A stretch of DNA of 64,000 nucleotides from Candidatus Buchananbacteria bacterium (GTDB lineage Bacteria > Patescibacteriota > Patescibacteriia > 2-01-FULL-39-33): positions 23,116 through 87,115 of the forward strand of contig JBAYJM010000001.1 of the NCBI GenBank assembly GCA_041665065.1, read 5' to 3'. A program made the translations under genes and the position numbers. The notes under the pieces are model-generated. The model saw only the letters and a list, made by a program, of their open reading frames with translations, had not been told where the DNA came from and made no database searches. Positions 1-64,000 of this stretch are shown one piece after another (positions within the stretch are counted from its first letter, which is position 1; every line of letters starts with the position of its first letter).

Positions 1-594
1 TATTTACCCATTGATGAAGATCATCCGACTGAGCCGATTAATTTTTATGGTTTTACAAAATTGAAAATAGAGAGGCTATTGAAATGGTTTAACCAATTAA
101 AAGGAATTAATTTTGCCAGCCTGAGATATTTTAATGCGGTTGGCTATGATCCTGATAGGGGAGCTAAGGGCTTGGAACAAAATCCCAGTAATCTTTTGCC
201 GGTGTTAATGGAGGCCGCAAAAGGAATTAGGAGTTATGTTGAAGTATATGGAGATGATTATGACACGGATGATGGTAGCTGTGTTCGCGATTATGTTCAT
301 GTCAGCGATTTGGCATCTGCGCATCTGGCGGCTTTAAATAAGTTGTTTGCAGGAAGTGAAAGCATGACATTGAATTTGGGTTCATCAGCCGGTATTAGTG
401 TTTTTGAAATGATAAACGAAGTTAAAAAAATATCAGGCGTTGATTTTGAAGTTAGGTTCGGCCCTCGCCGTCCCGGAGATCCTGAGATATTGTTAGCCAA
501 TTCTCAAAGAGCGTGTGAGATGTTGGGATGGAAAGCGCAATATAGTGATTTGCAGACAATAGTAAAAACAACCTGGCAAGCATACAACCAATAA
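1..594 (+). CDS. galE: UDP-glucose 4-epimerase, C-terminal part (5' end lies outside the window)
   Basis: Frame 1 is open from position 1. It encodes YLPIDEDHPTEPINFYGFTK...DYVHVSDLASAHL, the typical GalE/NAD-dependent epimerase C-terminal half. Stop is TAA at 592-594. Confidence 0.75.
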   Translation, partial: YLPIDEDHPTEPINFYGFTKLKIERLLKWFNQLKGINFASLRYFNAVGYDPDRGAKGLEQNPSNLLPVLMEAAKGIRSYVEVYGDDYDTDDGSCVRDYVHVSDLASAHLAALNKLFAGSESMTLNLGSSAGISVFEMINEVKKISGVDFEVRFGPRRPGDPEILLANSQRACEMLGWKAQYSDLQTIVKTTWQAYNQ

Positions 595-1457
595 TGGTTA
601 CAAAATCTGAAAAAATATTTGGATGCAGAGTTGGAGCACATGTTTCGGCTGCCGGCAGTATTATATTTGCTCCGGATAGGGCAAGGGAAGCCGGTTGCGA
701 ATGTTTTCAATTTTTTTCGCGTTCTCCCCAGGGTGGAAACGCCAAGCCGATTGATAAAAAAACTGCAGAAGAATTTATTTCCAAGTGCAAAAGCAATCAA
801 ATGGAGTCCTATATCCATGCGCCTTATTTTATAAATTTAGGCTCGGCAAATAATAAGATATTTTACGGTTCAATATCGTTTTTAAAAGAAGAATTAAAGC
901 GAGGAAGCCAATTGGGAGTAAAATATTTAATGACTCATTTGGGCAGTGCAAAAGAATTGGGCGACAAAGAAGGCCTTAAAAAGGTGGTCAAGGGCATTAA
1001 AGAAATTTTGGCGGACTATAAAGGTTCCTGCGAGTTTTTAATTGAAATGGCGGCTGGAGCGGGAAGTATTATAGGCGATACATTCGAGGAAATAGCAATA
1101 ATTGTTAATTCCAAAGAATTAAAAAAATATAACATCGGCATTTGTCTTGATACGGCACACGCTTTTGCTTCCGGTTATGATTTGCGAAATGAGAAGGCGG
1201 TAAAGGCCACTTTTAAAAAGCTCAATGATATTTTAGGAAGTGATAGGCTAAAGTTAATACATGCCAACGACAGTAAGGCAGACTTGGGCAGCCACAAAGA
1301 TCAGCATGCCCATATTGGAGAAGGAAAAATCGGTTTAGATGGATTTAAAGCAATTGTGAATTATACCTGCAAGCAAAAAGTAAATTTGATATTAGAAACA
1401 CCAAAAGACGGAAAGGATTTAGAGGACATTGAAATTTTAAAAAAGTTGAGAAAATAA
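594..1457 (+). CDS. nfo: Endonuclease IV (AP endonuclease, Nfo family)
   Basis: 287 aa. Metal-binding motifs HAPYFINLGS, HLGS, ICLDTAHAFASGYD and HANDSK...GSHKDQHAHIGEGKIG are present. Its ATG overlaps the galE stop by 1 nt. Confidence 0.85.
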   Translation: MVTKSEKIFGCRVGAHVSAAGSIIFAPDRAREAGCECFQFFSRSPQGGNAKPIDKKTAEEFISKCKSNQMESYIHAPYFINLGSANNKIFYGSISFLKEELKRGSQLGVKYLMTHLGSAKELGDKEGLKKVVKGIKEILADYKGSCEFLIEMAAGAGSIIGDTFEEIAIIVNSKELKKYNIGICLDTAHAFASGYDLRNEKAVKATFKKLNDILGSDRLKLIHANDSKADLGSHKDQHAHIGEGKIGLDGFKAIVNYTCKQKVNLILETPKDGKDLEDIEILKKLRK

Positions 1458-1460
1458 AAT

Positions 1461-1486
1461 GGCCGGTTGGTTGTCCCGGCCGTTTC
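1461..1486. terminator. GC hairpin (GGCCGG-9nt-CCGGCC) between convergent nfo and a minus-strand cassette
   Basis: Perfect 6-bp inverted repeat at 1461-1481, followed by TTT. Candidate bidirectional terminator. Confidence 0.35.
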
Positions 1487-1509
1487 GAGGTGGCGGCCCT
1501 TCGTTTCGT

Positions 1510-1779
1510 TTATGGACCGCACTGAACCTCCCTTACCCCTTCGTCCGTGATGGAATACTCATCGATCACTGGCTGAAATCTGAGCCAGCCCAATGCGATC
1601 AGGGATTCCAGATCAGGCTGAGTCCAGTTTGTGACGACTTCTCCACGGTCACTGCTTCCCCGGTGGTAGCAGTTAATTGCTTCGTCAGCAGTGATCCAGG
1701 TGAACCCCTCGAATTCGAATTCCTCATACAATCTAGAGATGAGCTGAATATCTCTCTCCGTGGCTACAACGTTACTCAT
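1510..1779 (-). CDS. Hypothetical small protein (GC-rich cassette, gene 2 of 2)
   Basis: ORF in a region of about 50-55% GC. Internal ATG (MSNVVATERDIQ...) is preceded by a GGGAG Shine-Dalgarno site. No recognisable family. Confidence 0.45.
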   Translation of the reverse strand: MSNVVATERDIQLISRLYEEFEFEGFTWITADEAINCYHRGSSDRGEVVTNWTQPDLESLIALGWLRFQPVIDEYSITDEGVREVQCGP

Positions 1780-1829
1780 TGTTGCGCTCCCCATCGGTTG
1801 AACCGCTACTTCACCTTGCAATCCGCTTC

Positions 1830-2087
1830 TTACTTTTTTCTTGTCACTTTAAGCCTTATTGGCTCAGAGACAATCTCTAGGTCCCCCTCCTTTTCAACTA
1901 CCGCCCAAATATCAGAGCCGTCTTTCTGACAGTGGATTGTGAATGGGTACAGGCTTTCATTGAAGTGGGGCGGTCCCCAGTTTATGAGTACCGCATTTTC
2001 TATACGCGTTTTACCTCCTCGTCTGGCGGTGATGTTTACCCCGCTTTTAGGGGTAAGTTCATGTTTCTGCTCCCCGCTTCTAATCAT
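1830..2087 (-). CDS. Hypothetical small protein (GC-rich cassette, gene 1 of 2)
   Basis: 85 aa ORF. A strong GGAGGG Shine-Dalgarno site sits 6 nt upstream of the ATG (reverse complement of 2088-2101). GC-rich, unlike its neighbours. Confidence 0.5.
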   Translation of the reverse strand: MIRSGEQKHELTPKSGVNITARRGGKTRIENAVLINWGPPHFNESLYPFTIHCQKDGSDIWAVVEKEGDLEIVSEPIRLKVTRKK

Positions 2088-2132
2088 TGGTCTCCCTCCT
2101 TAATATCAAAGTATAGTCTTATTAGTAATTAA

Positions 2133-2645
2133 ATCAAGTATATAAAAATCGCTATTATTTCAGATTCACATGATAATGTTTCAAATATTGAAAAGTTTTT
2201 GAATTGGGTTGGAAATAATAATATAGAGACAATTATTCATTGCGGTGATTTATCGACGCCGTCTGTCTTGCAAAATGAATTTGGGCCAAAATTCAAGGGG
2301 CAATTTCACTTTGTTCATGGCAATGTTGCCGATAGGGACGTGGACGAAGAAATGGCCGATGAATTTGAAAATTTAATTTGTCACGGGGATATTGGAAAAT
2401 TAGTGATAGAGGGGCAGAAACTCGCTTTCTGCCATCATCCTGACCTAGCAAGGGATTTGGCAAAGACAGGCGAATATGACTTGATTTTTTGCGGTCATAC
2501 GCATAGGCCATGGATGGAGACATTGGATAATGGCACGCAAATAATTAACCCCGGCACATTGGCAGGCCTTTTTAACAAGGCAACGTTTGCAGTTTATGAC
2601 ACCAAGACAAAAAATTTGGAGTTAAAAATTTTAGAAACATTATGA
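2133..2645 (+). CDS. YfcE/MJ0936-like metallophosphoesterase (start codon unclear)
   Basis: Encodes GDLSTP, GNVADRD and GHTHRPW. The track ORF begins at TTG 2199, but the frame is open back to 2133 and encodes IAIISDSHDN, the conserved N-terminal D-x-H motif. No canonical ATG/GTG lies upstream, so the start may be non-canonical. Confidence 0.6.
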   Translation: MKYIKIAIISDSHDNVSNIEKFLNWVGNNNIETIIHCGDLSTPSVLQNEFGPKFKGQFHFVHGNVADRDVDEEMADEFENLICHGDIGKLVIEGQKLAFCHHPDLARDLAKTGEYDLIFCGHTHRPWMETLDNGTQIINPGTLAGLFNKATFAVYDTKTKNLELKILETL

Positions 2646-2866
2646 GGCAGATTTTAGTCCAGGCAAAACCCAATTCATCAAAGGTGGAGGTCGAAAAAAT
2701 TACTGATCAAGTATATAAAGTCAGATTAACGGCGCCACCGGTTGATGGCAAAGCAAATGACCAACTTATTAAGGTTTTGGCTCAATATTTTGATGTTAGT
2801 AAGAGCAATATCGCCATAAAAGCTGGAAAAAACGCTAAAACCAAGGTGGTGATAATTTATGGATAA
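2642..2866 (+). CDS. YggU/DUF167 family protein (UPF0235)
   Basis: 74 aa with the characteristic VDGKAND motif. Overlaps the preceding stop by 4 nt. Confidence 0.7.
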   Translation: MRQILVQAKPNSSKVEVEKITDQVYKVRLTAPPVDGKANDQLIKVLAQYFDVSKSNIAIKAGKNAKTKVVIIYG

Positions 2867-2995
2867 GTTGGTTATAACTTAATTGAAAATAAACCATAAA
2901 TCATATATAATTCCTTATGCTGAAGGGAAGTTTTTGGTATTTTGTGTAATTTTGGCCAAAGATTATGAAATGCAGATTATTGTTCAGTTTGTAGC

Positions 2996-3024
2996 TATTG
3001 ACAAAATTTATCATTTGTGATAAT
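2996..3024 (+). promoter_or_regulatory. Consensus sigma70-type promoter TTGACA-17-TAATAT
   Basis: TTGACA at 2996-3001, 17-nt spacer, TAATAT. No ORF follows on the plus strand for about 500 nt. Confidence 0.5.
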
Positions 3025-3030
3025 ATGTTT

Positions 3031-3453
3031 AATCGCAGGTAATTCCCATCCATTGCTCTGCAGGCACGACAAGCATGGGATTATTAATTAAGGACTATTT
3101 TGGTTTTAACGGACTGGAATTCTCCCTTAAAATAATTTCTTGTCTGCAGGGAAATGGATAGCAGTTGAAGCGATAGTATCCGGTAGCCTGTAGGTTAACA
3201 ATTCAATCAAATTTGTCACCTTCCAAAAAAATTTGAGAAAATTTTTATTTCTTCCCGTACGCTTCGGCGGACGGAAAATGCTCGGACGGGCTGATACGGC
3301 TAGGCACGACAAGCATGGGAATTTTATGGGCAATTTCAGGCTACGGCTTGAATCCTGCTCTACAAAATTTTCTTGCCTGGCCATATAAGCCCATCCGAGT
3401 TTAAACCTACAGGCTATCTGATAATATCTCCCCGATTATGTCGGGGTTTTTTG
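3031..3453 (+). ncRNA. Candidate structured ncRNA of unknown class (about 425 nt, promoter-to-terminator)
   Basis: Bounded by a consensus promoter and an intrinsic terminator, with no ORF above 40 codons. Internal direct repeat aggcacgacaagcatggga (3061-3079 and 3303-3321). Long-range complementary segments tagcctgtaggttaa (3183-3197) and ttaaacctacaggcta (3399-3414). A UUCG-capped helix ccgtacgc-ttcg-gcggacgg. Local hairpins ggata...tatcc and tcccat...atggga. Confidence 0.4.
3430..3453 (+). terminator. Intrinsic terminator CCCCGA-ttatg-TCGGGG + TTTTTTG
   Basis: 6-bp GC stem followed by a run of six U on the plus strand. Confidence 0.6.
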
Positions 3454-3517
3454 TTGCTCTATTTCTTGTTTGTAAAATCAAATTATGTTATTATGTATTC
3501 ATAATTGAAAGATAAAA

Positions 3518-3928
3518 ATGAGCACAACCATAAAGAAAAACGATTTTTTTCAAAGCCAAACCGATCATAAAGATGCCGTAGAAGAATGGTATTCTGGTGA
3601 AGGTCAACTGCTTTGCGATGTTTACGAAAGCGGCGATTATTTAATAGTCAAATCTACAATTGCCGGAGTTGATCCTAAAGACATCGATATATCCGTTGCG
3701 CATGATGTTTTGACGATTCGAGGCGTTCGAAAAATGGATGAAGAAATTGAAGATGAAAAATTTTATGCCCGGGAGTGTTATTGGGGTTCGTTTAGCAGGT
3801 CAATAGTTTTGCCTCATGAAATAGATCAAAAAAAAGTTGCAGCAAGTTTAAAAAACGGCGTGCTAACAGTTAAGCTGCCAAAAAAATATAAATCAACATC
3901 GATTAAAATAAGACAGAGCAATGGATGA
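3518..3928 (+). CDS. Small heat shock protein, Hsp20/alpha-crystallin family
   Basis: 136 aa with the alpha-crystallin domain and C-terminal VLTVKLPKK-like motif. Own TTGTTT-17-TATTAT promoter upstream. Confidence 0.85.
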   Translation: MSTTIKKNDFFQSQTDHKDAVEEWYSGEGQLLCDVYESGDYLIVKSTIAGVDPKDIDISVAHDVLTIRGVRKMDEEIEDEKFYARECYWGSFSRSIVLPHEIDQKKVAASLKNGVLTVKLPKKYKSTSIKIRQSNG

Positions 3929-4157
3929 TCAAAAGATAAAATTTTTAACCGGAGTAATTGATAGGATTGAGGGCGAGAAGGCAGTCGTCAGGCTTGATGA
4001 CGGCCAGGAAATTGTTTGGCCAAAAGATAAATTAACATCGGACATAAAAGAGGGATCATCAGTTAAAATAATCGCGCTGGGCGACAATGAAATGGAAGCG
4101 CACAGAGAAGAAATCGCCAAAAACATTTTGAAGGAAATTTTTAAGACAGATGATTAA
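3921..4157 (+). CDS. DUF3006-like small protein
   Basis: 78 aa. VIDRIEGEKAVVRLDDGQEI...P resembles the DUF3006 beta-barrel family. Overlaps the Hsp20 stop. Confidence 0.5.
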   Translation: MDDQKIKFLTGVIDRIEGEKAVVRLDDGQEIVWPKDKLTSDIKEGSSVKIIALGDNEMEAHREEIAKNILKEIFKTDD

Positions 4158-6099
4158 TTTCAAAAAGCTCCTGGAGAAAAGCCGGGAAAACATGGGATCG
4201 GAAGAATCAGGCAGGCAGAAAAAATCCCAAAAATGGTGGCTATTACTAATTATTGTAGTCGCTTTTTTTATAGTTATTGCCTTGGCGATAATCGGCCTTA
4301 TTGTTTTTGAAATAAAATATAAGTACGAATTTTTTCCAGGAAGCAGGATTGGTAATATTTCGCTTGAAGGCCTAAATCGCGAACAGGCATTGGCCTTGAT
4401 AACACCGATGGCCGATAAAATTGAAAGAGACGGAATAGAAATAAGATATCAGAATGATTCGCATAATTTAAATCTGACAGGCACGATTGATTCATTGTCT
4501 GATCCTGACTTATCACGGGAAGTTTTATATTTTGATGAGTACAAAACTATTTATGAATCATTTAAAACGGGTCATGATGGGTCGTTATTTAAAAATATTG
4601 GAGACCAATGGTCGACGTTTTGGGGTGTTAAAAACTTCAAGGCGGATTTTGTCTTGGATGAAGACGCATTAAATAAAATTTTAAAAGCGCAATTTGGAAA
4701 AAATGATCAGTCGCCCAAAAATGCGACTCCGAAAATAACTTGGGCGGGGAATAGCTATAAAATAGAAATTGAAAATGAAAATCCCGGCAGTGAGATTGAT
4801 TATCAAAAGGCCATTGACGATTTAAAAAACAATTTTTTAGAAATTTCAGATAAGCCGATTTTGTTAACACAAAAAATTACTGAGCCGACAGTAACGGCAG
4901 ATGAAATAACCGGCAAAACCGGTGATATCGATTTTGTTTTAAATTCGTCTACGCCAAAATTTTCATACGCAGATAAAAATTGGCAAATGGATAAAAAAAA
5001 GTTATCACAAATGATCGAATTTCAGAAAGTTGATAACGAAATTAAATTGGGTTTAAATCACGATCTATTTATAAAGTGGTTTACTGATACTATTTCAGCT
5101 CAAATTAATGTCGAGCCCAAAAATGCGCAGATAGAAATCAAAGACGGACAAGCCACAAAAATTTCCACCCATCAGGAAGGATTGAAAGCTGATGCGGAAA
5201 AGGCCTACGCTGATGTTCAGGGCAGATTAATGACAGCACAGTGGCCGGTTGCCGTTGAAGTGGTAAAAATTGCTCCGGATGTGGCAACTGATAATATCAA
5301 TGACATGGGCATTAAAGAAATTATCGGCGTTGGCGAGTCTGATTTTAAAGGCAGTCCAAGCAACAGGATTCATAACATTAAAAATGGTGCTAGCAAAGTG
5401 CATGGAATTTTAATTAAGCCCGGCGAAGAATTCTCTTTGATAAATACTTTAGGAGAAGTTGAAAAATCAACAGGATATTTGCCAGAGCTGGTTATCAAGG
5501 GCAATAAGACAATGCCTGAATATGGCGGCGGGCTTTGCCAAGTCGGGACGACAATGTTTAGAGCGGCGATGGGATCGGGTCTGCCAATAACTGAAAGGCG
5601 CAATCATTCATATAATGTTACTTATTATTTGGAAAATGGTTTGCCGGGAGTTGATGCTACAATCTATATTCCTCATCCTGATGTTAGATTTATAAACAAT
5701 ACTGGAAATTATGTTTTAATTCAGACTAGGGTAGAAGGTACTAAATTAAAGTTTGAATTTTGGGGCACAAAGGATGGCAGACAGGCTACAAGGACAAAGC
5801 CCAAGGCTTGGGACTGGGTTTCACCTCCGCCTACAAAATATGTTGAAACAACAGAATTAAAGCCAGGACAAAAGAAATGCACGGAAAGCGCCCATAAAGG
5901 CGTTAAGGCTTCATTTGATTATATTGTCACTTCAACTGACGGAACAGTAAAAAGACAGAATTTTTATTCGGTATACAAGCCCTGGCAGGCAGTTTGTTTG
6001 ATTGGCGTTGACCCGAATAAGGCCGTTGCAACCAGTACCGAAGTAATAATCGGAACGCCTGAAAATCCCGTGACAACTACTACTAGTGTTAGTAATTAA
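4150..6099 (+). CDS. VanW family protein, membrane anchored
   Basis: 649 aa with an N-terminal TM helix. Carries the VanW core motif GYLPELVIKGNKTMPEYGGGLCQVGTTMFRAAM. Confidence 0.75.
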   Translation: MINFKKLLEKSRENMGSEESGRQKKSQKWWLLLIIVVAFFIVIALAIIGLIVFEIKYKYEFFPGSRIGNISLEGLNREQALALITPMADKIERDGIEIRYQNDSHNLNLTGTIDSLSDPDLSREVLYFDEYKTIYESFKTGHDGSLFKNIGDQWSTFWGVKNFKADFVLDEDALNKILKAQFGKNDQSPKNATPKITWAGNSYKIEIENENPGSEIDYQKAIDDLKNNFLEISDKPILLTQKITEPTVTADEITGKTGDIDFVLNSSTPKFSYADKNWQMDKKKLSQMIEFQKVDNEIKLGLNHDLFIKWFTDTISAQINVEPKNAQIEIKDGQATKISTHQEGLKADAEKAYADVQGRLMTAQWPVAVEVVKIAPDVATDNINDMGIKEIIGVGESDFKGSPSNRIHNIKNGASKVHGILIKPGEEFSLINTLGEVEKSTGYLPELVIKGNKTMPEYGGGLCQVGTTMFRAAMGSGLPITERRNHSYNVTYYLENGLPGVDATIYIPHPDVRFINNTGNYVLIQTRVEGTKLKFEFWGTKDGRQATRTKPKAWDWVSPPPTKYVETTELKPGQKKCTESAHKGVKASFDYIVTSTDGTVKRQNFYSVYKPWQAVCLIGVDPNKAVATSTEVIIGTPENPVTTTTSVSN

Positions 6100-6113
6100 T
6101 GGCCTTGACTTTT

Positions 6114-6143
6114 TGGCTATAATTGTTTATAATTTTAAAAGTT
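6114..6143 (+). promoter_or_regulatory. Promoter TTGACT-17-TATAAT
   Basis: Consensus-like -35/-10 pair with 17-nt spacer, upstream of a short hairpin-terminated segment and tRNA-Glu. Confidence 0.4.
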
Positions 6144-6185
6144 TAATCAGTGTTTAAGGCTGTCATCCTGGACTCCTTTATTGTC

Positions 6186-6222
6186 ATTCCGTACTTAATA
6201 ATACGGAATCTCGTCTTTTTTA
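6186..6222 (+). terminator. Hairpin ATTCCGTA-8nt-TACGGAAT followed by a T-run
   Basis: 8-bp perfect stem, then ctcgtcTTTTTT. With the promoter at 6114 it bounds a short transcript of about 80 nt just upstream of the tRNA. Confidence 0.4.
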
Positions 6223-6255
6223 TAAAATACTGATTACCAGTTACAATTTATATTT

Positions 6256-6327
6256 GCGGCCATCGTCTAACGGTTAGGACGCCAGGTTTTCATCCTGGTA
6301 ATCGGGGTTCGATTCCCCGTGGCCGTA
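6256..6327 (+). tRNA. tRNA-Glu (anticodon UUC)
   Basis: Cloverleaf: acceptor GCGGCCA/TGGCCGT, D-arm GTCTAACGGTTAGGAC, anticodon stem CCAGG/CCTGG with loop TTTTCAT (anticodon TTC), T-arm CGGGGTTCGATTCCCCG. CCA is not encoded. Confidence 0.85.
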
Positions 6328-6342
6328 CTACTATTTTCAAAA

Positions 6343-6380
6343 AGAAAAGCACCAATATTTTGGGTGTTTTTTCTTTGAGG
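6343..6380 (+). repeat. Terminator-like element; imperfect direct repeat of 8813-8850
   Basis: gaaaagcaccaatattttgggtgttttttctttgagggctaatga is about 80% identical to gaaaaaacacccatattcgggtgttttctttttgaggtgaatga at 8813-8850. Confidence 0.45.
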
Positions 6381-6455
6381 GCTAATGAGAATCGATCTAT
6401 AGCTTTTGACTTTTGAATTTCAATATCAGATAATTATAATAAATATTTATTAAAT

Positions 6456-7163
6456 TTGCATATGGATTCAAGACAATATATAAAGCCTTTGAGTAAAAAA
6501 GAGAAAGCATCTGTTTTAAGGATGAGAGATAATATTCTTGAACAATTTAGAAAGACACCAAAGACGGGTATTGAAGTTAAACATCTTGGAAAATCATTCA
6601 TTGTTCCTGATGGTGTTTTTTGGCCTCGACCCGATAGCGAGTCATTAATAAAAAATTTTATAATTAGGAAAGGCGAAATTGTTTTAGATGTTTGTACTGG
6701 CTCAGGAGTTATCGCAATAAATGCAGCTCTGAAAGGAGCTAAAAAAGTTATTGCTGTTGATATAAGTCCTAAAGCTGTTAAGGCAGCTATATTAAACGTG
6801 AAACGTTTTAAGTTGGAAAAAATAATTGAAGTTCGAAAGTCAAATGTTTTTTCAGGGGTCAATAAAAAAGAAAAATTTAATGTTATTACATTTAATCCAC
6901 CTTTTTATAATGAACCAGCAAAAGATTTGATAGATAGAACCATGAAGGATCCTGGCTTTAAAACCACAATTAAATTTTTTAAGGATGTAAAAAATTATTT
7001 AAAAACAAAAGGCAGAATTTATGTTGCACAAGCTAATTCTGGAGATGTTCTTAAGATGATCGAATTGGCTGAAAAAAGTGGATTTAGCGTAAGGCCTATC
7101 GGGAAGAAAAAAATGCCAGAAAGTCCTCTTGAATTTTATGCTTTTGAATTGTTATTTAAATAG
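6456..7163 (+). CDS. Class I SAM-dependent methyltransferase, small-domain type with NPPF motif (HemK/RsmC-like)
   Basis: 235 aa. Motif I LDVCTGSGVIAINAA, acidic D at VDIS, and catalytic NPPF. Confidence 0.7.
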   Translation: MHMDSRQYIKPLSKKEKASVLRMRDNILEQFRKTPKTGIEVKHLGKSFIVPDGVFWPRPDSESLIKNFIIRKGEIVLDVCTGSGVIAINAALKGAKKVIAVDISPKAVKAAILNVKRFKLEKIIEVRKSNVFSGVNKKEKFNVITFNPPFYNEPAKDLIDRTMKDPGFKTTIKFFKDVKNYLKTKGRIYVAQANSGDVLKMIELAEKSGFSVRPIGKKKMPESPLEFYAFELLFK

Positions 7164-7337
7164 TTTTCCAACAGTTGCGTTAATCCGTACTAGAAAAATA
7201 ACCCATGCTTAAGGGGCTATTTTTTTATTAACTAATAGGGAATCGAACTTACTAAAATAAAATAGTTCCAAGACGAATATATATAAGTCAGGGGGCAGTG
7301 AATCTCTATTTGCGGGGATACAGAAGCCAGCTTCTGA

Positions 7338-7370
7338 TTTAAAAAACCGTAACAATCCTTTGTTACGGTT
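7338..7370 (-). terminator. Intrinsic terminator AACCGTAACAA-tcct-TTGTTACGGTT
   Basis: 11-bp perfect stem directly after the stop of the minus-strand gene. A run of six U follows on the minus strand. Confidence 0.6.
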
Positions 7371-8671
7371 TAATCCTCCAGGGTGGGTAGTTCGATTCCA
7401 GCCAAAAGGTCCTCTATATCCTCGTGGTCCCTCCTCGCACTTCCACGAGATTTTCTGTCGTTGTCGTCAGCAGAGCGTGTAGCCAGTATTTTGTCGATTG
7501 CCGAGTCAAAGTTAAACTTGTCAATCTTAGTGGCGTCTATGCTGCGGAGTACCTCTAGGACATTGCGTTGCATGAACGCATCGGGCAAGCTCAGCGTATC
7601 CCATCCAAAGTAAAACCCATATCGGCGCACTGAGCTTATAAGTTGGGTGAAGCTGAGAGTATGGCCAAGGTCTTTGATGATAGCTTCGATAAGTGAGCGA
7701 AAGTCCTCAACCGATTGAGGAGGTCGCGATGGACCTTCATGCAGAGCCCTCCAAACTCCACGCCTCACTTTGCCGAACCGCCTATCATTTGGATGAGTTA
7801 GGTGACAGCATACGTCGTTTTTCAACCCTTCTTTGTTTTTGGTCTGGTCAACGACATATCCACTGCTTGGATCAATAATTGCATTGCAAAGTTCATCATA
7901 CGTCCAGCCAGCAATTATCCTTTGCGCTCTCATTATTGTGTAGAGAGCATCGCGTTGATGGGGGGTGTGTTTCGGCCTCTTATATTCGCTTCGTTTTTTT
8001 GTCACCTTTAGACGAAGCTTCTTGGGAGTTGGCAGTTCCGCGCCGCTTCTCAGTCCCCAACGAGTATTCCGTGTTGGAATGTGGCCAGTGGCGTCCGGTA
8101 CTTTAACAAATAGTTCTTCGTTCCTGGCAACAACATTCCAGACGTCAATTCGTAGCTGTTTCTCGTCGATTTCTGGTTCATTGAAACTCTGATGGTTGCG
8201 GACTCTCTCCATAATCTCTCCAAGAACCAGAGGCCCCTCTTGAAGAATGTCAAAAATGATCGCGCGAAGAGCAAATCTGCCAACCATAATATGCCTATCA
8301 ACCGGCTTCCTTTTCCTTTCCAGTGTTTTTTGGAGCATTGGATCGGCGGCCGTAAAACGGACGTACCAAAGCCCATGACGTTGTCGGAATATGTGGGTTC
8401 TGGAATTCAGCACCAGATCGTGCAGGAGTCTGACCAGTTTTTCGTGGCTTAATCCTGAGGGGATTTTCCTGTCCCGGCGCAAAGCCATGATAAGTTCTGT
8501 AATCGTCATGGCTTTTTGTGATAGCAAATGAATTACCGCCTTTGTTTTTGTGCCGAGATCCGGACGAAGTGAGTCTATGACTTGTTGAGCGGACAGTATG
8601 GTGCCAGGCGCAAGGCCCAATTTTCTCATGCCCCTCTCGGGGCCTGTTTTTTGACCCCTAGATTTGGACAT
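7370..8671 (-). CDS. Hypothetical basic protein with multiple winged-helix-like segments (GC-rich island)
   Basis: Long ORF at about 50% GC, against about 33% for its neighbours. Likely start MSKSRGQKTGPERG, with an aaaggaaaa ribosome-binding site upstream. Several HTH/winged-helix-like stretches (AVIHLLSQKAMTITELIMAL; RFALRAIIFDILQEGPLVLGEIMERV). No integrase motifs recognised. Confidence 0.5.
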   Translation of the reverse strand: MSKSRGQKTGPERGMRKLGLAPGTILSAQQVIDSLRPDLGTKTKAVIHLLSQKAMTITELIMALRRDRKIPSGLSHEKLVRLLHDLVLNSRTHIFRQRHGLWYVRFTAADPMLQKTLERKRKPVDRHIMVGRFALRAIIFDILQEGPLVLGEIMERVRNHQSFNEPEIDEKQLRIDVWNVVARNEELFVKVPDATGHIPTRNTRWGLRSGAELPTPKKLRLKVTKKRSEYKRPKHTPHQRDALYTIMRAQRIIAGWTYDELCNAIIDPSSGYVVDQTKNKEGLKNDVCCHLTHPNDRRFGKVRRGVWRALHEGPSRPPQSVEDFRSLIEAIIKDLGHTLSFTQLISSVRRYGFYFGWDTLSLPDAFMQRNVLEVLRSIDATKIDKFNFDSAIDKILATRSADDNDRKSRGSARRDHEDIEDLLAGIELPTLED

Positions 8672-8812
8672 GGCAATTTTCCTTTGTTGGTCGCTATTGG
8701 TTAAAGGTACTTTAAGCATTATATTATTATATTAGCATTAGTCAAAGGTTGCTGGTTGAGTTATTAAAAATAAGAGCAGGATTTTTGTTAATTACTACTA
8801 GTTTTTTAAGAA

Positions 8813-8850
8813 GAAAAAACACCCATATTCGGGTGTTTTCTTTTTGAGGT
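8813..8850 (-). terminator. Intrinsic terminator ACACCC-atattc-GGGTGT; direct repeat of 6343-6380
   Basis: Hairpin flanked by A and T runs (bidirectional), immediately downstream of the minus-strand methyltransferase gene. Confidence 0.55.
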
Positions 8851-8859
8851 GAATGATAT

Positions 8860-9567
8860 TTATTTTTTCTGAAAAACCATTATTGCCATTCTAATCACGG
8901 ACTTTGTATTTGGAGAACGAGTTTCCAGCTCCTCTTTATGTATTATTTCAAAATCTTTAAATAATGTTTCCAATTCTTTTGTCTCAAAATGATGAGCTAT
9001 GCGAGCAATTTTATTTTTTTCAATCGCTTCCTCCATTTGCTTTTGAGTCTCAATAGAACTTGAAGAAGTGCCTTCATTAAAAACAAAAAAATTGTGTTTT
9101 TCATCTACAAACGGGCGCGAGAGTTCATATCTTTTATTATAATCCTCAGAAACCAAGCCCTCGTTTACCCATATTAAAGCGCCAGGCTTTAGAATACGAT
9201 TTAATTCTAAGACCAAAGCCTTTCTTTTTGATAATGGCATTATGTTTACTAACACAAAAGATATAATTATGGCATCAAAAGATTCATCGGCAAACGGCAG
9301 GATGTCCGTTATGTCACTAATTACATAATCAACTTGAGTCGGCTTTAGTTTATTTTGTGATATAGCTTCTTCATTTATATCAATTCCCGTAACTCTATAT
9401 CCTTGATCGGATAAATACTGTGCCATTTCGCCGGTTCCGCAGCCTAAATCCAAGATTGCAGATCCAGGCTCCAATCTTCTAATTAACTCATCGCCAGGAA
9501 ATGCGTTTCTGCCAATAATTGATTTAGCTGGAACAGTTTTCCAATATTGTGTATTTAAATCTTTCAT
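8860..9567 (-). CDS. Class I SAM-dependent methyltransferase
   Basis: 235 aa. Motif I ILDLGCGTGEMAQYL, motif II VDYVISD, motif III LKPGALIWV. Confidence 0.75.
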   Translation of the reverse strand: MKDLNTQYWKTVPAKSIIGRNAFPGDELIRRLEPGSAILDLGCGTGEMAQYLSDQGYRVTGIDINEEAISQNKLKPTQVDYVISDITDILPFADESFDAIIISFVLVNIMPLSKRKALVLELNRILKPGALIWVNEGLVSEDYNKRYELSRPFVDEKHNFFVFNEGTSSSSIETQKQMEEAIEKNKIARIAHHFETKELETLFKDFEIIHKEELETRSPNTKSVIRMAIMVFQKK

Positions 9568-9624
9568 TTGTTAATTTTATCAAAGATGCTCCAGTTAGTC
9601 ATATTAATGCTAAAAGATACGGCA

Positions 9625-9653
9625 TTGACAAAGCTAGAATAATATATTATAAT
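9625..9653 (+). promoter_or_regulatory. Perfect consensus promoter TTGACA-17-TATAAT
   Basis: TTGACA at 9625-9630, spacer aagctagaataatatat (17 nt), then TATAAT. Confidence 0.5.
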
Positions 9654-9699
9654 GCACAATTGTACATAGTGATTGGTGTAACTAACAAAGGGGGTGCAT

Positions 9700-9954
9700 A
9701 TGCCCATTGTGCCGATAAAGAGAGGAATCCCACAGAGTGTGAAGGGACGAATGGAATTTGTCCTTGATCGCTTAAGATGGATCGGCTGGTCCGTGAATGT
9801 TATCGGACTAGTTCGAAACATCGGGTGGGATACAAAGCTGCCCTATATGGAGCTTGAGCCGATTGTCAAAGTGGCTCTCAAAGGACTTTGTAGGGCGGGT
9901 TTTATCGAGGTGGTAAAAAACGATCATCGGCTGATCGTTCCTGCCAAGTCGTAA
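9700..9954 (+). CDS. Hypothetical 84-aa protein in a stand-alone cassette (moderately GC-rich)
   Basis: ATG preceded by an AAAGGGGG Shine-Dalgarno site and followed by a hairpin and T-run at about 9963-9990. No family recognised. Confidence 0.45.
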   Translation: MPIVPIKRGIPQSVKGRMEFVLDRLRWIGWSVNVIGLVRNIGWDTKLPYMELEPIVKVALKGLCRAGFIEVVKNDHRLIVPAKS

Positions 9955-10018
9955 CAAAAGCGTCGAGAGAAGATCTTGGCGCTGTTTTATTTTAAATATT
10001 TTTTTGTTGGATAATAGT

Positions 10019-11782
10019 TTAAATTACTACTCCCATCTGTTCTCGCCAAAGCGCAGAATAAAGTCCGCCTAGGTTTTTCAGCTCATCATTTTTTCCAACT
10101 TCAATTATTTTCCCTTTTTCCAAAACATAAATTTTATCGGCATGGGAAATCGTTGATAGGCGATGGGCGACTAGGATAGTTATCATTTTTGAAGAAGCTT
10201 TATCCAAGCTTTTTATTGTATCTGAAATTTCTTTTTCAGTGATAGAATCCAAACTGCTGGTTGCTTCATCAAAAATTAGAAGTGAAGGCTTGCGCAGGAG
10301 CGCTCTGGCGATTGCCAGTCTTTGGCGTTCACCGCCGGAAAGTTTCAGGCCTCCTTCGCCGATAATTGTATCAAGTCCTTTTCCGCCTCGTTGCATAATC
10401 TGAGAAACAGAGGCCGCCTCAAGCGCTTCAAGACAATCTCCATCACTTGCGCTTGGTTTGGCAAAAAGCAAGTTATCTCTAATTGATCCAGCAAATAACT
10501 GAGTTTCTTGGGAGACTAATCCGATTTTGTTCCGAAGATCATTATAATCAATTTTTTTAGAATCAATGCCATTAAAAGTCAGCTTTCCAGCTTGAGGTTG
10601 ATATAATCCGAGGATAAGTTTTACCAAAGTCGTTTTGCCGGATCCTGATGGTCCGACAAAAGCAACTGTTTCTCCTGGTGTTATTTTTAGAGAAGCTTCC
10701 TTTATGCTTGCCTCATTGCCTGATACATAAGTGAAGGTAATATTTTCAAAATCAATATTTAAATCATCGTCTAGTTTAATGGGATTTGTTGGCTTAGCCT
10801 GCGAAGGCATCTTTAGGATAGTATCTAATTGCTCCATGCTAGCTTTGGCCTCTTGGTATTGCGAAGATAATGCGCCCAATTCTCCGAGCGGTCCGAAAAT
10901 AAAAAATAGATAAAAGAAGAGGCTGAAAAATTCACCGAGCGTAATGCTTCTAGTATAAATAAGCCAAAGCATCAAAAGCATTATTAGCGCGCGCGAGGCA
11001 TTTATGGCTGTGCCTTGGATAAAACTCAAAGTCCTGACCAATCGTATTTTGCGCAGTTCTAATTTTAAAATATCATTATTTACTTCATTTAATCTTTTAA
11101 TTTCTTGGTTTTCGAGTCCAAGACTTTTAACCAACTCAACATTGCGAAGTGTTTCTGTTGTTGATCCTGCCAAGGCGGTCATTTGGGCGTTGATGTTTTT
11201 TTGAGCTTGCTTTACTTTTCCGCTAATAAAAAATATCGCCGCTCCAAGTGTCGGGGTTAAAATTAAAAAAGCCAAACCAATGGTCCAATTGACCCAGGAA
11301 GCGTATATTAGTACGAACAGTAATCCGACAATTGATAGAAATAAACTGCCGATCATGCCGGCAATCAAAGTCTGGCTGTCTAGCCTTGCCTTTTGCAGTT
11401 TTTGTAGAATCTCGCCGGATTTTTGATCTTCAAAATTTTGATAAGGCAAAGAAAAGGCATGAGCCACGCTATCGGCATAAAGTTTGGTCCCCAGTCTTTG
11501 GGTTATGACGTTTACATAGTAATCCTGGAAGTTTTTGGCGATTCTGGAAACTAGCGCCACGCCGACTGATAAGGCTAGTAAAAATAAAACCCCGCTAATA
11601 AAATCATTCCTTGAAAGAGTAAAGGCCTTATTGATATAGTTATCAACTATCAGTCTAAAAACCTGCGGATCAAGCAGAGAAAAAATCTGATTAATGGTGG
11701 CCAAAATCAAAGCAAAAATCAGCAGTGATTTATAGTTATTTAAATATTTCCAAATTAATTTCATATAATAACATTTTAACAT
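10019..11782 (-). CDS. ABC exporter, fused permease/ATPase (MsbA/ABCB-type)
   Basis: 587 aa with six N-terminal TM helices. Walker A GPSGSGKTT, signature LSGGERQRLAIARAL, Walker B LLIFDEATSSLD. Confidence 0.85.
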   Translation of the reverse strand: MLKCYYMKLIWKYLNNYKSLLIFALILATINQIFSLLDPQVFRLIVDNYINKAFTLSRNDFISGVLFLLALSVGVALVSRIAKNFQDYYVNVITQRLGTKLYADSVAHAFSLPYQNFEDQKSGEILQKLQKARLDSQTLIAGMIGSLFLSIVGLLFVLIYASWVNWTIGLAFLILTPTLGAAIFFISGKVKQAQKNINAQMTALAGSTTETLRNVELVKSLGLENQEIKRLNEVNNDILKLELRKIRLVRTLSFIQGTAINASRALIMLLMLWLIYTRSITLGEFFSLFFYLFFIFGPLGELGALSSQYQEAKASMEQLDTILKMPSQAKPTNPIKLDDDLNIDFENITFTYVSGNEASIKEASLKITPGETVAFVGPSGSGKTTLVKLILGLYQPQAGKLTFNGIDSKKIDYNDLRNKIGLVSQETQLFAGSIRDNLLFAKPSASDGDCLEALEAASVSQIMQRGGKGLDTIIGEGGLKLSGGERQRLAIARALLRKPSLLIFDEATSSLDSITEKEISDTIKSLDKASSKMITILVAHRLSTISHADKIYVLEKGKIIEVGKNDELKNLGGLYSALWREQMGVVI

Positions 11783-11914
11783 TAATTAGCCAGTTTATCA
11801 TTGATAGAATAGAAGGTCAATATATTTATATTTACACATATTAAAAATAGTATTATAATTAAATTAGCAAAATTAAATGGTGGATTAATATAAATATAAA
11901 TTTTTAAATTTAAT

Positions 11915-12922
11915 ATGGCAAATTCAACAAAGCTTTATCCGACAAAGGTGAAGACAAAAAGCACATTGGCTGTAATTATTATTGCAGTTGCCGTTATTGC
12001 AGGTGTTTTTTTTGGATGGTCTTCTTTTAATGGAATTACTTATTTAGTAAGTAGTGGGTCAAGGACAAGCTTGATAAATAAATGTCCACTTTATCATTCT
12101 GCTGATGTAAATAAAAATTATATTATTGAATCAGAAGAAATAAATTATGTAAATAAATTGAGAGAGTCAAAAAATTATCATTGTGATAAGACTGCTTATT
12201 CAGGATATGCTGTTGGTTATGGTAATAAAAATTGTAAGAAGCATAGTTCAGACTACAGAGAAGATCCTGAAAGCCTATCAATTATTGGTGATTGGAAAAT
12301 AAACTTAAGTGAATTTTTAAGATTAGTGCAATTTTATAATGCCGGTGGATATAAGGTTGATTGTAAGGGTGAAGATGGTTTTGCGCCGTCAGCAAATTCT
12401 GTTGTTTATCATTCCGCTGATGTAAATAAAAATTATATTATTGACAAGAATGAAATGGATTACGTTCTTAAGCTACAAGCTTCAAAGTCATATCATTGTG
12501 ATTCAAAAGCTTTTTCTGGTTATGCTACTGGAACCGGTTCGAAAGTTTGTAAGCCACATAATTCGGATTACTTAATTAAACCGGAAAGCGAACGAATTAA
12601 AGGAAGTGATTGGATTATAAGTATGAGTGAACTCCTAAGATTGGTTCAATTTGTAAATACCGGCGGTTATAAGTTTGTGGGATTTGAAAATAGTGAAGAT
12701 GGTTTTGAGCCAAGCGCACCATGCATTGGAGAGGGCCAAGCCATTATTTTAAGTGGTGCTGGAAGCCAAAATTGCTGTGCTGGATTAAAGTTATTGCCAC
12801 CAAAAAATACTTCTGAAGGTACTGCTGGTATATGTACGGCAAAATGTGGAGATAAAGTATGTGATAGTAATTTAGAATCTTGCACAAATTGCATAGCAGA
12901 TTGTCCAAATTGTAAAATTTAA
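11915..12922 (+). CDS. Membrane-anchored secreted repeat protein with a Cys-rich C-terminus (unknown function)
   Basis: 335 aa with an N-terminal TM segment. Two roughly 110-aa tandem repeats (YHSADVNKNYII...YHCD...SGYA.G.G.K.CK.H.SDY...LRLVQF.N.GGYK), supported by a near-identical 36-nt DNA repeat at 12091 and 12405. C-terminal CxxC-rich tail. Confidence 0.55.
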   Translation: MANSTKLYPTKVKTKSTLAVIIIAVAVIAGVFFGWSSFNGITYLVSSGSRTSLINKCPLYHSADVNKNYIIESEEINYVNKLRESKNYHCDKTAYSGYAVGYGNKNCKKHSSDYREDPESLSIIGDWKINLSEFLRLVQFYNAGGYKVDCKGEDGFAPSANSVVYHSADVNKNYIIDKNEMDYVLKLQASKSYHCDSKAFSGYATGTGSKVCKPHNSDYLIKPESERIKGSDWIISMSELLRLVQFVNTGGYKFVGFENSEDGFEPSAPCIGEGQAIILSGAGSQNCCAGLKLLPPKNTSEGTAGICTAKCGDKVCDSNLESCTNCIADCPNCKI

Positions 12923-13050
12923 CTAAATACTTTTTGAATTTTAAACTAGCTAAAACATCCGCTTACATGCGGATGTTTTTATTAGCTAATTTAAATATGG
13001 GTTATAGTGGACGCTTTTATGATGTTGAAGTAGTCCTGGTCAAGGTTAGT

Positions 13051-13079
13051 TTTTAAACAAAAAAAATTGCCGAAACGCG
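13051..13079 (-). terminator. Intrinsic terminator GCCGAAACG-12nt-CGTTTCGGC
   Basis: 9-bp stem with a run of eight U on the minus strand, downstream of the minus-strand gene 13118-13843. Confidence 0.55.
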
Positions 13080-13117
13080 TGTGAGTGCACGTTTCGGCGA
13101 GGGTTGGTGAGCAAATC

Positions 13118-13843
13118 TTAGGCCGATTGCCTATCCATGATTTGAATCAGCGCGTGACCCTTGGGGTCAACGCGTTTGATGACAAGGATCTTGGGACCCG
13201 CAGGGAGAATATTCCAGTACGTTTCCGCGATCTCTCGGTGGTCGCCAATGACGGGTACGAGAAGCGGGCCTCGAAACGAGTGAGTCTGGCCGGTGTCCTT
13301 TGTGCTTGTCGTGACACAGTAGCCAAAGCCGGACTCCATGTTGGGATATTGTTCTTTGCGTCTGTGGCCGTCATCGGTCTCCGTAGTTACGGAAATACCG
13401 GCATGAGGGGCCTCACCATTAAAGAAGCAGTAAGCGCTTACGCGTGGCGCATCGACCAATCCAAATCTGCGTTGATTGGAGTCTGCCTCACCAAATGCGG
13501 CATCGACAAATGTCGCATCGATGGGCGTGCCTCCTTGAAGTTTGGCGTAGTATGCAGCCCTGAGATGGTCTATGACGCTTTCGGTTTGGCCATTCGTCAC
13601 CACGTGGGTGTGGTAGTAACCGGCCATGGCGAGATAAGAAACGGGGCAGGGAATTCCTGGATTAATGGGAACAACCCGCACACTTCCATCGCAATCGTCA
13701 ATGGCAAAGGTGCAATTTGAATCTCCCATAATCCAGGCGACTTGATACAATACTTCACGGAAGAACGCCACCACTATCCCGTTGCTGGGGCTTTCACAAA
13801 GTGAAACAAAATTGTCTTGGGCCTCAACTCTTTCGGCGCTCAT
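13118..13843 (-). CDS. Hypothetical protein, GC-rich island
   Basis: 241 aa. GGGGGAA Shine-Dalgarno site upstream of the ATG, and a minus-oriented terminator downstream. The overlapping plus-strand ORF 13085-13720 is rejected because it starts inside the terminator hairpin. No confident family; His/Asp-rich segments (GDSNC, YYHTHVV) could hint at a metal-dependent hydrolase. Confidence 0.45.
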   Translation of the reverse strand: MSAERVEAQDNFVSLCESPSNGIVVAFFREVLYQVAWIMGDSNCTFAIDDCDGSVRVVPINPGIPCPVSYLAMAGYYHTHVVTNGQTESVIDHLRAAYYAKLQGGTPIDATFVDAAFGEADSNQRRFGLVDAPRVSAYCFFNGEAPHAGISVTTETDDGHRRKEQYPNMESGFGYCVTTSTKDTGQTHSFRGPLLVPVIGDHREIAETYWNILPAGPKILVIKRVDPKGHALIQIMDRQSA

Positions 13844-14001
13844 GATTATGAGATTCCCCCTAGTGTAAATTGTTTGATGAAGCCAAGATACGCTCTTGCT
13901 TCTTTGTTAAGTGTGTTTTATTTTTTAATTTTTGTCAATTATAATTTTTATCTAATTTTATTGTTATTTTTAGGTGGAGATAGGATTATTATTTAAATAA
14001 A

Positions 14002-14040
14002 ATAAAAAAACCGCCAAGTCATAGCCGTGCTATGTGGCGG
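14002..14040 (-). terminator. Intrinsic terminator (CCGCCA...TGGCGG stem + U-run on minus strand)
   Basis: Reverse complement reads cccgccacatagcacggctatgacttggcggttttttt, directly downstream of gene 14045-14440. Confidence 0.45.
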
Positions 14041-14044
14041 GTTA

Positions 14045-14440
14045 TTAGGTGTGTACAGGTTTGCGCTTCGTCTCTCTTATTTCGGTAATTACCCCTGCTT
14101 GCTCCAGGGCTATAATATAGTCATTGAGCCGTTTGTCGCTACCATAGATCCGAAAGAGCAGACGGTCGTGATAGCCAACTTCAAGACATAGATTGTTTTG
14201 GAAAACTGATGTTAAGCCAGCGCCTGCAAATTCTCCATGGTCTATTCCGAAAACCAGGATCGCTTCCTTCCACCTAGTATAGTCTGACCACAGATTTACT
14301 AAGGTTCTTACCAGGGCAACCCGATCCTCAAGTGTAGGCGCTTCAAATAGCGCGGCGTTAATCCGATCGATCGGATCAACCGGTTTTTCGGCTCTCCCAA
14401 CAAGGAGGGCAGAAATGAAATCCAGTACAGTGTGTGACAT
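14045..14440 (-). CDS. Hypothetical protein, GC-rich island
   Basis: 131 aa. Very strong AAAGGAGGGAG Shine-Dalgarno site 6 nt upstream of the ATG. Own terminator. Confidence 0.5.
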   Translation of the reverse strand: MSHTVLDFISALLVGRAEKPVDPIDRINAALFEAPTLEDRVALVRTLVNLWSDYTRWKEAILVFGIDHGEFAGAGLTSVFQNNLCLEVGYHDRLLFRIYGSDKRLNDYIIALEQAGVITEIRETKRKPVHT

Positions 14441-14581
14441 TTGGACTCCCTCCTTTGGGTTTTTGGCCTTTGAAATTAGTACGCAGGGTTAATTTAACAG
14501 ATATGAGAGCTATTTTCAAGTAGAGCCTAAACTTCATGATTTCTATAGCCTTCATTGATTATAATCATTTCTGGTGGTATT

Positions 14582-15148
14582 ATGACAGATATGTCAGAAA
14601 TTAATGATTATGAATTAATAGGCAAATATTTGAAAGGCGATGAAAAATCGCTAGAATTGCTGATCCAAAAATATCTCAAGCCGATATATTATTTTGTTTA
14701 TGGCTATATAAAAAATGACAAAGAAGCTGAGGATATTACTCAGGAAGTTTTTGTCCGCGCTTGGAAAAAGTTGAAACAATTCAAAAAAGAGAACAATTTT
14801 AATTCGTGGATTTTTGCCATAGCCAAAAATGCGTCAATTGACTTTTTGCGGAAAAGGAAAGATATTCCAATCTCAGCATTTGATAATGATGGCGGAAATG
14901 CCCTAATTGACAATTTATGTGATTTAAATCCAGCGACCGATAAGTTGATGGAAAATTATAGCGATCAAAAAAGCATAGGCGAGGCAGTTGAGATGCTGGC
15001 GCCTGATTACCAAACCGTTTTTAAAATGCATTATGAAAAGCAGTTGAATTTTAGAGAAATTGCTGAGATTTTAGGCGATTCAATAAATACCATAAAAAGT
15101 CGGCATAGAAGGGCTGTTTTGATTTTAAAAAATATTCTTAGTATTTAG
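14582..15148 (+). CDS. RNA polymerase sigma factor, ECF (sigma-70 family group 4)
   Basis: Region 2 (FVRAWKKLKQF...NFNSWIFAIAKNASIDFLRKRK) and region 4 HTH (LNFREIAEILGDSINTIKSRHRRA). ATG at 14582 after GGTGGT. Confidence 0.8.
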   Translation: MTDMSEINDYELIGKYLKGDEKSLELLIQKYLKPIYYFVYGYIKNDKEAEDITQEVFVRAWKKLKQFKKENNFNSWIFAIAKNASIDFLRKRKDIPISAFDNDGGNALIDNLCDLNPATDKLMENYSDQKSIGEAVEMLAPDYQTVFKMHYEKQLNFREIAEILGDSINTIKSRHRRAVLILKNILSI

Positions 15149-15162
15149 TAAATTTAGCTATT

Positions 15163-15194
15163 TACAAACACTTCACACGTGTGTGAAGTGTTTG
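15163..15194. repeat. Perfect 32-nt palindrome ACAAACACTTCACACGTGTGTGAAGTGTTTGT
   Basis: Lies between the ECF sigma gene and the putative anti-sigma gene. No T-run follows, so it is more likely an operator or RNA hairpin than a terminator. Confidence 0.5.
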
Positions 15195-15251
15195 TAGAAT
15201 TAACTCCAAAAAGAGGTGCACCAAAAGGCGCCTCTTTTTCGTATTAGTAAT

Positions 15252-15656
15252 ATGGAAACACATGACAACAATTTAAATTTTATGGCTCCGGAACCATCCG
15301 ACGGGCTTTTTTATAAGATTATCAATAGAATTGAGGAAGAGAAAAAGTTGCGAAAGATTAGAAAAAAAATCATCTACTCTTCATTGCTTTTCTCATGCTC
15401 GCTTATTGCTGTCGTGCCGGCAATAATATCATTATGGACTAATCTGGATAGTTCGGGATTTAATAGTTTTGCCTCTTTGTTATTTAGCGATAGCGGAATG
15501 ATTTTTGTCTATTGGCAAAGCTTCTCGCTGGCATTATTGGAAACGCTCCCGGTCATTAATTTAATTTTGGTTCTCGCGGTTGCCATGGGAATTCTGACAT
15601 CGCTTAGATTTTTATTTAAAAATATTAAAAAAATTAACTCACTTAAGTTTGCATAA
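15252..15656 (+). CDS. Putative anti-sigma factor (small membrane protein downstream of ECF sigma)
   Basis: Cytoplasmic N-terminus, then TM helices. Assignment rests on position immediately after the ECF sigma gene; an AGAGGUGC/GCGCCUCU hairpin with U-run lies between the two genes. Confidence 0.4.
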   Translation: METHDNNLNFMAPEPSDGLFYKIINRIEEEKKLRKIRKKIIYSSLLFSCSLIAVVPAIISLWTNLDSSGFNSFASLLFSDSGMIFVYWQSFSLALLETLPVINLILVLAVAMGILTSLRFLFKNIKKINSLKFA

Positions 15657-15658
15657 GT

Positions 15659-16156
15659 ATGGATTCAAAATTTTTACAATCAAACGGCTTTAAATTAGGA
15701 CTTTGGATAATTGGAATTATCATATTGGTCGCGATTGCCTTTGTCGGGGGCATGTATGTCGGATTTGAAAAGGCAAGTTTTTCGTATCAATGGGGAGAAA
15801 ATTATCATCGGAATTTTGCCGGCCCTAAAGACGGTTTTGGCCGTGAATTTATGGGACGAGATTTTATGGAAGCACACGGAATATTCGGGCAGATTATAAA
15901 AATAGATGGCAATACAATAATTGTAAAAGGAAATGATAATACCGAAAAAAGCATATTGGTAAGCGACAAGACCGTAATTAACAGATTTAAAGATAAAATT
16001 AAAATAGGGGACTTAAAAACTGATGACGGCATTGTGGTAATAGGAGATCCAAACGGTTCCGGCCAGATTGAGGCCAAGCTTATTAGGGTAATGCCGGCTT
16101 TTCCCGGACCGACACCCTCATCTTCAATGCCTTTGCCTCCTCCGCCCTTGCGATAA
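15659..16156 (+). CDS. Membrane-anchored hypothetical protein (paralogous to 19960-20427)
   Basis: 165 aa with an N-terminal TM helix. Beta-rich domain IIKIDGNTIIVKG...IKIGDLKTDDGIVVIGDPNGSGQIEAKLIRVMP and a Pro-rich tail. Confidence 0.5.
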   Translation: MDSKFLQSNGFKLGLWIIGIIILVAIAFVGGMYVGFEKASFSYQWGENYHRNFAGPKDGFGREFMGRDFMEAHGIFGQIIKIDGNTIIVKGNDNTEKSILVSDKTVINRFKDKIKIGDLKTDDGIVVIGDPNGSGQIEAKLIRVMPAFPGPTPSSSMPLPPPPLR

Positions 16157-16171
16157 ATAATCTAAATAAAT

Positions 16172-18013
16172 ATGTTTCAAAAGATTCTGAAGTTTTTCCC
16201 CCGCCATAAATTTGTTACTGCTCTGGTAATAATTATTATTGTGGCAATAGCCGGTTTTGCCATTCATTCAATGGGGGGCGGTGCCGGACAAACCGTCTAT
16301 GTCTTATCAACCGTAGAAAGGGGAACCATCGTTTCATCAATTTCTGGAAGCGGGCAGGTATCAGCTTCAAATCAAATTGATATTACATCAAAAGCGGCCA
16401 GCACTATTACCGATTTAAAAGTCCAAAAAGGCCAAGAAGTAAAAGAAGGCGACATTTTAGTTTCGCTTGACGCCAAGGACGCCGTCTCTTCTGTGCGTGA
16501 TGCTCAGATTAGTTTGGATAATGCCAATCTTTCATTACAAAAGTTAAAAAATGGATCGACTGAATCGGAAATAACCGCGTCAAAACTCCAGCTTGATTCT
16601 GCACAAAAAAATTATGATCAGGCAAAGGGTGATTTAGAAGTTGCTAAGACTAAGGCTGATACTGATTTAAATAATACTTATGATGACGCTAAGAGCGCAT
16701 TGCAAAGCGTTTATAGCAGTCTTGATGATAGTTTAAACAGGCAGTTGGATGGTATTTTTATTAATAATAATACTGATAATGCAAAGCTGTCGTTTTTAAC
16801 CGCTGATTCATCGGCTGAATACGATACTTACAATTTGAAAATTAAAGCCAAAAATCTATTATCTGAGATGAAAGATTTTTTACAGAATTATCCTTCCGAT
16901 CATTTGACAATAGATAATAAGCTGTCAGAATTTTCTAGCGATTTGACCATGATGCAAAATTTCTTTTCGCGTTTAAGCGATGCAGTCAATGGAGCGATTG
17001 TAACAAATAGCGTATCGCAATCCACAATCAGTGGCTATAAGAGCACGGTTGCTTCGTTAAAATCAACTGGCAATTCTTCAGTAAACAGCATTAATACTCA
17101 AATAAGAAATATTGCCAATCAAAAAACCACTAATGTAAATAATATCAGATCGGCTGAAAATAAAATTGCTGATGCCTCCACCTCGCTTACAAAAGCCGGC
17201 AATGATTTAAAAGATCTCCAAGTCGGTTCAGATCCGCTTGATATCAGGGCGCAAGAGTTGCAAGTCGCCAAGGCTCAGATAAATCTTTCAAATGCCCAAG
17301 AAAAATTAGCAGATTATACAATCAAAGCTTCGTTTGATGGAGTGATTGCTGAGGTTCCAATAAAGAAAGGCGATAATGTTACGGCCAACGGCGCTATTTT
17401 AAGCCTGATAACAAAACAACAAATTGCAGAAATCTCACTTAACGAAGTTGATGCCGCGTCGGTTAAAGTCGGCCAATTGGTGACACTTACTCTTGATGCG
17501 ATTGAGGGCCTGAGCATAACCGGTAAAGTTGCTGATGTGGATTCGCTGGGAACCGTTAGTCAGGGCGTTGTTTCTTATAATACTAAAGTCACTTTTGATA
17601 CCCAAGATAGCAGAGTTAAGCCGGGCATGAGCATTTCAGCTTCAATAATTACCAATACAAGTCAGAATGTTTTGACAGTTCCAAATAGCGCCATCAAAAA
17701 TTCCAATGGCAGTACTTATGTCGAGGTTCTTGATGAATCAGGATTGACAACAGTTGCTACCGGGGTAACTTCTAAAACAGCTCCAAGGCAACAGCAAGTA
17801 GTCGTCGGCTTGTCAGACGATAGTTATACGGAGATAGTATCCGGATTGGATGAGGGTGCAAAAGTAGTTTCCAAAACAATTGCCGCTACTGCCTCCAAGT
17901 CAAATTCCTCTGCTCCAAGCCTGCTTCAAAATTTGGGCGGTTCAAACAGGGCCGGATCGGCTGGAGCAAGTACTGGCAACAGAACCTTTCAGGGTGGTGG
18001 GCCTGGAATGTAA
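16172..18013 (+). CDS. HlyD/MacA-type periplasmic adaptor (membrane fusion protein)
   Basis: 613 aa with an N-terminal TM helix, long coiled-coil region, biotinyl-lipoyl-like and beta-barrel segments. Immediately upstream of the MacB ATPase and permease genes. Confidence 0.8.
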   Translation: MFQKILKFFPRHKFVTALVIIIIVAIAGFAIHSMGGGAGQTVYVLSTVERGTIVSSISGSGQVSASNQIDITSKAASTITDLKVQKGQEVKEGDILVSLDAKDAVSSVRDAQISLDNANLSLQKLKNGSTESEITASKLQLDSAQKNYDQAKGDLEVAKTKADTDLNNTYDDAKSALQSVYSSLDDSLNRQLDGIFINNNTDNAKLSFLTADSSAEYDTYNLKIKAKNLLSEMKDFLQNYPSDHLTIDNKLSEFSSDLTMMQNFFSRLSDAVNGAIVTNSVSQSTISGYKSTVASLKSTGNSSVNSINTQIRNIANQKTTNVNNIRSAENKIADASTSLTKAGNDLKDLQVGSDPLDIRAQELQVAKAQINLSNAQEKLADYTIKASFDGVIAEVPIKKGDNVTANGAILSLITKQQIAEISLNEVDAASVKVGQLVTLTLDAIEGLSITGKVADVDSLGTVSQGVVSYNTKVTFDTQDSRVKPGMSISASIITNTSQNVLTVPNSAIKNSNGSTYVEVLDESGLTTVATGVTSKTAPRQQQVVVGLSDDSYTEIVSGLDEGAKVVSKTIAATASKSNSSAPSLLQNLGGSNRAGSAGASTGNRTFQGGGPGM

Positions 18014-18017
18014 AAAT

Positions 18018-18716
18018 ATGATTGAAATAAAAAACATAACAAAAATTTATAATACCGGCGGATCTGATTTATATGCATTAAATAATGTCAGCTTTAAAAT
18101 TGAAGATGGCGAATTTGTGGCGATAATGGGGCCGTCCGGTTCTGGTAAATCCACTTTAATGCACATATTGGGAGCGCTGGACACGCCGACATCGGGAAAA
18201 TATTTTTTGGATGATAAAGATGTCTCAACTTTGACAGACGATCAATTGGCCGACATAAGAAAATCAAAAATTGGATTTGTGTTTCAGGCCTTTAATCTTT
18301 TGCCGAGGGCGACTGTGCTTAGAAATGTGATGTTGCCATTAATTTATGAAGAAGTAAATCGTGATGAACGAGAGAGAAGAGCCAAGGAAGCGCTTAAGGC
18401 GGCAGGATTGGATCAGCAGCATTTTTTGCATTTATCAAATCAGCTTTCAGGCGGACAAATTCAGCGCGTTGCCATTGCGAGAGCTTTGGTTAATAATCCG
18501 TCTTTGATTTTGGCAGACGAACCGACGGGAAATTTAGACACGCAAACCGGAGAAATAGTTTTAGATACTTTTCAAAAGCTTAATGCCAAAGAGGGCAAAA
18601 CCATAATATTGATTACGCATGAAAAAGATGTTGCCGAGCATGCCGACAGGATTATTGTGATACGAGACGGCAAAATTTTAAGCGATGAAAAAAATAATAA
18701 AAAGAGAATAATATAA
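18018..18716 (+). CDS. ABC transporter ATP-binding protein, MacB/LolD type
   Basis: Walker A GPSGSGKST, Q-loop, signature LSGGQIQRVAIARAL, Walker B ILADEPTGNLD. Confidence 0.85.
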   Translation: MIEIKNITKIYNTGGSDLYALNNVSFKIEDGEFVAIMGPSGSGKSTLMHILGALDTPTSGKYFLDDKDVSTLTDDQLADIRKSKIGFVFQAFNLLPRATVLRNVMLPLIYEEVNRDERERRAKEALKAAGLDQQHFLHLSNQLSGGQIQRVAIARALVNNPSLILADEPTGNLDTQTGEIVLDTFQKLNAKEGKTIILITHEKDVAEHADRIIVIRDGKILSDEKNNKKRII

Positions 18717-18718
18717 TT

Positions 18719-19939
18719 ATGAAAATAGCCGACGTCCTAGAAGAAACATATTCAGCGCTGTCAGCCAATAAAGTAAGATCAGGATTAACTATCCTGGGCA
18801 TTGTTATTGGAATCAGTTCTGTGATCGCGATGCTATCAATCGGCTTCGGAGCGCAGAGCTCAATTGAGTCCAGCATTCAGTCGATCGGATCAAATCTTAT
18901 TATGGTTATGCCTGGAGCCCAGCGCGGGCCGGGAGTGACTGTTAGTGCCGGCAGAGGTTCGGCCAAAACTTTAACAATGGAAGATGCTGATGCCATAAAA
19001 GAATTGGATTTAGTAAAAGCAGTAGCCCCCGAAGTAAGCGGAAGATATCAAATTGCCGCTAAGGGTCAAAATACCAATACCCAAGTTATTGGAACGGTTT
19101 CTGCCTATTCGTCGGTTAAAAATATTGAGGTCGAATCCGGAAATTTTTTAAGCGATCAAAACATTGCCAGTGCCTCCAAAGTAGCCGTTATCGGGCCGAC
19201 TGTCCGTGATGACGTTTTTGGAACAGATGCTGATGCCATCGGACAAACAATCCGTATAGATAAAACTGATTTTAAGGTTATTGGTATGACTAAGGCTAAA
19301 GGCGGTTCCGGATTTAATAATACGGATAATATGGTCTATGTGCCAATTACTACCGCGCAAAGACTTCTTACTGGCAATAAATATGTAACAACCATCAACG
19401 TCGAGGCTCAAGATGCAAATTCTATGACTTCAGTTCAGGAATCAATAACCTCGTTGTTGTTAACAAGACACAATATTTCTGATGCGACTAACGCGGATTT
19501 TAGCACTCTTAATCAAGCAGATATTATTGCCACGGCATCCAGCATTACCGGAATTTTAACGGCCCTACTGGGCTCGGTGGCGGGTATCTCATTAATTGTC
19601 GGCGGGATAGGGATTATGAATATGATGCTTACTACAGTCACGGAAAGAACCAAAGAGATCGGACTTAGAAAGGCTATCGGAGCTAAAGCAAAAGATATTA
19701 GCATTCAATTCTTAATTGAGGCCATTGCTTTAACAGTAATTGGCGGTCTGGTGGGAATCGTTTTGGGTTGGGCAATAGCTTTTGGCATAACATATTTTGG
19801 CGTTATGCAAACTAAAGTATCCTGGTATTCGATTTTGCTGTCTTTTGGTGTTTCGGCAATAATTGGGATTGTCTTTGGTTATTATCCGGCAAGGCGAGCA
19901 GCAAAATTAAATCCGATACAAGCCTTAAGATTTGAATAA
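18719..19939 (+). CDS. ABC transporter permease, MacB/FtsX type
   Basis: 406 aa. N-terminal TM helix, large periplasmic domain, and a C-terminal FtsX-like four-TM bundle (LTTVTERTKEIGLRKAIGAKAKDI). Confidence 0.85.
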   Translation: MKIADVLEETYSALSANKVRSGLTILGIVIGISSVIAMLSIGFGAQSSIESSIQSIGSNLIMVMPGAQRGPGVTVSAGRGSAKTLTMEDADAIKELDLVKAVAPEVSGRYQIAAKGQNTNTQVIGTVSAYSSVKNIEVESGNFLSDQNIASASKVAVIGPTVRDDVFGTDADAIGQTIRIDKTDFKVIGMTKAKGGSGFNNTDNMVYVPITTAQRLLTGNKYVTTINVEAQDANSMTSVQESITSLLLTRHNISDATNADFSTLNQADIIATASSITGILTALLGSVAGISLIVGGIGIMNMMLTTVTERTKEIGLRKAIGAKAKDISIQFLIEAIALTVIGGLVGIVLGWAIAFGITYFGVMQTKVSWYSILLSFGVSAIIGIVFGYYPARRAAKLNPIQALRFE

Positions 19940-19959
19940 TTATTAATAAAATATAAGCT

Positions 19960-20427
19960 ATGAAAAAAACATCAACGATAATTTTGATGGTTGTAATTGC
20001 GGCCGTCTTTGCGGTTGCTGGATTTTTTGGTGGAATGCAATTTCAAAGGAGTAAAAATTCGGCTGGCAGATTTGCAACTGAATTTCAAAATGGTAATTTT
20101 GCCGGCGCAAGACAAGGAAACGGTTCCGGAGCTGGGATGAGAGCCGGTAATCGGGGAGCAAATTTTATTGCCGGTGAAATAATTTCTAAAGATGATAAAA
20201 GTCTGACTTTAAAATTGGCGGCCGGTGGATCAAAAATTATATTATTTTCAACATCGACCGAACTCACCAAGTTTGCTACTACGTCATTGGAAAATTTAAA
20301 TATTGGTGAAAATATTTCTGTAAATGGCACTGCCAATTCAGACGGAAGTGTCACGGCTCAATCAATCCAAATGAGGCCGTTATTTGAGGCTCCATCACCA
20401 AATCAACAGATTCAGCCAACAAAATAG
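19960..20427 (+). CDS. Membrane-anchored hypothetical protein (paralogous to 15659-16156)
   Basis: 155 aa, with an N-terminal TM helix and a Gly/Asn-rich linker. The beta-rich C-terminal domain resembles that of the 15659 ORF. Confidence 0.5.
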   Translation: MKKTSTIILMVVIAAVFAVAGFFGGMQFQRSKNSAGRFATEFQNGNFAGARQGNGSGAGMRAGNRGANFIAGEIISKDDKSLTLKLAAGGSKIILFSTSTELTKFATTSLENLNIGENISVNGTANSDGSVTAQSIQMRPLFEAPSPNQQIQPTK

Positions 20428-20489
20428 TTTAATTTTTATTTCATATTGTTTCGTTATATTTCAGTCGACCTAAGAAATAAAATAAAAAT

Positions 20490-20711
20490 ATGGAAAACGT
20501 ATCAATGGCGGATCTGCAAAGATATTTGTCAGGAGTCACTTATCCGGCAAGAAAGGAAGATTTGGTTAATCGGGCCATGGAAAATGGAGCTCCTATGGAT
20601 TTAATACAAATGATGGAGGGCTTGTCAGAAGAAGAGTTTAATGGGCATCACCAGGTAATGCATGCAATGAATCAAGGTGATGATGAGATGGCGGATGTGG
20701 AGGATGAATAA
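20490..20711 (+). CDS. DUF2795-like small protein
   Basis: 73 aa. LSGVTYPARKEDLVNRAMENGAPMDLIQMMEGL matches the DUF2795 pattern. Confidence 0.55.
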   Translation: MENVSMADLQRYLSGVTYPARKEDLVNRAMENGAPMDLIQMMEGLSEEEFNGHHQVMHAMNQGDDEMADVEDE

Positions 20712-20734
20712 AAATAATTTTAGGTAAACAAATA

Positions 20735-20760
20735 AAACGCACAGAAATGTGCGTTTTATT
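20735..20760. terminator. Bidirectional intrinsic terminator AAACGCACA-gaaa-TGTGCGTTT
   Basis: 9-bp stem with GAAA tetraloop, flanked by an A-run and a T-run. Sits between convergent genes. Confidence 0.6.
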
Positions 20761-20841
20761 GCAAAAAAAATTGCCTCTCCCTCCGGTGTCGCGTGGAGGA
20801 AGAGGACTTTGGATTATGGCCGTCGCAATTATAGGGGGGGG

Positions 20842-21090
20842 TTAGGGGCGGATGACTTTGAGCTCACGGAGTTCACTGGCGCTTACCCAGGCCGTGGAAC
20901 CGTCGTGGAAACGGATGCCAAAGATCTTGCCAGTGATTTCGGCGATGGATCGCCGATCGTTGCCATATAACACAACAACTTCGTTGTGCTTGAGCTCAAG
21001 CCCAGACTCAGACACTCCGATCGTGTATCGAAACCTGCGGCGTTGCGCCCGGAATCCTCCCCCTTGATTCTTACTTTTGGTGGTTGTCAT
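20842..21090 (-). CDS. Hypothetical small basic protein, GC-rich island
   Basis: 82 aa. AGGAAGGAA Shine-Dalgarno site upstream of the ATG. About 55% GC against AT-rich flanks. Confidence 0.5.
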   Translation of the reverse strand: MTTTKSKNQGGGFRAQRRRFRYTIGVSESGLELKHNEVVVLYGNDRRSIAEITGKIFGIRFHDGSTAWVSASELRELKVIRP

Positions 21091-21296
21091 TTACATTCCT
21101 TCCTTGTTTCCCCGTTATGCTGCCTGGAACAATAATGCCTGACATACATATTAACACAATTATACCTTAGTGTCAATAAGTTTTATCTTTAAGCTATCAT
21201 TTTTTATCTTAATTAACGTAGAATTATTTATAAAATCTTCACAATTTTATATTTTTGGGCTATAATTATTTAGTTGATAAATAAAACTATAAAATT

Positions 21297-21509
21297 ATGG
21301 CTATTACAATTGATCTAGAAAAATGCTGTTGGAAAGATGGCAAGTGCACAAGTTGTGGATGTGAATCCGGCTCGTCATGTTTTGGGTGCGTAGAAGTTTG
21401 TGCAATGGGTGCAATAACTCGAGAAGATATCGTAAAAGTAGATTCGGCTAAATGCATAGATTGTGGAGCGTGCATAAGCGCCTGCAAGCACGGCGCCATA
21501 ACTTTGTAA
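21297..21509 (+). CDS. 4Fe-4S ferredoxin-like small protein
   Basis: 70 aa, Cys-rich. The CIDCGACISAC cluster motif is preceded by a second cluster-like region, CTSCGC...CFGCVEVC. Confidence 0.55.
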   Translation: MAITIDLEKCCWKDGKCTSCGCESGSSCFGCVEVCAMGAITREDIVKVDSAKCIDCGACISACKHGAITL

Positions 21510-21510
21510 A

Positions 21511-22533
21511 ATGATCATTCTCGCAATTGAAACTTCTTGTGATGAAACGTCGACGGCAATTCTAAGAGCGACAAAAGGCAAGCTAGAATTATTATCCAAC
21601 ATTGTTTCGTCACAAATCGATATACATAAACAGTACGGCGGGGTAGTGCCAGAAGTGGCTGCTCGCCATCATGTTTTAAACATTAATCCCGTAATTAATG
21701 AGTCTTTGGATGTGGCAAGAATAAAAGCCAAGGATATTGATTTAATTGCGACCGTGTCGGGGCCGGGATTAATCACCTCTCTAATCGTTGGAGTTGAGGC
21801 GGCGAAAACTTTGAGCATGGCTTGGAAAAAACCGCTTATGCAAATCAATCATATGTATTCCCATATTGCCGGCAATTTTTTAAACAAAATTGAATTTCCG
21901 GTTATGTGTTTGGTGGTTTCTGGTGGTCATACTGAATTGGTTTATTTAAAAAATTATTGGCAATTCAAAAAAATCGGCCAGACAGTTGATGATGCAGCGG
22001 GTGAGGCTTTTGACAAAGTCGCCAAGCTTCTAGGTTTGGGTTATCCGGGAGGACCGATTGTTTCTGCTGAAGCTGATAAATTTAAAGCAAAAGAATTAAG
22101 TATTAAATTTCCTCGGCCAATGATAGATTCCGATAATTTTAATTTTTCTTTCTCAGGATTAAAAACATCGGTCCTTTATGCTACGCAAAAAATGACCGCT
22201 GAAGAAAAAAAGAAAAAAATTCCTGAAATATGTTTTGGATTTCAACAAGCAGTAATTGATGTTTTGGTTTCAAAAACAATTAAAGCCTCAAAACAATTTA
22301 AAGTCAAAACCGTTTTGATGGCTGGAGGAGTGGCTGCCAATAAAAGCTTAAGGGAGTCTTTAAAAAATGCTTCGGAAAATAATGGTTACGAATTCTTTGT
22401 TCCTGAATTTAAGTTGTGTACCGATAATGCAGCCATGGTTGCCTTGGCCGCGTATTATCTATCACAAAACAAAAAACCAAAATTGGATAATTGGAAAAAA
22501 GTTAAGGTTGATCCTAATTGGGAGTTAAAATAA
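21511..22533 (+). CDS. tsaD: tRNA N6-adenosine threonylcarbamoyltransferase TsaD (Kae1/Gcp)
   Basis: 340 aa. ILAIETSCDETS N-terminus and the conserved His/metal-binding motifs. Confidence 0.9.
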   Translation: MIILAIETSCDETSTAILRATKGKLELLSNIVSSQIDIHKQYGGVVPEVAARHHVLNINPVINESLDVARIKAKDIDLIATVSGPGLITSLIVGVEAAKTLSMAWKKPLMQINHMYSHIAGNFLNKIEFPVMCLVVSGGHTELVYLKNYWQFKKIGQTVDDAAGEAFDKVAKLLGLGYPGGPIVSAEADKFKAKELSIKFPRPMIDSDNFNFSFSGLKTSVLYATQKMTAEEKKKKIPEICFGFQQAVIDVLVSKTIKASKQFKVKTVLMAGGVAANKSLRESLKNASENNGYEFFVPEFKLCTDNAAMVALAAYYLSQNKKPKLDNWKKVKVDPNWELK

Positions 22534-22534
22534 C

Positions 22535-22957
22535 ATGCAAAAGATTACATCATCAGAACAAAAAACATTTGAATTTGCAAAAACCTTTGCTAAGAGGTTA
22601 AAAGGCGGAGAGGTATTGTGTTTAATTGGTGATTTGGGAGCTGGCAAAACTGCTTTTACAAAAGGCTTGGCAAGCGGTTTGGATGTGAAAAATATTATTA
22701 CAAGTCCGACCTTTGTATTGATGAAGGTTTACAGCGTACACCATGATGCAATAAAAAAATTAGCCCATATTGATGCATACCGTATAAATAGCGGAGAGGA
22801 TTTAGAGGCGATTGGTATTGATGATTATTTTAATGATAAAAATTGTGTCACTGTAATTGAATGGGCTGATAGGGTAAAAGAAATTTGGCCGAAAAATGTC
22901 ACTAAAATTAATTTTAAAATTTTAGAAGGTGATAAAAGAAAAGTAACTGTTACGTAG
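22535..22957 (+). CDS. tsaE: tRNA threonylcarbamoyladenosine biosynthesis ATPase TsaE (YjeE)
   Basis: 140 aa. Walker A GDLGAGKTAFTKG. Adjacent to tsaD. Confidence 0.8.
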   Translation: MQKITSSEQKTFEFAKTFAKRLKGGEVLCLIGDLGAGKTAFTKGLASGLDVKNIITSPTFVLMKVYSVHHDAIKKLAHIDAYRINSGEDLEAIGIDDYFNDKNCVTVIEWADRVKEIWPKNVTKINFKILEGDKRKVTVT

Positions 22958-22970
22958 CATGCTGCGTAAC

Positions 22971-23007
22971 AAAAAAATCCGTTCGCCACGGCAAACGGAT
23001 TTTTTAT
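22971..23007. terminator. Bidirectional intrinsic terminator AAATCCGTT-loop-AACGGATTT
   Basis: 9-bp stem flanked by a run of seven A and a run of five T. A second GTTACG...CGTAAC hairpin lies just upstream. Confidence 0.6.
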
Positions 23008-23028
23008 TTGATGCAATTTAAAAAATTT

Positions 23029-24723
23029 TTACTCTGCCACTCTAAATACTTCATCAACCGAAGTTATTCCTTCCATGGCTTTGATTAGGCCATCTTGGGC
23101 CATTGTAATTACGCCCATTTCAAAAGTCATTTTTTTGATATCATATTCAGATAAGTTTCCTTTTACAATTTCATTTTTCATTTTATCGTTGATCGGAATT
23201 ATTTCAAATATACCGATTCGGCCATGATAGCCAAGTCCTTGGCAGGCGTCACAGCCTTTTGAGCCGTAAAATTTTAGATTTTCCAAATCAACTTTATATT
23301 CTGAATTCTGGGGGATTTCGCCGAGTACATCTTTTACCCTTTGTAAAATCTTTTCATCCAAAGTAATTTCACTTTTACATTTGTCACATAGTTTTCTGAC
23401 AAGTCTTTGGCCGATGGAAACATTAAGGGCTGGAGCAAGCAAATACGGCTTTGAGCCCATTGATAAAAATCTAGGAATGGTGCCAAAGGCGTCATTAGTA
23501 TGAATGGTTGATAATACCAAATGACCGGTCAAGGCGGCCTGGATGGCAATTTCAGCCGTATCAAGGTCTCTGATTTCACCAACCATAATTATATCCGGGT
23601 CTTGGCGGACAATGGACTTCAAACCCTTTGCAAAAGTGTAATTATCATTGACCTGGCTTTGGTTGACGCCGGCAAGTTCGTATTCAATAGGATCTTCAAT
23701 GGTGATAATTTTTGTTTCCGCATTATTAAGTCTCCTTAAAATCGAATAAAGGGTAGTTGTTTTACCTGAGCCGGTTGGTCCGGTCGTTACAATCATGCCG
23801 TTAGGTCTTTCAATTTCCCTTGATAAAATTTCCAGAGCTTGGCCGCGAAGGCCCAATTCTTCAAAGCTGATGCCGGCAAACGAAGACATTAAAAGTCTCA
23901 TAACTACGCTTTCGCCAAATGATGTTGGCAGGCAGGAGACCCTGACATCCACCTTGTCGTCTTTTAAAAATATTGTGAATCTGCCGTCTTGAGGCTTGTC
24001 GGTGATATTTATTTTTAATTTTGCTAGCTGTTTAATTCTGGAAATAATCTGGGGCCACATTGATTTTTCAACGATGGCAACGTCATTTAAAACGCCGTCA
24101 ATCCTATACCTGACCTTAACGTCTTTTTCTTCCGCTTCAATATGGATATCGGAGGATCTTGCTTTGATGGCCGCCGCGATAATTAAAGTCACCATCTGCG
24201 TCAGAGAGACTTTTTTTATTTGTTCGTTTAAGTCACTGAATTTTATGATTTCATCCTGGAATTTTTGCAGATCTTCTTCTTTGATTTCAATTCCCCGGAC
24301 AAATTTTCTGACCTTGGGCAAAGTGGCGTAAAGCTTAAATGCGGCTTCAAAGCTGTGCTGGGATATTAAATAAGTTTCAACTCCCGCAAAGTTTTTTTCT
24401 TTAAGTTCCTGTTCTAGGGCCATGACTTGGTCATTATAATCGACCGCTCCGATTCTAATTTGCTTGCCGGTATTTAAAAAGCATACCGATTTTAACTCTT
24501 TGGCCCTTGCCTCATCTATGGTGGTAAGGGTTTCAGGGCTGATTCCAAAACTTTCAAGGCTGATATAAGGCAGACCAATTTCGTTAGCCTGTTTTTCTGT
24601 TTCAGTTTCCTTTTCCTTGATAGTAATTGATTTTATTTTCTGTTGAAGCTTTGCGGTGGTGGAGCCTTCTTCTGGCGTGTCCTCAGATAGCAAATCTTCA
24701 ATCGATGGTCCTATTGATGTCAT
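23029..24723 (-). CDS. Type II secretion / type IV pilus assembly ATPase (GspE/PilB family)
   Basis: 564 aa. Walker A GPTGSGKTTTLY, Asp and His boxes, and a tetracysteine CDKCK...CDACQG zinc motif. Confidence 0.85.
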   Translation of the reverse strand: MTSIGPSIEDLLSEDTPEEGSTTAKLQQKIKSITIKEKETETEKQANEIGLPYISLESFGISPETLTTIDEARAKELKSVCFLNTGKQIRIGAVDYNDQVMALEQELKEKNFAGVETYLISQHSFEAAFKLYATLPKVRKFVRGIEIKEEDLQKFQDEIIKFSDLNEQIKKVSLTQMVTLIIAAAIKARSSDIHIEAEEKDVKVRYRIDGVLNDVAIVEKSMWPQIISRIKQLAKLKINITDKPQDGRFTIFLKDDKVDVRVSCLPTSFGESVVMRLLMSSFAGISFEELGLRGQALEILSREIERPNGMIVTTGPTGSGKTTTLYSILRRLNNAETKIITIEDPIEYELAGVNQSQVNDNYTFAKGLKSIVRQDPDIIMVGEIRDLDTAEIAIQAALTGHLVLSTIHTNDAFGTIPRFLSMGSKPYLLAPALNVSIGQRLVRKLCDKCKSEITLDEKILQRVKDVLGEIPQNSEYKVDLENLKFYGSKGCDACQGLGYHGRIGIFEIIPINDKMKNEIVKGNLSEYDIKKMTFEMGVITMAQDGLIKAMEGITSVDEVFRVAE

Positions 24724-24840
24724 TATTTTAGCAAAATATTTATATGTTAATTATAGAAGTAATAGGGTTTTTTTTCAAGTTAAGGCAAATATTTGAGAAT
24801 AAAAAATCCCCGCGAGTTGCGGGGATCAATGAGTGACAAA

Positions 24841-25872
24841 TTAGCTTTTATTGGAAAAGTAGGTTGGGAGATTTTGAATTTGGCCGATTGTTCTTGTAAT
24901 TTTGCTTTCTTCTTCACCGCCATAAATTCTGCTAAACAGCAATGTCCAGACAGCCCATTGGAAAGTGGTGATAAAAGCGGCCACAAAAACAATTATAACA
25001 ATCATTAAAACTGTGCAGAATCCTAAGATGATATAGGCGGCTATTGGCGCTATGGTTGAGAAATATAGGGGTAAAATAAATAGCGGGCCAGCAGTCAGAA
25101 TAAGAGAAGCGATTGCGCTGATAAAAAGGCCGACAATATATACTCCAAGAAGAACAAGGGCGGTCTCCAGGGCTATAAGCACATTGCTTTTAAATAATAG
25201 CCAGGCATTTTGCAGGGCGGGAATAAATCGTTCTTTGTTTAAGGTAATATTAAAAATTTGAAATTTAAATATAACCGAGATAAGAAGGGCTCCGATTGCA
25301 AAAACTACAAAAATAATGAAGTAGACGATGGTTTGCCACAAGTTTCCTGAGAATAATAATGCGATTGAGCCAAAAATTATGAAAATTATAAATAGCGCCA
25401 CCTTTAAAACAACGTTGGACCAGAACACCGGCCAGAAATTTTTGCCTCCATGGCTAAAACCCTCGTTCAATGAAGGTTTTTTATTTTTGTTTATAGTCGA
25501 AATGTTTTTAATGAGAGAGATTTGGGAAATTATGCCCAGCCAGATGAAAAAAACTGCAATAGCAATCGCCACCGCCGCAATTAAAATTGCCATTATGGTG
25601 GTAAAAGGACTGCTTGTTATGGCGCCGATAATATTTTGCCAAAGATTGCCTCCATCAGCCAATCCGGCCTGAATCCCCGAATTAAAGGAGTTCATAAAGT
25701 CTCCAATAAAGCCTCTATTTTTTGGGCTATAAAAAAACCTGGTAATTATTTCGTATTCGCCACCACTGGAAAGTAATGTTGCAAAAAAACCTAAAATCCA
25801 AAGTGATTTGAATCGTTTGGTAATTTGCCATGCCTTTTTAAGCGTTGGTCGATAAAGAGATGTGTCTGACAT
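24841..25872 (-). CDS. Polytopic membrane protein, unknown function
   Basis: 343 aa, about nine predicted TM helices. Followed by a CCCCGCAACTCGCGGGG terminator at 24800-24830. Confidence 0.5.
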   Translation of the reverse strand: MSDTSLYRPTLKKAWQITKRFKSLWILGFFATLLSSGGEYEIITRFFYSPKNRGFIGDFMNSFNSGIQAGLADGGNLWQNIIGAITSSPFTTIMAILIAAVAIAIAVFFIWLGIISQISLIKNISTINKNKKPSLNEGFSHGGKNFWPVFWSNVVLKVALFIIFIIFGSIALLFSGNLWQTIVYFIIFVVFAIGALLISVIFKFQIFNITLNKERFIPALQNAWLLFKSNVLIALETALVLLGVYIVGLFISAIASLILTAGPLFILPLYFSTIAPIAAYIILGFCTVLMIVIIVFVAAFITTFQWAVWTLLFSRIYGGEEESKITRTIGQIQNLPTYFSNKS

Positions 25873-25981
25873 ATTGATTGAAAGTTATTTGATGTATAAA
25901 TTATAACATAAAAATAGGAAAATAAAAAAATAGGACGCTCGCATCGTGCAAGCGTCCATCGCATGGTTCTGACTGTTAAAG

Positions 25982-26668
25982 CTAGAACAGGGAGAGGACG
26001 AAAGACCAGGTGGCGTAAGCCCCGATACTAGCCAGAAGCATCAGGGAGGCCACAATAAGGAGTGGTCGACCGTAGTAAATCTGAACTTCCTCATAATACC
26101 GACCATCTTGCTGATTCTTAGTTTTGGGCTCGATGTCCAATTCTTCGTATGCTGCTAGACAGCCCTCTTTCGTCTTCTCGTTAATTAAAGCGTCCTGGCG
26201 CTTCTTTAATTCGCTTAGGGTTTTGGGGTTTGGTCGACTTTGAGTTCTTCTCTCTTCTCGTAAGAGGGTCAGTTTCCATGTGTTGCTGCTCCATGGACAC
26301 GCTCTCTCCAGCAAAAGCAAATACGCCGCTTGGTTTGCTTGGTTGTCCAGTTTGCGTAGAGCGAAATAGATGCTCTCTTGAGATTGTTTTTTCCTCGAGT
26401 ATGTCTTTAGTCCCCGTAAATCAAACAGGGGGACCATCTGAACGGAGGTTTCTCCCACCGCGGCGAGAAGGTTTCCGTCTCCGTCGAGAATTAAAATTCG
26501 GCGAGAGTACTCAAACTCCCCACTGGCAAGGTCATTGTATAGGCCCAGATCATTAACATCAAAGGGTCGTACATGGCACTCAACGACCTGGTCCTGCGGC
26601 ATGTGACGTTTGAGAAATGGGCGCTCCCGGTACAGGGCATCAACTTTGCCGGCATCAATGCAATTCAT
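25982..26668 (-). CDS. Hypothetical tail-anchored protein, GC-rich island
   Basis: 228 aa with a single C-terminal TM helix. AGGAGGC Shine-Dalgarno site. About 52% GC. Confidence 0.5.
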   Translation of the reverse strand: MNCIDAGKVDALYRERPFLKRHMPQDQVVECHVRPFDVNDLGLYNDLASGEFEYSRRILILDGDGNLLAAVGETSVQMVPLFDLRGLKTYSRKKQSQESIYFALRKLDNQANQAAYLLLLERACPWSSNTWKLTLLREERRTQSRPNPKTLSELKKRQDALINEKTKEGCLAAYEELDIEPKTKNQQDGRYYEEVQIYYGRPLLIVASLMLLASIGAYATWSFVLSLF

Positions 26669-26682
26669 AAAGTAAGCCTCCT

Positions 26683-26757
26683 GGCATCCCGCCAGTTTTA
26701 GAGATATGGCATCCCGCCACAGCTCCGCTTCTATTAATGATTACGGCATCCCACCGA
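26683..26757. repeat. Three direct repeats GGCATCCC(G/A)CC in the upstream region of the 25982-26668 gene
   Basis: Copies at 26683-26693, 26708-26718 and 26745-26755, spaced 25 and 37 nt. Confidence 0.45.
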
Positions 26758-26909
26758 AATCATTAGGCTAGTCACTAGACCAGCCAATGTACTAGTATAT
26801 ACTATATCATTTTTTTGTAAATTAGTCAATAGACGCGTAGGCGAGTTCAAAAATTCAGTTGCTGGTTAAATAAATTTGTAGTAAAATTAAAAAAACTAAC
26901 TTGACAAGT

Positions 26910-28412
26910 ATGCCATCTGAATTTTTTAATATTCGTTACGCAAAAACAAAAATCCCGATTATTTTTCCTACAGTTCTTTCAAACGAGGCAATGACTAGCA
27001 CTGAAATGGAAGAAATAGCTGGAGGGCGTTACAAAAAATCACAGCTGATAGTTTTTTATAATGGTTATGTTTTGGGTTATTGGCATCATGAAGACTATGA
27101 ACAAGCGAGAAGAAAAATTTTACAGATTCAATTGCAAAATAACCAGTTGCCAAGTTTTATAAATAAGGTAAATGAGATTTCAGCGGAAATTAGCAAGTTA
27201 CTTATAGAATTTAATAAAACTTTTTCCGAGGCCACGGATAAGAGGGCGACAGCATGGAAAACATACGATGGTGCTTGTAACCTATATAGAAGCCTTTGTA
27301 CATATGCTTATGTTGCTAATCTTTTAGACAGGATACTTACTGAAACGGTAAAAGAAGATTTAAAGCAATATATCGTTGATGAAAATAAGCTTCAAGATGA
27401 TCTTTTGGTGTTATCTCGAGCGCCTAAGGCCAATTATATGTATCAGCATGATTTGGAATTGATTGATCTTTTGGAAAAGCAATCGACCGCAGAGGAAATG
27501 GAAAATCATATCAATAAATGGTGCGGACTTTTTGGCGGTGGCAGTAATCCTGAGCTTGAAGAATTAAAAAAAGAGGTGGCTGGCAGAATTGTTTTATTTA
27601 AGGGTATGACCGAAACACAGCGCATTAAGGAGCGCGAAAACATTTCGCAAAATTTTTTACAAGCAGATGAAAATATAAAAAAATGTGAAACTGAATTGAA
27701 TCTGACAGCAGAGATAAAAGACAAATTCAAATTGTTTCGAGATGCCATTGTATTAAAGGAGGCTAGAAAAATGGCTTTGGTCAAGTTTAGTGTTGAGGCA
27801 AATTTTTTGTTTCAGGCTATATCAGATTTGACTGGCATTACAATTGATAAATTGAGATGCATGTTGCCTTCGGAAACAGAAAGCCTTCTTACAGATAAAG
27901 ATTGCGATATTAGTAATGAGATAGACGATAATGTTATATATGTCATTAATGGCGGTATAGTTGTAAAGTATGCGGGGCAGGATTTTTTTGGTAAAATTAA
28001 AGAATATGAAATAGATGAAGAGGTTCTTAAATTAAAAAATGAATTAAGCGGACCTAAAGAAACAATAAAGTCTATAGCGCCAGATTTAAAAAAAATCTAT
28101 AAGGGAATGGTCTCCTGTCGAGGACAAATAACCGCTCCGGTGAAGGTGGTAATGACGATTGCTGATTTTGGAAAAATACAAGACGGAGATATTTTAGTAA
28201 CACCCTTAACCACGCCGGAATATGTCAAAATATTTCATAAAGTTAGGGGAATGATCACGTTTGACGGGGCAGGACTTACAAGCCATCCGGCAACTCTTTC
28301 TAGAGAATACAAAATACCCGCAATTTTAGGGGTGAAGGAATTAGACGGGATTTTAAAAGATGGAGATATGGTGGAGTTAAATGCAGATAATAATGAGATT
28401 AAAATTTTATAA
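26910..28412 (+). CDS. Protein with C-terminal PEP-utilising (phosphohistidine swivel) domain; N-terminal roughly 390 aa of unknown fold
   Basis: The C-terminus (VKVVMTIADFGKIQDGDILVTPLTTPEYVKIFHKVRGMITFDGAGLTSHPATLSREYKIPAILGV) matches the PEP-utilisers mobile domain, with the conserved His in G(G/A)xTSH. The architecture resembles the substrate-binding plus His domains of rifampin phosphotransferase. Confidence 0.65.
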   Translation: MPSEFFNIRYAKTKIPIIFPTVLSNEAMTSTEMEEIAGGRYKKSQLIVFYNGYVLGYWHHEDYEQARRKILQIQLQNNQLPSFINKVNEISAEISKLLIEFNKTFSEATDKRATAWKTYDGACNLYRSLCTYAYVANLLDRILTETVKEDLKQYIVDENKLQDDLLVLSRAPKANYMYQHDLELIDLLEKQSTAEEMENHINKWCGLFGGGSNPELEELKKEVAGRIVLFKGMTETQRIKERENISQNFLQADENIKKCETELNLTAEIKDKFKLFRDAIVLKEARKMALVKFSVEANFLFQAISDLTGITIDKLRCMLPSETESLLTDKDCDISNEIDDNVIYVINGGIVVKYAGQDFFGKIKEYEIDEEVLKLKNELSGPKETIKSIAPDLKKIYKGMVSCRGQITAPVKVVMTIADFGKIQDGDILVTPLTTPEYVKIFHKVRGMITFDGAGLTSHPATLSREYKIPAILGVKELDGILKDGDMVELNADNNEIKIL

Positions 28413-28428
28413 AAATTAATTTTAAAAT

Positions 28429-29505
28429 ATGAATTTTGAAGGTGAAAAAAAATTATTGGAAGACCATAGTAGAGAGGCCAAATTTTTTGATATTGAAGAA
28501 AATGAAAACGGATCTAAAACTTATACCGTTAGATGTAGACGTCCTAAAATAAGAGATGTTTGGAAAGACGCACGCGGGGGAAAAGGAGAAATATTACGCG
28601 ATGTGGCATCTTGGGATGGCGATCAAGATTTGCAGGCGCCAGTTTTTGGAGAGGGATATCACTATGGTGTTATGATGGGTGACGTTGGACCAAAGGAGGC
28701 TATTGAAATGGAAAAGCCTGAACTGGAAGTGGCTTGTGTAAGGCATTTAAAACATGAAGGTAACGTGGTAAGTCCTCAAGATTTGGAGGCTTATAAAAAA
28801 AGGGCAGAGGAGTTGGTGGACAGTTTTAATATCGGCGAAGATGATGAGGTCTATGTTATCGCTAGTCCATCTGGCCAATGGCAAGGTCAGGAAGATAGTA
28901 ATGAGGCCGTTAAACTATCACGCACGGCAGATACCGCGGGAGTAATTAAAGATGTTTTAGAAGAAAAGGGCATAAAGTTTTTTGATAAAATAGACCCGAG
29001 AGGTGATGAAACAGGCCCCGTTGATAGCGCGCTCTTTAAGGCATTGCAGGAATTTGACATTAGAGATGATGCATTATTTGGCGAGGAAAATAAAAAAGGA
29101 ATTGCAAACTTAAGAGCCACAAAAGCCGGTAAAGACCTTCCTCATCCTGGTGCTTTGACTATGTCAGCTCCGGCTTATGCTTCGCAAGCCCCAAATCTTA
29201 AAGATCTAGTCGATAGAACCGGAATAACAGAATTAAGCAGTGCAACCATTGCCAGAACCTTTAGGGGTTTGGATGTTGCTGAGGAATATTTTCTAAATGG
29301 AAGAGGCAAAAATAATAAACGAAAAATTGTGATTATGTGCGGTCATGGACAATTTGTTACAGATATAACCGAAGCTTTTCAAAATACTACTGCCGGGCAA
29401 TTCCCTACTATTTTTGCAAACAATGGGGATTATTTTACGATGCAGGTCGGCAAAGATAAAGAAGGAAAAATAGTTGAAGAATATAATTTTACTAAACAGG
29501 ACTAA
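28429..29505 (+). CDS. Hypothetical protein (operon partner)
   Basis: 358 aa. No recognisable motifs. Spaced 17 nt and 10 nt from its neighbours. Confidence 0.5.
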   Translation: MNFEGEKKLLEDHSREAKFFDIEENENGSKTYTVRCRRPKIRDVWKDARGGKGEILRDVASWDGDQDLQAPVFGEGYHYGVMMGDVGPKEAIEMEKPELEVACVRHLKHEGNVVSPQDLEAYKKRAEELVDSFNIGEDDEVYVIASPSGQWQGQEDSNEAVKLSRTADTAGVIKDVLEEKGIKFFDKIDPRGDETGPVDSALFKALQEFDIRDDALFGEENKKGIANLRATKAGKDLPHPGALTMSAPAYASQAPNLKDLVDRTGITELSSATIARTFRGLDVAEEYFLNGRGKNNKRKIVIMCGHGQFVTDITEAFQNTTAGQFPTIFANNGDYFTMQVGKDKEGKIVEEYNFTKQD

Positions 29506-29514
29506 ATAAAAATT

Positions 29515-30783
29515 ATGAAGAAAACAACAAAGAAAAAATTTATTGATATTTCTCCGCATAGAAGTATCCTTACTAAAATTAGTCAGACTGGATATTCAAT
29601 TCAGGAGGCGCTATCAGAACTTATTGATAATGCCATTGATGCGAAGTTGCCAAGAAAAAAAATGAAAGTTACTATTGATGTTTCTGAGGATGAAATTGTA
29701 ATAACTGATACGGGCAAGGGAATGTCCGAAGATCAGGCGGCCAAATCCATCAGGCTTGGTTATTCGGAGAAGAAGTGTCAGTTAGGTGAATTTGGTTTGG
29801 GACTAAAAACATCAACATCATTTTTGGGCAAGGGATTTACCCTGGTTACTTCCCCTTTAAAGTCCAATGAGGAATACATTTTGGAATATGATGAGGGTCA
29901 TTGGCTGGAACATGGTGATTGGAATAAATATCCTTTTGTCATTAATCGAGGCGTTGATCCTGAAAAAAGCGGGACGACAATAATTATTAAAAAACTTAAA
30001 GTTAAATTTTCTGAAAAGTTATTAAGCAATATTAAGGACGAGTTTGGTATGCGTTTTGGCCCGTTTATCAGTAATGGTGAGTTAGAGCTTATTTTTAATA
30101 AAGAAATTTGTGAGTCATATGTCCCTCAGATCATAGATAATAAAAAAAATGAATTCTCATTTGAATTTAAAGGCGGTAAGGCAATTGGCTGGTGGGGATA
30201 TCAGTTAAGCGGACTTAATAAAAGTTACTACGGCTTTCATACTTATAGGCGTGGCAGGCTGGTAACAATTTATGATAAAATTGGCTTGACTCCTAATCAG
30301 ACTATTAAACAAATAATTGGCGATATTCATATAGAGGGTATTCCTATTACTCATGATAAAAAGGGTTGGTTAAAATCCTCCAAAGAATATCAGGATCTTG
30401 AAAGTAAAATGAGAGAGTATTTCAAGCCATTTGAAAAAAGACCAAGGCGTATTTTGAGTGGATTTGGAGCATCATCTGGAATTGTTATCGGCACAGTCAG
30501 GTTGGTAAATATGTTTATGTCTGGCAATATAGAAACCGAGATGAAAAGAGTAGCAAAAGGTGACATAATTGTTACCGAAATGACTAGGCCGCAGTTTCTT
30601 CTTGCCATTAGGCGATCAGCTGGAATTATAACTGATATGGGCGGTAATTTATGCCATGCAGCTATAGCTTCAAGGGAATTTAATATACCGGCCGTGGTTG
30701 GTACTCAAAATGCCACGTCTGTCCTCCAAGATGGCCAAAGGGTTATTTTGGATGGTAATGAGGGATATATATATGAAGATTAA
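29515..30783 (+). CDS. GHKL-type ATPase fused to a C-terminal PEP-utilising phosphohistidine domain
   Basis: N-terminal Bergerat-fold motifs ELIDNAIDA (N box), DTGKGM (G1), GEFGLGLK (G2). C-terminus GDIIVTEMTRPQF...DMGGNLCHAAIASREFNIPAVVG is the swivel His domain. Confidence 0.65.
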   Translation: MKKTTKKKFIDISPHRSILTKISQTGYSIQEALSELIDNAIDAKLPRKKMKVTIDVSEDEIVITDTGKGMSEDQAAKSIRLGYSEKKCQLGEFGLGLKTSTSFLGKGFTLVTSPLKSNEEYILEYDEGHWLEHGDWNKYPFVINRGVDPEKSGTTIIIKKLKVKFSEKLLSNIKDEFGMRFGPFISNGELELIFNKEICESYVPQIIDNKKNEFSFEFKGGKAIGWWGYQLSGLNKSYYGFHTYRRGRLVTIYDKIGLTPNQTIKQIIGDIHIEGIPITHDKKGWLKSSKEYQDLESKMREYFKPFEKRPRRILSGFGASSGIVIGTVRLVNMFMSGNIETEMKRVAKGDIIVTEMTRPQFLLAIRRSAGIITDMGGNLCHAAIASREFNIPAVVGTQNATSVLQDGQRVILDGNEGYIYED

Positions 30784-31897
30784 AATCGGTGAACAATATT
30801 TGCAATTTCCAAAAGTATTGCCTAACGACCTAGAAAGTTTTTTGATTTTTTATCCAAATAAATTTCCACTCATAGTGCCTTATTATAAGGAGGTGGCAAA
30901 AAAAATTGCCGGTGATCCAGAGGAATTTAAGAAATATGGCAATTGGGCGCACGATGAATTATTTGCTGGTTTTGAAAAAATTAAAAAAGATTATGAGAAT
31001 GGCGACCAGTCAAACCTTGATTTTTTAGTCAAAATTGATCAGAGATTTAATAAATTAATTTGCTATCGGTTCTGGATTGTTAATTACCTTTTTCCGGATG
31101 GACCAATACACGATTTTTATGTTGAGGTTTTAAAAAATTCAATTCGTAAATTTACAGATGTATCTGATGAGGTGGAAGAATTCGAAGGTAAAATTACAAG
31201 AATTCAAAGAGATCTTTTGCAAAGCGACTATGCCGATCTTTATTTACAGCAAGCACTCAACTCGGTAGAGTTATATGAGTTATTGGCCAGTAGTAAGAAT
31301 TCAAAATCTATTTTATCTAAGGCAGAGGATATTATTAGTCATCATAAATTGGAAGATGCGCCCGAAATAAATGTTCTTTGGGACGATCTTGTGACAATGA
31401 TCAAGGATGAAACCAATAATGATCCCACAATTTTAAAAATAAAAGATAAGCTGCAGTTTGTTATCAATCAGGCTATAATGAGAAAATCTAATCAGCCTAT
31501 TTATAATATGTTGACCCAAGCCGTTGAATTTCGTAAAGAGAATGAGGAGCTATTTAAAAGGCATGGACAGATGGGCGGTAAGTTAGATGTTATTTTTTCT
31601 CAAGCTAAAGATCGGCTTGATGCGGAGGAATTTAAATTGTTTCAGGTGGCTTATGAGCAATCTCGTAATTTTGCAATGTTTAAAGATGTTATGGGGGAAA
31701 TTGACAGGCCTCTTTTGCCGCTTTGGTTTGGATTGCATGATAAAGTTAAGGCAATCCTCACAAAAGATCAAAAAGTTGACCTTTCAAGAACAGGACATGC
31801 CTGTATGTTCTACCGTTTTGTTTGGTATTTGCCGGCACATTTAAAAGATGAAGTAATGAAGGCTGATATGACGCCATTTGATTTGAAAACAATTTAG
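30773..31897 (+). CDS. Hypothetical protein (operon partner)
   Basis: The ATG at 30773 (MKIKIGEQYLQ) overlaps the preceding stop by 11 nt. About 374 aa. No recognised family. Confidence 0.5.
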   Translation: MKIKIGEQYLQFPKVLPNDLESFLIFYPNKFPLIVPYYKEVAKKIAGDPEEFKKYGNWAHDELFAGFEKIKKDYENGDQSNLDFLVKIDQRFNKLICYRFWIVNYLFPDGPIHDFYVEVLKNSIRKFTDVSDEVEEFEGKITRIQRDLLQSDYADLYLQQALNSVELYELLASSKNSKSILSKAEDIISHHKLEDAPEINVLWDDLVTMIKDETNNDPTILKIKDKLQFVINQAIMRKSNQPIYNMLTQAVEFRKENEELFKRHGQMGGKLDVIFSQAKDRLDAEEFKLFQVAYEQSRNFAMFKDVMGEIDRPLLPLWFGLHDKVKAILTKDQKVDLSRTGHACMFYRFVWYLPAHLKDEVMKADMTPFDLKTI

Positions 31898-31911
31898 TAT
31901 TTAAAACTATC

Positions 31912-32859
31912 ATGAAAGACGTATTAAAATTAACAGAAATAGATAAAAATGATGTAGGAATCGCTGGAGGCAAGGGCGCATCGCTTGGAGAAATGACTCA
32001 GGCTGGGATTCCTGTACCGCCGGGTTTTATTATTAGTTCTGACGCTTTTGAGAAATTTTTACAGATATCGGAAATTGATAAAAAGATTGAAGCTTTACTT
32101 GCTGGAGTTGATGGCAAGGATGATGATATGGTTGAAAAAGTTTCTAAACAAATTGAAGAATTAATTTTAAAGTCAGATATTCCTGATGATTTGGTTAATA
32201 AAATATCTGATGAATATAAATTTTTAGATGCGTCATTTGTGGCAGTCAGGTCATCGGCGACAGCCGAAGATGGCGCTACATGCGCTTGGGCCGGCCAATT
32301 AGATAGCTACTTAAACACAAAAGAAAAAGATCTTTTGAAAAATATCAAGCGTTGCTGGGCTTCTCTTTTTACGCCAAGAGCAATTTTTTATAGGATTGAA
32401 AATAAGCTAGAAGATACTAAAATTTCAGTAGCGGTTGTGGTGCAGAAGATGGTTGATAGCGAAATGGCAGGCGTGGCATTTTCAGTGCACCCCGTGACTG
32501 AGGATAGAAATCAACTTATAATCGAGGCGGTATATGGATTGGGAGAGGCCTTGGTTTCAGGAATGATTACGCCAAATAGTTATGTTATTGAAAAAGACTC
32601 AAAAAATATTATTGAAAAAAATGTAATTAACCAGAAGCGCGGATTTTACAAAAATGAGGTTGAAGGAAGCAGTGATTGGAAAGACGTTGAAGATGGTCTG
32701 GGAGAAAAACAAGTGCTTTCTGATGAGCAAATAATTGAGTTATCAAATCTGGTAATGGATATAGAAAATCACTACGGTTTTCCTTGCGACATAGAATGGG
32801 CTTTTGAAAGTGGAAAGTTTTATATCGTGCAGAGTAGGCCGATAACAACTTTAAAATAA
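31912..32859 (+). CDS. Stand-alone PPDK_N / PEP-synthase-type ATP-grasp nucleotide-binding domain protein
   Basis: 315 aa. The N-terminus (VGIAGGKGASLGEMTQAGIPVPPGFIISSDAFEKF) matches the pyruvate phosphate dikinase / PEP synthase / rifampin phosphotransferase ATP-binding domain. No swivel or substrate domain is attached. Confidence 0.7.
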   Translation: MKDVLKLTEIDKNDVGIAGGKGASLGEMTQAGIPVPPGFIISSDAFEKFLQISEIDKKIEALLAGVDGKDDDMVEKVSKQIEELILKSDIPDDLVNKISDEYKFLDASFVAVRSSATAEDGATCAWAGQLDSYLNTKEKDLLKNIKRCWASLFTPRAIFYRIENKLEDTKISVAVVVQKMVDSEMAGVAFSVHPVTEDRNQLIIEAVYGLGEALVSGMITPNSYVIEKDSKNIIEKNVINQKRGFYKNEVEGSSDWKDVEDGLGEKQVLSDEQIIELSNLVMDIENHYGFPCDIEWAFESGKFYIVQSRPITTLK

Positions 32860-32871
32860 ATTTTTTCAAAC

Positions 32872-32903
32872 AAAAAACCTGGCTTCTCGGCCAGGTTTTT
32901 TTG
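32872..32903. terminator. Bidirectional terminator CCTGGC-ttctcg-GCCAGG between convergent operon and ftsH
   Basis: 6-bp GC stem flanked by a run of six A and a run of seven T. Confidence 0.55.
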
Positions 32904-32912
32904 AGATATAAA

Positions 32913-34760
32913 TTATGCAACTTCATCGGCTGTAACCGGTTTTATCTCCGGTTCAAAAATTGCATTAAATTCTTCTGTCTCAAGAGTTTCTTTTACAAGC
33001 AGTTCGCTGGATATTTTATCTAAGTATACTTTTTTATCTCTTATAATCTCTCTGGCTTTGTCTGCCCCAGCTTTTATAAGCTTGGTAATTTCTTCATCGA
33101 TCATTTCCGCGCTCTTTTCCGAGTAGTCTCTTTGTTCATGAATATCCCGTCCCAAGAAGACCATCTCCTCTTTATGCCCAAAAGTTCTAAGTCCGGTTTT
33201 TTCGTTCATGCCGAATTCGGTAATAATTCTTTTTGCCAATTTTGTAGCTTGCATCAAATCATTCTGGGCTCCAGTAGTAACTTCGCCGAAAACTTCTTCC
33301 TCGGCTATTCTGCCGGCAAGGAAAACCGAAAGTTCTTCAATGAATTCACTGCGAGTGTGCATTTTTTTATCTTCGGATGGAAGTTTTAAAGTAAATCCGG
33401 CAGCCATTCCCCGAGCGATTATCGAAACTTTTCTAACTGCGTCAGTATTTGGAAGTTCGTGAGCAACTAAGGCATGACCAGCTTCATGATAGGCTGTAAT
33501 TTTTTTCTCACGAGTATTTAGGATGTGGCTTTTTCTTTCCGGTCCCAAGATTATTTTATCTATGCTTTTTAAAATATCATCAAGGCTGACTTCTTTTTTA
33601 TTTTTAAGCGCTGCCAAAATTGCAGATTCGTTAAGCAGGTTTGCCAAATCAGCTCCGGAAAAGCCGGGAGTCATTTCGCCGATTCTTCTTAGATCAACAT
33701 TATCAGCAAGCGGTTTGTTTTTACTGTGAACCATTAAAATGCTTTCTCTGTCGTTGATGTCTGGTAAGTCTAAAGTAACCCTTCGATCAAACCTTCCCGG
33801 CCTAAGCAAGGCTGAATCTAATACGTCAGGCCTGTTTGTCGCGGCCATGACAATAATATTTGTATTCGGCTCGAAGCCGTCCATTTCCACAAGTATTTGA
33901 TTTAAAGTTTGTTCTCTTTCATCATGTGATCCGCCAAGTCCAGCTCCTCTTTGTCTGCCAACCGCGTCAATTTCGTCAATAAAAATTATACAAGGGGCAT
34001 TCTTTTTTGCTTTCCGAAATAAATCTCGGACTCTTGATGCGCCGACACCGACAAACATTTCTACAAATTCAGATCCGGAGATGCTAAAAAATGGGACGTT
34101 GGCTTCGCCGGCTACTGCTTTTGCTAAAAGTGTTTTTCCAGTTCCAGGAGCGCCTAAAAGCAAAACACCTTTTGGAATAGTGGCACCAAGTGACAAGAAT
34201 TTTTTTGGATTTTTTAAAAAGTCTACAATCTCAACCAACTCTTGTTTGGCCTCTTTTACGCCGGCGACATCTTTAAAAGTAGTTTTAAGATTCTTGCTTA
34301 AATTGAATTCTTTAGCTCCGCTTTGTCCGAAGCTCATTGCCTTGTTGTTGGCTCCTTGAGCCTGTCTCATAATAAACCAGAAAAAAACGATAATTAAAAT
34401 GAAAGAAACCAGAAACGGGGCTATGGTCAGTAAAACATATTTCATGGTACTGTCATTTTTAACTTGGATATTTACGGCGGCCAATTTTTCTCCATTTACA
34501 TTTAAATCTTTAAGTAGGGCGGGCAAGCTATCCGTGCCCTCTTTTTGCATCATTTGTTTAGTGCCATCAAGAAGAGTTATGTTGACGGTATTATTACTAA
34601 CATCAAGAGACTTAATTTTACCTTGATTTATCTCTTCGACCAGGCTTGTTTGTCCAATTTCGGAGATTTTGGTTCCCGTATTGTTTACCAAGCTAAATAT
34701 TGCCGATATAATGATAAATATTACAAATGCGATGATTAAATTTCGGGTCAAGTTTTTCAT
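32913..34760 (-). CDS. ftsH: ATP-dependent zinc metalloprotease FtsH
   Basis: 615 aa. Two TM helices, AAA+ Walker [14 protein letters not shown], second region of homology, HEAGH zinc motif. Confidence 0.9.
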
Positions 34761-34839
34761 AGTTTTTTAATAAGTTAACGTAAAAATTGAGTTAAAGCTA
34801 TTGTTCAAATATCTAGTATAATACTAATTTTATATAAAA

Positions 34840-35433
34840 ATGTCAATGATTATTCAAAAAACAATCGACAATGCCTGGGACGCCACTTTATTTAGAATAA
34901 TCCCCAAGTGGGTCAGGCCAAATCATTTGACTATTGCCAAAATTATATTTTTGCCGATAATTGTATTGGTTTTCTATTTTGGCAATTTTTGGATCGCTTT
35001 GGCTTTATTTATTATTGCTGCATTGTTTGATAGCATTGACGGAGCGCTGGCAAGAAAAAGGAATTTAATCTCGCCTTTGGGCACTTGGCTGGATCCATTC
35101 GCAGACAAATTACTGATAGTTGTCGCTATAATTCTTATTTATAGTTTTTACCCCTATAAAAGTTTTTTAATGATAGTGGCAATAATTGAAATCGCCGCCA
35201 TTATCATAAGTGTAATTGTTCATTTTGGCTTAAAAGAGGTAGGTATTGTAAAGGCAGACTGGTGGGGAAAAATTAAGCTGGCATTGCAAGTTGCGGGTGT
35301 TGTGCTTATTATACTTTTTATAATTTCCGGTAATTTAGGTATTTTGTTTTTAAGCGCAATTATCCTTTCGGTAGCGATTGTTTTTTCTTTGGCAAGCATT
35401 TTCAATCGTATTTATATTATAATAAAGAAATAA
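34840..35433 (+). CDS. CDP-alcohol phosphatidyltransferase family protein (PgsA-like)
   Basis: 197 aa, polytopic. DSIDGALARKRNLISPLGTWLDPFADKLL carries the D-G-x2-A-R...G-x3-D-x3-D signature. Confidence 0.75.
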   Translation: MSMIIQKTIDNAWDATLFRIIPKWVRPNHLTIAKIIFLPIIVLVFYFGNFWIALALFIIAALFDSIDGALARKRNLISPLGTWLDPFADKLLIVVAIILIYSFYPYKSFLMIVAIIEIAAIIISVIVHFGLKEVGIVKADWWGKIKLALQVAGVVLIILFIISGNLGILFLSAIILSVAIVFSLASIFNRIYIIIKK

Positions 35434-35479
35434 AGATTAGATTAAAAAATCCCCGCCACTTGGCGGGGATTTAAGCTGA

Positions 35480-36709
35480 TTATTTTTTGGCCTTTTTTTC
35501 TTTTTTCTCTTCTTTGGCTTTAGCTTTTTCTTCTTTTGCATCAGGTTCTTTCTTTTTCTCTTTCACTTCCTCTGTTTTGGCTTCTGCCACCTTAACTTCT
35601 TCAGCCTTGGGCTTTTCTTCTTTTGGCTTGGCAAAGCTCAGTCCAAGTCGATGGTTTTTAGGGTCTAGCGATACAACATAAAAATCCAGTTCATCGCCTT
35701 GCTTGGCAAAATCATTGATGCTGGCAACCGGCTTATCGCTAAGCTGTGAAATGTGAGCAAGTCCATGGATGTTCTTTTCTAATTCTACAAACAGTCCAAA
35801 AGGATTTAACTTAATTACCTTGCCTTTGACCTTCTGTCCAATGGCATATTTCTTTTCAATTCCATCCCAAGGATCTTTTAGCATCTTTTTCATGGATAAA
35901 AATATCTTGGAATTTTCAATGCCGATAATTTCAGCCGTTACTCTTTGTCCAACTTTGACAAAGTCGTTTGGATTTTCAATTCTCTGCCAGGCAATTTCTG
36001 AAATGTGAATCAGCCCTTCTAATTTATCGTCGAATTCGACAAATACTCCAAAGTCAGTGACTGCAGTTACGCTGCCTTCGACTTGCTGGCCTACTTTATA
36101 TTTATTTAGAACATCTTTTTGTGTTTCTTCCCAAGCAGTCTTTTCAGAAACGATTAATTTATCGTCTTCTTCATTTAAATCTAAAACTTTAACATCAAAT
36201 TTTTTGCCGATGTAGCCTTTTAGGATTTCAAGAATTCTCATTTTGTCTCCGCCGGGAACTCTTGGATAATGTTCAGGAGATAACTGTGAGACTGGCAAGA
36301 ATCCAACTGTGTTTTCAACTTTAATCATCAATCCGCCTTTGTTGGCGTCAGTAATTAAGGCTTGGACAATGTTGGCGGCTTTTTCTAAATCACGCAAACT
36401 CTGCCAGGCTTTTTGTCTTCCGGCATATTGGAATGATAATTCTATTTCGCCATTTTCATTTTCTAATTCTAAAACAGTCGCTTCTATAATATCACCAGGT
36501 TTTAGGTTTTTGTATTCTTCGGATTCGTCGTATCTTTCCCGTCCTCTGACAACGCCGGTGGCAACTCCGCCCAGGTCGATGTGGACTTCATTTTTGTTTG
36601 AGGAAATTACTGTTCCCTTAACCAATTCGCCAACTTTTGGCAAATTAAAATACTGCTTTTCTTCAAGCAGTTTCGTCATTATTGATTCTTTTTTTTCTTT
36701 TGTGCTCAT
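35480..36709 (-). CDS. rpsA: 30S ribosomal protein S1 (multiple S1 domains, Lys/Glu-rich tail)
   Basis: Repeated S1 OB-fold motifs (GxV..I..FGVFV.L..G..GL.HISE) and a KEEK-rich C-terminus. The real start may be an internal Met (MTKLLEEKQYF). Confidence 0.8.
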   Translation of the reverse strand: MSTKEKKESIMTKLLEEKQYFNLPKVGELVKGTVISSNKNEVHIDLGGVATGVVRGRERYDESEEYKNLKPGDIIEATVLELENENGEIELSFQYAGRQKAWQSLRDLEKAANIVQALITDANKGGLMIKVENTVGFLPVSQLSPEHYPRVPGGDKMRILEILKGYIGKKFDVKVLDLNEEDDKLIVSEKTAWEETQKDVLNKYKVGQQVEGSVTAVTDFGVFVEFDDKLEGLIHISEIAWQRIENPNDFVKVGQRVTAEIIGIENSKIFLSMKKMLKDPWDGIEKKYAIGQKVKGKVIKLNPFGLFVELEKNIHGLAHISQLSDKPVASINDFAKQGDELDFYVVSLDPKNHRLGLSFAKPKEEKPKAEEVKVAEAKTEEVKEKKKEPDAKEEKAKAKEEKKEKKAKK

Positions 36710-36991
36710 ACAAGTAATTAGCCTCTGAGAGCCTCAGAAGCCCCGCTTTTTAGTTATTAAGTTTGGACTTTTTGTCCGTTTGTTGCGGGTTTTTAATTGA
36801 GATTAGTATAGTATATTTTGGAATTAAAGTCAATGGATAATTATTTTTAAAATTAAAAATATGTGCAAATTGGGCTGTGGATAAGTCTCTGGCTAATTTT
36901 AGTAGTTTTATTGTACAATATAAATGTGAAGCTCACACGAGCTTACATGTTCCTACCATGGTAGAAGTCTGACAAGAAGGAGACTCTCAGC

Positions 36992-37429
36992 ATGCGGAAA
37001 TGGTTCGTGGTACCCATTATTCTCTTGGCCGTCTTGGCCGCGATTCCTCTGGCTGTGGCTCTGACGAGCCCGACGGTGGCCGTTCAGGAAGCCGAGAGCG
37101 TACAGATGCCGGCGACGCCGACGATGATGGCTGCGCAAGACCTGAAGACGCCCGCGATCGAAGACACGGGCCAGACGTTCGTTGAGCAGCAGCCTGCGCT
37201 CACCAACGAATACGCCGCCACCGTGCATGTCGTCTACGACACGAGTCCGGCGCCGGCGCTTATCTCCCTGGCAAGCGAGCAGAAGCTCACCTCCGCGGAC
37301 GGCGTAATCGACGCAGAAGACACCCCCTCGGTCACCGTGGCTTACGGCGACACCGGGCCGGCTGTTGCTTTCGCGATCGACGCTCAGAAGATGTCGGCGA
37401 AGACGGCGACCCAGGCAATCCTCACGTAA
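36992..37429 (+). CDS. Small secreted protein, GC-rich island (about 60% GC)
   Basis: 145 aa. N-terminal signal peptide MRKWFVVPIILLAVLAAIPLAVA, Ala/Thr/Pro-rich mature part. AAGGAG Shine-Dalgarno site. The overlapping minus-strand ORF 36953-37597 is rejected as an artefact of the high GC. Confidence 0.55.
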   Translation: MRKWFVVPIILLAVLAAIPLAVALTSPTVAVQEAESVQMPATPTMMAAQDLKTPAIEDTGQTFVEQQPALTNEYAATVHVVYDTSPAPALISLASEQKLTSADGVIDAEDTPSVTVAYGDTGPAVAFAIDAQKMSAKTATQAILT

Positions 37430-37479
37430 GAGGACATGGGTCGGGAAGACTTTGGGTCTGAAAAGACCTTTAGCGGTGC

Positions 37480-37528
37480 GGAACTGGCAAGAAATACGAA
37501 ACACGCCAGTTCCCCCGCTTATTTTATT
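37480..37528 (+). terminator. Intrinsic terminator GGAACTGGC-loop-GCCAGTTCC + T-rich tail
   Basis: 9-bp stem with a 16-nt loop, followed by cccgcttattttatttg. A smaller GGTCT-gaaa-AGACC hairpin lies just upstream. Confidence 0.5.
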
Positions 37529-37562
37529 TGCTTTAAAATCATAAAATGCTAGTATATTAAAT

Positions 37563-37883
37563 ATGAAAAGATTCACCAAAAAGAAAGAGGATTTCATCTG
37601 TCAAAATTGCGGGCAGGAAGTCAAAGGCGATGGCTATACAAATCATTGCCCTCATTGTCTTTGGTCAAAACACGTTGATGTTAATCCCGGCGACCGCCTT
37701 GAGGAATGTGGCGGAATGATGAGGCCTATTGATGTTTACAAACAGAAACAAGACTGGATACTAACTCATCGCTGTGAAATCTGTGGGGCAATAAAACGGA
37801 ATAAAATTGATGAAAACGATGATTTCGACAAGGTGATAAAATTGGTCAAAGAGATTAGCGATAAAAAAACAAAAAAATCATAA
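37563..37883 (+). CDS. RNHCP domain protein (zinc ribbon)
   Basis: 106 aa. CQNCG...GYTNHCPHCLWSKHVD...CEICG matches the RNHCP motif. Confidence 0.65.
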   Translation: MKRFTKKKEDFICQNCGQEVKGDGYTNHCPHCLWSKHVDVNPGDRLEECGGMMRPIDVYKQKQDWILTHRCEICGAIKRNKIDENDDFDKVIKLVKEISDKKTKKS

Positions 37884-37993
37884 ATTAATTACTATTTTAA
37901 TTTATTTTTGTTATAATTAATTTAAGTTTAGTAATTCAAATAGCCTAAGATGGTTGTTTTTTTAAATCACCATTTTTATAAACTTATTTATAT

Positions 37994-39715
37994 ATGGCCA
38001 TTGGAACAATACCGGAAAAATTCGTTGAGATAGCGGAAAAATTTCCAAATAAAACCGCCCTCATGCATAAGCAGAAGGGCAAATACAAATCAATCACCTT
38101 TACTCAATTATTTGAGTCGGTGAGAGTGGCTTGCTCGGCGCTTAAGGAAATGGGAATTGGCAAGGGCGACAAGGTTGCCATCATGTCCGAAGGCCGGCCG
38201 GAATGGGTGATAGTTGATTTGGCGGCCATGTGTCTTGGAGCGATAACTGTTCCAATCCATACGACTCTTAGCGCCAAAATTATCAACCACATAATAGAGC
38301 ACAGCGAGGCCAAAATAATTTTTGCTTCTAAAACTGAATATCTAAATAAAATTTCTCAAGATGAATGCATTTGTCTTGAGAATTTTGTTTTAATGGAGAA
38401 TTTTGTTGGGAGCGAAATTGAAATTAAAAAAACAATCAGTTGGAAAAAGTTTTTTGAATTGGTAAAAGATAAAAATTTCAAATTGGAAAAAATAGATTCA
38501 GAAGATGTTTGTACAATTATTTATACCTCCGGCACCACTGGCTTGCCCAAAGGCGTAATGCTTTCGCATAAAAATATTTTAAGCAATGTCGAGATGATTT
38601 TAAAAGGTATTCCTGCTTACTCAAGTGATACCTTCTTGTCATTTCTGCCATTGTCACATGTTTTGGAGCGAACTGCAGGCTATTATGTTCCTCTTTCGGT
38701 TGGTGCGACAATCGCTTATGCGGAAAATTCCAAAACTTTGCCCAAAAATTTGCTGGAAATAAAACCAACGATTTTGATTTGCGTGCCAAGAATTTTTGAA
38801 AAATTTAGTGATGCGATTTGGGACAATATTGGCAAGTCATCTGCGTTAAGTAAAAAAATATTTTATTGGGCGCTTAAAAGAAAAAAGGGCCTTGGGTATT
38901 TTATCGCCGATAAATTGGTTTTTAAAAAAGTTAGGAATAAAATGGGCGGACGTTTGCGCTTGGCGGTTTCCGGCGGTGCTTCGCTTGATGAAAGAATCGG
39001 CAAGTTTTTTAATAAAGTGGGAGTAAAAATTTTAGAAGGCTATGGCTTGACGGAAACAGCGCCGGTTTTGTCAGCAAACAGATTGGATAATTTTAAATTT
39101 GGAACAGTCGGACGACCTCTTTTGGGATTAGAAATAAAAATTTCTGCTGATAAGGAAATTTTAGCTAAGGGCCCGAACGTGATGAAGGGTTATTATAAAA
39201 ATGAAATAGAAACAAAAGAAGCAATTGATGATGAAGGCTGGTTCCATACCGGTGATTTTGGCTTTATTGACAGTGACGGCTTTTTGGTAATTATCGGCAG
39301 GAAAAAAGAAATGATTATAACTTCCGGTGGCAAAAATATCTGGCCGGAGCACATTGAAACAGAACTTAATTTTGATAAATTAATTTCCCAGTCAATCATT
39401 GTCGGACATAAACGGAAATTTGTTTCAGCCTTGATCGTTCCAAATTGCCAGGAGTTGAATCTATATTTAAAATCAAAAGGCTTAGCTGAAAAGAAATTAT
39501 CAGATTTAAATCATGACGGAGAAATTTTAAAAATCTATCATGACTGCGTAGGAAAAATAAACGGCAATCTGTCTGATTACGAACAAATTAAAAAATTCTG
39601 TCTGATTGATAGGGAATTCACGCAGGAATTGGATGAAATCACGCCAACTTTAAAAATCAGGAGGCATGCCATTGAGCATCATTTTAAAAGGGAGATAGAG
39701 GGGATGTATTTGTAA
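37994..39715 (+). CDS. Long-chain-fatty-acid--CoA ligase (AMP-dependent synthetase, FadD-like)
   Basis: 573 aa. AMP-binding signature IYTSGTTGLPKGV; also GYGLTE and the adenylate-binding GWFHTGD motif. Confidence 0.8.
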   Translation: MAIGTIPEKFVEIAEKFPNKTALMHKQKGKYKSITFTQLFESVRVACSALKEMGIGKGDKVAIMSEGRPEWVIVDLAAMCLGAITVPIHTTLSAKIINHIIEHSEAKIIFASKTEYLNKISQDECICLENFVLMENFVGSEIEIKKTISWKKFFELVKDKNFKLEKIDSEDVCTIIYTSGTTGLPKGVMLSHKNILSNVEMILKGIPAYSSDTFLSFLPLSHVLERTAGYYVPLSVGATIAYAENSKTLPKNLLEIKPTILICVPRIFEKFSDAIWDNIGKSSALSKKIFYWALKRKKGLGYFIADKLVFKKVRNKMGGRLRLAVSGGASLDERIGKFFNKVGVKILEGYGLTETAPVLSANRLDNFKFGTVGRPLLGLEIKISADKEILAKGPNVMKGYYKNEIETKEAIDDEGWFHTGDFGFIDSDGFLVIIGRKKEMIITSGGKNIWPEHIETELNFDKLISQSIIVGHKRKFVSALIVPNCQELNLYLKSKGLAEKKLSDLNHDGEILKIYHDCVGKINGNLSDYEQIKKFCLIDREFTQELDEITPTLKIRRHAIEHHFKREIEGMYL

Positions 39716-39719
39716 AAAC

Positions 39720-39748
39720 TTGACAAGTTTTTTTGCTTATCCTATTAT
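39720..39748 (+). promoter_or_regulatory. Promoter TTGACA-17-TATTAT
   Basis: Consensus -35, 17-nt spacer, near-consensus -10. A terminator follows about 70 nt downstream, ahead of the helicase gene. Confidence 0.4.
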
Positions 39749-39816
39749 ATATTTATATGCTAAGAATAAAGCTCAAACACAAGTATTTTATTGATTTAAA
39801 TATCATAAGCAAGTTG

Positions 39817-39850
39817 GAAACCGCCTAGAACCATGAGGGCGGTTTTTTAG
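39817..39850 (+). terminator. Intrinsic terminator CCGCC-loop-GGCGG + TTTTTT in a leader region
   Basis: aaaccgcctagaaccatgagggcggtttttt. With the promoter at 39720 it bounds a transcript of about 95 nt. Confidence 0.45.
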
Positions 39851-39862
39851 TTTAAAAAACAT

Positions 39863-41671
39863 ATGACTACAGAACAAAAAGAAGAATATTTATCCAAGGC
39901 AAAATTGATTTTAAATAGCAAGTCAAGGGCCATCAGTTCCGAAATTGAACGCATACCGGCTGAGTCAATGAAATTAAATGAATTAAAATATGGCTCGGCT
40001 GAAGATCAATTGACTTACCAAACGATGCTGGCGACATACAGAAGACGTTTTAATGATTTACAAAATCTTTATCCGTCGCCATATTTTTATTATTGCCTGG
40101 TGAAATTTGATGGCGAGGATGATTTCAGGGAGCTTTATTTTTCAAAATTTTCTTTTGATAATGAATCAATATACTCGTGGGCATCGCCGGTATCGCAAAT
40201 CAGGTTTGAATCGCCAGGGCGTTTTGTTTTTGAAACAAATGGCAACAAACAATCGGGATTTATGATTAAAAAAGATCAGTATTTGATCAATGAAAATAAA
40301 ATAATATTTCTGGCAACGGAAAATGGAGATAATCCAAGAGAATTAATTTACCAAGAATATTTTTCCACTCGTAAAACTGCTTTTGTCTTGCCGGAAATCG
40401 TCGCACAAATGGAAAAGGCGCAGGATCAAGTGGTCAGGGCATCATTTGGGGGATTATTGGCAGTGACCGGGCCGGCCGGATCTGGAAAAACAACTTTGGC
40501 TTTGCATCGTATTGCATATTTGCTTCAGGCTCCTGAGATGTCGGAAAAATTATCAGACAAAGATATTTTGGTTTTTGTCCAAGATGAAAGTACGCGCGAT
40601 TATTTTTCGCATTTGCTTCCTGATTTAGGAATTAAGGATGTTGAAATTACAACTTTGGCTTCTTGGGCGAAGCGAATTCTGCCGTTAGCTGGCTGGGAAA
40701 TTGTCGAGCATGAAAAAGACAGCGATGCTTCTTATGTTTGGGCAAAAATAACTGCTTTGCGGGATGGAAATAAGGCAACTTGGCGAAACGACTGGTTTAA
40801 TATTTTAAATGATAAATATGGCAAGCAGTTTAATGGCGAGCAATCTGTCAGATTATCGGCGCAAAAGAAAAATAAAGTCTTGGATCGTATAGATTTGGCA
40901 ATACTTTTGTCTGCAAAATATGAAGCAGATGGATTTTTCAATATTGAAAAAGAATATTATACTGTGGCCAAGGATATGGAGCTTAAAAAGAAAACCGGCA
41001 GATTTAAAGCCTCATACAAGCTGATGATTATTGATGAATTTCAGAATTATCTGTCGGAGCAGTTAGACTTGTTCGGTAGGGCAGTCAACGAAATCGACGG
41101 TGAAAGCGTTTATATTGGTGATTTTAATCAAAGAGTAAGATTGGGCACATCTTTAAATACAGAAAGCCTCGGACAAAATTTCTCAGCAGAGAGATTGGTA
41201 AAATTATCAAAAGTTTACCGTAATACTAAAGAAATATTATTATATTTACAGGGGCTTAGATATAAAGTTAATATTCCTGAGATGATAAAGTCTGGTCCGG
41301 AGGCTAAAGAATTGGCATTCTCACAAGCAGAAGAGGCACAATATATTGCAGATCAGATTGAAAATTTAAAAGAGGTAAGTGTCGGAATTCTTTCACACAA
41401 TGAAAAAACAGTGAATTTTTACAAAGAAAGATTTAAGGAATATAAAAATGTAAAAGCCATGTCTTTGACTGATTCGCAGGGCGTTGAGTTTGATACGGTT
41501 TTCCTGGCAGGAGTCGATGACGATTTATTATCAGTAAAACATTTGCCTCAGGAACTGCAGGGAGAAATGGCAAAAATAAAAAGGGACTTGCTCTATATTG
41601 CGCTGACTAGGGCGATGAATGGATTGCATGTTTTAGGTGAGAGGAAATTAAGTGATATAATTAAGGTATGA
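39863..41671 (+). CDS. UvrD/PcrA/HelD-like superfamily-1 helicase
   Basis: 602 aa. Walker A AVTGPAGSGKTTLALHRIAYLL, Walker B MIIDEFQN, C-terminal GVEFDTVFLAGVDD. Confidence 0.65.
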   Translation: MTTEQKEEYLSKAKLILNSKSRAISSEIERIPAESMKLNELKYGSAEDQLTYQTMLATYRRRFNDLQNLYPSPYFYYCLVKFDGEDDFRELYFSKFSFDNESIYSWASPVSQIRFESPGRFVFETNGNKQSGFMIKKDQYLINENKIIFLATENGDNPRELIYQEYFSTRKTAFVLPEIVAQMEKAQDQVVRASFGGLLAVTGPAGSGKTTLALHRIAYLLQAPEMSEKLSDKDILVFVQDESTRDYFSHLLPDLGIKDVEITTLASWAKRILPLAGWEIVEHEKDSDASYVWAKITALRDGNKATWRNDWFNILNDKYGKQFNGEQSVRLSAQKKNKVLDRIDLAILLSAKYEADGFFNIEKEYYTVAKDMELKKKTGRFKASYKLMIIDEFQNYLSEQLDLFGRAVNEIDGESVYIGDFNQRVRLGTSLNTESLGQNFSAERLVKLSKVYRNTKEILLYLQGLRYKVNIPEMIKSGPEAKELAFSQAEEAQYIADQIENLKEVSVGILSHNEKTVNFYKERFKEYKNVKAMSLTDSQGVEFDTVFLAGVDDDLLSVKHLPQELQGEMAKIKRDLLYIALTRAMNGLHVLGERKLSDIIKV

Positions 41672-42270
41672 ATAATCCAAAAATAATTTTTATAGATTGG
41701 CACAAGACATTATCAAATTCGTTTTTCTGGTCTGGCAATTTAAAATATTCTGATGTATTTTTTAAGCATAATAGGGAATTAATTAATCCGTGGATGAGAG
41801 GCGAATATACCGCAGAAGAAGTTTGTAAAATTTTATCTGACCAGAATAACTTTGATTTTGATGATGTTTTAAAAAGTTTACGAGAAAGCTGTGGCAGGAT
41901 GACCTTTGTTTCTGACAAAATTCCAGAGTTGATCAAAAATATCAGATCAAAAGGAATTAAGGTTATTGTCGCAACTGATAATATGGACACTTTCTCTCGA
42001 TTTACAATTCCGGAATTGGATTTAAAAAATATTTTTGATGATTTTTTGCTCTCTTATGATCTTAAGGTTTTGAAAAATGATGTAGGAGAAAATTCAATTC
42101 CATTTTTTGACGATTATTTAAATAAAAATTCATTGGATTATAGAGATTGTGTTTTATTGGATGATAGCGGATCGAGTTCGGTTTATGATAGCCTTGGGTT
42201 TAAATCAGTAATGATTGGAAATGGCGATGAGTTATTAGATGTTTTAGAAAATATACTGAAAATTAATTAA
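41668..42270 (+). CDS. HAD-like hydrolase (degenerate motif I) or hypothetical
   Basis: 200 aa. FIDWHKTLS where the HAD DxD motif would be, K-containing motif III, LLDDSG motif IV. Low confidence. Confidence 0.35.
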   Translation: MNNPKIIFIDWHKTLSNSFFWSGNLKYSDVFFKHNRELINPWMRGEYTAEEVCKILSDQNNFDFDDVLKSLRESCGRMTFVSDKIPELIKNIRSKGIKVIVATDNMDTFSRFTIPELDLKNIFDDFLLSYDLKVLKNDVGENSIPFFDDYLNKNSLDYRDCVLLDDSGSSSVYDSLGFKSVMIGNGDELLDVLENILKIN

Positions 42271-42277
42271 TAAAATA

Positions 42278-42928
42278 ATGAAAGGAATAATAATCGACGG
42301 TGTTGCATCATCTGGAAAAACAATGATTTTTCAGCTCCTGCAAAAAAAGCTTGTAGAATTCAAGCCATCGACGACTAAACTATTTATCAGCGAACATTAT
42401 ACTCAAAGAATGATTGAACATCTAAGAGATGATGGAAGTTTGAACGGAGGCGATATTAAAAAGCATATTGAAAAAATAATTACTGTTTTATCAGAATTTC
42501 AAAACATGTTGGAAGCCTCAAAATTTAATAATCAGCAGGCAAATGCAGACTCTATTGTCGTATTAGAAAGATTTATTTTAACGCATTTTGTTTCGCAAAA
42601 AAATGAAGATGATTTTTCAATAGACGATGCAAAAATTTATTTTACTAAATTAAAAAATTTTAATATAAAGCAAATTCTATTAATTATTCCACAAAACAAA
42701 ATAAGAGAAAGGATAATGTCGACCTTGAATTATCGAAATGACGCCTGGAAAGAATATTTGCTTTCAAAGGGCAGTGAAGATCAAATAATTGAGGAATATA
42801 TAAAATGGCAAGAAAAATGTATTAAATACGCTGGAATTTTTAAAGATTTTATCGACACTGAAGTTATAGAAGTAAAAGAAAATGATTATGATAATTATGT
42901 CGAAAAGATTTTAAAATCATTAACATGA
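42278..42928 (+). CDS. P-loop NTPase (nucleoside/nucleotide kinase-like), unknown specificity
   Basis: 216 aa. N-terminal Walker A IIIDGVASSGKTM. Confidence 0.45.
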   Translation: MKGIIIDGVASSGKTMIFQLLQKKLVEFKPSTTKLFISEHYTQRMIEHLRDDGSLNGGDIKKHIEKIITVLSEFQNMLEASKFNNQQANADSIVVLERFILTHFVSQKNEDDFSIDDAKIYFTKLKNFNIKQILLIIPQNKIRERIMSTLNYRNDAWKEYLLSKGSEDQIIEEYIKWQEKCIKYAGIFKDFIDTEVIEVKENDYDNYVEKILKSLT

Positions 42929-43001
42929 ATAAATCACTCAAAATTCGTATATTTTTCCATTTATGGTATAATTTTAAGTAAATTAGCAAAGATATAGTAA
43001 T

Positions 43002-43913
43002 ATGCCCAGGGAGAAGAAAATTTGCCTATTGTTTTTCGGCGATTATTGTTCCCAAGACCAAATGAGCGTTTGGTTGGAAAATATTCCAGAGCTGAAGGTT
43101 TTAAATAAAATTGAGCCAATCTTTGTTTTTGGTAAAAACACCGTTGAAGTTATGGTCGGTGATTGGTTGAGGTTGGCAAAAATAATTTCTGATTCAGCTG
43201 AAAAATACGACGGCTTTGTTGTACTTCACAACATAGAAAATTTGCTTTTTTCTTCCGCGGCTATTTCCTTTCTCTTGCCTAATTTTGCAAAACCAATAGT
43301 TTTTACGGGCGGCTTAAGTCCAAAGGCTAAAGATTCAGGCATAAAATCCAATATAATAAATGCATGCCAATTAGCGGGTCATCCTTTGGCTGAAGTCTGC
43401 CTTCTTTTTGGCAATAAAATTTTGCGCGCTAACCAGGCTTCAAGAAATTATTCTTCGTCTCTTAATTTATTTCAGGCATCATCTAGCGGTTCATTGGGAC
43501 AAATAGATTTCAGTATAAGAATTTTCAATCAAACCAAAAGGGATATAGAAAACAAAGTGAAAATGGTCTCAGATTTGGAAGAAAATATTTTAATAGTAGA
43601 GGCTACACCAATATTGTCGATTGCTTCTCTTAAGGATGCTATTAAAAATAAAAAGGGCTTATTAGTTAAGGCCGATGTTAATAAAATTTCTTCAATAGTT
43701 ATAAGTGCATTAGAGGAAATATCTAAAAAAATGCCAGTTGTGATTTTCGGCAAACAGCAAACAGACCAATTGCCCGACGGATTTATTGTGGTTTCTAATA
43801 TGACTCTAGAGGCCAGTATTATTAAGTTGATGTGGTCATTAAAACAAGTAGCCGCACCCACAAAAATAAAAGACTTAATGCATAAGAATGTGGCAGGAGA
43901 AATAATTATATGA
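43002..43913 (+). CDS. Hypothetical protein
   Basis: 303 aa. Start at ATG 43002 after AGGGAG. No confident family. Confidence 0.4.
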   Translation: MPREKKICLLFFGDYCSQDQMSVWLENIPELKVLNKIEPIFVFGKNTVEVMVGDWLRLAKIISDSAEKYDGFVVLHNIENLLFSSAAISFLLPNFAKPIVFTGGLSPKAKDSGIKSNIINACQLAGHPLAEVCLLFGNKILRANQASRNYSSSLNLFQASSSGSLGQIDFSIRIFNQTKRDIENKVKMVSDLEENILIVEATPILSIASLKDAIKNKKGLLVKADVNKISSIVISALEEISKKMPVVIFGKQQTDQLPDGFIVVSNMTLEASIIKLMWSLKQVAAPTKIKDLMHKNVAGEIII

Positions 43914-44509
43914 AAATCTATTTTTCCGTTGCCCAAAATACAGAAAAGAATACTGATTTAGCAGAGCAGGTTGTTAGGATTTTAAATCAGGCCGGTATAT
44001 TAGTTCTGAGTAATTATAAGCAGGAGGATATTTTTGAATTTGCAGAGCAGGATTTAGAAAGAGTGGAGAATTCCGGTGAATCTATTTTGAAAAAGATAGA
44101 TGCCATAATAATTGACAGTAATTCGTCCACGGAAGAAAGCGGTTATTTAATAGCTCTAGCCTTAACCCATAAAAAACCGATTTTATATCTTGCAGAGAAA
44201 GGAAATGTTTTGGACAGGCATCTGTCGGGATTGCTGAAAAACAAGGATGTGGCTAAAATACTAAAGGTTGCATTTTATTATGATCAGAATTTAGAAAAAG
44301 TGATTTTGAAATTCATCACGGAAATTGAAACTGGCTATGGTATTGAAAATCCAAATATCAAATTCACTTTAAGAATTACTTCCAGAATTGAGCGTTATTT
44401 ATATTGGAAAACTCATAATACAAAGACATCCAAGGCCGATTACTTACGTGATATCCTAGAAAAAATGATCGCTGAAGATGAGGAGTATAAAAAATATTTG
44501 AAGGAATAA
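43910..44509 (+). CDS. Hypothetical protein, possible nucleoside 2-deoxyribosyltransferase-like Rossmann domain
   Basis: 199 aa. KIYFSVA...AGILVL...AIIIDSNSSTEESGYLIALALTHKKPILYL has the flavour of the NDT/DUF4062-type fold. Low confidence. Confidence 0.35.
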   Translation: MKIYFSVAQNTEKNTDLAEQVVRILNQAGILVLSNYKQEDIFEFAEQDLERVENSGESILKKIDAIIIDSNSSTEESGYLIALALTHKKPILYLAEKGNVLDRHLSGLLKNKDVAKILKVAFYYDQNLEKVILKFITEIETGYGIENPNIKFTLRITSRIERYLYWKTHNTKTSKADYLRDILEKMIAEDEEYKKYLKE

Positions 44510-44550
44510 AAGCTAGTAAAATTTTCCCGCATTGAGCGGGATTTTTTTAT

Positions 44551-44578
44551 TGACTTAATGTCTAAAATTGCTATAATT
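44551..44578 (+). promoter_or_regulatory. Promoter TTGACT-16-TATAAT, followed by a repeat-containing leader
   Basis: Upstream of the GreA-like gene. The leader at 44585-44730 carries four AGCCGTCG motifs and two GTCGTAAAAA motifs. Confidence 0.4.
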
Positions 44579-44732
44579 AGATTAGTTATCCAAGCCGTCG
44601 CATAGATATCGCCGTCGGTATAAACTAATAATACAGACCAATAAGTATAAAAAACAATAAACAATTAAAGAATTACTTATAGCCGTCGCTAGTCATAGCC
44701 GTCGTAAAAAAAGTGGATAAAGTCGTAAAAAT

Positions 44733-44957
44733 ATGGATAGGGAAATAAAAATTGGAGATTGCATCAGAATTGAATTGGATGGGCAGATTATGGAATTGAA
44801 TATTATTGATGTTTTGCAGAAAGACATGGCATACAATGCCATTACTGCATCTTCGCCATTAGCTCAAGTGGTTTTAGGAATGCAGCGCGGTGAAACGGTA
44901 GAATTCAAATCACCAAGTGGATTAAAATGTTGTCGTATATTAGAAATTATTTCTTAA
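44733..44957 (+). CDS. GreA/GreB C-terminal (FKBP-like) domain protein
   Basis: 74 aa. SPLAQVVLGMQRGETVEF resembles the GreA C-terminal domain signature. Confidence 0.45.
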   Translation: MDREIKIGDCIRIELDGQIMELNIIDVLQKDMAYNAITASSPLAQVVLGMQRGETVEFKSPSGLKCCRILEIIS

Positions 44958-45115
44958 GTTGAAAGTCTTTATTAATTTCTGCCACTATGATAGGGGCAGA
45001 GATCAGGAGGGATTTTTCTTTCTTTGTTCCAGTACTTTGACATCGAAAAAGTAGTTACAATTAACTTGAACCAAAGTCTTCCTATACACCATTACGCCAT
45101 GGAAGGAAAATCATC

Positions 45116-46471
45116 ATGATAGCATCCATCACGAGGCCACTTAATGCTCAACTTGAAATCACTGACAAATGCAATCTTCGGTGCCGTCACTGTTACCATC
45201 TTGACTCCGATTGTGAAAGACATAGTCAAGACCTATCCGATGATCAGGTGATGGAGCTGGTCGAGAAGCTTATAGCTTCTAAAGTGTTCTCGGTTGTTGT
45301 GACTGGTGGCGAGCCGCTCGTACGCAAAGGACTAACCAAGAAGATTATCCGTCGTCTTAAACAAGAAGACATCGATACCTCCCTTAATACAAACCTGTTA
45401 CTTCTAGACAGGGTAAGTCTTGAGGATCTCCTGGCCTGTAAGCTCGACGGTATGCTTGTCTCTTGCACAACGTCCGATTCCGAACTTTACGACCTTATGA
45501 CTCGGGGTGGTAATTATCACCAATTCGAGACAAAGGTTAAAATGCTAGTCACATTGGGACAGCACTTCGCCGTAAATATGGTCGTCAACCGCCATAACAT
45601 CGGGCATATCCGAAAAACAGCAACACGAATGCGAGATATCGGCGTTAAGGTATTTGGCGCAACGCCGATGGGTCTTAACGCCACCAATCCCGACCTTGAG
45701 AACCTTCTTGAAGTAGACCAGGTCAAGTTGCTTGTTGAAGATCTTATCTGGGCACAGGAGCATCTTAACCTCAAAACCGACATATTTGAAGCATTGCCAA
45801 AGTGCGTCTTCCCGGCATGGGTTCGATCAAGGGACTATGCCTTTCTCAACCGCAAGTGCCAGGCTGGCAAAACTATTGCGTCCATTGCCAATAATGGTGA
45901 CGTCCGAGCTTGTTCCCATAATCCCGATGTCTATGGCAACTTGTTTAACGAGTCGATCGAAAGCATCTGGTCGAAAATGGGAGCATGGCGTGATCAGCGC
46001 ACCGCGCCTGGTCGCTGTCTCGGCTGCAAGCTTGTTGGCAGCTGTTACGGAGGATGTAGGATTACCGCCCGCACGTTCACTGGAGATCATCAAGGCGAAG
46101 ATCCGTGGATGGACAAACCACTCTCCGTCAATGATATGCCCCAACGAAAAGTCAATGGTTTGTCCCTTGGACTGGACACAACACTAACTTTCGCCGACAA
46201 ATTACATTGGCGTCAAGAAACCGAAGAAGACTACCTTATGTCGTCAACCCGGGGCAACCGGAATATTACAATGGTTAACAGACCACTTCTGGAATTTGCC
46301 CAGGAATTAAGACGCCTATCGCCAATATCACTAGAGCATCTTGCCAGGGTTGCCGGTTGCAATCCTGGTGATGCCGAGTTTCAAAGAGTCCTTACGTTGC
46401 TTGTAACTAGGGGGTTTGTATACCCACAACAACCAGGAAGAAAGGAGGAACGCTATGTCTCGACCATTTAA
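45116..46471 (+). CDS. Radical SAM enzyme with C-terminal SPASM/twitch auxiliary cluster domain (RiPP maturase-like)
   Basis: 451 aa at about 50% GC. CNLRCRHC = CxxxCxxC at the N-terminus. C-terminal Cys clusters CQAGKT...ACSHN and GRCLGCKLVGSCYGGCRI. GGAAGGAAAA Shine-Dalgarno site. Confidence 0.85.
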   Translation: MIASITRPLNAQLEITDKCNLRCRHCYHLDSDCERHSQDLSDDQVMELVEKLIASKVFSVVVTGGEPLVRKGLTKKIIRRLKQEDIDTSLNTNLLLLDRVSLEDLLACKLDGMLVSCTTSDSELYDLMTRGGNYHQFETKVKMLVTLGQHFAVNMVVNRHNIGHIRKTATRMRDIGVKVFGATPMGLNATNPDLENLLEVDQVKLLVEDLIWAQEHLNLKTDIFEALPKCVFPAWVRSRDYAFLNRKCQAGKTIASIANNGDVRACSHNPDVYGNLFNESIESIWSKMGAWRDQRTAPGRCLGCKLVGSCYGGCRITARTFTGDHQGEDPWMDKPLSVNDMPQRKVNGLSLGLDTTLTFADKLHWRQETEEDYLMSSTRGNRNITMVNRPLLEFAQELRRLSPISLEHLARVAGCNPGDAEFQRVLTLLVTRGFVYPQQPGRKEERYVSTI

Positions 46472-46595
46472 TTTCGCCGCAATGCAAGTTAAGCCGGTAA
46501 ACACCGTCGACAACTGCTTTGACTGCGACTGTGGCGATGGCGGTGGCGATGGCGGCTGCGTCTCGTGCGACAGTTGCGATTGCGACAGCGAATAG
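46455..46595 (+). CDS. Cys/Asp-rich precursor peptide (46 aa) overlapping the 3' end of the rSAM gene
   Basis: Not in the ORF track because it is shorter than 60 aa. AGGAGG sits 6 nt upstream of the ATG. Translation is MSRPFNFAAMQVKPVNTVDNCFDCDCGDGGGDGGCVSCDSCDCDSE: seven Cys, mostly as CD or CxD pairs. Followed by the terminator GGACCTA-loop-TAGGTCC + T-run at 46619-46652. Confidence 0.6.
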   Translation: MSRPFNFAAMQVKPVNTVDNCFDCDCGDGGGDGGCVSCDSCDCDSE

Positions 46596-46618
46596 TTTCG
46601 AATTTTACCCCTCTTTGC

Positions 46619-46652
46619 GGACCTATCCTTGCGGTAGGTCCATTATTTTTAT
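46619..46652 (+). terminator. Intrinsic terminator GGACCTA-tccttgcgg-TAGGTCC + ATTATTTTTAT
   Basis: 7-bp perfect stem directly after the precursor peptide ORF. Confidence 0.55.
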
Positions 46653-46663
46653 AAAATATTAAT

Positions 46664-47317
46664 ATGTCTCTTAATTTTGAATACAACCTCAAAAAAGACG
46701 CCGAGAATCATCGGGCCATAGCTCACGCTAAATATATTGGCAAACCATCAAAAGTGATTGAATATTTTCAAGTAAAATTTGGGGGTGATTTCAGTGATGA
46801 TAAACTCAAACGATTTATAAAAGGACTTATTGATTATAATAAAATTGATATTGATCAAAAAGTCTTAGATTTTAAATCAACTTGGCAACAGGTAGAATTA
46901 GAATTTGAATTACGAATGAAAAACCTATTTGGTGATATTTTATCATTAGATATGTTTACCGCATATATTACAACAAATGATCGCTGTACGTATTCAACTA
47001 GAGATAATAGTTTTTTTCTTACTGTATTTAGTAAGCAACCAAGACTTGTCATTAGTCACGAACTATTTCATCTCTTTACTTGCCAAATCTTTAGCAAAGA
47101 ACTTAATGCAATGCCACAAAAGGCTGCCTATGACACAAAAGAATCACTCACCGAATTACTTAACTTTACATGCAAAGATATAATAGGAGCTCCAGATCTT
47201 GGATATGACCAACATAGAGAGTTGCGTAAGTTAATTTGTGAACTATGGCCAAAGAACAACAATCTAAAAAAAATATTTAATAAAGTTGCTAATGCAGCAC
47301 AATCTAAACACAACTAA
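46664..47317 (+). CDS. Putative zinc metallopeptidase (HExxH motif), unknown family
   Basis: 217 aa, AT-rich (native-like). ISHELFHLF contains HELFH. Confidence 0.5.
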   Translation: MSLNFEYNLKKDAENHRAIAHAKYIGKPSKVIEYFQVKFGGDFSDDKLKRFIKGLIDYNKIDIDQKVLDFKSTWQQVELEFELRMKNLFGDILSLDMFTAYITTNDRCTYSTRDNSFFLTVFSKQPRLVISHELFHLFTCQIFSKELNAMPQKAAYDTKESLTELLNFTCKDIIGAPDLGYDQHRELRKLICELWPKNNNLKKIFNKVANAAQSKHN

Positions 47318-47393
47318 ATTGTAATTCATTACTTAATTTTATAAAGACGCTTAGATTTTTTTAAAATATGAAGATATCTAAACGAAAGAAAAT

Positions 47394-48005
47394 ATGGATT
47401 ACAACAACAGCTATAAAAAACATCATCAATTGTGGGGCAATATGCCAAACAATTTAATAACAATGTTTGAAGGTGAGTTTGAACAAAATTGTAACTGTCT
47501 TGATTTAGGCTCCGGCCAAGGTCGTGATTCACTATATCTCGCTGGGAAGAATTTTAAAGTAACATCGGTTGACTCATCTGGGGTTGGAGTTGATCAATTA
47601 AAAGGTAAATCCATTGAACAGGGGCTTGTCTCAAATTTAGAATTAATATGTGAAGACGTATTGTCATTTAATATTCCCACACAAAAATTTAAAGTTATAA
47701 ATGCGATTAATTTGCTACAATTTTTACCCCGCCAACAAAGCTTATTGCTTATAGATAATATAAGAAAATCCATCGCTAACTCTGGCTTTATTATAATTAA
47801 GGCTTTTACCGTTAATGACTCCTCTTTTATTAAAAAGAGAGATAATAAAAATATGACATTCTTTTACCCCGATGAACTTAAAGGAATATTTAATGATTTT
47901 AAGATTAGACATTATTTTGAATATATTACCCTAGATCAGGGGCATGGGGACACTCCTGAGCCACATTTGCATGGAATAGTTGAAATTGTGGCACAAAAAA
48001 TTTGA
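47394..48005 (+). CDS. TehB-like SAM-dependent methyltransferase
   Basis: 203 aa. Motif I CLDLGSGQGRDSLYLA resembles tellurite-resistance methyltransferase TehB. Confidence 0.65.
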   Translation: MDYNNSYKKHHQLWGNMPNNLITMFEGEFEQNCNCLDLGSGQGRDSLYLAGKNFKVTSVDSSGVGVDQLKGKSIEQGLVSNLELICEDVLSFNIPTQKFKVINAINLLQFLPRQQSLLLIDNIRKSIANSGFIIIKAFTVNDSSFIKKRDNKNMTFFYPDELKGIFNDFKIRHYFEYITLDQGHGDTPEPHLHGIVEIVAQKI

Positions 48006-48236
48006 GTTTTGTTTAAATTGTAGCTGCGTATCTTTTTGCAAATATAAACAATTAATCGATTTAATATTTAAATGGTTTATAAATTCCGCCGTTTGGCGGT
48101 TTTTTTGTTTTTTTGGTATAATATAAATATAATCTATATTATGCTTTTAAATATTTATAAGATAATAGGCTTTATCCCTGGCTGACTACTTACGGAATTC
48201 TCTTGAAATGATATGTTATAAAAACTGATTTAAAAT

Positions 48237-48920
48237 ATGGCTGCAATTATTATTCTTTTAGTTCTCGCTTCGTTATTTAATCTTGCTTTGACGTTTATTG
48301 TTTGGCGCAGGAATTATAAAAGTCCAATGAATATTTTTTATTCCTTGGCAAATCTTGGTGTTTTTTTCTGGGTTATTTGTCAGGTTGGCATATTTATGCC
48401 AGTCAATGCTGAAATGTTATATTTTTCCTGGATTGCAAGTTATATCTCCGGAGCTTTTATTGCAGTCAACGTGGCGATCTTTAGTTTTTATTTCCCTTTC
48501 GCTAAAAATATAAACAAAAAGATAATTTTTATTATTTATTTATTGTTTTTTGTCTTGTTATTTTTATTATTTATCCCAGGATTTATTGTTAACCCAATGA
48601 CGTCAGTAACTGGTTATTCGTCGTCATTAGAATTAAAGGCTTCTTTATGGGGGTCTGTTATTTATGGTGTTTATTTTGTAATCATGTTTTATATATTTTT
48701 TAATAATTTTATAAAAAAATATATCAATATAGATGGATTTGCTAAGTCGCAAATTAAATTAATTTTAATTGGTGTTTCCGCAATCTTGCTTATGGGTCTT
48801 ATAACAAATGTAATAGCACCTATTTATATCGGGTCAAATATCGGTTGGATTGGGCCATTATCTTCTGTTATTATGGCTTTTTTTGCCCTTCATCTTTTAT
48901 ACTTTAAGCAGGATAAATAG
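48237..48920 (+). CDS. Stand-alone 7TM membrane domain protein (histidine-kinase N-terminal 7TM-like)
   Basis: 227 aa, seven hydrophobic helices. Resembles the N-terminal membrane domain of the sensor kinase at 51035. Confidence 0.5.
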   Translation: MAAIIILLVLASLFNLALTFIVWRRNYKSPMNIFYSLANLGVFFWVICQVGIFMPVNAEMLYFSWIASYISGAFIAVNVAIFSFYFPFAKNINKKIIFIIYLLFFVLLFLLFIPGFIVNPMTSVTGYSSSLELKASLWGSVIYGVYFVIMFYIFFNNFIKKYINIDGFAKSQIKLILIGVSAILLMGLITNVIAPIYIGSNIGWIGPLSSVIMAFFALHLLYFKQDK

Positions 48921-48929
48921 ATTTAACTT

Positions 48930-49592
48930 ATGCTTCTACTTATTTACAAAATAACCGCCTTATTAATTCCTATCTCAGCTTTTGGTGTTGGTTTTTATAG
49001 TCTATATTTAAATCCTAAATCAAAGCTCATCTGGCTATGGTTTTTAACAAGCTTATCTGTTGGTTTGTGGGGAGTGGGATTATTCGGCCTTTTGATTGCA
49101 CAAGATCACGATCAGGCTCTCTTTTTTATTCGTTTTTTGCAATCCTTCTCTGTTTTTATTCCTGTTTTCTATTTACATTTCATCCTAACATTTCTACATA
49201 TAGATAGAAAAAAAACGGCTTTTTTTGTTGTGCCTGCATATATTTTATCCCTAATATTTTCAGTTTTATCTTGGACGTCAAATATTTTTGTTGCAGAAGC
49301 TGCTCCTATGGCTGGATTTGATTATTGGGTTAGCGGAGGCCCATTATATATGATTTATATAGTCTATTTCGCGGTCTGCGTTCTATTAACCCTAGCCTTT
49401 TTATTTCTCTACTATTATAAGAGCGATGGAATAATAAAAAAACAAATTGCTTATATTATTGTTATTTCGTTAATCGGTTTTATTTCTGGGGGCACTAGTT
49501 TTTTGCCTATACTATTTAATATGTATCCGTTTGGAACTTTTATTACTTTTACATACCCAATACTTGTTACTTATAGTATTTTTAAAAAATAA
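48930..49592 (+). CDS. Stand-alone 7TM membrane domain protein (paralogue of 48237 and of the kinase N-terminus)
   Basis: 220 aa. SLSVGLWGVGLFGLLIAQDHDQALFFIRFLQ parallels LSIFAWSIGFFGVVISKQQHVAFLWQYLLD in the kinase. Confidence 0.5.
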   Translation: MLLLIYKITALLIPISAFGVGFYSLYLNPKSKLIWLWFLTSLSVGLWGVGLFGLLIAQDHDQALFFIRFLQSFSVFIPVFYLHFILTFLHIDRKKTAFFVVPAYILSLIFSVLSWTSNIFVAEAAPMAGFDYWVSGGPLYMIYIVYFAVCVLLTLAFLFLYYYKSDGIIKKQIAYIIVISLIGFISGGTSFLPILFNMYPFGTFITFTYPILVTYSIFKK

Positions 49593-49693
49593 TTCGGTTT
49601 TTAATGTCAATGGATGGGGTGGCAAGGAATAAAATTACTAGCACTAATTCAAAAAGATTTTTTGGAAAGAGAGTAAAATTATAATTTTTTAAT

Positions 49694-50320
49694 ATGACCT
49701 ATAAAATCATAAAGTTTCTCTTTGCCCCAATCATAAAGCTGCTTTGGATTAAAAAAGTTGAAGGATTAGAAAATATCCCAGAAACAGACAGAATAATTTT
49801 AGCCTCTAATCACGAAAGCTACTTTGATTTTATTTGTCTTGCGGCTATTAGCCCAAGGCCGGTTTATTTCTTGGCGGGTGAAGTATTTTTTAAGAAGTGG
49901 TATTTTAGGCCACTGATGAAAATGACCGGACAAATCAGAGTGGATAGGAATCAAAAAGATAAATCCCAGGCAGTAAATAAGGCTTTAGAAATTTTGGAAC
50001 GGGAAAAAGTTTTTGGTATATTTCCAGAAGGCACCAGGTCAGCGGACGGTAAATTGCAAAAAGCTTATACGGGGGTTGCAAAAATTGCTTTGAAGTCAAA
50101 ATCTAAAGTTATTCCCGTGGGAATGATTGGTACATTCGAAATTATGTCGCGACATGATAAATATCCCAAGTTTAAAAAATGCAAAATCAAAATTGGAAAG
50201 GCAATCAACCTGAGTCAATATTATGGGAAAGAAGAGGACAAAGAAGTTTTAATTAATATAGCTGATAAAATAATAATGCCCCAAATTGCCAAGCTAACGG
50301 GTGAGGAGTATAATTTTTAA
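49694..50320 (+). CDS. plsC: 1-acyl-sn-glycerol-3-phosphate acyltransferase (PlsC family)
   Basis: HxxxxD motif NHESYFD, and the FPEGTRS motif. Confidence 0.8.
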   Translation: MTYKIIKFLFAPIIKLLWIKKVEGLENIPETDRIILASNHESYFDFICLAAISPRPVYFLAGEVFFKKWYFRPLMKMTGQIRVDRNQKDKSQAVNKALEILEREKVFGIFPEGTRSADGKLQKAYTGVAKIALKSKSKVIPVGMIGTFEIMSRHDKYPKFKKCKIKIGKAINLSQYYGKEEDKEVLINIADKIIMPQIAKLTGEEYNF

Positions 50321-50360
50321 TTGTTTATAAATATTACTGATTTATGTTATAATTAAGTTA

Positions 50361-51038
50361 TTGAAACTTAATTTTTTTATGTCAGAAATAGTTTTTTTTG
50401 ATCTTGATGACACTCTTATTTTCGGCCAATCGCAAATCATGCTGGTTAAATATTTGTTTTCTAGGCATAAATTAAATTTTTTGGCTCTAATTATAACCAT
50501 TATTTGGATGTTGTTATATAAGGCTGGAATTATAAAGGATGTTCTGCCAGCCATGGAAAAATCTTATAAAATTGCTACGGGATGGGGAGTAGAAGATGCA
50601 AAAATTCTAGTCAGAGATTTTATTAAGGTGGAAGTTAAAAATAAAATATATTTAAGGGCTTTGAAAATTATTCAAGAACACAAAAAACAGAACAGAAAAA
50701 TAGCCGTGATCTCCAACAGCCCTCAGCTTATAGTGGATGAAATTAGTAGCTTTATAAAAGCAGATTATGCTTTTGGTACAAAGCTAGAGATCAAAAATTA
50801 TATTTATACTGGTAGAATTGATGGTAAGCCTCTTTATGGCAAGCAGAAGGCAGAATTTATCATGGCAATTGCCGTAAAAGAGGATTGGGATTTAAAAAAT
50901 AGTTTCGCGTATAGTGATCACTATTCAGACGTTTTTATGATGGAATTGGTTGGCAATCCTGTTGCGGTTAATCCAGATAAAAAACTGAGACTGATTGCTA
51001 AAGAAAAAAAATGGGTCATCGAAAATTTTAAAATATGA
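50361..51038 (+). CDS. HAD-superfamily hydrolase (subfamily IB-like)
   Basis: Motif I FFDLDDTLI, motif III K, motif IV DHYSD. Confidence 0.65.
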   Translation: MKLNFFMSEIVFFDLDDTLIFGQSQIMLVKYLFSRHKLNFLALIITIIWMLLYKAGIIKDVLPAMEKSYKIATGWGVEDAKILVRDFIKVEVKNKIYLRALKIIQEHKKQNRKIAVISNSPQLIVDEISSFIKADYAFGTKLEIKNYIYTGRIDGKPLYGKQKAEFIMAIAVKEDWDLKNSFAYSDHYSDVFMMELVGNPVAVNPDKKLRLIAKEKKWVIENFKI

Positions 51039-53287
51039 TATTTTTTGCTTCAACTTGTTTAATTGTGGCAATATTGAGCATTCTTTTGGGTATTTTAGTT
51101 TTATCTAGAAATCCAAAAGGCTTAATAAATAGGACTTGGTTTTTTGTGACCCTGTCTATCTTCGCCTGGTCAATTGGTTTTTTTGGAGTGGTCATATCTA
51201 AACAACAACACGTCGCATTTTTATGGCAATATTTATTGGATGCCGGTGGAATTTTTATACCGGTGACTTATCTTCATTTTGTTTGGGTACTTTTAGATAA
51301 AAATAAAACGAGTCGTAATAATTATTTAATCCAGTGTTTAGCTTTTTATACTTCTGCCTTTGCGATGTTGGTACTGAGTTTTTTTCCCATTTTTAAAAAA
51401 GGCATGCAACCGATCCTGGGGTTTAATTATTGGATAGAGCCTGGCAGTTTATATGTGTTGTTTCCCATATTTGTTGCTACATTGATGCTATATGCTCTCT
51501 TTTTGCTGATAAAAAGTTATTCAACCGCTACTGGATATAAGCGTGGTCAAATCAGATATGTTGCAATTGCCTTAATTGTTGGTTTTGGCGGTGGTATCAC
51601 AAATTTTTTCCCTCAGCTCATTAAGGTTTATCCTTTTGGGCATTTTTTTATGGCCCTCTATGTTGTTTTTATTACTTATGCCATAAGTCGCTACCGTTTA
51701 ATGGATATTAAAACAATCGTAAAAAAATCAACAGTTTTTACAGCCTTGGTTGTATCTATTGGAGCTATTTTTATAGTATTATCCAGTTTAACGTCATATT
51801 TTATCGATTTAGCATTAAAAGGCAACCAGTATGTCAGCCTAATTTCCGCCATAATCGTTTCAATTATTATAGCTTCGATTTTTCAGCCGCTTAGAAATAT
51901 TTTAGAGGCTTTGACGGATAGGTTTTTATTTACAAAGGAATATAACCCTTCGGAGTTGCTTACAGAAGTTAATCAGGCCATCTCTTCAACCATTGATCTT
52001 AATAAATTACTCAAGCTCGTCGCCCAGCACCTTGAAGACGTTTTTCATTATTCTAAAATAGGTGTTGCATTAGTCAGCAAAAGCAGCGCTGTGGAAAAGT
52101 TGAGAATATATTATCAATCTGGTTTTGATATAAAAGCTCTTGAAAAATTTACAAAAGGAAAAGTCGAAATTTTACCTTTATATTTTAATGACAATAAAGA
52201 AATTAAAGTAATTGATGAGTTAAAGGCAAAATATGAGGCGCATGAGTATCAGCCAAAAGATGTAGATCTGCTTGTGGGTCTCTATGACCTTGGTATTTCT
52301 TTGGTAATCCCTTTATTTTCAAAAGAAAAACTTATCGGAATAATTGTTTTAGGCAATAAAAAATCCGATGATCCCTATAACGGCGAAGATTTAAGAATGC
52401 TCACCATCATTGCCGGCCAACTTGGCATTGCCATTGAAAATGCCAGGCTATATGAACAGCAGAAAAATTTTAACGTCCATTTGAAAGATGAAGTTAAAAA
52501 AGCTACATCAGAATTGGAGGCTGTCAATAAAGAGTTAAAAAGACTGGATGATGCCAAATCAGAATTTTTATCAATTGCATCACATCAACTCAGGACACCG
52601 CTGACAATTACCAAGGGTTATGTTTCGATGATGAATGAGGGAAGTTTTGGCAAGGTGCCAAAATTGATAAAAGAAAATTTGGTTAAGGTGTATGCTGCAA
52701 ATGAAAGACTGCTTCACTTAGTTGAAAACCTTTTGGATATTTCAAGAATTGAAGCGGGCAGATTGGAATTTAATATGCAGCCGGTCGATTTGGTTGAGTC
52801 CGTTAAGTTGCTTGTTGCTGATTTCCAGAATAAAGCAAAAGAGAAAAAGATAAAATTAGAATTTTATCCTGAGCCGAACTTGCCGAAATGTTCCGCCGAT
52901 CCTGAAAAGGTAAAAGAGGTTATTTCTAACATTGTTGATAACTCAATTAAATATACGCCCGAAGGAGAAATTACGGTTGGAATTCATCAGGAGAGCCAGT
53001 CATTAGTATTTACTTGCCAGGATACCGGCATGGGAGTAGAGCCGGAAGACTTGCCAAGGCTGTTTAATAAATTTGTCAGAGGCAAGGGTATGATGACAGT
53101 CCATACTGAGGGAACGGGCTTAGGATTATATTTTGCCAGGGTGGTGATTGAAAATATGGGTGGCCGTATTTGGGTTGAAAGCCCTGGGAAGAACCGGGGA
53201 AGCAAGTTTTCTTTCAGTTTGCCATTGGCAGATAAAGCCAAAGCAAAAAAAGTTGGGGCGGTTGAAGAGATTAAAAATCCGGCTTAA
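51035..53287 (+). CDS. Sensor histidine kinase (7TM membrane domain - GAF - HisKA - HATPase_c)
   Basis: 750 aa. N-terminal 7TM, GAF-like middle region, H-box SHQLRTPLT, N/G boxes (DNSIKYT, DTGMGV, GTGLGL). Confidence 0.85.
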   Translation: MIFFASTCLIVAILSILLGILVLSRNPKGLINRTWFFVTLSIFAWSIGFFGVVISKQQHVAFLWQYLLDAGGIFIPVTYLHFVWVLLDKNKTSRNNYLIQCLAFYTSAFAMLVLSFFPIFKKGMQPILGFNYWIEPGSLYVLFPIFVATLMLYALFLLIKSYSTATGYKRGQIRYVAIALIVGFGGGITNFFPQLIKVYPFGHFFMALYVVFITYAISRYRLMDIKTIVKKSTVFTALVVSIGAIFIVLSSLTSYFIDLALKGNQYVSLISAIIVSIIIASIFQPLRNILEALTDRFLFTKEYNPSELLTEVNQAISSTIDLNKLLKLVAQHLEDVFHYSKIGVALVSKSSAVEKLRIYYQSGFDIKALEKFTKGKVEILPLYFNDNKEIKVIDELKAKYEAHEYQPKDVDLLVGLYDLGISLVIPLFSKEKLIGIIVLGNKKSDDPYNGEDLRMLTIIAGQLGIAIENARLYEQQKNFNVHLKDEVKKATSELEAVNKELKRLDDAKSEFLSIASHQLRTPLTITKGYVSMMNEGSFGKVPKLIKENLVKVYAANERLLHLVENLLDISRIEAGRLEFNMQPVDLVESVKLLVADFQNKAKEKKIKLEFYPEPNLPKCSADPEKVKEVISNIVDNSIKYTPEGEITVGIHQESQSLVFTCQDTGMGVEPEDLPRLFNKFVRGKGMMTVHTEGTGLGLYFARVVIENMGGRIWVESPGKNRGSKFSFSLPLADKAKAKKVGAVEEIKNPA

Positions 53288-53413
53288 AGCCGGAATTTTA
53301 ATTTAAGATTGGTTCTACTTGAAAAAATTATTAATTTTAGCTATTATATAGCAATATTATAAGATATTTATTTTAAATTAATTTAACTTAATTAATTTAG
53401 TGCCCTTAACTTT

Positions 53414-54283
53414 ATGAAGCCTTATCAGAAAATATTAGAACAGCAAGAAAAAGGACATTTTTTTGTTATACAACATATTTGGGGTCAAAGTGACAGCGGA
53501 GTATATAATGAACTGGTTGACGTCTGGAATGAAAAAGCTGGCATTGATGATAATATTTTTATCTTGTCTAAAAAATATTTTGGACTCAGATCTGTGGTTA
53601 AAACTCTTAAGAAGATGGGAGTTATTTTTGAAATTGTTGGGAAAGGTGAGGATGAGACTAGGCTGATAAAGATTACAAAAGATAACAATAGAAAATTAGA
53701 GCCAATTATTTTTGATAACTTTATAAATTTTAAATTCGCCGGTTTAGAATATAAAGTTGATGCCGGCCAGGCGATTTTTTCCAGAAATAAATTAGATGAG
53801 GGTACTGAATTTCTACTTAAAACCGCCCTCGAGCATGTTGGTGATCTAAACGGTAAGGCTATCGGTGATCTCGGCGGGGGCTGGGGAGCAATAAGCTTAA
53901 TATTGGGCACCACTTTTCCTCAAAGCCAAATTATTGCTTTTGAAAATGAGTTTTCTTCTATCAAGGCTTTTTCAAAAAACGTAGAAGATTTGCATAATAT
54001 TACTTTATTTAATTCTGATATTGCATCTTTAACGGATGAAAATATACAAAAATATTATAATAAGTTGGACTATATTATATCTAATCCTCCTTTGCATGTT
54101 ACAACCAAACAACGCGAAGACATCTGTCAAAATATGGGCAAGTTTATTAAAAAAGGCGGCGAAATATTTGTAGTGACGGAAGGGCGCTTTATTAGCATGT
54201 ATGAAAAACAATTAGCTAGTATTTTTAAAATAACGGGAAGCTTTGATTATAAGAGATTTAGGGTTTTTCAATGTGTAAAGTAG
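53414..54283 (+). CDS. Small-domain SAM-dependent methyltransferase (RsmC/RlmG-like)
   Basis: 289 aa. IGDLGGGWGAISLIL motif I, acidic FEN, catalytic NPPLH. Confidence 0.65.
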   Translation: MKPYQKILEQQEKGHFFVIQHIWGQSDSGVYNELVDVWNEKAGIDDNIFILSKKYFGLRSVVKTLKKMGVIFEIVGKGEDETRLIKITKDNNRKLEPIIFDNFINFKFAGLEYKVDAGQAIFSRNKLDEGTEFLLKTALEHVGDLNGKAIGDLGGGWGAISLILGTTFPQSQIIAFENEFSSIKAFSKNVEDLHNITLFNSDIASLTDENIQKYYNKLDYIISNPPLHVTTKQREDICQNMGKFIKKGGEIFVVTEGRFISMYEKQLASIFKITGSFDYKRFRVFQCVK

Positions 54284-54290
54284 TAATTAG

Positions 54291-54334
54291 TTGACATTTC
54301 AAAGTATTATTATATAATGACGATATATATCGTC
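54291..54334 (+). promoter_or_regulatory. Promoter TTGACA-16-TATAAT overlapping a perfect 16-nt palindrome GACGATATATATCGTC
   Basis: The -10 hexamer lies at 54313-54318, and the palindrome at 54319-54334 is followed by GTTTTTT. The 15-mer tatataatgacgata is repeated at 54311 and 54390, upstream of the TrmB-like regulator. Confidence 0.45.
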
Positions 54335-54440
54335 GTTTTTTAATTAACAATAATTACTGTAAATTGAGACTACATATAATATTATAAATTATATAATGAC
54401 GATAATGATAGACTAAAATATCAATAAATACCATAATTAT

Positions 54441-55220
54441 ATGATAAACAAGATTCAGCAAAATCAGATCAAGGACGCACTTTTACAATTAGGGTTGTCC
54501 GAAAAAGAAGCATTAGTTTATTTAGCAATTTTGCAGTCTGGAGAAACCTCTATTATAAATATTACAGGAGAGACGGGCTTAAGTCGGGGAACTTGCTTTG
54601 ACATAGTCGAAAGGCTGATTCGTGATGGTTTTGTCGCTGAGATTAAAAGGGGCAAGAAGAGAAGGATCGTAGTAGAAAGCCCTACGGGAAATTTTTATAA
54701 GGTACTTGATGGCTTGCATGATAAATTTACGCGAACTAAAAAGATGGTAGAAGAAGTTTTGCCACTAATAAAAAGCATTGGCAGTGAACAAGATTTCAAG
54801 CCACAAATCAGAGTATATTCAGGAGAGTCAGGATTTAAAAAAGTTTGGGATGAAATATTTTCCTCGGAGGTTGGAGAATTTTTAAGTATTGCCAGGGTTG
54901 AAACATTTGTGAAATTTGCGGGCGAAGATTTTCTCATTAGCATCCAAAATAGGAAGATCAAGGCGGGGATGTCTAGCCGAGCAATTAATGAGAATTCGGA
55001 TCTGGCTAATAAGTTGGTGGCCGCTGATAATATTTCCAATCGTGAGACCAGACTTATCCCAATCGGCATGGAATTTCCTTCTACTGAAATAATTTATGGC
55101 GACAAGATCGCCATGTTTTCGACTCGCGATGAAAATATTGTGGTAGTTATTGAAAGTCGGGATTTTGCTTCGACACATCGGGCATATTTTGAAATGATGT
55201 GGAAATTTTTAGAAAAGTAA
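54441..55220 (+). CDS. TrmB-family transcriptional regulator
   Basis: 259 aa. N-terminal wHTH LGLSEKEALVYLAILQSGETSIINITGETGLSRGTCFDIVERLIRDGFV is typical of TrmB. Confidence 0.65.
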   Translation: MINKIQQNQIKDALLQLGLSEKEALVYLAILQSGETSIINITGETGLSRGTCFDIVERLIRDGFVAEIKRGKKRRIVVESPTGNFYKVLDGLHDKFTRTKKMVEEVLPLIKSIGSEQDFKPQIRVYSGESGFKKVWDEIFSSEVGEFLSIARVETFVKFAGEDFLISIQNRKIKAGMSSRAINENSDLANKLVAADNISNRETRLIPIGMEFPSTEIIYGDKIAMFSTRDENIVVVIESRDFASTHRAYFEMMWKFLEK

Positions 55221-55299
55221 TTGAAAAAATAAGTTTAGAAACTAAAATCCGCCACAAGGCGGGTTTTAGTTTGAGAAATAATTAATTATTAAAAATTAT

Positions 55300-56433
55300 A
55301 TGTCAAAAAAACTTAAAATTGTTTTTTGGATAGGGATTGTCGTTATTATTGTCGTAGTCGCATTCTTTATTTTACAAAAACCAGATACAAAAACTGCAGG
55401 CACAGAACCGCATAAGATAGGGGTTGTCATGTCTCTTACGGGCAATGCTGCTGAATATGGCGACTCAACCCTCAAGGGCATGCAAGTAGCCTTGGATGAA
55501 ATAAACATCGATGCCAAAAAAATGGATATAATTTTAGAAGATGACAATTCTACTGCGACCGGAGCGGTCAGTGCTTTCCATAAAATAATCGCTGCGAATA
55601 ATGTTCCAGTAGTCGTTGGCTTCTTGGTAAGCGGTGGTGCAGTTGCTAGCGCTCCCGTTGCCAATGAATCAAAAGTAGTCATGATTAGCACTTTATGCGG
55701 GACAGACGACTTGAAAGATGCCGGAGATTATGTTTTTAGAATTCGTGAAAGCGGGAAAGCGCATAGTTTGGCGATGGCAAAATTTTTGAAGGAGAATTTG
55801 AAAAAGGATTCGGTGGCGCTTTTTTACGCTAGTGCCATAAATGGAGTTTCTTATGCTGACAATTTTAAGCGGGAGTTTGAAAGGCTGGGAGGCAAAGTAG
55901 TTTTTGAAGATCAATATATTGAAAAGAGTAATGATTTTAGATCTAGTCTGAGCAAGCTAAAGGGTGTGAATCCTGAGGCGGTGTATATTGCCGGAATGGC
56001 TCCAGATATGGGTTTGATTATCAATCAGGCCAATGAATTAGGAATAAAGACGCAGTGGCTAGCTTCGCCTGGCGCTGAAAACTCTAAAATTTTAGAGATT
56101 ACCAAGGGGGCGGCCGAAGGTTTAATTTTTACAACCCCACTATTTCGTTCTGATTCAAAAAATGAGCAAGTAGAAAAATTTGTGGAGAATTATAGGAAAA
56201 AATATGGTGAAGATCCTGATTTTGCCTCAGCTAATGGATATGATGTAATTAAGTTAGTTAATGATATGATCAATAAATATGGCTATGATGCCGATAAGAT
56301 CAAGGCTGGCTTGTATGGTGTTGTAAATTTTGATGGTATGGGCGGGACATTTTCTTTTGACCAGTTTGGAGAAGTTGAAAAGCCAGTTATGTTTAGAACG
56401 GTAAAAGATGGCAAGTTTGTTGAGTATAGATAG
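55300..56433 (+). CDS. ABC transporter substrate-binding protein (LivJ/Peripla_BP_6 type)
   Basis: 377 aa, N-terminal TM/signal anchor. Type-I periplasmic binding fold features (IGVVMSLTGNAAEYG..., VVVGFLVSGG). Confidence 0.75.
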   Translation: MSKKLKIVFWIGIVVIIVVVAFFILQKPDTKTAGTEPHKIGVVMSLTGNAAEYGDSTLKGMQVALDEINIDAKKMDIILEDDNSTATGAVSAFHKIIAANNVPVVVGFLVSGGAVASAPVANESKVVMISTLCGTDDLKDAGDYVFRIRESGKAHSLAMAKFLKENLKKDSVALFYASAINGVSYADNFKREFERLGGKVVFEDQYIEKSNDFRSSLSKLKGVNPEAVYIAGMAPDMGLIINQANELGIKTQWLASPGAENSKILEITKGAAEGLIFTTPLFRSDSKNEQVEKFVENYRKKYGEDPDFASANGYDVIKLVNDMINKYGYDADKIKAGLYGVVNFDGMGGTFSFDQFGEVEKPVMFRTVKDGKFVEYR

Positions 56434-56443
56434 TAATTTGTTT

Positions 56444-57144
56444 TTATAGTTTTTTCATTTTATAACAGGCAATCCCATCTTTAATATATTGGTTTGTCAG
56501 CAGAGGATAAAATTTCTCTTTTTCTATTTTTACTTTTTTAAAATCAATGAGTTTTAATTCTATGTTTTTATTTGTTAGTAATTTCCCATAGACATAAAAT
56601 ATTTTTTTGTTCCCAGTTATTTTATTGTCTGGCAATTGATGTATATTTTTAATAAAGTTTTCCAAAATTAAAGTGCACCTATTTATTATTAATTTTCTTG
56701 GCCTATTTTTACTGCCGAATTCCAATTCAATTGCATTTTTAAGTATTTGGCTAATTGGTCCTTTTGGATCTGGCCATAATAAAACTTTTTTTAGGTTTAT
56801 AAATTCTAGCGGAAAAGTTTTTGATAATTTTTTACGAGGCATAATGATAAAATCATCAGTTCCTTGGCTGGCTTCATGCAGGTCAATTATATAGCGATAT
56901 TTTTTAGCAATTTTAAAATTCTCGAAAGCGATTCTTTCTTCATAAATTTTTGATTTGGCATCTCCGGGATACGAGCGATTCAAATCAGCTTCAATAAGGC
57001 GGACATTTTTTTCAAGTGCTTTTGGATTGGCAATTAAAACGTCAAAATATTTTTCTAATCCTTTGTTTTCTAAAATTTTTACAGCCTCAATTCCAATTTT
57101 TTCATTGCCATGAGTGGCGATGATAAATAAAATTTGTTTTTTCA
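56444..57144 (-). CDS. Succinylglutamate desuccinylase/aspartoacylase (AstE/AspA) family zinc hydrolase
   Basis: Start at MKKQILFIIATHGNEKIG. HGNE, DLNR and DLHE metal/substrate motifs. Confidence 0.6.
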
Positions 57145-57216
57145 TATATTTATTAATAAGTTTTAATTTTGAGGCAGGCAAACGGTTTGCTTGCCTCAAT
57201 AAAACACGGATTGCGG

Positions 57217-57816
57217 TTAGAGTTCGAGAACCCAATAACTTCTTTGATGCTCGTTTGCATCAATAACATCGAGTTCTACAAACCCCAACCCTTTGTAAAG
57301 GGCGCGAGCCGGTTCTGCTCGGAGGTCGGTTCGCAGAAGAATGGTCTCGTGGCCGGTTTTGATGGCCCATTCCAAAAGGCATTCGCTTAGTTCTCGACCA
57401 GCTCCTTTGAGTCGGCAGTTGGAATCAACACCGAGTTCATCAATGTAAAACACTTCGCCATTTTCGAAAAATCGATCCATCTGCGAAGTTCCCGAGATGT
57501 TTTGCATGTCTTCCATGCTGACACGATAGCCCCAAGTGAAGCCGATGATGGCGTCGTTTGACTTGGGATCGGTTGGAAGTGCAAGGAATCCTCGGGATTG
57601 TCCGCGCGCGAGCTCTTCTTTGAGCTCTTGCAATACAATTTCAGTCGTCCAGAAATCCTCATTCCACGGCGGTTCTCTCCAGATTTCGCAATAGAGCGAG
57701 GCGCACCCTTCCAAGACGGAAAGAGGCGTTTGATCCAGGCTTATCACCTCGATTCGATATCCTTTTTGCATGTCACGATTCCTTATTGTTACATGCTTGG
57801 TGTTTGGGTTTTTCAT
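57217..57816 (-). CDS. GNAT family N-acetyltransferase, GC-rich island
   Basis: 199 aa at about 52% GC. Acetyl-CoA motif A IDELGVDSNCRLKGAGRELSECLLEWA. Confidence 0.65.
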   Translation of the reverse strand: MKNPNTKHVTIRNRDMQKGYRIEVISLDQTPLSVLEGCASLYCEIWREPPWNEDFWTTEIVLQELKEELARGQSRGFLALPTDPKSNDAIIGFTWGYRVSMEDMQNISGTSQMDRFFENGEVFYIDELGVDSNCRLKGAGRELSECLLEWAIKTGHETILLRTDLRAEPARALYKGLGFVELDVIDANEHQRSYWVLEL

Positions 57817-57821
57817 ATAAA

Positions 57822-57852
57822 AAACCCCTTCCCACTCGGGAAGGGGTTGAGT
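57822..57852 (-). terminator. Intrinsic terminator CCCCTTCCC-gagt-GGGAAGGGG + U-run (minus strand)
   Basis: 9-bp GC stem. On the minus strand it follows the trpR-like gene and is followed by TTTTTTAT. Confidence 0.55.
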
Positions 57853-57868
57853 TTATATTTTAAAAATA

Positions 57869-58189
57869 TCAACGCAGCTCTTTCCCGATTGAGGAAGAGC
57901 TATAATGATTTATTCTTTTTGAAATTAAATTATATCCGCCGGTTCCGTTATTTAACCAAAGCGCGACACGGCTGACAGTAGTTGTGCTGACTTTTAATTT
58001 TTCGGCAATCTCACGATAGGGCATTTTCTTCTCCAAAAGCTTCACTATTTCCCAGCGCTCGCTCATTTCCTTGATTTCTTCAACCGTACAGAGGTCACGA
58101 AAAAATAACTCGCATTCTTTTGTGGTTTTTAATGATAGGATGGCTTCAAAAAGCCTGTTAGTTTGTTTGTTAAATTTAAATTGTTTCAT
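57869..58189 (-). CDS. TrpR-like DNA-binding protein (YerC/YecD family)
   Basis: 106 aa. LCTVEEIKEMSERWEIVKLL...YREIAEKLKVSTTTVSRVALWLNNGTGGY matches the YerC/YecD Trp-repressor-like family. Confidence 0.65.
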   Translation of the reverse strand: MKQFKFNKQTNRLFEAILSLKTTKECELFFRDLCTVEEIKEMSERWEIVKLLEKKMPYREIAEKLKVSTTTVSRVALWLNNGTGGYNLISKRINHYSSSSIGKELR

Positions 58190-58382
58190 ATCTGTATCAC
58201 TGTATTACTATACTAACACAGAATAAATACAATGTCAAGAATATAATTTATTAATTAAAAAAACCGCCTAAAGGCGGGTAATGTGTGTTTGTTATTTTAT
58301 TACTCTCAAAAGCAACAATAGGATTATTACTTTAATTGAGTGGAGAAGGCAAGGGTAGGACTTGTATCTTCTCCGATTTGAA

Positions 58383-58856
58383 CTAAATACCGATGACCTC
58401 CTTGGCTTTGAGCAAGTCGATCATTCTGCGAACTTCTTGCGTGTTGGGCATGCAACCGTAACCATCATGCAGGTTAAAAGCGGCTTCAGCCTCACTCGCA
58501 CGTCCAGCTTTCGCGAAGAGAAACGCTGAAGTGAGGTACAGCTTTTTATGGAACATTTCCTTGGCCATCTCGATGATAGCGTCTGTCTCGACAGGACTGT
58601 CGATTGTTTCCCGGAGTTTGACGTACATCCAGTACCCGAGCAGATCGGCCAACTTATCACATTCCTCAGAAAGCCACGGTCTGCAGTCGGGGGCATTTAA
58701 GTAGAACCAGGCTATGAATTTGGAAACTCCCTGAGCGTCTTTGCGGTCTGCCATATACCGCAAGAGGGATTCGGGGTGACCTGGGTTCTTGGTGAGGCAG
58801 TCATCCCACCGACCAAAGCTCACCAACACATACATGGGCAACCAGCTCATATTCAT
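58383..58856 (-). CDS. Hypothetical protein, GC-rich island
   Basis: Likely start MNMSWLPMYV with a GAGGGA Shine-Dalgarno site. Terminator (aaaccgcctaaaggcggg) at 58255-58285 on the minus strand. No family recognised. Confidence 0.45.
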   Translation of the reverse strand: MNMSWLPMYVLVSFGRWDDCLTKNPGHPESLLRYMADRKDAQGVSKFIAWFYLNAPDCRPWLSEECDKLADLLGYWMYVKLRETIDSPVETDAIIEMAKEMFHKKLYLTSAFLFAKAGRASEAEAAFNLHDGYGCMPNTQEVRRMIDLLKAKEVIGI

Positions 58857-59081
58857 ATTTTTTCCCTCGTAAGGCCAGGCCAAGATTTATTACTTTCATC
58901 CTCAAACTCACAAGAGCCCAGGATTTTTAATGCTTTATGGTACAAATTCTTTGTGAACGTTACTCACATTGAATACATTATTATATCATAGTTAAATCAT
59001 TTTGTCAAATATATTTGCTAAGTTTATTTAAAATAAAATAAAAAAACCGCCCCAGCAAGGGGCGGAAAATTTGATATGAAT

Positions 59082-60812
59082 TTATTTTTTCTCTGTAATT
59101 TCTTTTTTAATTCCTTCGATAAATTTTGTTAAATCCTGCGATCCAAGATCGCCTTCGCTCCTTTTGCGGACGGCGACAGTCTTAGATTCGACTTCTTTTT
59201 CGCCGACTACTAATATATATGGTGTCTTTTGTTTTTCGGCATTTCTAATTCTTTTGCCAAGCGATTCATCGCTATTATCAAATTCAACTCTAATCCCATT
59301 TTCTAAAAGAATATTTTTAACTTCTTCGCCGTACTCATTAAATTTTTCAGATACAGGGATTATAACCGCTTGAACAGGAGAGAGCCAAATTGGAAATGCG
59401 CCGGCATAATGTTCAATTAAAACTCCGAAAAATCTTTCCATTGAACCGTAAATAACGCGATGAATCATTACTGGACGTTTTTCTTTGCCATCAGAATCAA
59501 TATAATTTAAATTAAATCTTTCTGGCATATTCATATCCAATTGAATTGTTCCGCATTGCCATGTTCTGCCAATCGCATCTTTGATTTTAATATCAATTTT
59601 TGGTCCATAGAAAGCTCCATCACCCTCATTAATATCATATTCTTTTCCTGTGCTATCAAGCGCTTCTTTTAATCCATTTGTTGCCATTTCCCAAGCCTCA
59701 TCCGAGCCGATTGATTTTTCTGGGCGTGTGGAAAGTTCAAGGGAGTAAGTTAAGCCGAATGCAGAATACATTTTGTCTACTAATTTTAATACTCCAAGAA
59801 TTTCATCTTTGATTTGATCTGGTCGCATATAAATATGGGCATCATCTTGATGGAATACTCTAACTCTAAATAGCCCTGACAATACTCCTGACAATTCATG
59901 CCTATGTACCAATCCAATTTCTCCCATACGAAGTGGCAAATCGCGATATGAATGAATATCTTCGCCATACATCAACATTCCACCGGGGCAATTCATCGGT
60001 TTGATAGCATATTCCATATCATCAATCTTGCTTTCATACATATTTTCACGATAATTTTCCCAGTGGCCGGATGTTTCCCATAACTTTCGAGATAACATGA
60101 TTGGAGTTTTGATTTCATCATATCCGGCTTCTCTATGTGCTTCTCTCCAAAAGTTTAGTAGCTCATTCCAAATGATCATTCCTTTTGGTTTGAAAAAAGG
60201 AAAACCAGGACCTTCATCATGGAAAGAAAATAATTCTAATTCCTTGCCTAATTTTTTATGATCTCTTTTTTCAGCCTCTTCTAAAAGTTTTAAATAATCA
60301 AAAAGTTCTTGCTTGGTGGCAAACGCAGTGCCGTAGATCCTTTGCAACATTTTATTTTTTTCATCGCCACGCCAATATGCTCCGGCAATTTTCATTAATT
60401 TAAAAATTCCCAGTTCTTTGGTGGTTTCAACATGAGGGCCTCGGCATAAATCTTCAAATTCTCCGACTTTATAAAAACTAACCATTGTTTCGCCGCCTTT
60501 TTCTAGGTCTTCAATCAGCTCTTTCTTGTACGGCTGGTCTTTAACTCTTTTTAAAGCTTCTTTAATCGGCAGTTCTGTTTTGGTAAATTCTAATTTTTTC
60601 TTGATGATTTCTTCCATTTTCTTTTCGATCTTTTTCAAATCTTCGGGAGAGAAAGTCTTATCGCCCAAATCAAAGTCATAGTAAAAGCCTTCTTCAATTG
60701 TCGGGCCGATTGCAAATTTTACATCTTCAAAAAGCTCTTTGACGGCATAAGCCATGATGTGAGAAGTTGAATGCCTTATTTTATCCAATTGTTCGTTAAT
60801 TTGTTTTGCCAT
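59082..60812 (-). CDS. thrS: Threonyl-tRNA synthetase (lacks the N-terminal TGS extension)
   Basis: 576 aa. HSTSHIMAYAV editing-domain motif, class II catalytic core, C-terminal anticodon-binding domain. Confidence 0.9.
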   Translation of the reverse strand: MAKQINEQLDKIRHSTSHIMAYAVKELFEDVKFAIGPTIEEGFYYDFDLGDKTFSPEDLKKIEKKMEEIIKKKLEFTKTELPIKEALKRVKDQPYKKELIEDLEKGGETMVSFYKVGEFEDLCRGPHVETTKELGIFKLMKIAGAYWRGDEKNKMLQRIYGTAFATKQELFDYLKLLEEAEKRDHKKLGKELELFSFHDEGPGFPFFKPKGMIIWNELLNFWREAHREAGYDEIKTPIMLSRKLWETSGHWENYRENMYESKIDDMEYAIKPMNCPGGMLMYGEDIHSYRDLPLRMGEIGLVHRHELSGVLSGLFRVRVFHQDDAHIYMRPDQIKDEILGVLKLVDKMYSAFGLTYSLELSTRPEKSIGSDEAWEMATNGLKEALDSTGKEYDINEGDGAFYGPKIDIKIKDAIGRTWQCGTIQLDMNMPERFNLNYIDSDGKEKRPVMIHRVIYGSMERFFGVLIEHYAGAFPIWLSPVQAVIIPVSEKFNEYGEEVKNILLENGIRVEFDNSDESLGKRIRNAEKQKTPYILVVGEKEVESKTVAVRKRSEGDLGSQDLTKFIEGIKKEITEKK

Positions 60813-60816
60813 ATTT

Positions 60817-61359
60817 TTATTTTAATTTTTTATAATCACTTTTTAACATTGCCATTATTATCTCATCCCAAAATCTTCCGTATCGATATATGCTTTGTCT
60901 TTTTATTCCCTCTTTTTTTAATCCGCATTTAGCATAGCATTTAATGCCACCTATATTTCCCTCATAAACAGATAAGCCAAAACGATTAAGTTTAAGAGTG
61001 TTAAAAGAATATTTTATTATTGTTTTTAAAACGTCTTGGCCATATCCTTTATTCCAATAATTTTTGTCTCCAATCATAATGCCCCATTCAGTTTTTTTAT
61101 TTTCTTTGCTTAGTGAATGCAGATCTGTACTGCCAATATGGACTCCGTCTTTTGTATAGATCGACCAAAGCACTTGCTCTTTATTTTCAGCAATTTTTTT
61201 AATGTACTGTTTTTCTTTTACAAGAGTCAAGCCTTTGTTTTGCCTGCCTAAAAATTTTATAACTTCTTCATCCTGGAACCATTTTACAAAGCTTGGCGCC
61301 TCTTTAAGGTTGATTGGTTTTAAAATAATTTTTTTGCCTTTTAAAATTGGACCGTACAT
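60817..61359 (-). CDS. GNAT N-acetyltransferase (RimJ/RimL-like)
   Basis: 180 aa. N-terminus KKIILKPINLKEAPSFVKWFQDEEVIKFLG and core GYGQDVLK are typical of ribosomal-protein-acetyltransferase-type GNATs. Confidence 0.65.
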   Translation of the reverse strand: MYGPILKGKKIILKPINLKEAPSFVKWFQDEEVIKFLGRQNKGLTLVKEKQYIKKIAENKEQVLWSIYTKDGVHIGSTDLHSLSKENKKTEWGIMIGDKNYWNKGYGQDVLKTIIKYSFNTLKLNRFGLSVYEGNIGGIKCYAKCGLKKEGIKRQSIYRYGRFWDEIIMAMLKSDYKKLK

Positions 61360-61366
61360 ATCATTT

Positions 61367-62118
61367 TTAATTTTTATTTAAAGTTTTTATTGCTGCAACA
61401 AACTTAGCATAAAATTTTTGAGTAATATATTTCGCCGCCTTTCTTAATTCGTTTAAGTTGGGAAAATTACTAGGGTCAAAATTCTGTGCATCTTCTTTGT
61501 CCAAATTTATTTTATAAATTATATCATCTGGTTCAATGTCAGCCTTTCCATATTTGCCTAGGCCATAGTATACCTTTTCATCATAAGGACTTTCATGATC
61601 GGATCTTATTATTAGAAACGTTGATCCTGTTTCGATTAGTTTGTCAATAATCTGCCCTGCAGTTTGAGAGTCGCCATCACCAAGGCTTCTTATGTCCCAG
61701 CCCATACTTTCAAGAAAAAATTTTATTATACTATCGCTAAAATCTTCTATTAAATGTCTTTTTACTTCTGGATCAATATCTTCTTCTTTTTGAATATGGC
61801 TTAAAGCTTCACTGACGGTGTAGCCGATACTACTCGCTCTTTTTATTAAGGCAGGGTGATTTTTGATTATAATTTTCTCATCTTCCTCTCTTAACAAATT
61901 ATAAATATTAGCTATGGCTACCGCGTCTCCGGCTTCAATTCCTTCTGATGCCTCTCTGTCGGCCTGCTCTTTAGTTGTTAAATGTCTTAATCCGAGGCTA
62001 TTTTCATGGATAAATAATAAATCATCAAATTCAAGTTCAGGCCCGTCTTTATAATCTTGATATTCGGGGTCGTCTATACGCTCTTCGGTTGGCTCTCTTT
62101 TAGAAAGAAATTCATTCA
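61367..62118 (-). CDS. Hypothetical acidic protein, first gene after the T-box leader
   Basis: About 250 aa. ATG at 62116-62118 immediately follows the T-box terminator U-run. Confidence 0.45.
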
Positions 62119-62121
62119 TAG

Positions 62122-62295
62122 TATTAAAATAAAAAATCTCCCATCCCAATTATACGCTAATTATAGCATATTATTGGGACGAGAGATGTTCCCGCGGTTC
62201 CACCCAGATTTCCTGCATGTGCAGGACACTTTATTAAATAAGCTTAGTCCGCCGAAGCGGATCCGTATGGAGAACAGTTGGTGGCTGTTCCAATT
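62122..62295 (-). ncRNA. T-box riboswitch leader (ultrashort Stem I; putative Thr specifier ACC)
   Basis: The minus-strand RNA contains the T-box antiterminator consensus AAUCUGGGUGGAACCGCGGGAA (reverse complement of 62189-62213). A terminator CUCUCGUCCCAAU...AUUGGGAUGGGAGA + UUUUUUAUUUU follows. Upstream hairpin GGAACAG-CCACCAA-CUGUUCU has ACC followed by A in the loop. UUCG-capped helix CCGC-UUCG-GCGG and Stem III-like CCUGCA-ca-UGCAGG are also present. Confidence 0.65.
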
Positions 62296-62379
62296 GCTGT
62301 ACTTAAATTATTATAAAAAAAGCCCAAAAAGTCAAATGAACCTTGTTTTTATGCCTCATTTTTGCTAATATCAATTATT

Positions 62380-64000
62380 ATGGATTACACAATAATTAAA
62401 GTAAAACAGCAGATAAAAGAGGCGGTACAAAAAGCTTTGGGCCAGGAAATTGACCAAAAGCATATAGAAATAGGAGTTCCGCCGGAAAAAGATATGGGGG
62501 ATTTGGCAATTCCTTGTTTTTATTTTGCAAAATTGCTCCGGCTTTCTCCAAATAGAATAGCCGAAGAATTAAAAAATAAAATACGGCCAGTAGGTTTTAT
62601 TGAATCTGCCAACAATGCCGGACCCTATTTAAATATCATATTAAATAAAAAAGTCCTGGCTCAAAAGGTTTTAAATGAAATCAGTAAGAAAGGCGAAAAA
62701 TTTGGCAGCTTAAAGTCTGACAAAGAAAAAATAATGATTGAGTATTCTAATCCCAATACTCACAAAGAATTTCATATCGGCCATAGTAGAAATGCGATTT
62801 TGGGAGCAAGCTTGGTTAATGTTTATAAATTTGCCGGCAAAAAAGTTATCCCTGTAAATTATATAGGCGATATCGGATCGCATGTGGCTAAATGCCTTTG
62901 GGCTTTGGAGAAATTCCACAAAGACGAGCCTCTGCCCGAAAATAAAGGAAAATATTTGGGAGGAATTTATGGCGAAGCGGTGAGAAGAATTGATGAGAAT
63001 ACAGAGCTCAAAAAAGAAACTGACGAGGTTCAGCAAAAATTGGAATCAGGCGATAAATATTGGATGGCGCTTTGGAAAAAAACAAAAGCATGGAGCATGG
63101 ATGAGCTGAAAGAGATTTATAAATTATTAAATGCAAAATTTGATAAGATTTTTTTTGAAAGCGAAGTGGAAAAGCCCGGCAAAAAAATTGTGGCTGAGTT
63201 AATGGAGAGGGGAATTGCAGAAAAATCCCAGGGAGCGGTAGTAATCAATTTGGAAAAATATAATTTAAGAACTCTTTTACTTCTAAAGTCAGACGGTTCG
63301 TCTCTATATTCCACAAAAGAGTTGGCTCTTGCCCAGTTAAAATTTGATAAGTATAAGATTGATAAGAGCATAGTCATTGTCGATAATCGCCAGGGTTTTT
63401 ATTTTCAACAATTTTTTAAGACATTGGAAATAATGGGATTTGATAAAAAAATGGAGCATATTCCCTATGAATTTGTCACCCTAAAGGATGGCGCAATGTC
63501 ATCGCGATCTGGCAACATTGTCCCTTTTGAAGATTTTTTTGAAAAAGTTGTTGAGTTGGCAAAAGCTGAAACACAAAAGAGGCATCAGGATTGGAACGGG
63601 GAAAAAATCAGCGATGTGTCCCAAAAAATCGCCTTGTCTGCCATTAAATTCAACATGATAAAAACAAATAACAGTAATATTATTGTTTTTGATGTTGAAG
63701 AGGCATTAAGTTTTGACGGATTCACGGGGCCTTATTTGCAATATACTATCAGCAGGATAAATAGCATTCTTAAAAAAGAATCTCCAAAAGGAGAAATTGA
63801 TTTTGCAAAGTTGGAAAATCTACTAGAAAAAGAATTGATTTTAAAGGCTTCGAATTTTCCGGAAATAATTGCTCAGTGCCAAAAAGAAAATCAGCCTAGC
63901 ATTTTAGCTAAATACTTATTCGAATTGGCAAAGCTGTTTTCCAACTATTATCAAAATATCCCAATTTTAAAATCCGAACAAGAAACCAAAAAGGCAAGAT
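62380..64000 (+). CDS. argS: Arginyl-tRNA synthetase (3' end lies outside the window)
   Basis: Not in the ORF track because no stop falls within the window. N-terminal Add-1 domain, class I HIGH motif (HKEFHIGHSRNAILG), catalytic core continuing to position 64000. Confidence 0.85.
   Translation, partial: MDYTIIKVKQQIKEAVQKALGQEIDQKHIEIGVPPEKDMGDLAIPCFYFAKLLRLSPNRIAEELKNKIRPVGFIESANNAGPYLNIILNKKVLAQKVLNEISKKGEKFGSLKSDKEKIMIEYSNPNTHKEFHIGHSRNAILGASLVNVYKFAGKKVIPVNYIGDIGSHVAKCLWALEKFHKDEPLPENKGKYLGGIYGEAVRRIDENTELKKETDEVQQKLESGDKYWMALWKKTKAWSMDELKEIYKLLNAKFDKIFFESEVEKPGKKIVAELMERGIAEKSQGAVVINLEKYNLRTLLLLKSDGSSLYSTKELALAQLKFDKYKIDKSIVIVDNRQGFYFQQFFKTLEIMGFDKKMEHIPYEFVTLKDGAMSSRSGNIVPFEDFFEKVVELAKAETQKRHQDWNGEKISDVSQKIALSAIKFNMIKTNNSNIIVFDVEEALSFDGFTGPYLQYTISRINSILKKESPKGEIDFAKLENLLEKELILKASNFPEIIAQCQKENQPSILAKYLFELAKLFSNYYQNIPILKSEQETKKAR

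Follow-up and report, generated by a model that had tools for sequence, protein, structure and literature searches.

GC-rich genes with Shine-Dalgarno sites in an AT-rich Candidatus Buchananbacteria chromosome: probable acquired units alongside CPR-family genes

We have analyzed a 64-kb window, meaning the whole stretch of DNA under study, from a MAG of Candidatus Buchananbacteria (CPR/Patescibacteria). The GC content of the window was 37.3%, and eleven GC-rich islands, all of them within one contig, are dispersed along it (Table 1). The original prediction had pointed to ten or more such loci, and a two-state HMM on GC found all eleven again, marking additionally four short stretches within conserved backbone genes. 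The GC-rich total was 8,591 bp (13.4% of the window) with 51.2% GC, versus 35.1% in the remainder; the flanks are indeed AT-rich, although the predicted range of 30–35% was a little low and 30–40% is nearer. The 13 island genes had GC values of 0.47–0.63 and GC3 of 0.45–0.79, versus 0.28–0.44 and 0.19–0.41 for backbone genes. The base-composition-normalised dinucleotide distance between islands and backbone was 0.150, with a sampling noise of 0.04–0.06 (maximum 0.083), and only 0.05–0.07 between halves of the island set. Composition is thus not uniform, as GC, GC3 and dinucleotides all separate islands from backbone, and the islands share one rather bland signature that is compatible with a single source type without proving it. 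As predicted, most island genes lie on the minus strand (9 of 13, versus 11 of 55 backbone genes; Fisher p = 0.001) and most have no recognisable family, 8 of the 13, including both genes of i1, being unmatched in Pfam, PHROGs, PADLOC and NCBIfam.

Table 1. GC-rich islands of the window, with their genes, predicted signals and HMM segments (positions within the window)
Island	Strand	Extent	Genes	Predicted signals and orientation	HMM segment
i1	-	1461-2099	Two small orphan genes: gene 1, 1830-2087, 85 aa, SD TAAGGAGG; gene 2, 1510-1779, 89 aa, SD GGGGAG (longest ORF extends to 1821)	Terminator 1461-1503; antisense to both neighbours	1461-2099
i2	-	7346-8745	Orphan, 7370-8671, 433 aa (longest ORF to 8719)	Promoter TTGACT-16-TATAAT, 8718-8745; terminator 7346-7369	7375-8646
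i3	+	9625-9983	Orphan, 9700-9954, 84 aa, SD AAGGGGGTG	Perfect 12/12 sigma-70 promoter 9625-9653; terminator 9959-9983; antisense to both neighbours	9690-9984
i4	-	13069-13967	13118-13843, 241 aa	Promoter-like site 13938-13967; terminator 13069-13098	13069-13841
i5	-	14011-14468	Orphan, 14045-14440, 131 aa, SD AAGGAGG	Terminator 14011-14040	14011-14468
i6	-	20774-21176	Orphan, 20842-21090, 82 aa	Promoter TTGACA-17-TAATAT, 21148-21176 (derived from offsets); terminator 20774-20805; antisense to both neighbours	20773-21063
i7	-	25933-26829	Orphan, 25982-26668, 228 aa, hydrophobic C-terminal segment, SD AGGAGG	Promoter 26801-26829 (derived from offsets); terminator 25933-25957	25933-26785
i8	+	36931-37517	36992-37429, SD AAGGAG; island 60% GC	Terminator 37474-37517	36931-37518
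i9	+	45116-46641	rSAM/SPASM maturase, 45116-46471 (Pfam Radical_SAM, SPASM); precursor, 46482-46595, 37 aa, 7 Cys	Terminator 46619-46641	45179-46641
AT-rich partner of i9	+	46664-47317	217 aa, HExxH motif, putative leader peptidase, GC 0.31		
i10	-	57217-57816	GNAT acetyltransferase (Pfam Acetyltransf_1); start may be internal ATG 57771		57283-57751
i11	-	58383-59008	Orphan, 58383-58856, 157 aa	Perfect 12/12 promoter 58980-59008 (derived from offsets)	58390-58848

Predicted pairing to the anti-SD sequence reached -6 kcal/mol or lower at 10 of 13 island starts versus 2 of 55 backbone starts (Mann-Whitney p = 6e-7), so that the weak or absent sites foreseen for native genes were borne out; random windows within the islands reached this value in only 10.7% of cases (binomial p = 4e-8 for the real starts). 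The canonical GGAGG-type sites attributed to the islands were a partial success: pairing is strong, but the full motif is found at three loci only (the first gene of i1, i5 and i7), with AAGGAG at i8 and partial sites in the remainder. The site of the GNAT gene is ambiguous, as it falls within the stem of the upstream gene's terminator, and translation may actually begin at the internal ATG. Consensus-based predictions place a terminator at 9 of the 11 units (hairpin and T-run, with hairpin energies between -12 and -19 kcal/mol, at most 44 nt from the stop), in agreement with the hairpins originally described, and in eight of these nine the GC-rich segment stops at the hairpin. On the same predictive basis, sigma-70 consensus matches of at least 10/12 were located within 200 nt upstream of 6 of the 11 units (null 10%), two of them being 12/12. 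In related genomes, an anti-SD pairing of -7 kcal/mol is reached by 12 of the 16 ORFs that are GC-rich outliers but by only 7 of the 145 others, and the association of GC-richness with SD sites is therefore clade-wide.

Nine islands (i1–i8 and i11) form what we call class A. The i2 protein (433 aa, also given as 449 aa) matched only itself among 5.8 billion protein clusters, and its AlphaFold model was unusable (pLDDT 38). The i4 protein is, judging by alignment and model, a divergent PurO-like protein (IMP cyclohydrolase-like, Ntn-hydrolase fold): it has 103 distant homologues, the best with 33% identity, all 25 aligned homologues match PF07826, the alignment profile matches the PurO structures 2NTK and 1KUU, and the AlphaFold model (pLDDT 85) has PurO as top fold match. 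The i7 gene has a structured leader of ~125 nt with three GGGAU-loop hairpins and lies at one end of a 7-kb stretch (25873–32912) missing in six relatives. The i8 protein (145 aa, GC3 0.79) is Ala/Thr/Pro-rich with a signal-peptide-like N-terminus.

A comparable site could be found in relatives for six class A loci (i4, i5, i6, i7, i8 and i11), and the island was absent in all six, the flanking genes lying 45–406 bp apart in relatives whose TsaD identity is only 65–75%. Thus, i4 is not at the syntenic site of L006, i6 is missing upstream of TsaD in relatives, the S1 and RNHCP genes flanking i8 are 131–406 bp apart in four relatives, and the ThrRS-TrpR gap that holds i11 is only ~110 bp in L168. 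When the island proteins were compared with ~2 Mb of fetched loci, close relatives included, only the i4 and i9 homologues already known were matched. The hot spots upstream of TsaD and next to RNHCP are occupied in relatives by other GC-rich SD-led ORFs, unrelated to those of the window. Integrases, transposases, flanking repeats and target-site duplications were not found at the islands, and a donor was found for none of the nine class A islands. The absence of the six loci from relatives fits lateral acquisition or repeated gene gain, although some class A islands could be old residents.

The two remaining islands (class B) behave differently. By sequence comparison, i9 is part of a three-gene RiPP cassette made of CPR-family genes in a conserved CPR neighbourhood. 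The maturase, the precursor and the HExxH partner, which had no Pfam match, recur as a conserved set in three further CPR-type contigs, of which two carry the label Komeilibacteria or Patescibacteria: the precursor motif is kept in L084, L172 and L173, in all of which the partner also adjoins the rSAM gene (43.5% identity in L084). Among named homologues, Patescibacterial proteins come closest to the rSAM protein (52–56% identity), and in four lineages its GC exceeds that of the conserved protease partner by 8–17 points.

The GNAT gene of i10 is co-directional with its neighbours, and no own terminator or strong promoter was found for it. The order ThrRS-TrpR-GNAT-AstE is kept in L168 and partially in L167, L169 and L171. 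The protein has matches of up to 74% identity, the closest among named homologues being Patescibacteria (41–42%), and its ranking by identity is consistent with the rankings for ThrRS, TrpR and AstE; it appears to be vertically inherited, with a mosaic of identity at the TrpR/GNAT boundary (95% versus 79%) that points to local recombination. Compared with L171, the dS of the GNAT gene was 1.21, with GC3 of 0.51 and 0.53, and that of the adjacent AstE was 1.30, with GC3 of 0.23 in both. A GC3 of ~0.5 has thus persisted beside a neighbour at 0.23 over saturated synonymous divergence. Therefore some force keeps class B genes GC-rich, and at least one island cannot be explained simply as a recent transfer that has yet to ameliorate. 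Together with the GC offset seen in relatives, where islands exceed the backbone by ~10 to 19 points (partly a consequence of picking outliers), this means that GC-richness alone is no proof of recent or foreign origin.

On balance, we consider it probable that these are genuine genes falling into two groups, acquired units (class A) and CPR-family genes (class B), in an AT-rich CPR chromosome nearly devoid of SD sites. Class A would consist of self-contained leadered transcription units of one gene each (two in i1), with a sigma-70-type promoter in AT-rich DNA, an SD-bearing 5' leader, the gene and an intrinsic terminator where the GC-rich DNA ends. They occupy variable intergenic spots, often antisense to the neighbours, code mostly for orphan lineage-specific proteins, and may have been gained singly by lateral transfer and illegitimate insertion. 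Their source pool would be at an equilibrium of ~50% GC and probably lay in other Patescibacteria, or in as yet unsampled mobile elements or viruses of that group. GC-rich and more structured mRNA may be translatable in this cell only when it supplies an SD site, which would account for the coupling of GC-richness with SD sites both here and in related genomes. Class B would be CPR-family genes in conserved CPR neighbourhoods whose GC excess lasts across lineages, candidate causes being repeated recombination with relatives of higher GC content, GC-biased gene conversion and codon or mRNA selection.

Some of these observations could also be expected of a native, long-resident special class of genes, whose GC-rich codons and SD initiation were kept by selection (for mRNA stability or for control of translation) or by GC-biased gene conversion at hot spots of recombination, without outside transfer. 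The unameliorated and apparently vertical GNAT, the mosaic identity at its boundary with TrpR, the lasting GC excess of the rSAM gene over its protease partner and the clade-wide SD association all speak in this direction, and so does the island GC, which in eight genomes stays at a more or less fixed distance above that of the backbone. We nevertheless regard this explanation as unlikely, given the six loci missing at the syntenic sites of relatives, the lack of homologues of most island proteins in every relative and the filling of the same hot spots by different unrelated ORFs in different genomes. Besides, the effects attributed to GC-biased gene conversion in bacteria are far smaller than the offset of 15–20 GC points found here.

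The original prediction favoured repeated acquisition from a high-GC donor, for instance the host of an episymbiont; on this reading the transfers would be recent and the islands not yet ameliorated. The guess about the type of organism was apt, as the contig belongs to a Candidatus Buchananbacteria MAG, and the acquisition part keeps its force in the foreign composition and dinucleotide signature, SD sites typical of ordinary bacteria and the six loci missing in relatives. The nearest i4 homologue found even sits in a genome of 67% GC, at an identity of only 29–33%. It is the high-GC donor that lacks support. The pooled islands had GC1/2/3 of 0.56/0.40/0.54, implying genome GC values of 47.7, 50.4 and 51.0%, a profile that matches equilibrium in a ~48–51% GC genome rather than a high-GC one, and no amelioration lag was seen in it. 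This profile, the Patescibacterial closest named homologues of rSAM and GNAT, their synteny in CPR and the GNAT GC3 kept near 0.5 through a dS of ~1.2 in two lineages leave the high-GC host idea unsupported. Also, i2 had no homologue although the database holds other assemblies of the same population, and a co-assembled donor is therefore unlikely. Altogether, we consider recent transfer from a high-GC donor quite improbable.

If the islands were cargo or leftovers of phages, plasmids or integron-like elements that had integrated, the same moron-like build (own promoter and terminator, deviant composition, insertion between genes adjacent in relatives) could result, and the orphan proteins would fit as well, since mobile gene pools typically contain them. 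However, PHROGs gave nothing below E = 0.04, neither an integrase nor a capsid or terminase gene was found, the islands have no repeats in common, attC-like or otherwise, and for i2, i5 and i7 no relatives were found in IMG/VR or GenBank phages. The units are also scattered one by one between housekeeping genes (ThrRS, TsaD, FtsH, S1), and we consider this origin very unlikely.

The chimeric assembly or binning artefact that had been offered as alternative has nothing in favour besides the composition jumps and can be practically discarded, since a single contig carries every island, their boundaries coincide with functional signals such as the SD site or the terminator, a related organism from a fourth sample shows the same contrast of a GC-rich GNAT beside an AT-rich AstE, and the junctions of i2–i6 have been independently reassembled. 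Positions 4045–24440 of the window are reproduced by ENA, Logan and JGI assemblies at 99.5–100% identity: the ENA MEGAHIT contig has two mismatches across 20.4 kb, the Logan contig is 100% identical over 7.3 kb, the JGI contig, from another sample, is 99.46% identical, jointly they span the i2–i6 junctions, and those of i5 are recovered in all three. Misassembly is ruled out for the stretches covered by these assemblies.

The islands resemble the horizontally acquired atypical genes and genomic islets of Lawrence-Ochman-type inference in their deviant GC, GC3 and dinucleotides, patchy distribution and many orphans. Acquired DNA is normally AT-richer than the host genome, and the islands, in contrast, are GC-richer. 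They differ from typical islets also in lacking mobility genes, repeats and an amelioration signature, in including one demonstrably old member that appears to be vertically inherited and in a translation-initiation mode different from that of the backbone. In Patescibacteria, horizontal transfer has been reported to account for as much as 13% of the genome length, in most cases from one member of the group to another (PMC12455944). Similarly, 13.4% of the DNA is affected here and the traceable island affinity is Patescibacterial. The i9 cassette, with its SPASM-bearing rSAM enzyme, short Cys-rich precursor and putative peptidase, is like rSAM/SPASM RiPP clusters (ranthipeptide/SCIFF-like, sactipeptide), but the enzyme is far under the cut-off of each curated family (best 95 bits versus a cut-off of 400), and the precursor motif VDNC[FY][DN]CD..DGG with the HExxH partner marks a CPR-restricted variant.

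Phage morons, which Juhala and colleagues are said to have described in 2000 as autonomous promoter-gene-terminator units of deviant composition between conserved genes, are similar in having a single gene with its own promoter and terminator, of differing composition and placed between genes adjacent in relatives; the islands, however, are found among housekeeping genes of a cellular chromosome rather than in a prophage, with no phage genes nearby. Finally, SD-poor genomes and the "atypical genes" of GeneMarkS-2 have been described (PMC6028130), and here too the native set is mostly without SD sites and accompanied by an atypical minority. What differs is that this minority is specifically the SD-bearing GC-rich set, and that the split is repeated in related genomes.

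The two-state HMM used for GC segmentation recovered all the GC-rich loci named in the original prediction. In total it assigned 8,591 bp to the GC-rich state (13.4% of the window, whose overall GC is 37.3%), with 51.2% GC vs. 35.1% elsewhere. These loci form eleven islands, i1 to i11, that hold 13 genes. Gene by gene, GC was 0.47–0.63 in the islands and 0.28–0.44 in the backbone, and GC3 was 0.45–0.79 and 0.19–0.41, respectively (pooled, 0.54 and 0.32). The difference persists after normalizing for base composition, since islands and backbone were 0.150 apart in dinucleotide signature, above the sampling noise of 0.04–0.06; halves of the island set were only 0.05–0.07 apart from each other. 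Compared with backbone proteins, those of the islands have double the Arg and Cys and approximately half the Lys, Ile and Phe. Each GC-rich segment is filled by its ORFs, with the GC1 > GC2 typical of coding DNA. GC-rich rRNA or ncRNA genes were discarded as an explanation, the only Rfam and ARAGORN results being one tRNA and one sub-threshold T-box, both outside the islands. The HMM also flagged four short stretches within conserved backbone genes (for an ABC ATPase, HlyD, MacB and a 573-aa protein), which are not separate islands.

Positions of the features discussed (window coordinates, or those of the related locus named)
Feature	Position	Strand
i1, two genes	1510-1779; 1830-2087	
tRNA	6256-6328	
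i2	7370-8671	
i3	9700-9954	
Short GC-rich stretches in backbone genes	10287-10462; 17453-18006; 18826-18964; 38114-38275	
i4, PurO-like	13118-13843	
i5	14045-14440	
i6	20842-21090	
7-kb block containing i7	25873-32912	
i7	25982-26668	
i7 leader	26669-26795	-
Ribosomal protein S1 gene	35480-36709	
i8	36992-37429	
Three-gene RiPP-like cassette (rSAM/SPASM maturase, precursor, HExxH protein)	45116-47317	
i9, rSAM/SPASM maturase	45116-46471	
Candidate precursor	46482-46595	
i10, GNAT	57217-57816	
TrpR-family HTH gene	57869-58189	
i11	58383-58856	
T-box leader-like element	62172-62371	-
PurO-like gene, related Buchananbacteria	L011 478-1221	
Unrelated SD-led GC-rich ORFs (next to RNHCP or 5' of TsaD)	L006 18386-18829; L009 12035-12478; L013 18644-19858; L010 9271-9852	

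The window is chromosomal DNA of a CPR/Patescibacteria bacterium rather than of a phage. Backbone genes include those for ThrRS, a VanW-like protein, HlyD/ABC/MacB transporters and a histidine kinase, together with TsaD/TsaE, a T2SSE-type ATPase, a sigma-70 factor, FtsH and ribosomal protein S1. The T-box leader-like element (52.6 bits for a gathering score of 93, E = 1.2e-8) is located 5' of the operon whose last gene is that of ThrRS. A chimeric assembly or a binning artefact had been proposed as the alternative explanation of the islands, and this does not hold for the stretches covered by other contigs. Over window positions 4045–24440 an ENA contig has 2 mismatches; 11668–18939 is matched exactly by a Logan contig, and 13714–14633 at 99.46% by a JGI contig from another sample (L003), so that among them they span the junctions of i2 to i6. 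The contrast between a GC-rich GNAT gene and the adjoining AT-rich AstE gene is also present in a related organism from a fourth sample. The window and L003 differ at five places, four of which lie in a 130-bp stretch at the i4 5' end (13726–13806); i5 has none.

Translation signals also separate islands from backbone. Calculated pairing with the anti-Shine-Dalgarno (anti-SD) was at −6 kcal/mol or lower for 10 of 13 starts in the islands vs. 2 of 55 in the backbone (p = 6e-7); 16S rRNA was sought and found in none of the fetched loci. Random windows within the islands reach this threshold in just 10.7% of cases (p = 4e-8), so the enrichment is not a side-effect of GC. SD sites are likewise nearly missing from the backbone genes of relatives of 27–48% GC. 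Only six backbone genes have a −10-like hexamer 4–9 nt upstream of the start codon, with no clear peak, and leaderless backbone mRNAs are therefore just a weak lead.

By consensus prediction, nine of the eleven units have a terminator (hairpin plus T-run, with hairpin energies of −12 to −19 kcal/mol), and in eight of these the GC-rich DNA stops at the hairpin. Sigma-70 promoters (at least 10 of 12 consensus positions, at most 200 nt upstream) are predicted at six of the eleven units against a null expectation of 10%; two are perfect, and the leaders that they imply are 46–132 nt long. Island genes lie mostly on the minus strand (9/13 vs. 11/55 in the backbone, p = 0.001) and five loci are antisense to both neighbors. 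The leader of i7 is predicted to fold into three GGGAU-loop hairpins, the last of which abuts the SD site (MFE −49.2 kcal/mol, z = −3.35). It contains three copies of GGGATGCC, the only ones in the window. This predicted layout resembles CsrA-type GGA-loop binding sites.

We have compared TsaD-anchored loci from ten related genomes (65–75% identity), in which the backbone gene order is kept. Six islands are missing among the equivalent sites that were compared (i4 to i11), three of them being i4, i5 and i6. At the site of i8, the flanking S1 and RNHCP genes are 131–406 bp apart in four relatives; at that of the i7 block, the flanking 343-aa gene and FtsH are separated by 108–229 bp in six; at that of i11, the ThrRS-TrpR gap is approximately 110 bp in L168, one of the related loci. 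On the other hand, i10 is syntenic in four relatives and the i9 cassette is conserved. When ThrRS was used to look for closer relatives in metagenomes, no match exceeded 77% identity, and exact empty sites are therefore not alignable. In some 2 Mb of fetched loci, the island proteins had no matches beyond the known homologs of i4 and i9.

Instead, these spots are occupied in relatives by GC-rich ORFs unrelated to the islands (Table). These hot spots, at the side of RNHCP and upstream of TsaD, are the spots of i8 and i6 in the window. An i8 protein (putatively secreted, Ala-rich) homologous to the 147-aa product of the GC-rich ORF beside RNHCP in L006, of similar length, was considered, but the similarity was not significant. 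Over all the relatives, strong SD sites precede 12 of 16 GC-rich outlier ORFs vs. 7 of 145 other ORFs, and the association of high GC with SD sites is thus a property of the clade. The 7-kb block missing at this site in six relatives contains i7 plus five AT-rich genes: two with a PEP-utilizer mobile domain (one also with a MORC-like HATPase_c_3), one with PPDK_N and two without a match in Pfam. The block has the appearance of a PEP-utilizing system that was split or rearranged.

That most islands would encode proteins of no recognizable family proved correct for eight of the 13 genes, matchless in Pfam, PHROGs, PADLOC and NCBIfam. Among 5.8 billion clusters, i2 (433–449 aa) hit only itself. 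A single-sequence AlphaFold model of i2 failed (pLDDT 38); the helix-helix-hairpin pattern that recurs in it is suggestive of winged-helix repeats, although we do not take this as evidence. The i4 protein has no Pfam match itself and 103 distant full-length homologs at 33% identity or less, and all 25 of those aligned match PF07826. A profile of this alignment finds the PurO structures at 2.5e-13, and the AlphaFold model (pLDDT 85) has 1KUU, 2NTM and 2NTK as top fold matches (TM-score 0.59–0.70). The predicted fold of i4 is therefore that of the Ntn-hydrolase PurO. The YPGRG-type motif is altered, with ESPSNGIVVAF where the family N-terminal consensus is NxYPGRGIVxG. A PurO-like gene of a related Buchananbacteria is also an SD-led GC-rich outlier (0.57 vs. 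0.48), near the same transporter cluster but at another site.

Two islands, i9 and i10, are different. Both are resident CPR genes with a persistent GC excess; neither has a strong promoter to itself, and each runs in the direction of its neighbors. The i9 enzyme combines radical SAM (rSAM; PF04055, 1.7e-21) and SPASM (PF13186, 1.1e-5) domains. Downstream are a candidate precursor (MQVKPVNTVDNCFDCDCGDGGGDGGCVSCDSCDCDSE; 37 aa, 7 of them Cys), apparently uncalled as a gene, and, next, an AT-rich gene whose 217-aa product has an HExxH motif. The trio recurs, with precursor homologs downstream of the rSAM gene, in the CPR-type contigs L084, L172 and L173; the motif VDNC[FY][DN]CD..DGG is shared and the ending CVSCD is present in only three of the four. 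The closest named rSAM homologs are from Patescibacteria (52–56% identity), and in all four lineages examined the GC of the rSAM gene exceeds that of its putative protease partner by 8–17 points. The best NCBIfam score was 95 bits against a cut-off of 400, and the curated cut-off of no named family was reached, SCIFF/ranthipeptide, sactipeptide and PqqE included. A CPR-restricted three-gene peptide-maturation cassette has been found in passing. The asparaginase-like and 199-aa genes upstream of it are also common to L084.

The GNAT acetyltransferase gene, i10, belongs to the conserved order ThrRS-TrpR-GNAT-AstE. Its named homologs are from Patescibacteria (41–42% identity) and its identity ranking across relatives agrees with that of its neighbors. 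Against the closest relative (L171) GNAT has a dS of 1.21, with GC3 of 0.51 in the window and 0.53 in L171, while the adjoining AstE has a dS of 1.30 and a GC3 of 0.23 in both. Taking a two-state mutation model in which GC3 equilibrates at ~0.23, we estimate that ~0.6 synonymous substitutions per site and lineage should erase some 60–70% of the GC3 excess. An ancestral GC3 of ~0.9 or higher would therefore be needed, which is contradicted by the GC1 (0.56) and GC2 (0.39) of GNAT. Since this island has remained foreign-looking through saturated divergence, island GC gives no measure of age here. In the CPR relatives L167, L168 and L169, GNAT always has the TrpR-family HTH gene directly upstream, and the two could be a regulator-enzyme or toxin-antitoxin-like pair. 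In L171 the TrpR 3' end plus terminator (positions 1–102) is 95% identical to the window (~56.8–58.0 kb) and GNAT-AstE (228–1195) 79%, a drop suggestive of recombination with its breakpoint at the GNAT 5' end.

Deviant composition is standard shorthand for recent horizontal transfer. The other nine islands, i1 to i8 and i11, are most plausibly moron-like autonomous units gained laterally from a pool of ~50% GC; the source genome GC implied by the pooled islands is 47.7% from GC1, 50.4% from GC2 and 51.0% from GC3. Some force keeps i9 and i10 GC-rich, and perhaps some of the other nine as well. A broader alternative, which we consider improbable, is that Buchananbacteria, and perhaps other CPR, have two gene tiers, an AT-rich core free of SD sites and a compositionally insulated, leadered, SD-dependent accessory set whose high GC would be kept up actively, through selection or biased gene conversion, and would not be the fading trace of transfer. 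If true, composition and initiation mode would be a separate expression channel, e.g., for condition-specific translation of accessory or host-interaction genes. Lateral gain from a high-GC host, as originally suggested, is not supported, the source GC being ~50%, the named rSAM and GNAT homologs Patescibacterial and the GC3 of GNAT persistent. A viral origin found no support in IMG/VR peptide-pattern scans (i2, i5, i7; an insensitive method) or GenBank phage tblastn (i2, i7), both empty. Beyond a generic similarity of rSAM to viperins, neither PADLOC nor PHROGs pointed to defence or phage functions. Retro-insertion of foreign transcripts was considered, given that the GC-rich DNA extends roughly from transcription start to terminator, but no reverse transcriptase is nearby, and these boundaries do not require it because promoters and T-runs are AT-rich by nature. 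A single repeated mobile element is discarded, the islands sharing no repeats, arms or target duplications and their proteins not being paralogous.

The window illustrates both the use and the limit of the composition criterion in a streamlined CPR genome, in which most islands behave as gained genes. That SD sites mark the GC-rich genes and are scarce in the backbone opens a direct route to asking how translation starts in CPR and how acquired genes become expressible. Gene calling and contamination filters might throw out such islands as foreign.

Like horizontally acquired islets, the islands deviate in GC, GC3 and dinucleotides. They differ in having no identifiable donor closer than the recipient's relatives (i2 has no homolog among 5.8 billion clusters), no integrase or transposase domains, no flanking repeats, no tRNA nearer than ~1 kb (the only one in the window, with i2 as the nearest island) and no amelioration lag in the pooled islands, i.e., GC3 ahead of GC1 and GC2 toward the recipient, GNAT GC3 being unchanged after a dS of 1.2. 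Integron cassettes are promoterless and arrayed beside an integrase, whereas the islands are dispersed, with predicted promoters of their own, no integrase and no shared inverted-repeat family (attC). Morons reside in phages or prophages; here no PHROG match was significant and the neighbors are ThrRS, TsaD/TsaE, FtsH, S1 and ABC transporters. The likeness to morons lies in the predicted promoter and terminator around a single gene, and in the insertion between genes that are adjacent in relatives, as for i8 (S1/RNHCP), i11 (ThrRS/TrpR) and the i7 block (343-aa gene/FtsH). For Patescibacteria, horizontal transfer affecting as much as 13% of genome length, mostly between members of the group, has already been reported (PMC12455944). 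New in the present case are the way in which GC shifts, the divided use of SD sites and the persistence that was demonstrated.

Follow-up and report, generated by a model that had tools for sequence, protein, structure and literature searches.

What kind of gene lies between the promoter and terminator signals at 2998-3452 of the window, as we call the whole 64-kb stretch of DNA analyzed here, and what might its product do? A first-pass annotation had described a promoter-to-terminator structured non-coding RNA of no recognized class. Our analysis supports that description, and the compensatory changes found in homologues strengthen it. The two signals that delimit the locus are:

2998..3026, plus strand: promoter, with a -35 element TTGACA at 2998-3003, a 17-nt spacer and a TG-extended -10 element TAATAT at 3021-3026.
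3430..3452, plus strand: intrinsic terminator, a 7-bp stem that includes 5 G-C pairs, capped by a 3-nt loop and followed by a T6 run.

The consensus promoter TTGACA-17-TAATAT claimed earlier is thus present and carries a TG extension; the inferred transcription start lies at about 3033. Taken alone, it is not significant, as promoter-like sites number 7 versus 4.3 +/- 2.0 in shuffles. In the homologous two-domain loci described below, an invariant -35 TTGAC and an extended -10 occupy the equivalent position in 10 of 10 cases. The strong intrinsic terminator also held up, as a stem-loop at 3430-3446 followed by the T-run, and most two-domain homologues have a hairpin and U-run at the equivalent place. 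The fold energy is -160.8 kcal/mol, compared to -105.3 +/- 6.2 by chance (z = -8.9). Judged by these sequence features, the region 2998-3452 is probably an independently transcribed, non-coding and highly structured RNA gene with a putative transcript of ~420 nt.

The earlier statement puts a limit of about 36 codons on open reading frames in the region. This is incorrect: an ATG frame of 85 codons occupies the minus strand at 3127-3384, and two TTG frames of 51 codons (3233-3388) and 43 codons (3373-3504) lie on the plus strand. None of the three has a Pfam match, none is conserved in strand, frame or position among 10 homologues, and the gene caller used on the matching public contig called no gene in the region. 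An AUG within the bulge described below opens no conserved frame (the median frame of 16.5 codons is like that of other frames).

Upon close examination of the fold, the RNA resolves into two similar halves. Two 19-mers, at 3062-3080 and 3302-3320, are identical (0.00 expected by chance), in agreement with the 19-nt direct repeat annotated before at 3061/3303. They are part of a longer duplication, made of repeat families D1-D3 with a spacing of 233-240 nt, and the repeat marks two paralogous hairpin domains of ~130 nt. The predicted architecture, in order along the RNA, is:

3041..3166, plus strand: domain 1, a long irregular hairpin of outer stem, P2, bulge, P3 and apical hairpin; one family unit.
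3067..3076, plus strand: bulge 1, CGACAAGCAU; on the opposite strand UUUCUUG at 3136-3142, with a single bulged U at 3141.
3172..3196, plus strand: 5' arm of the long-range helix, in inverted repeat I2; the helix encloses the linker and domain 2.
3211..3225, plus strand: linker element 1, AUUUGUCACCUUCCA; predicted hairpin loop or single strand.
3232..3252, plus strand: linker element 2, UUUGAGAAAAUUUUUAUUUCU; nearly invariant, with a small 4-bp hairpin GAGA/UCUY inside.
3255..3274, plus strand: UUCG-capped hairpin of 7 pairs and one A.G mismatch.
3281..3399, plus strand: domain 2, in which the family unit recurs, with covariation support.
3307..3316, plus strand: bulge 2, CGACAAGCAU, with the same closing pairs as bulge 1 and UUUCUUG at 3369-3375 opposite.
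3404..3428, plus strand: 3' arm of the long-range helix, pairing with 3172-3196.

Inverted repeat I1, the minimum free energy structure and covariation all support the domain 1 hairpin, and the sequence differences between domains 1 and 2 are compensatory. The closing pairs of bulge 1 are C-G and A-U toward P2, and G-C, G.U and G.U toward P3. Both domains contain the elements that define the family: a P2 ending in C-G, A-U, the 10-nt bulge CGACAAGCAU, a P3 starting with G-C, G.U, G.U, and a lone U that bulges from the 3' strand. A covariance model of the family unit finds exactly two copies in the 64-kb window, domain 1 (match 3035-3176, 93.8 bits, E = 5e-29) and domain 2 (3275-3409, 102.2 bits, E = 7e-32), a result that is partly by construction because the 122 units of the model include both window domains. 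We assign both domains to the family on the basis of the exact motif and of the covarying structure that they share with it. The tandem duplication of one domain, and the large family that this domain defines, were missed in the first-pass annotation.

The long-range arms had been recognized before, but they are 25 nt long and 88% complementary rather than 15 nt, and the second arm had been placed at 3399-3414, about 5 nt off. Likewise, the UUCG-capped hairpin exists, though with 7 pairs and an A.G mismatch instead of the 8 clean pairs first described; homologues carry either no hairpin at this position or one whose sequence is unrelated, which makes it a variable insertion. Linker element 1 (AUUUGUCACCUUCCA) is nearly invariant among two-domain RNAs, and TTGTCACCTTCC is restricted to two-domain loci. 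We considered the two linker elements as an internal promoter for domain 2 (TTGTCA-18-GAAAAT) and rejected it because the distance between them varies from 11 to 32 nt among genomes. An anti-Shine-Dalgarno seed in the linker (CACCUUCC) is a weak proposal, as the leaders of the window's genes are A/T-rich with almost no Shine-Dalgarno motif, and no extended target for CACCUUCC was found in the window.

The two-domain form occurs in nine further genomes, those named being Buchananbacteria. Their alignment with the window RNA (10 genomes) contains 106 pairs, of which 55 show compensatory changes. The long-range helix, 21-25 bp in length, has compensatory changes at 17 of 21 pairs across these genomes, and its cells are paired in 92.4% of cases compared to 76.1% in shuffles and 28-38% when the arms are slid. 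In the Buchananbacteria-like lineage of the window, the family unit was duplicated and its second copy enclosed by the long-range helix, and an invariant single-stranded linker (AUUUGUCACCUUCCA ... UUGAGAAAAUUUUUAU) was gained.

Beyond the two-domain form, the unit is an irregular hairpin of 110-130 nt, usually single-domain, with its own promoter-like signal and a stem followed by a U-run. We found it in at least 119 genomes (a lower bound) of the ultra-small CPR/Patescibacteria, in five named candidate phyla (Parcubacteria-group lineages). Among the matches listed, single-domain loci have a T5+ run within 90 nt downstream in 93 of 105 cases, 78 of the 105 are preceded by an extended -10-like site, compared to 30 in control windows, and 109 of 119 carry a single locus per 8-kb stretch. 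Homologues in related CPR genomes were the check that the first-pass annotation had proposed, and they bear it out with abundant compensatory changes: 26 of the 34 consensus pairs have them, 91.1% of cells are paired compared to 69.8% in shuffles, and the covariation score is 0.576 versus 0.197 in shuffles (0 of 500 reach 0.576) and 0.09-0.22 when slid. The invariant G.U pairs would become A.C mismatches on the opposite strand, which identifies the plus strand as the RNA strand.

In the predicted structures the bulge is exposed, with an unpaired probability of 0.80-0.97 per nucleotide across the 122 family members; an alternative register within the loop, CAAG/CUUG, has a probability of 0.008. 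The internal loop is strongly asymmetric, 10 nt facing a single U, and lies ~25-30 bp from the tip, where the apical loop is variable in both sequence and length. Columns 71/92 of the apical hairpin are G.U in 122 of 122 members and columns 72/91 G-C in 117 of 122, and these columns lay outside the search pattern. The genome scan itself demanded 15 + 7 core nucleotides, so that the invariance of the core across the at least 119 loci is partly by construction; true invariance can be read only from copies that the search did not force, namely six domain-1 copies, the 3' half of L128 (a standard family member) and strand B of a phage copy. In the six genomes concerned, domain 1 deviates from the search pattern in P3 and strand B, and the bulge is unchanged.

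We also compared the RNA with known classes. Rfam 15 (4227 models) at gathering thresholds matched only a tRNA-Glu at 6256-6327 in the whole window; at E <= 10 on 2850-3550, the best match (E = 0.11) covered the terminator hairpin only; and the element went unmatched in 100 of the related loci. A tmRNA, which would combine a tRNA-like domain with a tag reading frame, is found in the window neither by ARAGORN nor by Rfam, and no model of RNase P RNA, the class marked by the P4/CR-I to CR-V core, matches the element even at E <= 10, in line with the absence of both and of any recognized class that had been noted from the sequence. A full-text literature search that included the motif string returned no report of such an RNA or of an equivalent CPR non-coding RNA. 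TIGR-Tas arrays, known from CPR and phages, have 36-nt units and Tas protein neighbors (PMC12045711) and are unrelated to the family. The window RNA is thus a tandem two-domain member of a previously undescribed CPR/Patescibacteria small-RNA family; the family is new at the level of RNA class, in that no known family fits, whereas structured bacterial small RNAs are familiar as a general kind. That it is a real structured RNA gene and belongs to the family we regard as close to certain.

Genomic context provides insight into its mode of action. Among the matches listed, the next downstream gene lies on the other strand, in a convergent arrangement, in 97 of 111 loci, and the upstream genes vary; the RNA is therefore not a 5' leader, and an action in trans is highly probable. 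The operon that adjoins the family is Hsp20-(DUF3006)-VanW, usually convergent. Among the matches listed, VanW and Hsp20 homologues lie downstream in 54 of the 68 loci with at least 3 kb of sequence there (79%), and the remaining 14 of 68 have no Hsp20-VanW operon nearby. ClpP, RNase J or rRNA genes also often adjoin family loci. These neighbors point to stress, proteostasis or ribosome-related physiology, and the synteny with the Hsp20-VanW operon could also be an inherited gene order with no functional link. VanW-type proteins are extracytoplasmic and hence poor candidates. DUF3006 was set aside as an RNA-binding partner because its sole PDB sequence match, to an Spt5 KOW domain, is non-significant (E = 0.64), and its gene is missing from some operons, such as that of L015.

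The best overall explanation, to which we assign a probability of roughly 0.5, is that the RNA acts in trans through its bulge, which would be recognized by an unvarying partner, most likely a protein. The bulge and its flanking helices would form a three-dimensional recognition site for a partner that is invariant across phyla, and the RNA would serve either as the RNA part of a ribonucleoprotein or as a decoy or sponge, of which the two-domain form would offer two binding sites. That the partner is a protein is, taken by itself, a proposition to which we give slightly less than even odds. The six deviating domain-1 copies, in which the bulge is kept while its surroundings change, lend support to a structure-specific partner. 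Sponge RNAs such as CsrB/RsmZ typically carry their binding site in tandem copies, and repeating one recognition motif per transcript raises their valency; by analogy, the two sites of the window RNA may support a protein partner. The likeness has limits: the family lacks GGA hairpin-loop motifs, has two sites at most and in most members one, and we found no link to CsrA.

A copy on one phage contig bears on the same question. It is a circularly permuted minimal hairpin that consists of the conserved loop alone. Apart from the bulge, it retains CUUUCUUG on the opposite strand, including the bulged U, together with the G.U pairs; the first search had required none of these additional features. 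Their retention again supports a structure-specific partner. In viral and metagenome scans, the permuted form was found in one phage lineage only (L001, identical to L129, with the hairpin at 3970-4035 of L001, and L127); further candidates (L004-L006 and L126) proved to be chance matches in coding DNA. Phages are known to mimic host RNAs, as with the pseudo-ToxI repeats that allow escape from ToxIN, and the phage hairpin, as a minimal host-RNA loop, is by that analogy consistent with a decoy for the same partner as that of the host RNA. Unlike in that system, no toxin or defense gene is linked to the host RNA, and the phage copy is circularly permuted and confined to one lineage.

An exposed invariant bulge is equally what one would expect of a base-pairing seed. 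As an mRNA seed it fares poorly, as we found no complement in the window beyond chance, no extra occurrences in ~0.9 Mb of loci and no enrichment upstream of 70 Hsp20 genes. Against rRNA there is one match, which we treat as a lead only: the bulge extended by a nucleotide at either end, 5'-ACGACAAGCAUG-3', can form 11 of 12 Watson-Crick pairs with CAUGGUUGUCGU in the one complete 16S gene tested, from an RNA-carrying genome (L072). The RNA could accordingly be aimed at the ribosome, where its bulge would pair with one strand of helix 34 in 16S rRNA, the 5' strand (E. coli 1054-1065), or, equivalently, mimic the 3' strand; it would then act in assembly or quality control of the 30S head or lure a helix-34-binding factor as a decoy. 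A match this good is reached by only 0.3-0.4% of shuffled 12-mers, and an unchanging rRNA partner would account for an unchanging bulge. rRNA genes, moreover, lie within 9 of ~100 scanned 8-kb loci (~1 estimated by chance), with the RNA in L034 beginning 345 nt after a 5S rRNA on the same strand, and among the matches listed RNase J lies upstream in 13 loci and a NusB-like gene, identified by eye, in 8.

However, the 12-nt window was picked after the match had been seen; the 10-nt bulge alone matches at 9 of 10, with p = 0.03 against 16S and 0.13 against 16S plus 23S, and a G.G mismatch interrupts the pairing at its center. The 16S strand in question is itself paired within helix 34 once the 30S subunit is mature. 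Pairing would also leave unexplained why the opposite strand with its bulged U, and the G.U pairs, persist in the permuted phage copy, and the proximity to rRNA genes is partly due to the shared ancestry of related genomes. With strict thresholds, we found no segment of E. coli rRNA that the RNA would mimic or complement. The nearest parallel to such a reading is eukaryotic U3 snoRNA, also trans-acting, in which a conserved single-stranded box pairs with small-subunit rRNA and times helix formation, although the complementarity here is 11 of 12 with a mismatch and was found post hoc. We therefore consider pairing with helix 34 unlikely. If true, it would make the family a bacterial trans-acting RNA that pairs with rRNA, for which we know of no bacterial precedent. 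A wider formulation, which we hold to be doubtful though somewhat less so, covers both targets: the RNA may be a component or regulator of a lineage-specific ribonucleoprotein or ribosome-linked process common to several CPR phyla, with either a conserved protein or the helix 34 5' strand bound by the bulge and with phages countering or exploiting it by a permuted decoy.

The frequent convergence with the Hsp20-VanW operon suggests another reading, in which the hairpin serves mainly as a bidirectional terminator shared by the two transcription units and the 3' end of the operon carries the RNA's antisense, so that the two transcripts titrate each other. Among the matches listed, 72 of the 82 loci with a VanW homologue have the operon convergent with its stop codon ~0-100 nt from the RNA 3' end, and about half of the family members have an A-run/U-run at the base of the outer stem (columns 8-10/143-145 are A-U in 51-70 of 122), as bidirectional terminators do. 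This would leave the invariant bulge, the conserved apical G.U, the dedicated promoter and the phage copy unexplained, and an antisense strand turns the G.U pairs into A.C mismatches. In addition, the operon is co-directional and downstream in the window, in L114 and in a few other loci, and it is absent from the vicinity of the 14 loci noted above, among the matches listed. We regard such a cis-antisense module as quite improbable.

The third alternative is a divergent SRP 4.5S or 6S housekeeping RNA that the Rfam models fail to recognize in this lineage. SRP 4.5S RNA, in which helix 8 bears a GNAR tetraloop and conserved symmetric and asymmetric loops, resembles the family in being a free-standing hairpin of ~110 nt, typically single-copy, with paired 5' and 3' ends and a conserved asymmetric internal loop, which in SRP RNA is the Ffh binding site; 6S RNA, which works by binding the RNA polymerase holoenzyme and templates pRNA, is likewise a free-standing long hairpin with an internal unpaired region. 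The resemblance extends to a dedicated promoter and terminator and to copy number, mostly one at each locus (109 of 119 listed). No SRP or 6S RNA turned up in ~0.8 Mb of related DNA, which says little as only about one was expected. By contrast, neither the SRP nor the 6S model matches the element with a cut-off of E <= 10, or any of 8 loci scanned at E <= 0.1. No locus contains the SRP core CCGGAAGGAAGCAGC, nor does the window when up to 2 mismatches are allowed, and the family lacks both a GNAR tetraloop and a symmetric loop, its conserved loop sitting far from a variable tip. 6S RNA, at ~180 nt compared to 110-130 nt, depends on a large central bubble, open on both strands and flanked by long helices, as its mimic of open promoter DNA, whereas the family places 10 nt opposite a single U. 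The chance that the family belongs to either class thus appears slight.

A cis-regulatory leader of Hsp20, be it a tandem riboswitch or an RNA thermosensor in which read-through of 3430-3452 controls Hsp20, is suggested by the window, where Hsp20 follows the RNA after 65 nt in the same orientation and two homologous structured domains followed by an intrinsic terminator recall tandem-aptamer riboswitches such as that for glycine. Such leaders occupy a same-strand 5' UTR with a conserved gene association. Instead, the next gene is mostly on the other strand among the matches listed, the Hsp20 operon is convergent in most two-domain relatives, we found no ligand-related gene context, and no complement of the bulge occurs upstream of the 70 Hsp20 genes. 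Hsp20 also has, by eye, a TG-extended -10-like site of its own (TGTTATTAT, 3486-3494), 3' of the terminator. A leader function is therefore scarcely credible. Finally, a MITE-like mobile element bounded by inverted repeats, the alternative raised by the first-pass annotation, or a small protein gene has next to no probability: the 25-nt inverted repeats 207 nt apart show covariation between species (17 of 21 pairs) at a single syntenic position, not conservation of sequence, and this excludes a MITE; the promoter is conserved, no flanking duplications are present, and there is a single locus in the 64-kb window and one per 8-kb stretch in 109 of 119 among the matches listed, while the 85-codon minus-strand frame is, like the others, unconserved and without a Pfam match, and the core, at 72-86 nt, does not keep to lengths divisible by three.

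A large part of bacterial diversity belongs to CPR/Patescibacteria, which have reduced genomes and unusual ribosomes and in which, to our knowledge, almost no non-coding RNAs beyond the universal ones have been characterized. The family offers a natural comparison of one-domain with two-domain forms, a phage-borne minimal version that defines the functional core, and a conserved genomic link to a small-heat-shock/cell-wall operon. A small RNA common to at least five candidate phyla, with a conserved exposed loop, implies an important conserved partner.

A DUF167 gene (2642-2866) precedes the interval 2996-3453 of the window and an Hsp20 gene (3518-3928) follows it, with plus-strand orientation throughout. 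The first-pass annotation read it as a structured RNA bounded by a promoter and a terminator, and this reading held: the RNA is real and belongs to a wider family of small RNAs in the CPR.

Features of the window RNA (window positions, plus strand)
2998-3026, promoter TTGACA-17-TAATAT with a TG extension (consensus scan)
3041-3166, hairpin domain 1
3172-3196 with 3404-3428, long-range helix enclosing the linker and domain 2, conserved in two-domain loci
3211-3225, linker element 1, AUUUGUCACCUUCCA, nearly invariant in two-domain loci
from 3233, linker element 2, UUGAGAAAAUUUUUAU, nearly invariant in two-domain loci
3281-3399, hairpin domain 2
3430-3446, terminator, a 7-bp G+C-rich stem-loop followed by T6 (consensus scan)

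The promoter-to-terminator RNA folds at -160.8 kcal/mol versus -105.3 +/- 6.2 in dinucleotide shuffles (z = -8.9). Because the opposite strand is almost equally stable (z = -8.65), fold energy alone cannot assign the strand. Three direct-repeat families, all with a spacing of 233-240 nt, run through the RNA, and the 19-mer AGGCACGACAAGCAUGGGA occurs exactly twice (chance expectation 0.00). Upon aligning and folding both halves, we obtained a pair of paralogous hairpin domains, each about 130 nt long, and the 19-nt direct repeat already recognized in the first pass is part of this duplication. Each domain consists of an outer stem, helix P2 (ending ...GGCA/UGYC...), the 10-nt bulge CGACAAGCAU, helix P3 (GGGA.../...UUUC, whose 3' strand has one bulged U) and an apical hairpin. 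Differences between the domains are compensatory, for example in P2 (CUGCAG/CUGCAG versus GGCUAG/CUGGCC) and P3 (U-A to A-U).

Scanning one genome per species with the exact pattern CACGACAAGCATGGG-N35-65-TTTCTTG, we found at least 119 matching loci. The named carriers among the matches listed are all Patescibacteria of the Parcubacteria group (Falkow-, Uhr-, Komeili-, Buchanan- and Kerfeldbacteria), and Buchananbacteria and Uhrbacteria are separate candidate phyla by NCBI rank. Many loci (L009, L011, L013 and some 55 others) come from MAGs titled 'uncultured Gammaproteobacteria bacterium' (TPA binchicken, SRP co-assemblies); these records share CPR RNA subtypes and CPR-like gene order, and their titles look like placeholder labels or errors. 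Most genomes carry a single domain of 110-130 nt with a U-run directly after the outer stem. Among the 105 single-domain loci listed, 93 have a T5+ run at most 90 nt downstream (median 20 nt past the core), and 78 have an extended -10-like site upstream, versus 30 in control windows. One 8-kb stretch (L049) carries two separate core copies on its minus strand, about 4.5 kb apart and not a tandem two-domain RNA.

The covariation that the first-pass annotation had proposed checking for in CPR relatives is present. In an alignment of 122 family units that includes both window domains, RNAalifold gave 34 consensus pairs, 26 of them compensatory. On this consensus 91.1% of paired cells can pair, versus 69.8% after column shuffling; the covariation score of 0.576 versus 0.197 in shuffles was reached by none of 500 shuffles, and sliding the structure by 1-3 columns gave 0.09-0.22. 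P3 contains invariant G.U pairs, and in the apical helix an invariant G.U precedes a G-C pair that is present in 117 of the 122 units. Read from the opposite strand, these G.U pairs would be A.C mismatches, which identifies the plus strand as the RNA strand. In all units the bulge is predicted to be unpaired, with a probability of 0.80-0.97 per nucleotide. The scan pattern imposed 15 and 7 core nucleotides, so that their invariance among the at least 119 loci is partly by construction; the apical G.U/G-C lies outside the pattern, and its conservation is thus genuine. Six domain-1 copies, likewise unforced, diverge in P3 and strand B (CAUAGGA, UUUCUUUG) and keep the bulge CGACAAGCAU. A covariance model built from the alignment matches the 64-kb window at exactly two places, with scores of 93.8 and 102.2 bits. 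We show here that the window element is a non-coding RNA gene of its own, whose structured product exposes an invariant bulge, and our confidence in the gene and its structure is high.

The same promoter-to-terminator, two-domain architecture occurs in nine other genomes among the loci listed (the Buchananbacteria L031, L036, L071 and L114, together with L009, L011, L100, L104 and L109), whose proteins adjoining the RNA share only 40-79% identity with their window counterparts. A -35 TTGAC with an extended -10, both domains and the long-range helix are conserved. Of the 106 pairs in the two-domain consensus, 55 are compensatory. Compensatory changes affect 17 of the 21 pairs in the long-range helix, where 92.4% of paired cells can pair, versus 76.1% in shuffles and 28-38% when slid. 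Such covariation marks an RNA helix and is not what transposon ends show, which makes the initially offered alternative of a MITE bounded by these inverted repeats very unlikely. A UUCG hairpin noted earlier (3255-3274) is present in the window but is a variable insertion, with an unrelated hairpin or none in homologues.

Both linker elements are confined to two-domain RNAs among the loci listed. Because the gap between them varies from 11 to 32 nt across the two-domain genomes, the resemblance of the linker to a promoter is not meaningful. The linker loop CACCUUCC resembles an anti-Shine-Dalgarno sequence; we found no target for it, and among the window genes (51 long ORFs) SD motifs are almost absent and leaders are A/T-rich. 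In L104, the linker element UCACCUUC(C) is duplicated at 3540-3575 (..TATCACCTTCCATAAATTTGTCACCTTC..). The Hsp20 start codon in L104 and L009 lies only about 6-8 nt past a TATAAT box, which suggests that some relatives may use leaderless mRNAs. Several two-domain loci share a perfect palindrome of conserved sequence, TTCCGCTAAATTTAGCGGAA, roughly 35 nt before the -35 box (L104 3278-3295, L109 1534-1551, L009 160-176, L100 6027-6043); absent from the window, it may be an operator or may terminate transcription of the DUF167 gene upstream.

A further copy, also unforced evidence for bulge invariance, is found in a phage. The 90-kb viral contig L001 (IMGVR_UViG_3300029288_000128; L129 is identical and L127 nearly so) encodes a DnaB-like helicase, an HNH endonuclease, a DPBB lytic transglycosylase and an HU-like protein. 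Its intergenic hairpin at 3970-4035, downstream of the lytic-transglycosylase gene and a small ORF, reads GGUGAGCGACA-CUUUCUUGCACA-GCAA-UGUGCACGACAAGCAUGGGGAUGU-UGUCGUUCACC and is the family's internal loop in circular permutation: the tetraloop caps P2, and P3 runs to the open end. The opposite-strand CUUUCUUG, the bulged U and the G.U pairs, which the first search did not demand, are all kept. Because the apical domain is missing, the loop and its two flanking helices seem to be the functional core, recognized as a structure. The phage hairpin could be a decoy for the partner of the host RNA. Further viral and metagenome scans yielded no other permuted lineage.

We infer that the RNA acts in trans through its exposed bulge. 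Our confidence in action in trans is good; that the partner is a protein is the reading we tentatively favor, with a probability of roughly 45%. Four observations argue for it: the permuted phage copy still has the non-Watson-Crick features at the loop (the tandem G.U and the bulged U), another conserved G.U element lies near the tip, the helices covary freely and the loop does not, and sponge or scaffold RNAs likewise repeat a binding site in a single transcript. Small heat-shock proteins can bind RNA, as in E. coli, where IbpA represses both its own mRNA and that of rpoH (PMC10474464, PMC10410725), which makes the neighboring Hsp20 a conceivable partner.

The main rival, which we consider unlikely, is that the bulge pairs with the 5' strand of 16S rRNA helix 34. 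In the one complete 16S gene from a carrier genome that we compared (L072, 319-1802, minus strand), 16S positions 1024-1035 would pair with window positions 3066-3077 and 3306-3317, which span the bulge and a flanking nucleotide at either end: 5'-ACGACAAGCAUG-3' is complementary at 11 of 12 positions to CAUGGUUGUCGU (E. coli 1054-1065). Viewed differently, the bulge region resembles the 3' strand of helix 34 minus 4 nt (ACGUCAAAUCAGCAUGG versus ACGACAA----GCAUGG). Only 0.3-0.4% of shuffled 12-mers match as well or better, but these 12 nt were picked post hoc, and p is 0.03 to 0.13 when the 10-nt bulge is compared by itself. If the partner were an invariant rRNA, this would account well for an invariant bulge and for the nearby rRNA and RNase J genes (and a NusB-like gene assigned by eye), yet it would leave the conserved opposite strand unexplained. 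We found rRNA genes inside 9 of about 100 scanned 8-kb loci (L034 945-1481, L023, L046, L007, L018, L019, L072, L121 and L056) versus about one estimated by chance for genomes of about 1 Mb, events that are non-independent because related genomes share arrangements. In L034 the RNA starts 345 nt past the 5S rRNA on the same strand. The 23S gene of L023 contains two group I introns.

The genes around the RNA bear on the remaining readings. Among the loci listed, 97 of 111 have their next downstream gene in the opposite orientation, and upstream genes are diverse, which together indicate that the RNA is not a leader. Clustering the upstream neighbors gave ClpP (16 loci), RNase J (13), metallophosphoesterase (5) and, labeled by eye only, NusB-like (8) and SMC-like (7) proteins; in example loci, the ClpP, RNase J, VanW, Hsp20 and DAGK assignments were confirmed by Pfam. 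One family, PG_binding_4 plus VanW, supplies 58 of the 111 downstream neighbors, and VanW and Hsp20 homologues both lie downstream in 54 of the 68 listed loci where the sequence extends at least 3 kb past the RNA. Usually the plus-strand RNA is followed by VanW, (DUF3006) and Hsp20, which are encoded on the minus strand and converge on it; that the two share a bidirectional terminator, or form an antisense module, is a less likely reading. In the window and L114 the operon is inverted and thus follows the RNA co-directionally, which explains why the window element looked like an Hsp20 leader, itself a less likely reading. The recurrent operon Hsp20, (DUF3006), PG_binding_4+VanW(+G5), at 3518-6099 in the window and in most loci, joins a small heat-shock protein and a cell-wall-binding protein, an unusual pairing. 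A tRNA-Glu(UUC) gene (6256-6328) lies just past the window's VanW gene; L104 and L109 also have a tRNA about 2.8-3.2 kb downstream of the RNA, so local synteny reaches beyond the operon.

A small protein gene is less likely: contrary to the initial statement that no ORF exceeds about 36 codons, ORFs of 85 (minus strand, 3127-3384), 51 and 43 codons overlap 2996-3453, but none has a Pfam match or is kept among homologues, and the gene caller calls nothing in the equivalent interval of the matching public contig L002. ARAGORN finds no tmRNA in the window, in line with the earlier reading. Rfam 15 provides no family for the element, with no match at gathering thresholds and sub-threshold matches at E <= 10 confined to the terminator hairpin. 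SRP 4.5S and 6S RNA resemble the family in form only, as hairpin scaffolds presenting a conserved loop, and a divergent version of either is less likely. The two-domain version resembles a sponge RNA, and a tandem riboswitch in architecture only; the RNA lacks those defining features of each compared family that were tested. The TIGR-Tas RNAs of CPR and phages are unrelated. Full-text searches of the literature, both on non-coding RNAs of the CPR and with the motif string, found no description. We rate the RNA as a new class whose structure is real and well supported. Far from being an isolated case, the window RNA is a member, in tandem two-domain form, of a widespread family of CPR small RNAs that had not been described before.

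Follow-up and report, generated by a model that had tools for sequence, protein, structure and literature searches.

A repeated terminator downstream of tRNA-Glu and the two genes between its copies in a Candidatus Buchananbacteria genome

Is the 2.4-kb segment that lies directly 3′ of tRNA-Glu in a Candidatus Buchananbacteria genome, between two imperfect direct repeats, a decayed integrated island, or are the repeats simply two related terminators? Both options had been raised in an earlier note on this locus. The segment was analyzed in a window of 64 kb (the whole stretch of DNA under study) and in related loci, and its features are listed in Table 1. In the explanation that we propose, to which we give an even chance of being right, the segment is the tRNA-proximal end of a lineage-specific stretch of approximately 15 kb, a terminator module was duplicated at a recombination-prone spot 3′ of tRNA-Glu, and the genes arrived separately.

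Table 1. Features of the segment downstream of tRNA-Glu and of its borders (positions in the window)
Feature	Position	Strand	Evidence
tRNA-Glu, anticodon UUC, intact, no encoded CCA	6256–6328	+	ARAGORN; Rfam tRNA, 64.3 bits
Repeat copy A, Rho-independent, bidirectional-type terminator of tRNA-Glu	6326–6380 (core stem 6344–6372)	+	Alignment with copy B; RNAfold −14.0 kcal/mol on +
GAGAATCGATC, inverted T-arm motif matched at 9/11, a few bases past terminator A	6387–6397	+	Motif search
HemK/PrmC/Mtq2-like SAM methyltransferase gene, NPPF motif, 233 aa	6462–7163	+	Pfam MTS, 5.5e-16
Terminator-like hairpin 3′ of the enclosed methyltransferase gene	7193–7228	+	Sequence; weak similarity to the L013 module (local alignment, z ~5)
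GGGAATCGAAC, exact reverse complement of the tRNA T-arm	7238–7248	+	11/11 match
Intrinsic terminator of the GC-rich gene, CCGTAACAA/TTGTTACGG and T-run, abutting the stop codon	7338–7368	−	Read from the sequence
GC-rich gene, 433 aa; three tandem winged helices, helical C-terminal domain, and acidic tail	7370–8671	−	ORF, model, homologues
Predicted sigma-70-type promoter, TTGACT, 16 nt, TATAAT	8718–8745	−	Motif in the sequence
Repeat copy B, terminator of the converging methyltransferase gene	8793–8849 (stem 8816–8839)	+	RNAfold −14.0 kcal/mol on −, −18.9 kcal/mol on +
Methyltransf_11/25-type SAM methyltransferase gene, host-like composition, ending at copy B	8860–9567	−	Pfam, 3.6e-22

Alignment of the two repeat copies, A and B, gave 47 identities over 58 columns (81%) with 4 gap positions, in agreement with the identity of about 80% reported earlier; both copies are present as described, but each is longer than had been proposed. 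The alignment begins at the last two bases of tRNA-Glu with an exact TACTACTA and ends with TTTGAGG. Its Smith-Waterman score was 50–56; 2,000 shuffles averaged 15 and never exceeded 29. Of approximately 6,400 tiles covering both strands of the window, copy B was the top match to copy A, and the recurrence of the repeat at many terminators, which the earlier note had considered, was not observed: neither a third copy nor another comparable repeat was found within the 64 kb. On their sequences, A and B are thus related specifically to one another and do not appear to be part of a genome-wide terminator family. The inverted alignment scored 49, nearly as good as the direct one (56), because the core of the repeat is a palindromic hairpin, and for the same reason the direct orientation is carried by only about 12 asymmetric bases (TACTACTA and GAGG). 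An independent assembly was 100% identical across 6294–9227, and the arrangement is therefore not an assembly artefact.

The sequences of both copies have the A-tract, hairpin, and T-tract of a terminator, and each copy is located directly after a transcription unit, namely tRNA-Glu and the converging methyltransferase gene, respectively. Copy B was also recovered by a terminator scan (9 pairs, 4 GC), and its stem lies 20 nt past the stop of the minus-strand gene. The suggestion that the repeats are two related terminators was thus supported by fold and placement, with a similarity that is specific to this pair. In their A-tract, GC-containing stem, T-tract, and position at the ends of transcription units, with B immediately past the end of an opposite-strand gene, the copies resemble bidirectional Rho-independent terminators; however, 81% identity at a distance of 2.4 kb, including non-structural flanks, is not expected of terminators that are independent of each other.

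The relation of the repeat to the tRNA gene was confined to an overlap of 2 nt. For the tRNA segment TAATTCCCCGTGGC, no second copy with three or fewer mismatches was found, except a chance match at 39318. Comparison of the repeats with the 3′ half of the tRNA, proposed earlier as a check, showed no tRNA 3′ part in the repeat, and the flank of copy B was rejected as a decayed tRNA 3′ end (p = 0.39 when the alignment was anchored and scored with tolerance for C>T and G>A). The 11-nt match to the T-arm, which had been placed at 7237–7247, does exist as GGGAATCGAAC, one base away from that position. The motif had six matches with up to two mismatches outside the tRNA in the 64 kb, three of which lay within 1.1 kb after the tRNA. 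The imperfect copy behind terminator A is located approximately where the relatives have GGGGAATCGAAC, and the hairpin at 7193–7228 together with the exact copy bears a weak resemblance to the module of terminator and motif in the relatives.

Five related VanW loci keep the upstream order VanW–tRNA-Glu. In one of them (L025), the contig stops inside the tRNA gene, and in each of the four readable ones (L010, L012, L013, and L026) the DNA past tRNA-Glu is different, which bears out the view of the tRNA flank as an insertion site. L010 is collinear with the window at 624–6398 and again from 21387, with approximately 2.2 kb between these parts, so that the window-specific stretch measures about 15 kb (approximately 6400–21387). 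Up to CCCCGTGG inside the tRNA, the sequences of L012 and L013 match at 100%, and past this point they are unrelated. L013 contains a 63-nt repeat, made up of the last 16 nt of the tRNA and the terminator; its copies are identical at 61 of 63 positions (97%), and between them lies a 165-nt structured non-coding RNA but no gene for a protein. The L013 locus and the window have in common the VanW–tRNA-Glu arrangement, a repeat of the post-tRNA sequence including a terminator, and the same 11-mer after the terminator; they differ in that the repeat of the window is 81% rather than 97% identical, has no tRNA part (copy B does not contain the 16-nt tRNA end), and encloses two protein genes, and in that the RNA is absent. 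The post-tRNA terminators of the relatives weakly resemble copy A (z 5.6 for that of L026). The enclosed genes were present at this locus in none of the relatives, and all same-species assemblies contain the segment (exact-protein look-ups returned the same organism only). An empty site for the 2.4-kb segment was not found: a contig scan with VanW gave one distant short contig, a metagenome scan with the tRNA 3′ end gave unrelated taxa only, and the nearest relatives share only approximately 62% VanW identity, so that no genome close enough to provide such a site was recovered.

The structured RNA of approximately 165 nt beside tRNA-Glu in the relatives is supported by covariation, mimics the 3′ half of a tRNA, starts with the 11-mer GGGAATCGAAC, and has no Rfam family. 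It was not detected in the window by a search of 6000–22000 with the covariance model R1 (filters off) or by nhmmer over the whole window, where the best E-values were 0.02–4, apart from the tRNA and the bare 11-mer. On the same result, a deleted minus-strand copy of the RNA at 7375–7400 was dropped as a candidate. A viral scan for the RNA motif yielded 28 loci, 0 of which were confirmed by the covariance model.

The enclosed methyltransferase gene had been described as native, and its host-like composition (GC3 0.20) is consistent with this. It matched NCBIfam PRK14968/HemK-type models, all under the cut-offs. The two enclosed ORFs had only methyltransferase matches in NCBIfam, and the Pfam matches of the three genes at the segment (these two and 8860–9567) were likewise methyltransferase models only; the GC-rich ORF had no match in Pfam, NCBIfam, or PHROGs. 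This ORF had a GC content of 0.484, compared with 0.373 for the window, and a GC3 of 0.486, compared with a window median of 0.337, which ranks it 8th of 56 ORFs; a GC3 of about 0.49 is thus not unique to it but reached by 8 of the 56. With GC3 values of 0.20 and 0.49 for the two enclosed genes, the segment is not uniformly distinct from the host, and this opposite composition therefore argues against a joint arrival. No paralogy with the other GC-rich ORF (451 aa, 45116–46471) was found; that ORF encodes a radical SAM/SPASM protein. The two methyltransferase genes around the winged-helix gene were also considered as a defence system and rejected; PADLOC gave only generic mad2/RM methyltransferase-domain matches and none for the winged-helix protein.

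The GC-rich gene appears from its sequence to form a self-contained cassette, in which it has a promoter and a terminator of its own as well as a conserved leader. The leader after the predicted promoter starts with GTACCTTT and recurs in homologous loci, and the start codon at 8671 is backed by the N-terminus MSKSRG, which is common to the closest homologue. The product is a basic protein (pI 9.9), and the several winged-helix-like segments noted earlier were recovered as three forkhead/H1-like modules in the predicted structure, in which a three-helix bundle with a beta-hairpin wing was found. A single-sequence AlphaFold model was unusable (pLDDT 38). Fold searches returned winged helices only, there was no significant structural match to the whole chain (best Foldseek E = 8e-3), and no match was found among PDB sequences. 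The invariant columns of the family alignment are hydrophobic core residues (L, F, and W) only, the alignment contains no conserved catalytic Tyr, Ser, DDE, or HUH set, and an acidic tail, L-x-G-[ILF]-[ED]-L-P, is conserved. These residues and the absence of a matching fold indicate that the protein is not a recombinase, transposase, or Rep initiator. No sequence relationship was found to tandem winged-helix proteins (RPC62/RPC82 of RNA polymerase III, the C-terminal WH1-4 of SelB, and ScpB/MukE) or to single forkhead, histone H1, and PadR-type domains, from which the 433-aa protein differs by an extra helical C-terminal domain and the conserved acidic tail. The family is tiny (17 sequences among 1.84 billion representatives), and those members that have a name belong to the Patescibacteria; no homologues were found in phage, plasmid, and viral collections. 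In L027 and L029, the family members have native composition and housekeeping neighbours, and neither flanking repeats nor a tRNA was found at the family loci on short contigs that were examined (L005, L007, L008, and L009, of the set L005–L009). A literature search found nothing relevant.

The Pfam list of genes showed no integrase, as the earlier note had remarked, and no transposase or Rep gene either within approximately 10 kb of the segment in both directions; the 2.4-kb segment is not a recognizable or self-mobile element. A decayed integrative island at tRNA-Glu, with the repeats as attL and attR, a lost integrase, and the winged-helix protein as a leftover with an excisionase-like, replication, or regulator function, is very unlikely to account for it. 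Such an island would fit the start of the direct repeats at the tRNA 3′ end, the foreign composition and self-contained form of the GC-rich gene, and the hypervariable tRNA flank, and winged helices are common among replication initiators and excisionases. The earlier idea of an island is opposed by the missing recombinase, a tRNA overlap of two bases with no decayed tRNA end at copy B, the lack of catalytic residues, the opposite composition of the enclosed genes, and a family that has no phage, plasmid, or viral homologues, occurs among housekeeping genes elsewhere, and has neither repeats nor tRNA at its short-contig loci. The locus shares with P4-like and ICE-type islands a tRNA-3′ site, direct repeats, a gene of foreign composition, and strain variability; unlike them, it has no integrase, its repeat is a terminator lacking a tRNA 3′ segment, and its 2.4 kb contain two unrelated genes of mixed composition. 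An integron-type cassette array would have an IntI integrase and attC sites; no integrase was found within approximately 10 kb, and the A-tract, stem, and T-tract form of the repeats is that of terminators. It is unlikely, though less so than an island, that a cassette system specific to the tRNA-Glu flank recombines at the terminator-plus-GGGAATCGAAC modules by means of a recombinase encoded elsewhere, and that its alternative cargo comprises the 165-nt RNA of the relatives along with the methyltransferase and GC-rich genes. Homology breaks directly after GAAC at 6397 and 7248 of the window, in the second module of L013, and in L012, and directly after CCCCGTGG between L012 and L013; the motif is enriched after the tRNA, and the cargo differs in every relative. 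However, the window has only three modules, one of them weak, the motif is missing after copy B, a candidate for the recombinase was not found within approximately 10 kb, and the rest of the 15 kb has no further modules. The motif could instead have a role in RNA structure, either by base-pairing to the T-arm or by closing the stem in the 165-nt RNA.

Another reading, rather unlikely but a more serious competitor than these, is that the copies are just related terminators, kept alike by local copying (gene conversion) or shared constraints, and that the genes were always between them. This would agree with two functional-looking terminators, with an inverted similarity almost equal to the direct one, with the weak resemblance of the relatives' post-tRNA terminators to copy A, and with the native composition of the enclosed methyltransferase gene. 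The similarity takes in the non-hairpin flanks TACTACTA and GAGG, however, and far exceeds that of all other terminator pairs in the 64 kb; moreover, no relative has the enclosed genes here, and L013 provides a precedent for duplication of the module. These points favor the explanation by duplication, in which A and B would be paralogous copies of one Rho-independent terminator module that comprised the 3′ flank of tRNA-Glu (terminator, spacer, and inverted T-arm motif). The duplication may have occurred by unequal or Campbell-type recombination, and the same process is probably seen almost fresh in L013. The genes would have been placed between the copies afterwards in separate events, the GC-rich gene by horizontal acquisition as a self-contained cassette. 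At present, copy A would end the transcription of tRNA-Glu, and copy B would end that of the converging gene and shield the promoter of the GC-rich gene. Judged from its fold class only, the product of the latter may bind nucleic acid via its three predicted winged helices and recruit a partner by its acidic tail, and it would be a transcription or nucleoid factor rather than an enzyme or an agent of mobility.

As a speculation that we consider quite unlikely, the combination of terminator, spacer, and GGGAATCGAAC with the tRNA 3′ end ATTCCCCGTGG could form the boundaries of a Buchananbacteria tRNA-Glu-flank system that swaps cargo without an element-encoded integrase. If this is true, the cargo would be the 165-nt RNA in the relatives and the methyltransferase and winged-helix genes here, and the winged-helix protein may be the DNA-binding partner. 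The finding belongs to an ordinary kind and has some curious details. For automated island calling, it is relevant that direct repeats beside a tRNA need not be att sites but can be duplicated terminators. Two by-products may be worth more than the finding, namely a rare family of proteins with three winged helices that has no Pfam model and an RNA of approximately 165 nt that has no Rfam family. The locus itself exemplifies a hotspot of variability at a tRNA flank in a genome of the Candidate Phyla Radiation.

The genes around tRNA-Glu lie in an AT-rich window (GC 37%). Positions 6294-9227 were 100% identical in an independent Logan assembly and positions 1-18719 were 99.99% identical in an ENA assembly; therefore, the gene arrangement is not an assembly artefact.

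Features of the tRNA-Glu locus and of related loci
Feature	Location	Strand	Remark
tRNA-Glu(UUC)	window 6256-6328		sole tRNA of the window
First hairpin	directly downstream of tRNA-Glu		with A-tract and T-tract
Motif, 9/11 copy	window 6387-6397		few bases beyond terminator A
HemK/PrmC-like methyltransferase gene	window 6462-7163	+	
Second hairpin	between 6462-7163 and the GC-rich ORF		
Motif, exact copy	window 7238-7248		10 nt past methyltransferase terminator
GC-rich ORF	window 7370-8671	-	called start 8719
Motif, 10/11 copy	window 7390-7400		opposite orientation; within the GC-rich ORF, in its C-terminal codons
Leader motif GTAC(C)TTTg/cCAAT-like	window 8700-8715; L005 ~2565; L007 ~590; L009 ~100	- (window)	just past promoter
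Promoter TTGACT-16-TATAAT of the GC-rich gene	window 8745-8718	-	
Third hairpin	between the GC-rich ORF and 8860-9567		
Methyltransf_11-type gene	window 8860-9567	-	
~165-nt element	L010 12193-12362, 12418-12587; L013 3638-3804; L026 4715-4884		
L012/L013 divergence region	L012 11978-12130 vs L013 3506-3660		

The repeat copies enclosing the HemK/PrmC-like gene and the GC-rich gene, copy A (6326-6380) and copy B (8793-8849), shared 47 identities over 58 columns (81%) in a gapped alignment that begins with TACTACTA at the final two tRNA bases and ends with TTTGAGG. The alignment score was 50-56, whereas 2,000 shuffles averaged 15 and never exceeded 29, and copy B was the best partner of copy A among all window tiles on both strands. 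Each copy folded as a terminator; copy A is placed after tRNA-Glu, and copy B has its stem 20 nt past the stop of the Methyltransf_11-type gene, with the T-run on the same strand. These results confirm the related repeat pair beside tRNA-Glu and the terminator-like nature of both copies described in the earlier note. Neither a third copy nor any other repeat of comparable quality was found in the 64 kb, so that the family does not recur there at many unrelated terminators, a possibility that the same note had raised. Because the repeat core is palindromic, the inverted alignment scored nearly as well (49), and the direct orientation rests on only about 12 asymmetric bases.

The nearest VanW orthologues were approximately 59-63% identical. 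The contigs of these relatives retained the upstream synteny (histidine kinase, HSP20, DUF3006, VanW, and tRNA-Glu), and all sequence downstream of tRNA-Glu was different. Contig L010 was collinear with window positions 624-6398 and resumed from 21387 (ferredoxin, TsaD, and TsaE), with a gap of about 2.2 kb in L010 versus about 15 kb in the window. The VanW proteins of contigs L012 and L013 are identical, as is their DNA (100%) as far as ...CCCCGTGG within the tRNA; beyond that point, the two contigs were unrelated. Contigs L011 and L025 and the window organism's own Logan contig terminate within the tRNA gene. The downstream differences among relatives indicate that the tRNA-Glu 3' flank is a rearrangement hotspot. 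None of the window genes at 6400-20400 had a relative in these VanW loci, which carry other DNA there.

Several other features of these contigs and of the window were observed. The acceptor 3' strand of the L012 tRNA (TGGGGTC), paired by hand, mismatches the 5' strand at two positions, so that either damage to this tRNA or a chimeric contig is possible. In the region 4255-4605 of L026, a 92-aa GIY-YIG ORF (Pfam E = 6e-13) is located between an intact tRNA-Glu and a partial 5' tRNA-Glu duplicate split by a 40-nt GC-rich palindrome, an arrangement that resembles a homing-endonuclease-type insertion at this tRNA. The approximately 15 kb missing from L010 (window 6400-21387) contains two ABC export systems, an ECF-type sigma factor, and several Pfam-less ORFs, including GC-rich ones at 13118-13843 and ~20780-21090; L010 also skips another roughly 7 kb of the window (25876-32946). 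A 335-aa Cys-rich protein (11915-12922) with an N-terminal hydrophobic segment and no Pfam match contains two internal repeats of about 120 aa each (YHSADVNKNYII...). The GC-richest patch of the window, 36800-37600 (0.64 in 37001-37400), carries a 214-aa minus-strand ORF without a Pfam match.

The tRNA terminator of L010 (two copies), L013, and L026 is followed 13-16 nt later by GGGGAATCGAAC, the start of a GC-rich, approximately 165-nt element whose end, CGTAATTCCCCGT(GGCGGTA), copies the tRNA 3' end. The 5' GGGGAAUCGAAC of the element (inverted T-arm) pairs with the 3' copy of the tRNA T-loop/T-stem. From the four copies, RNAalifold predicted 45 pairs, of which 19 show compensatory changes; G-U cells were present and A-C cells absent, pointing to the + strand for the RNA. 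The fourth copy was recovered at 151 bits by a covariance model of the other three, and no Rfam family matched. The element directly after the relatives' tRNA-Glu terminator is a candidate structured RNA. It has no copy in the window. In L013, the tRNA 3' end and terminator are repeated past the element over 63 nt (61/63 identical); a degenerate second motif follows this repeat.

The 11-nt T-arm match of the earlier note is present as an exact copy. Three of the six motif matches that the 64 kb contain outside the tRNA lie within 1.1 kb of it (Poisson probability about 0.002 by our own estimate, with the shuffle rate as the base). This clustering suggests that the 11-mer is probably a relic or functional part of the tRNA-flank module, and its interpretation as a chance match or an att core was rejected. 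A perfect 11-bp inverted repeat, 7239-7249/7389-7399 (GGAATCGAACT/AGTTCGATTCC), has the GC-rich gene's stop codon and terminator between its arms, and the inner arm encodes part of the conserved acidic tail (G-I-E-L).

The tRNA-proximal repeats had been considered a possible sign of a decayed island lacking a recognizable integrase. The lack of an integrase was borne out: the precomputed Pfam annotations, read across about 10 kb to either side, included no integrase or transposase, the GC-rich ORF had no match in Pfam, NCBIfam, PHROGs, or PADLOC, and both methyltransferases matched methyltransferase models only. The repeat does not contain the 3' part of the tRNA, and even with a decay-tolerant score the sequence before copy B resembled the tRNA end no more than random positions did (p = 0.39). 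In GC3, the enclosed methyltransferase gene (0.20) and the GC-rich gene (0.49) fell on opposite sides of the window median (0.34); it is therefore unlikely that one donor supplied both in a single import. A self-mobile or decayed integrase-type island was therefore not supported. The most plausible reading takes the two repeats as copies of the tRNA-Glu terminator module, which would have been made by a duplication of the kind seen fresh in L013. This duplication would be set in a hotspot with repeated DNA exchange, and the enclosed genes would have come separately.

The GC-rich gene is a self-contained unit with its own promoter, a start at 8671 backed by the N-terminus MSKSRG common to the closest homologue, and a hairpin terminator adjoining the stop codon. 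A word-indexed search of 5.8 billion proteins returned only the 433-aa protein itself; exhaustive HMMER against 1.84 billion representatives yielded 17 relatives (12 at <1e-10), the closest with 42% identity, and the named members belong to Patescibacteria, including Buchananbacteria. In a 13-sequence family alignment, the invariant positions were hydrophobic only, without a catalytic constellation. PDB profile searches and Pfam scans of all family members gave no match. An AlphaFold model obtained with the family alignment (pLDDT 77.5) consisted of three helix-helix-helix-strand-strand modules (41-104, 131-207, and 236-309), in agreement with the winged-helix-like segments noted from the sequence, a helical domain (321-377), and a disordered acidic tail (pI 4.6, compared with 10.25 for the core). 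The product is a novel protein with three winged helices and is probably not an enzyme.

A leader starting with GTAC(C)TTT precedes the family gene in the window, L005, L007, and L009, and could be an operator or transcription-start context. On short contigs, the family gene is single among ordinary genes, without tRNA or flanking repeats, and tends to have a higher GC content than the genes beside it. In L027, it is flanked by H+-PPase and trigger factor, with nusA close by. In L029 (10001-11690), the family gene P0011 lies in the infB...pnp housekeeping region, followed 41 nt on by tRNA-Gly (-) and then by tRNA-Pro (+). These sites in L029 and L027 may be the ancestral location. Both genes have native composition, which together with these contexts indicates that some Patescibacteria have the family as a resident chromosomal gene; the window copy looks imported.
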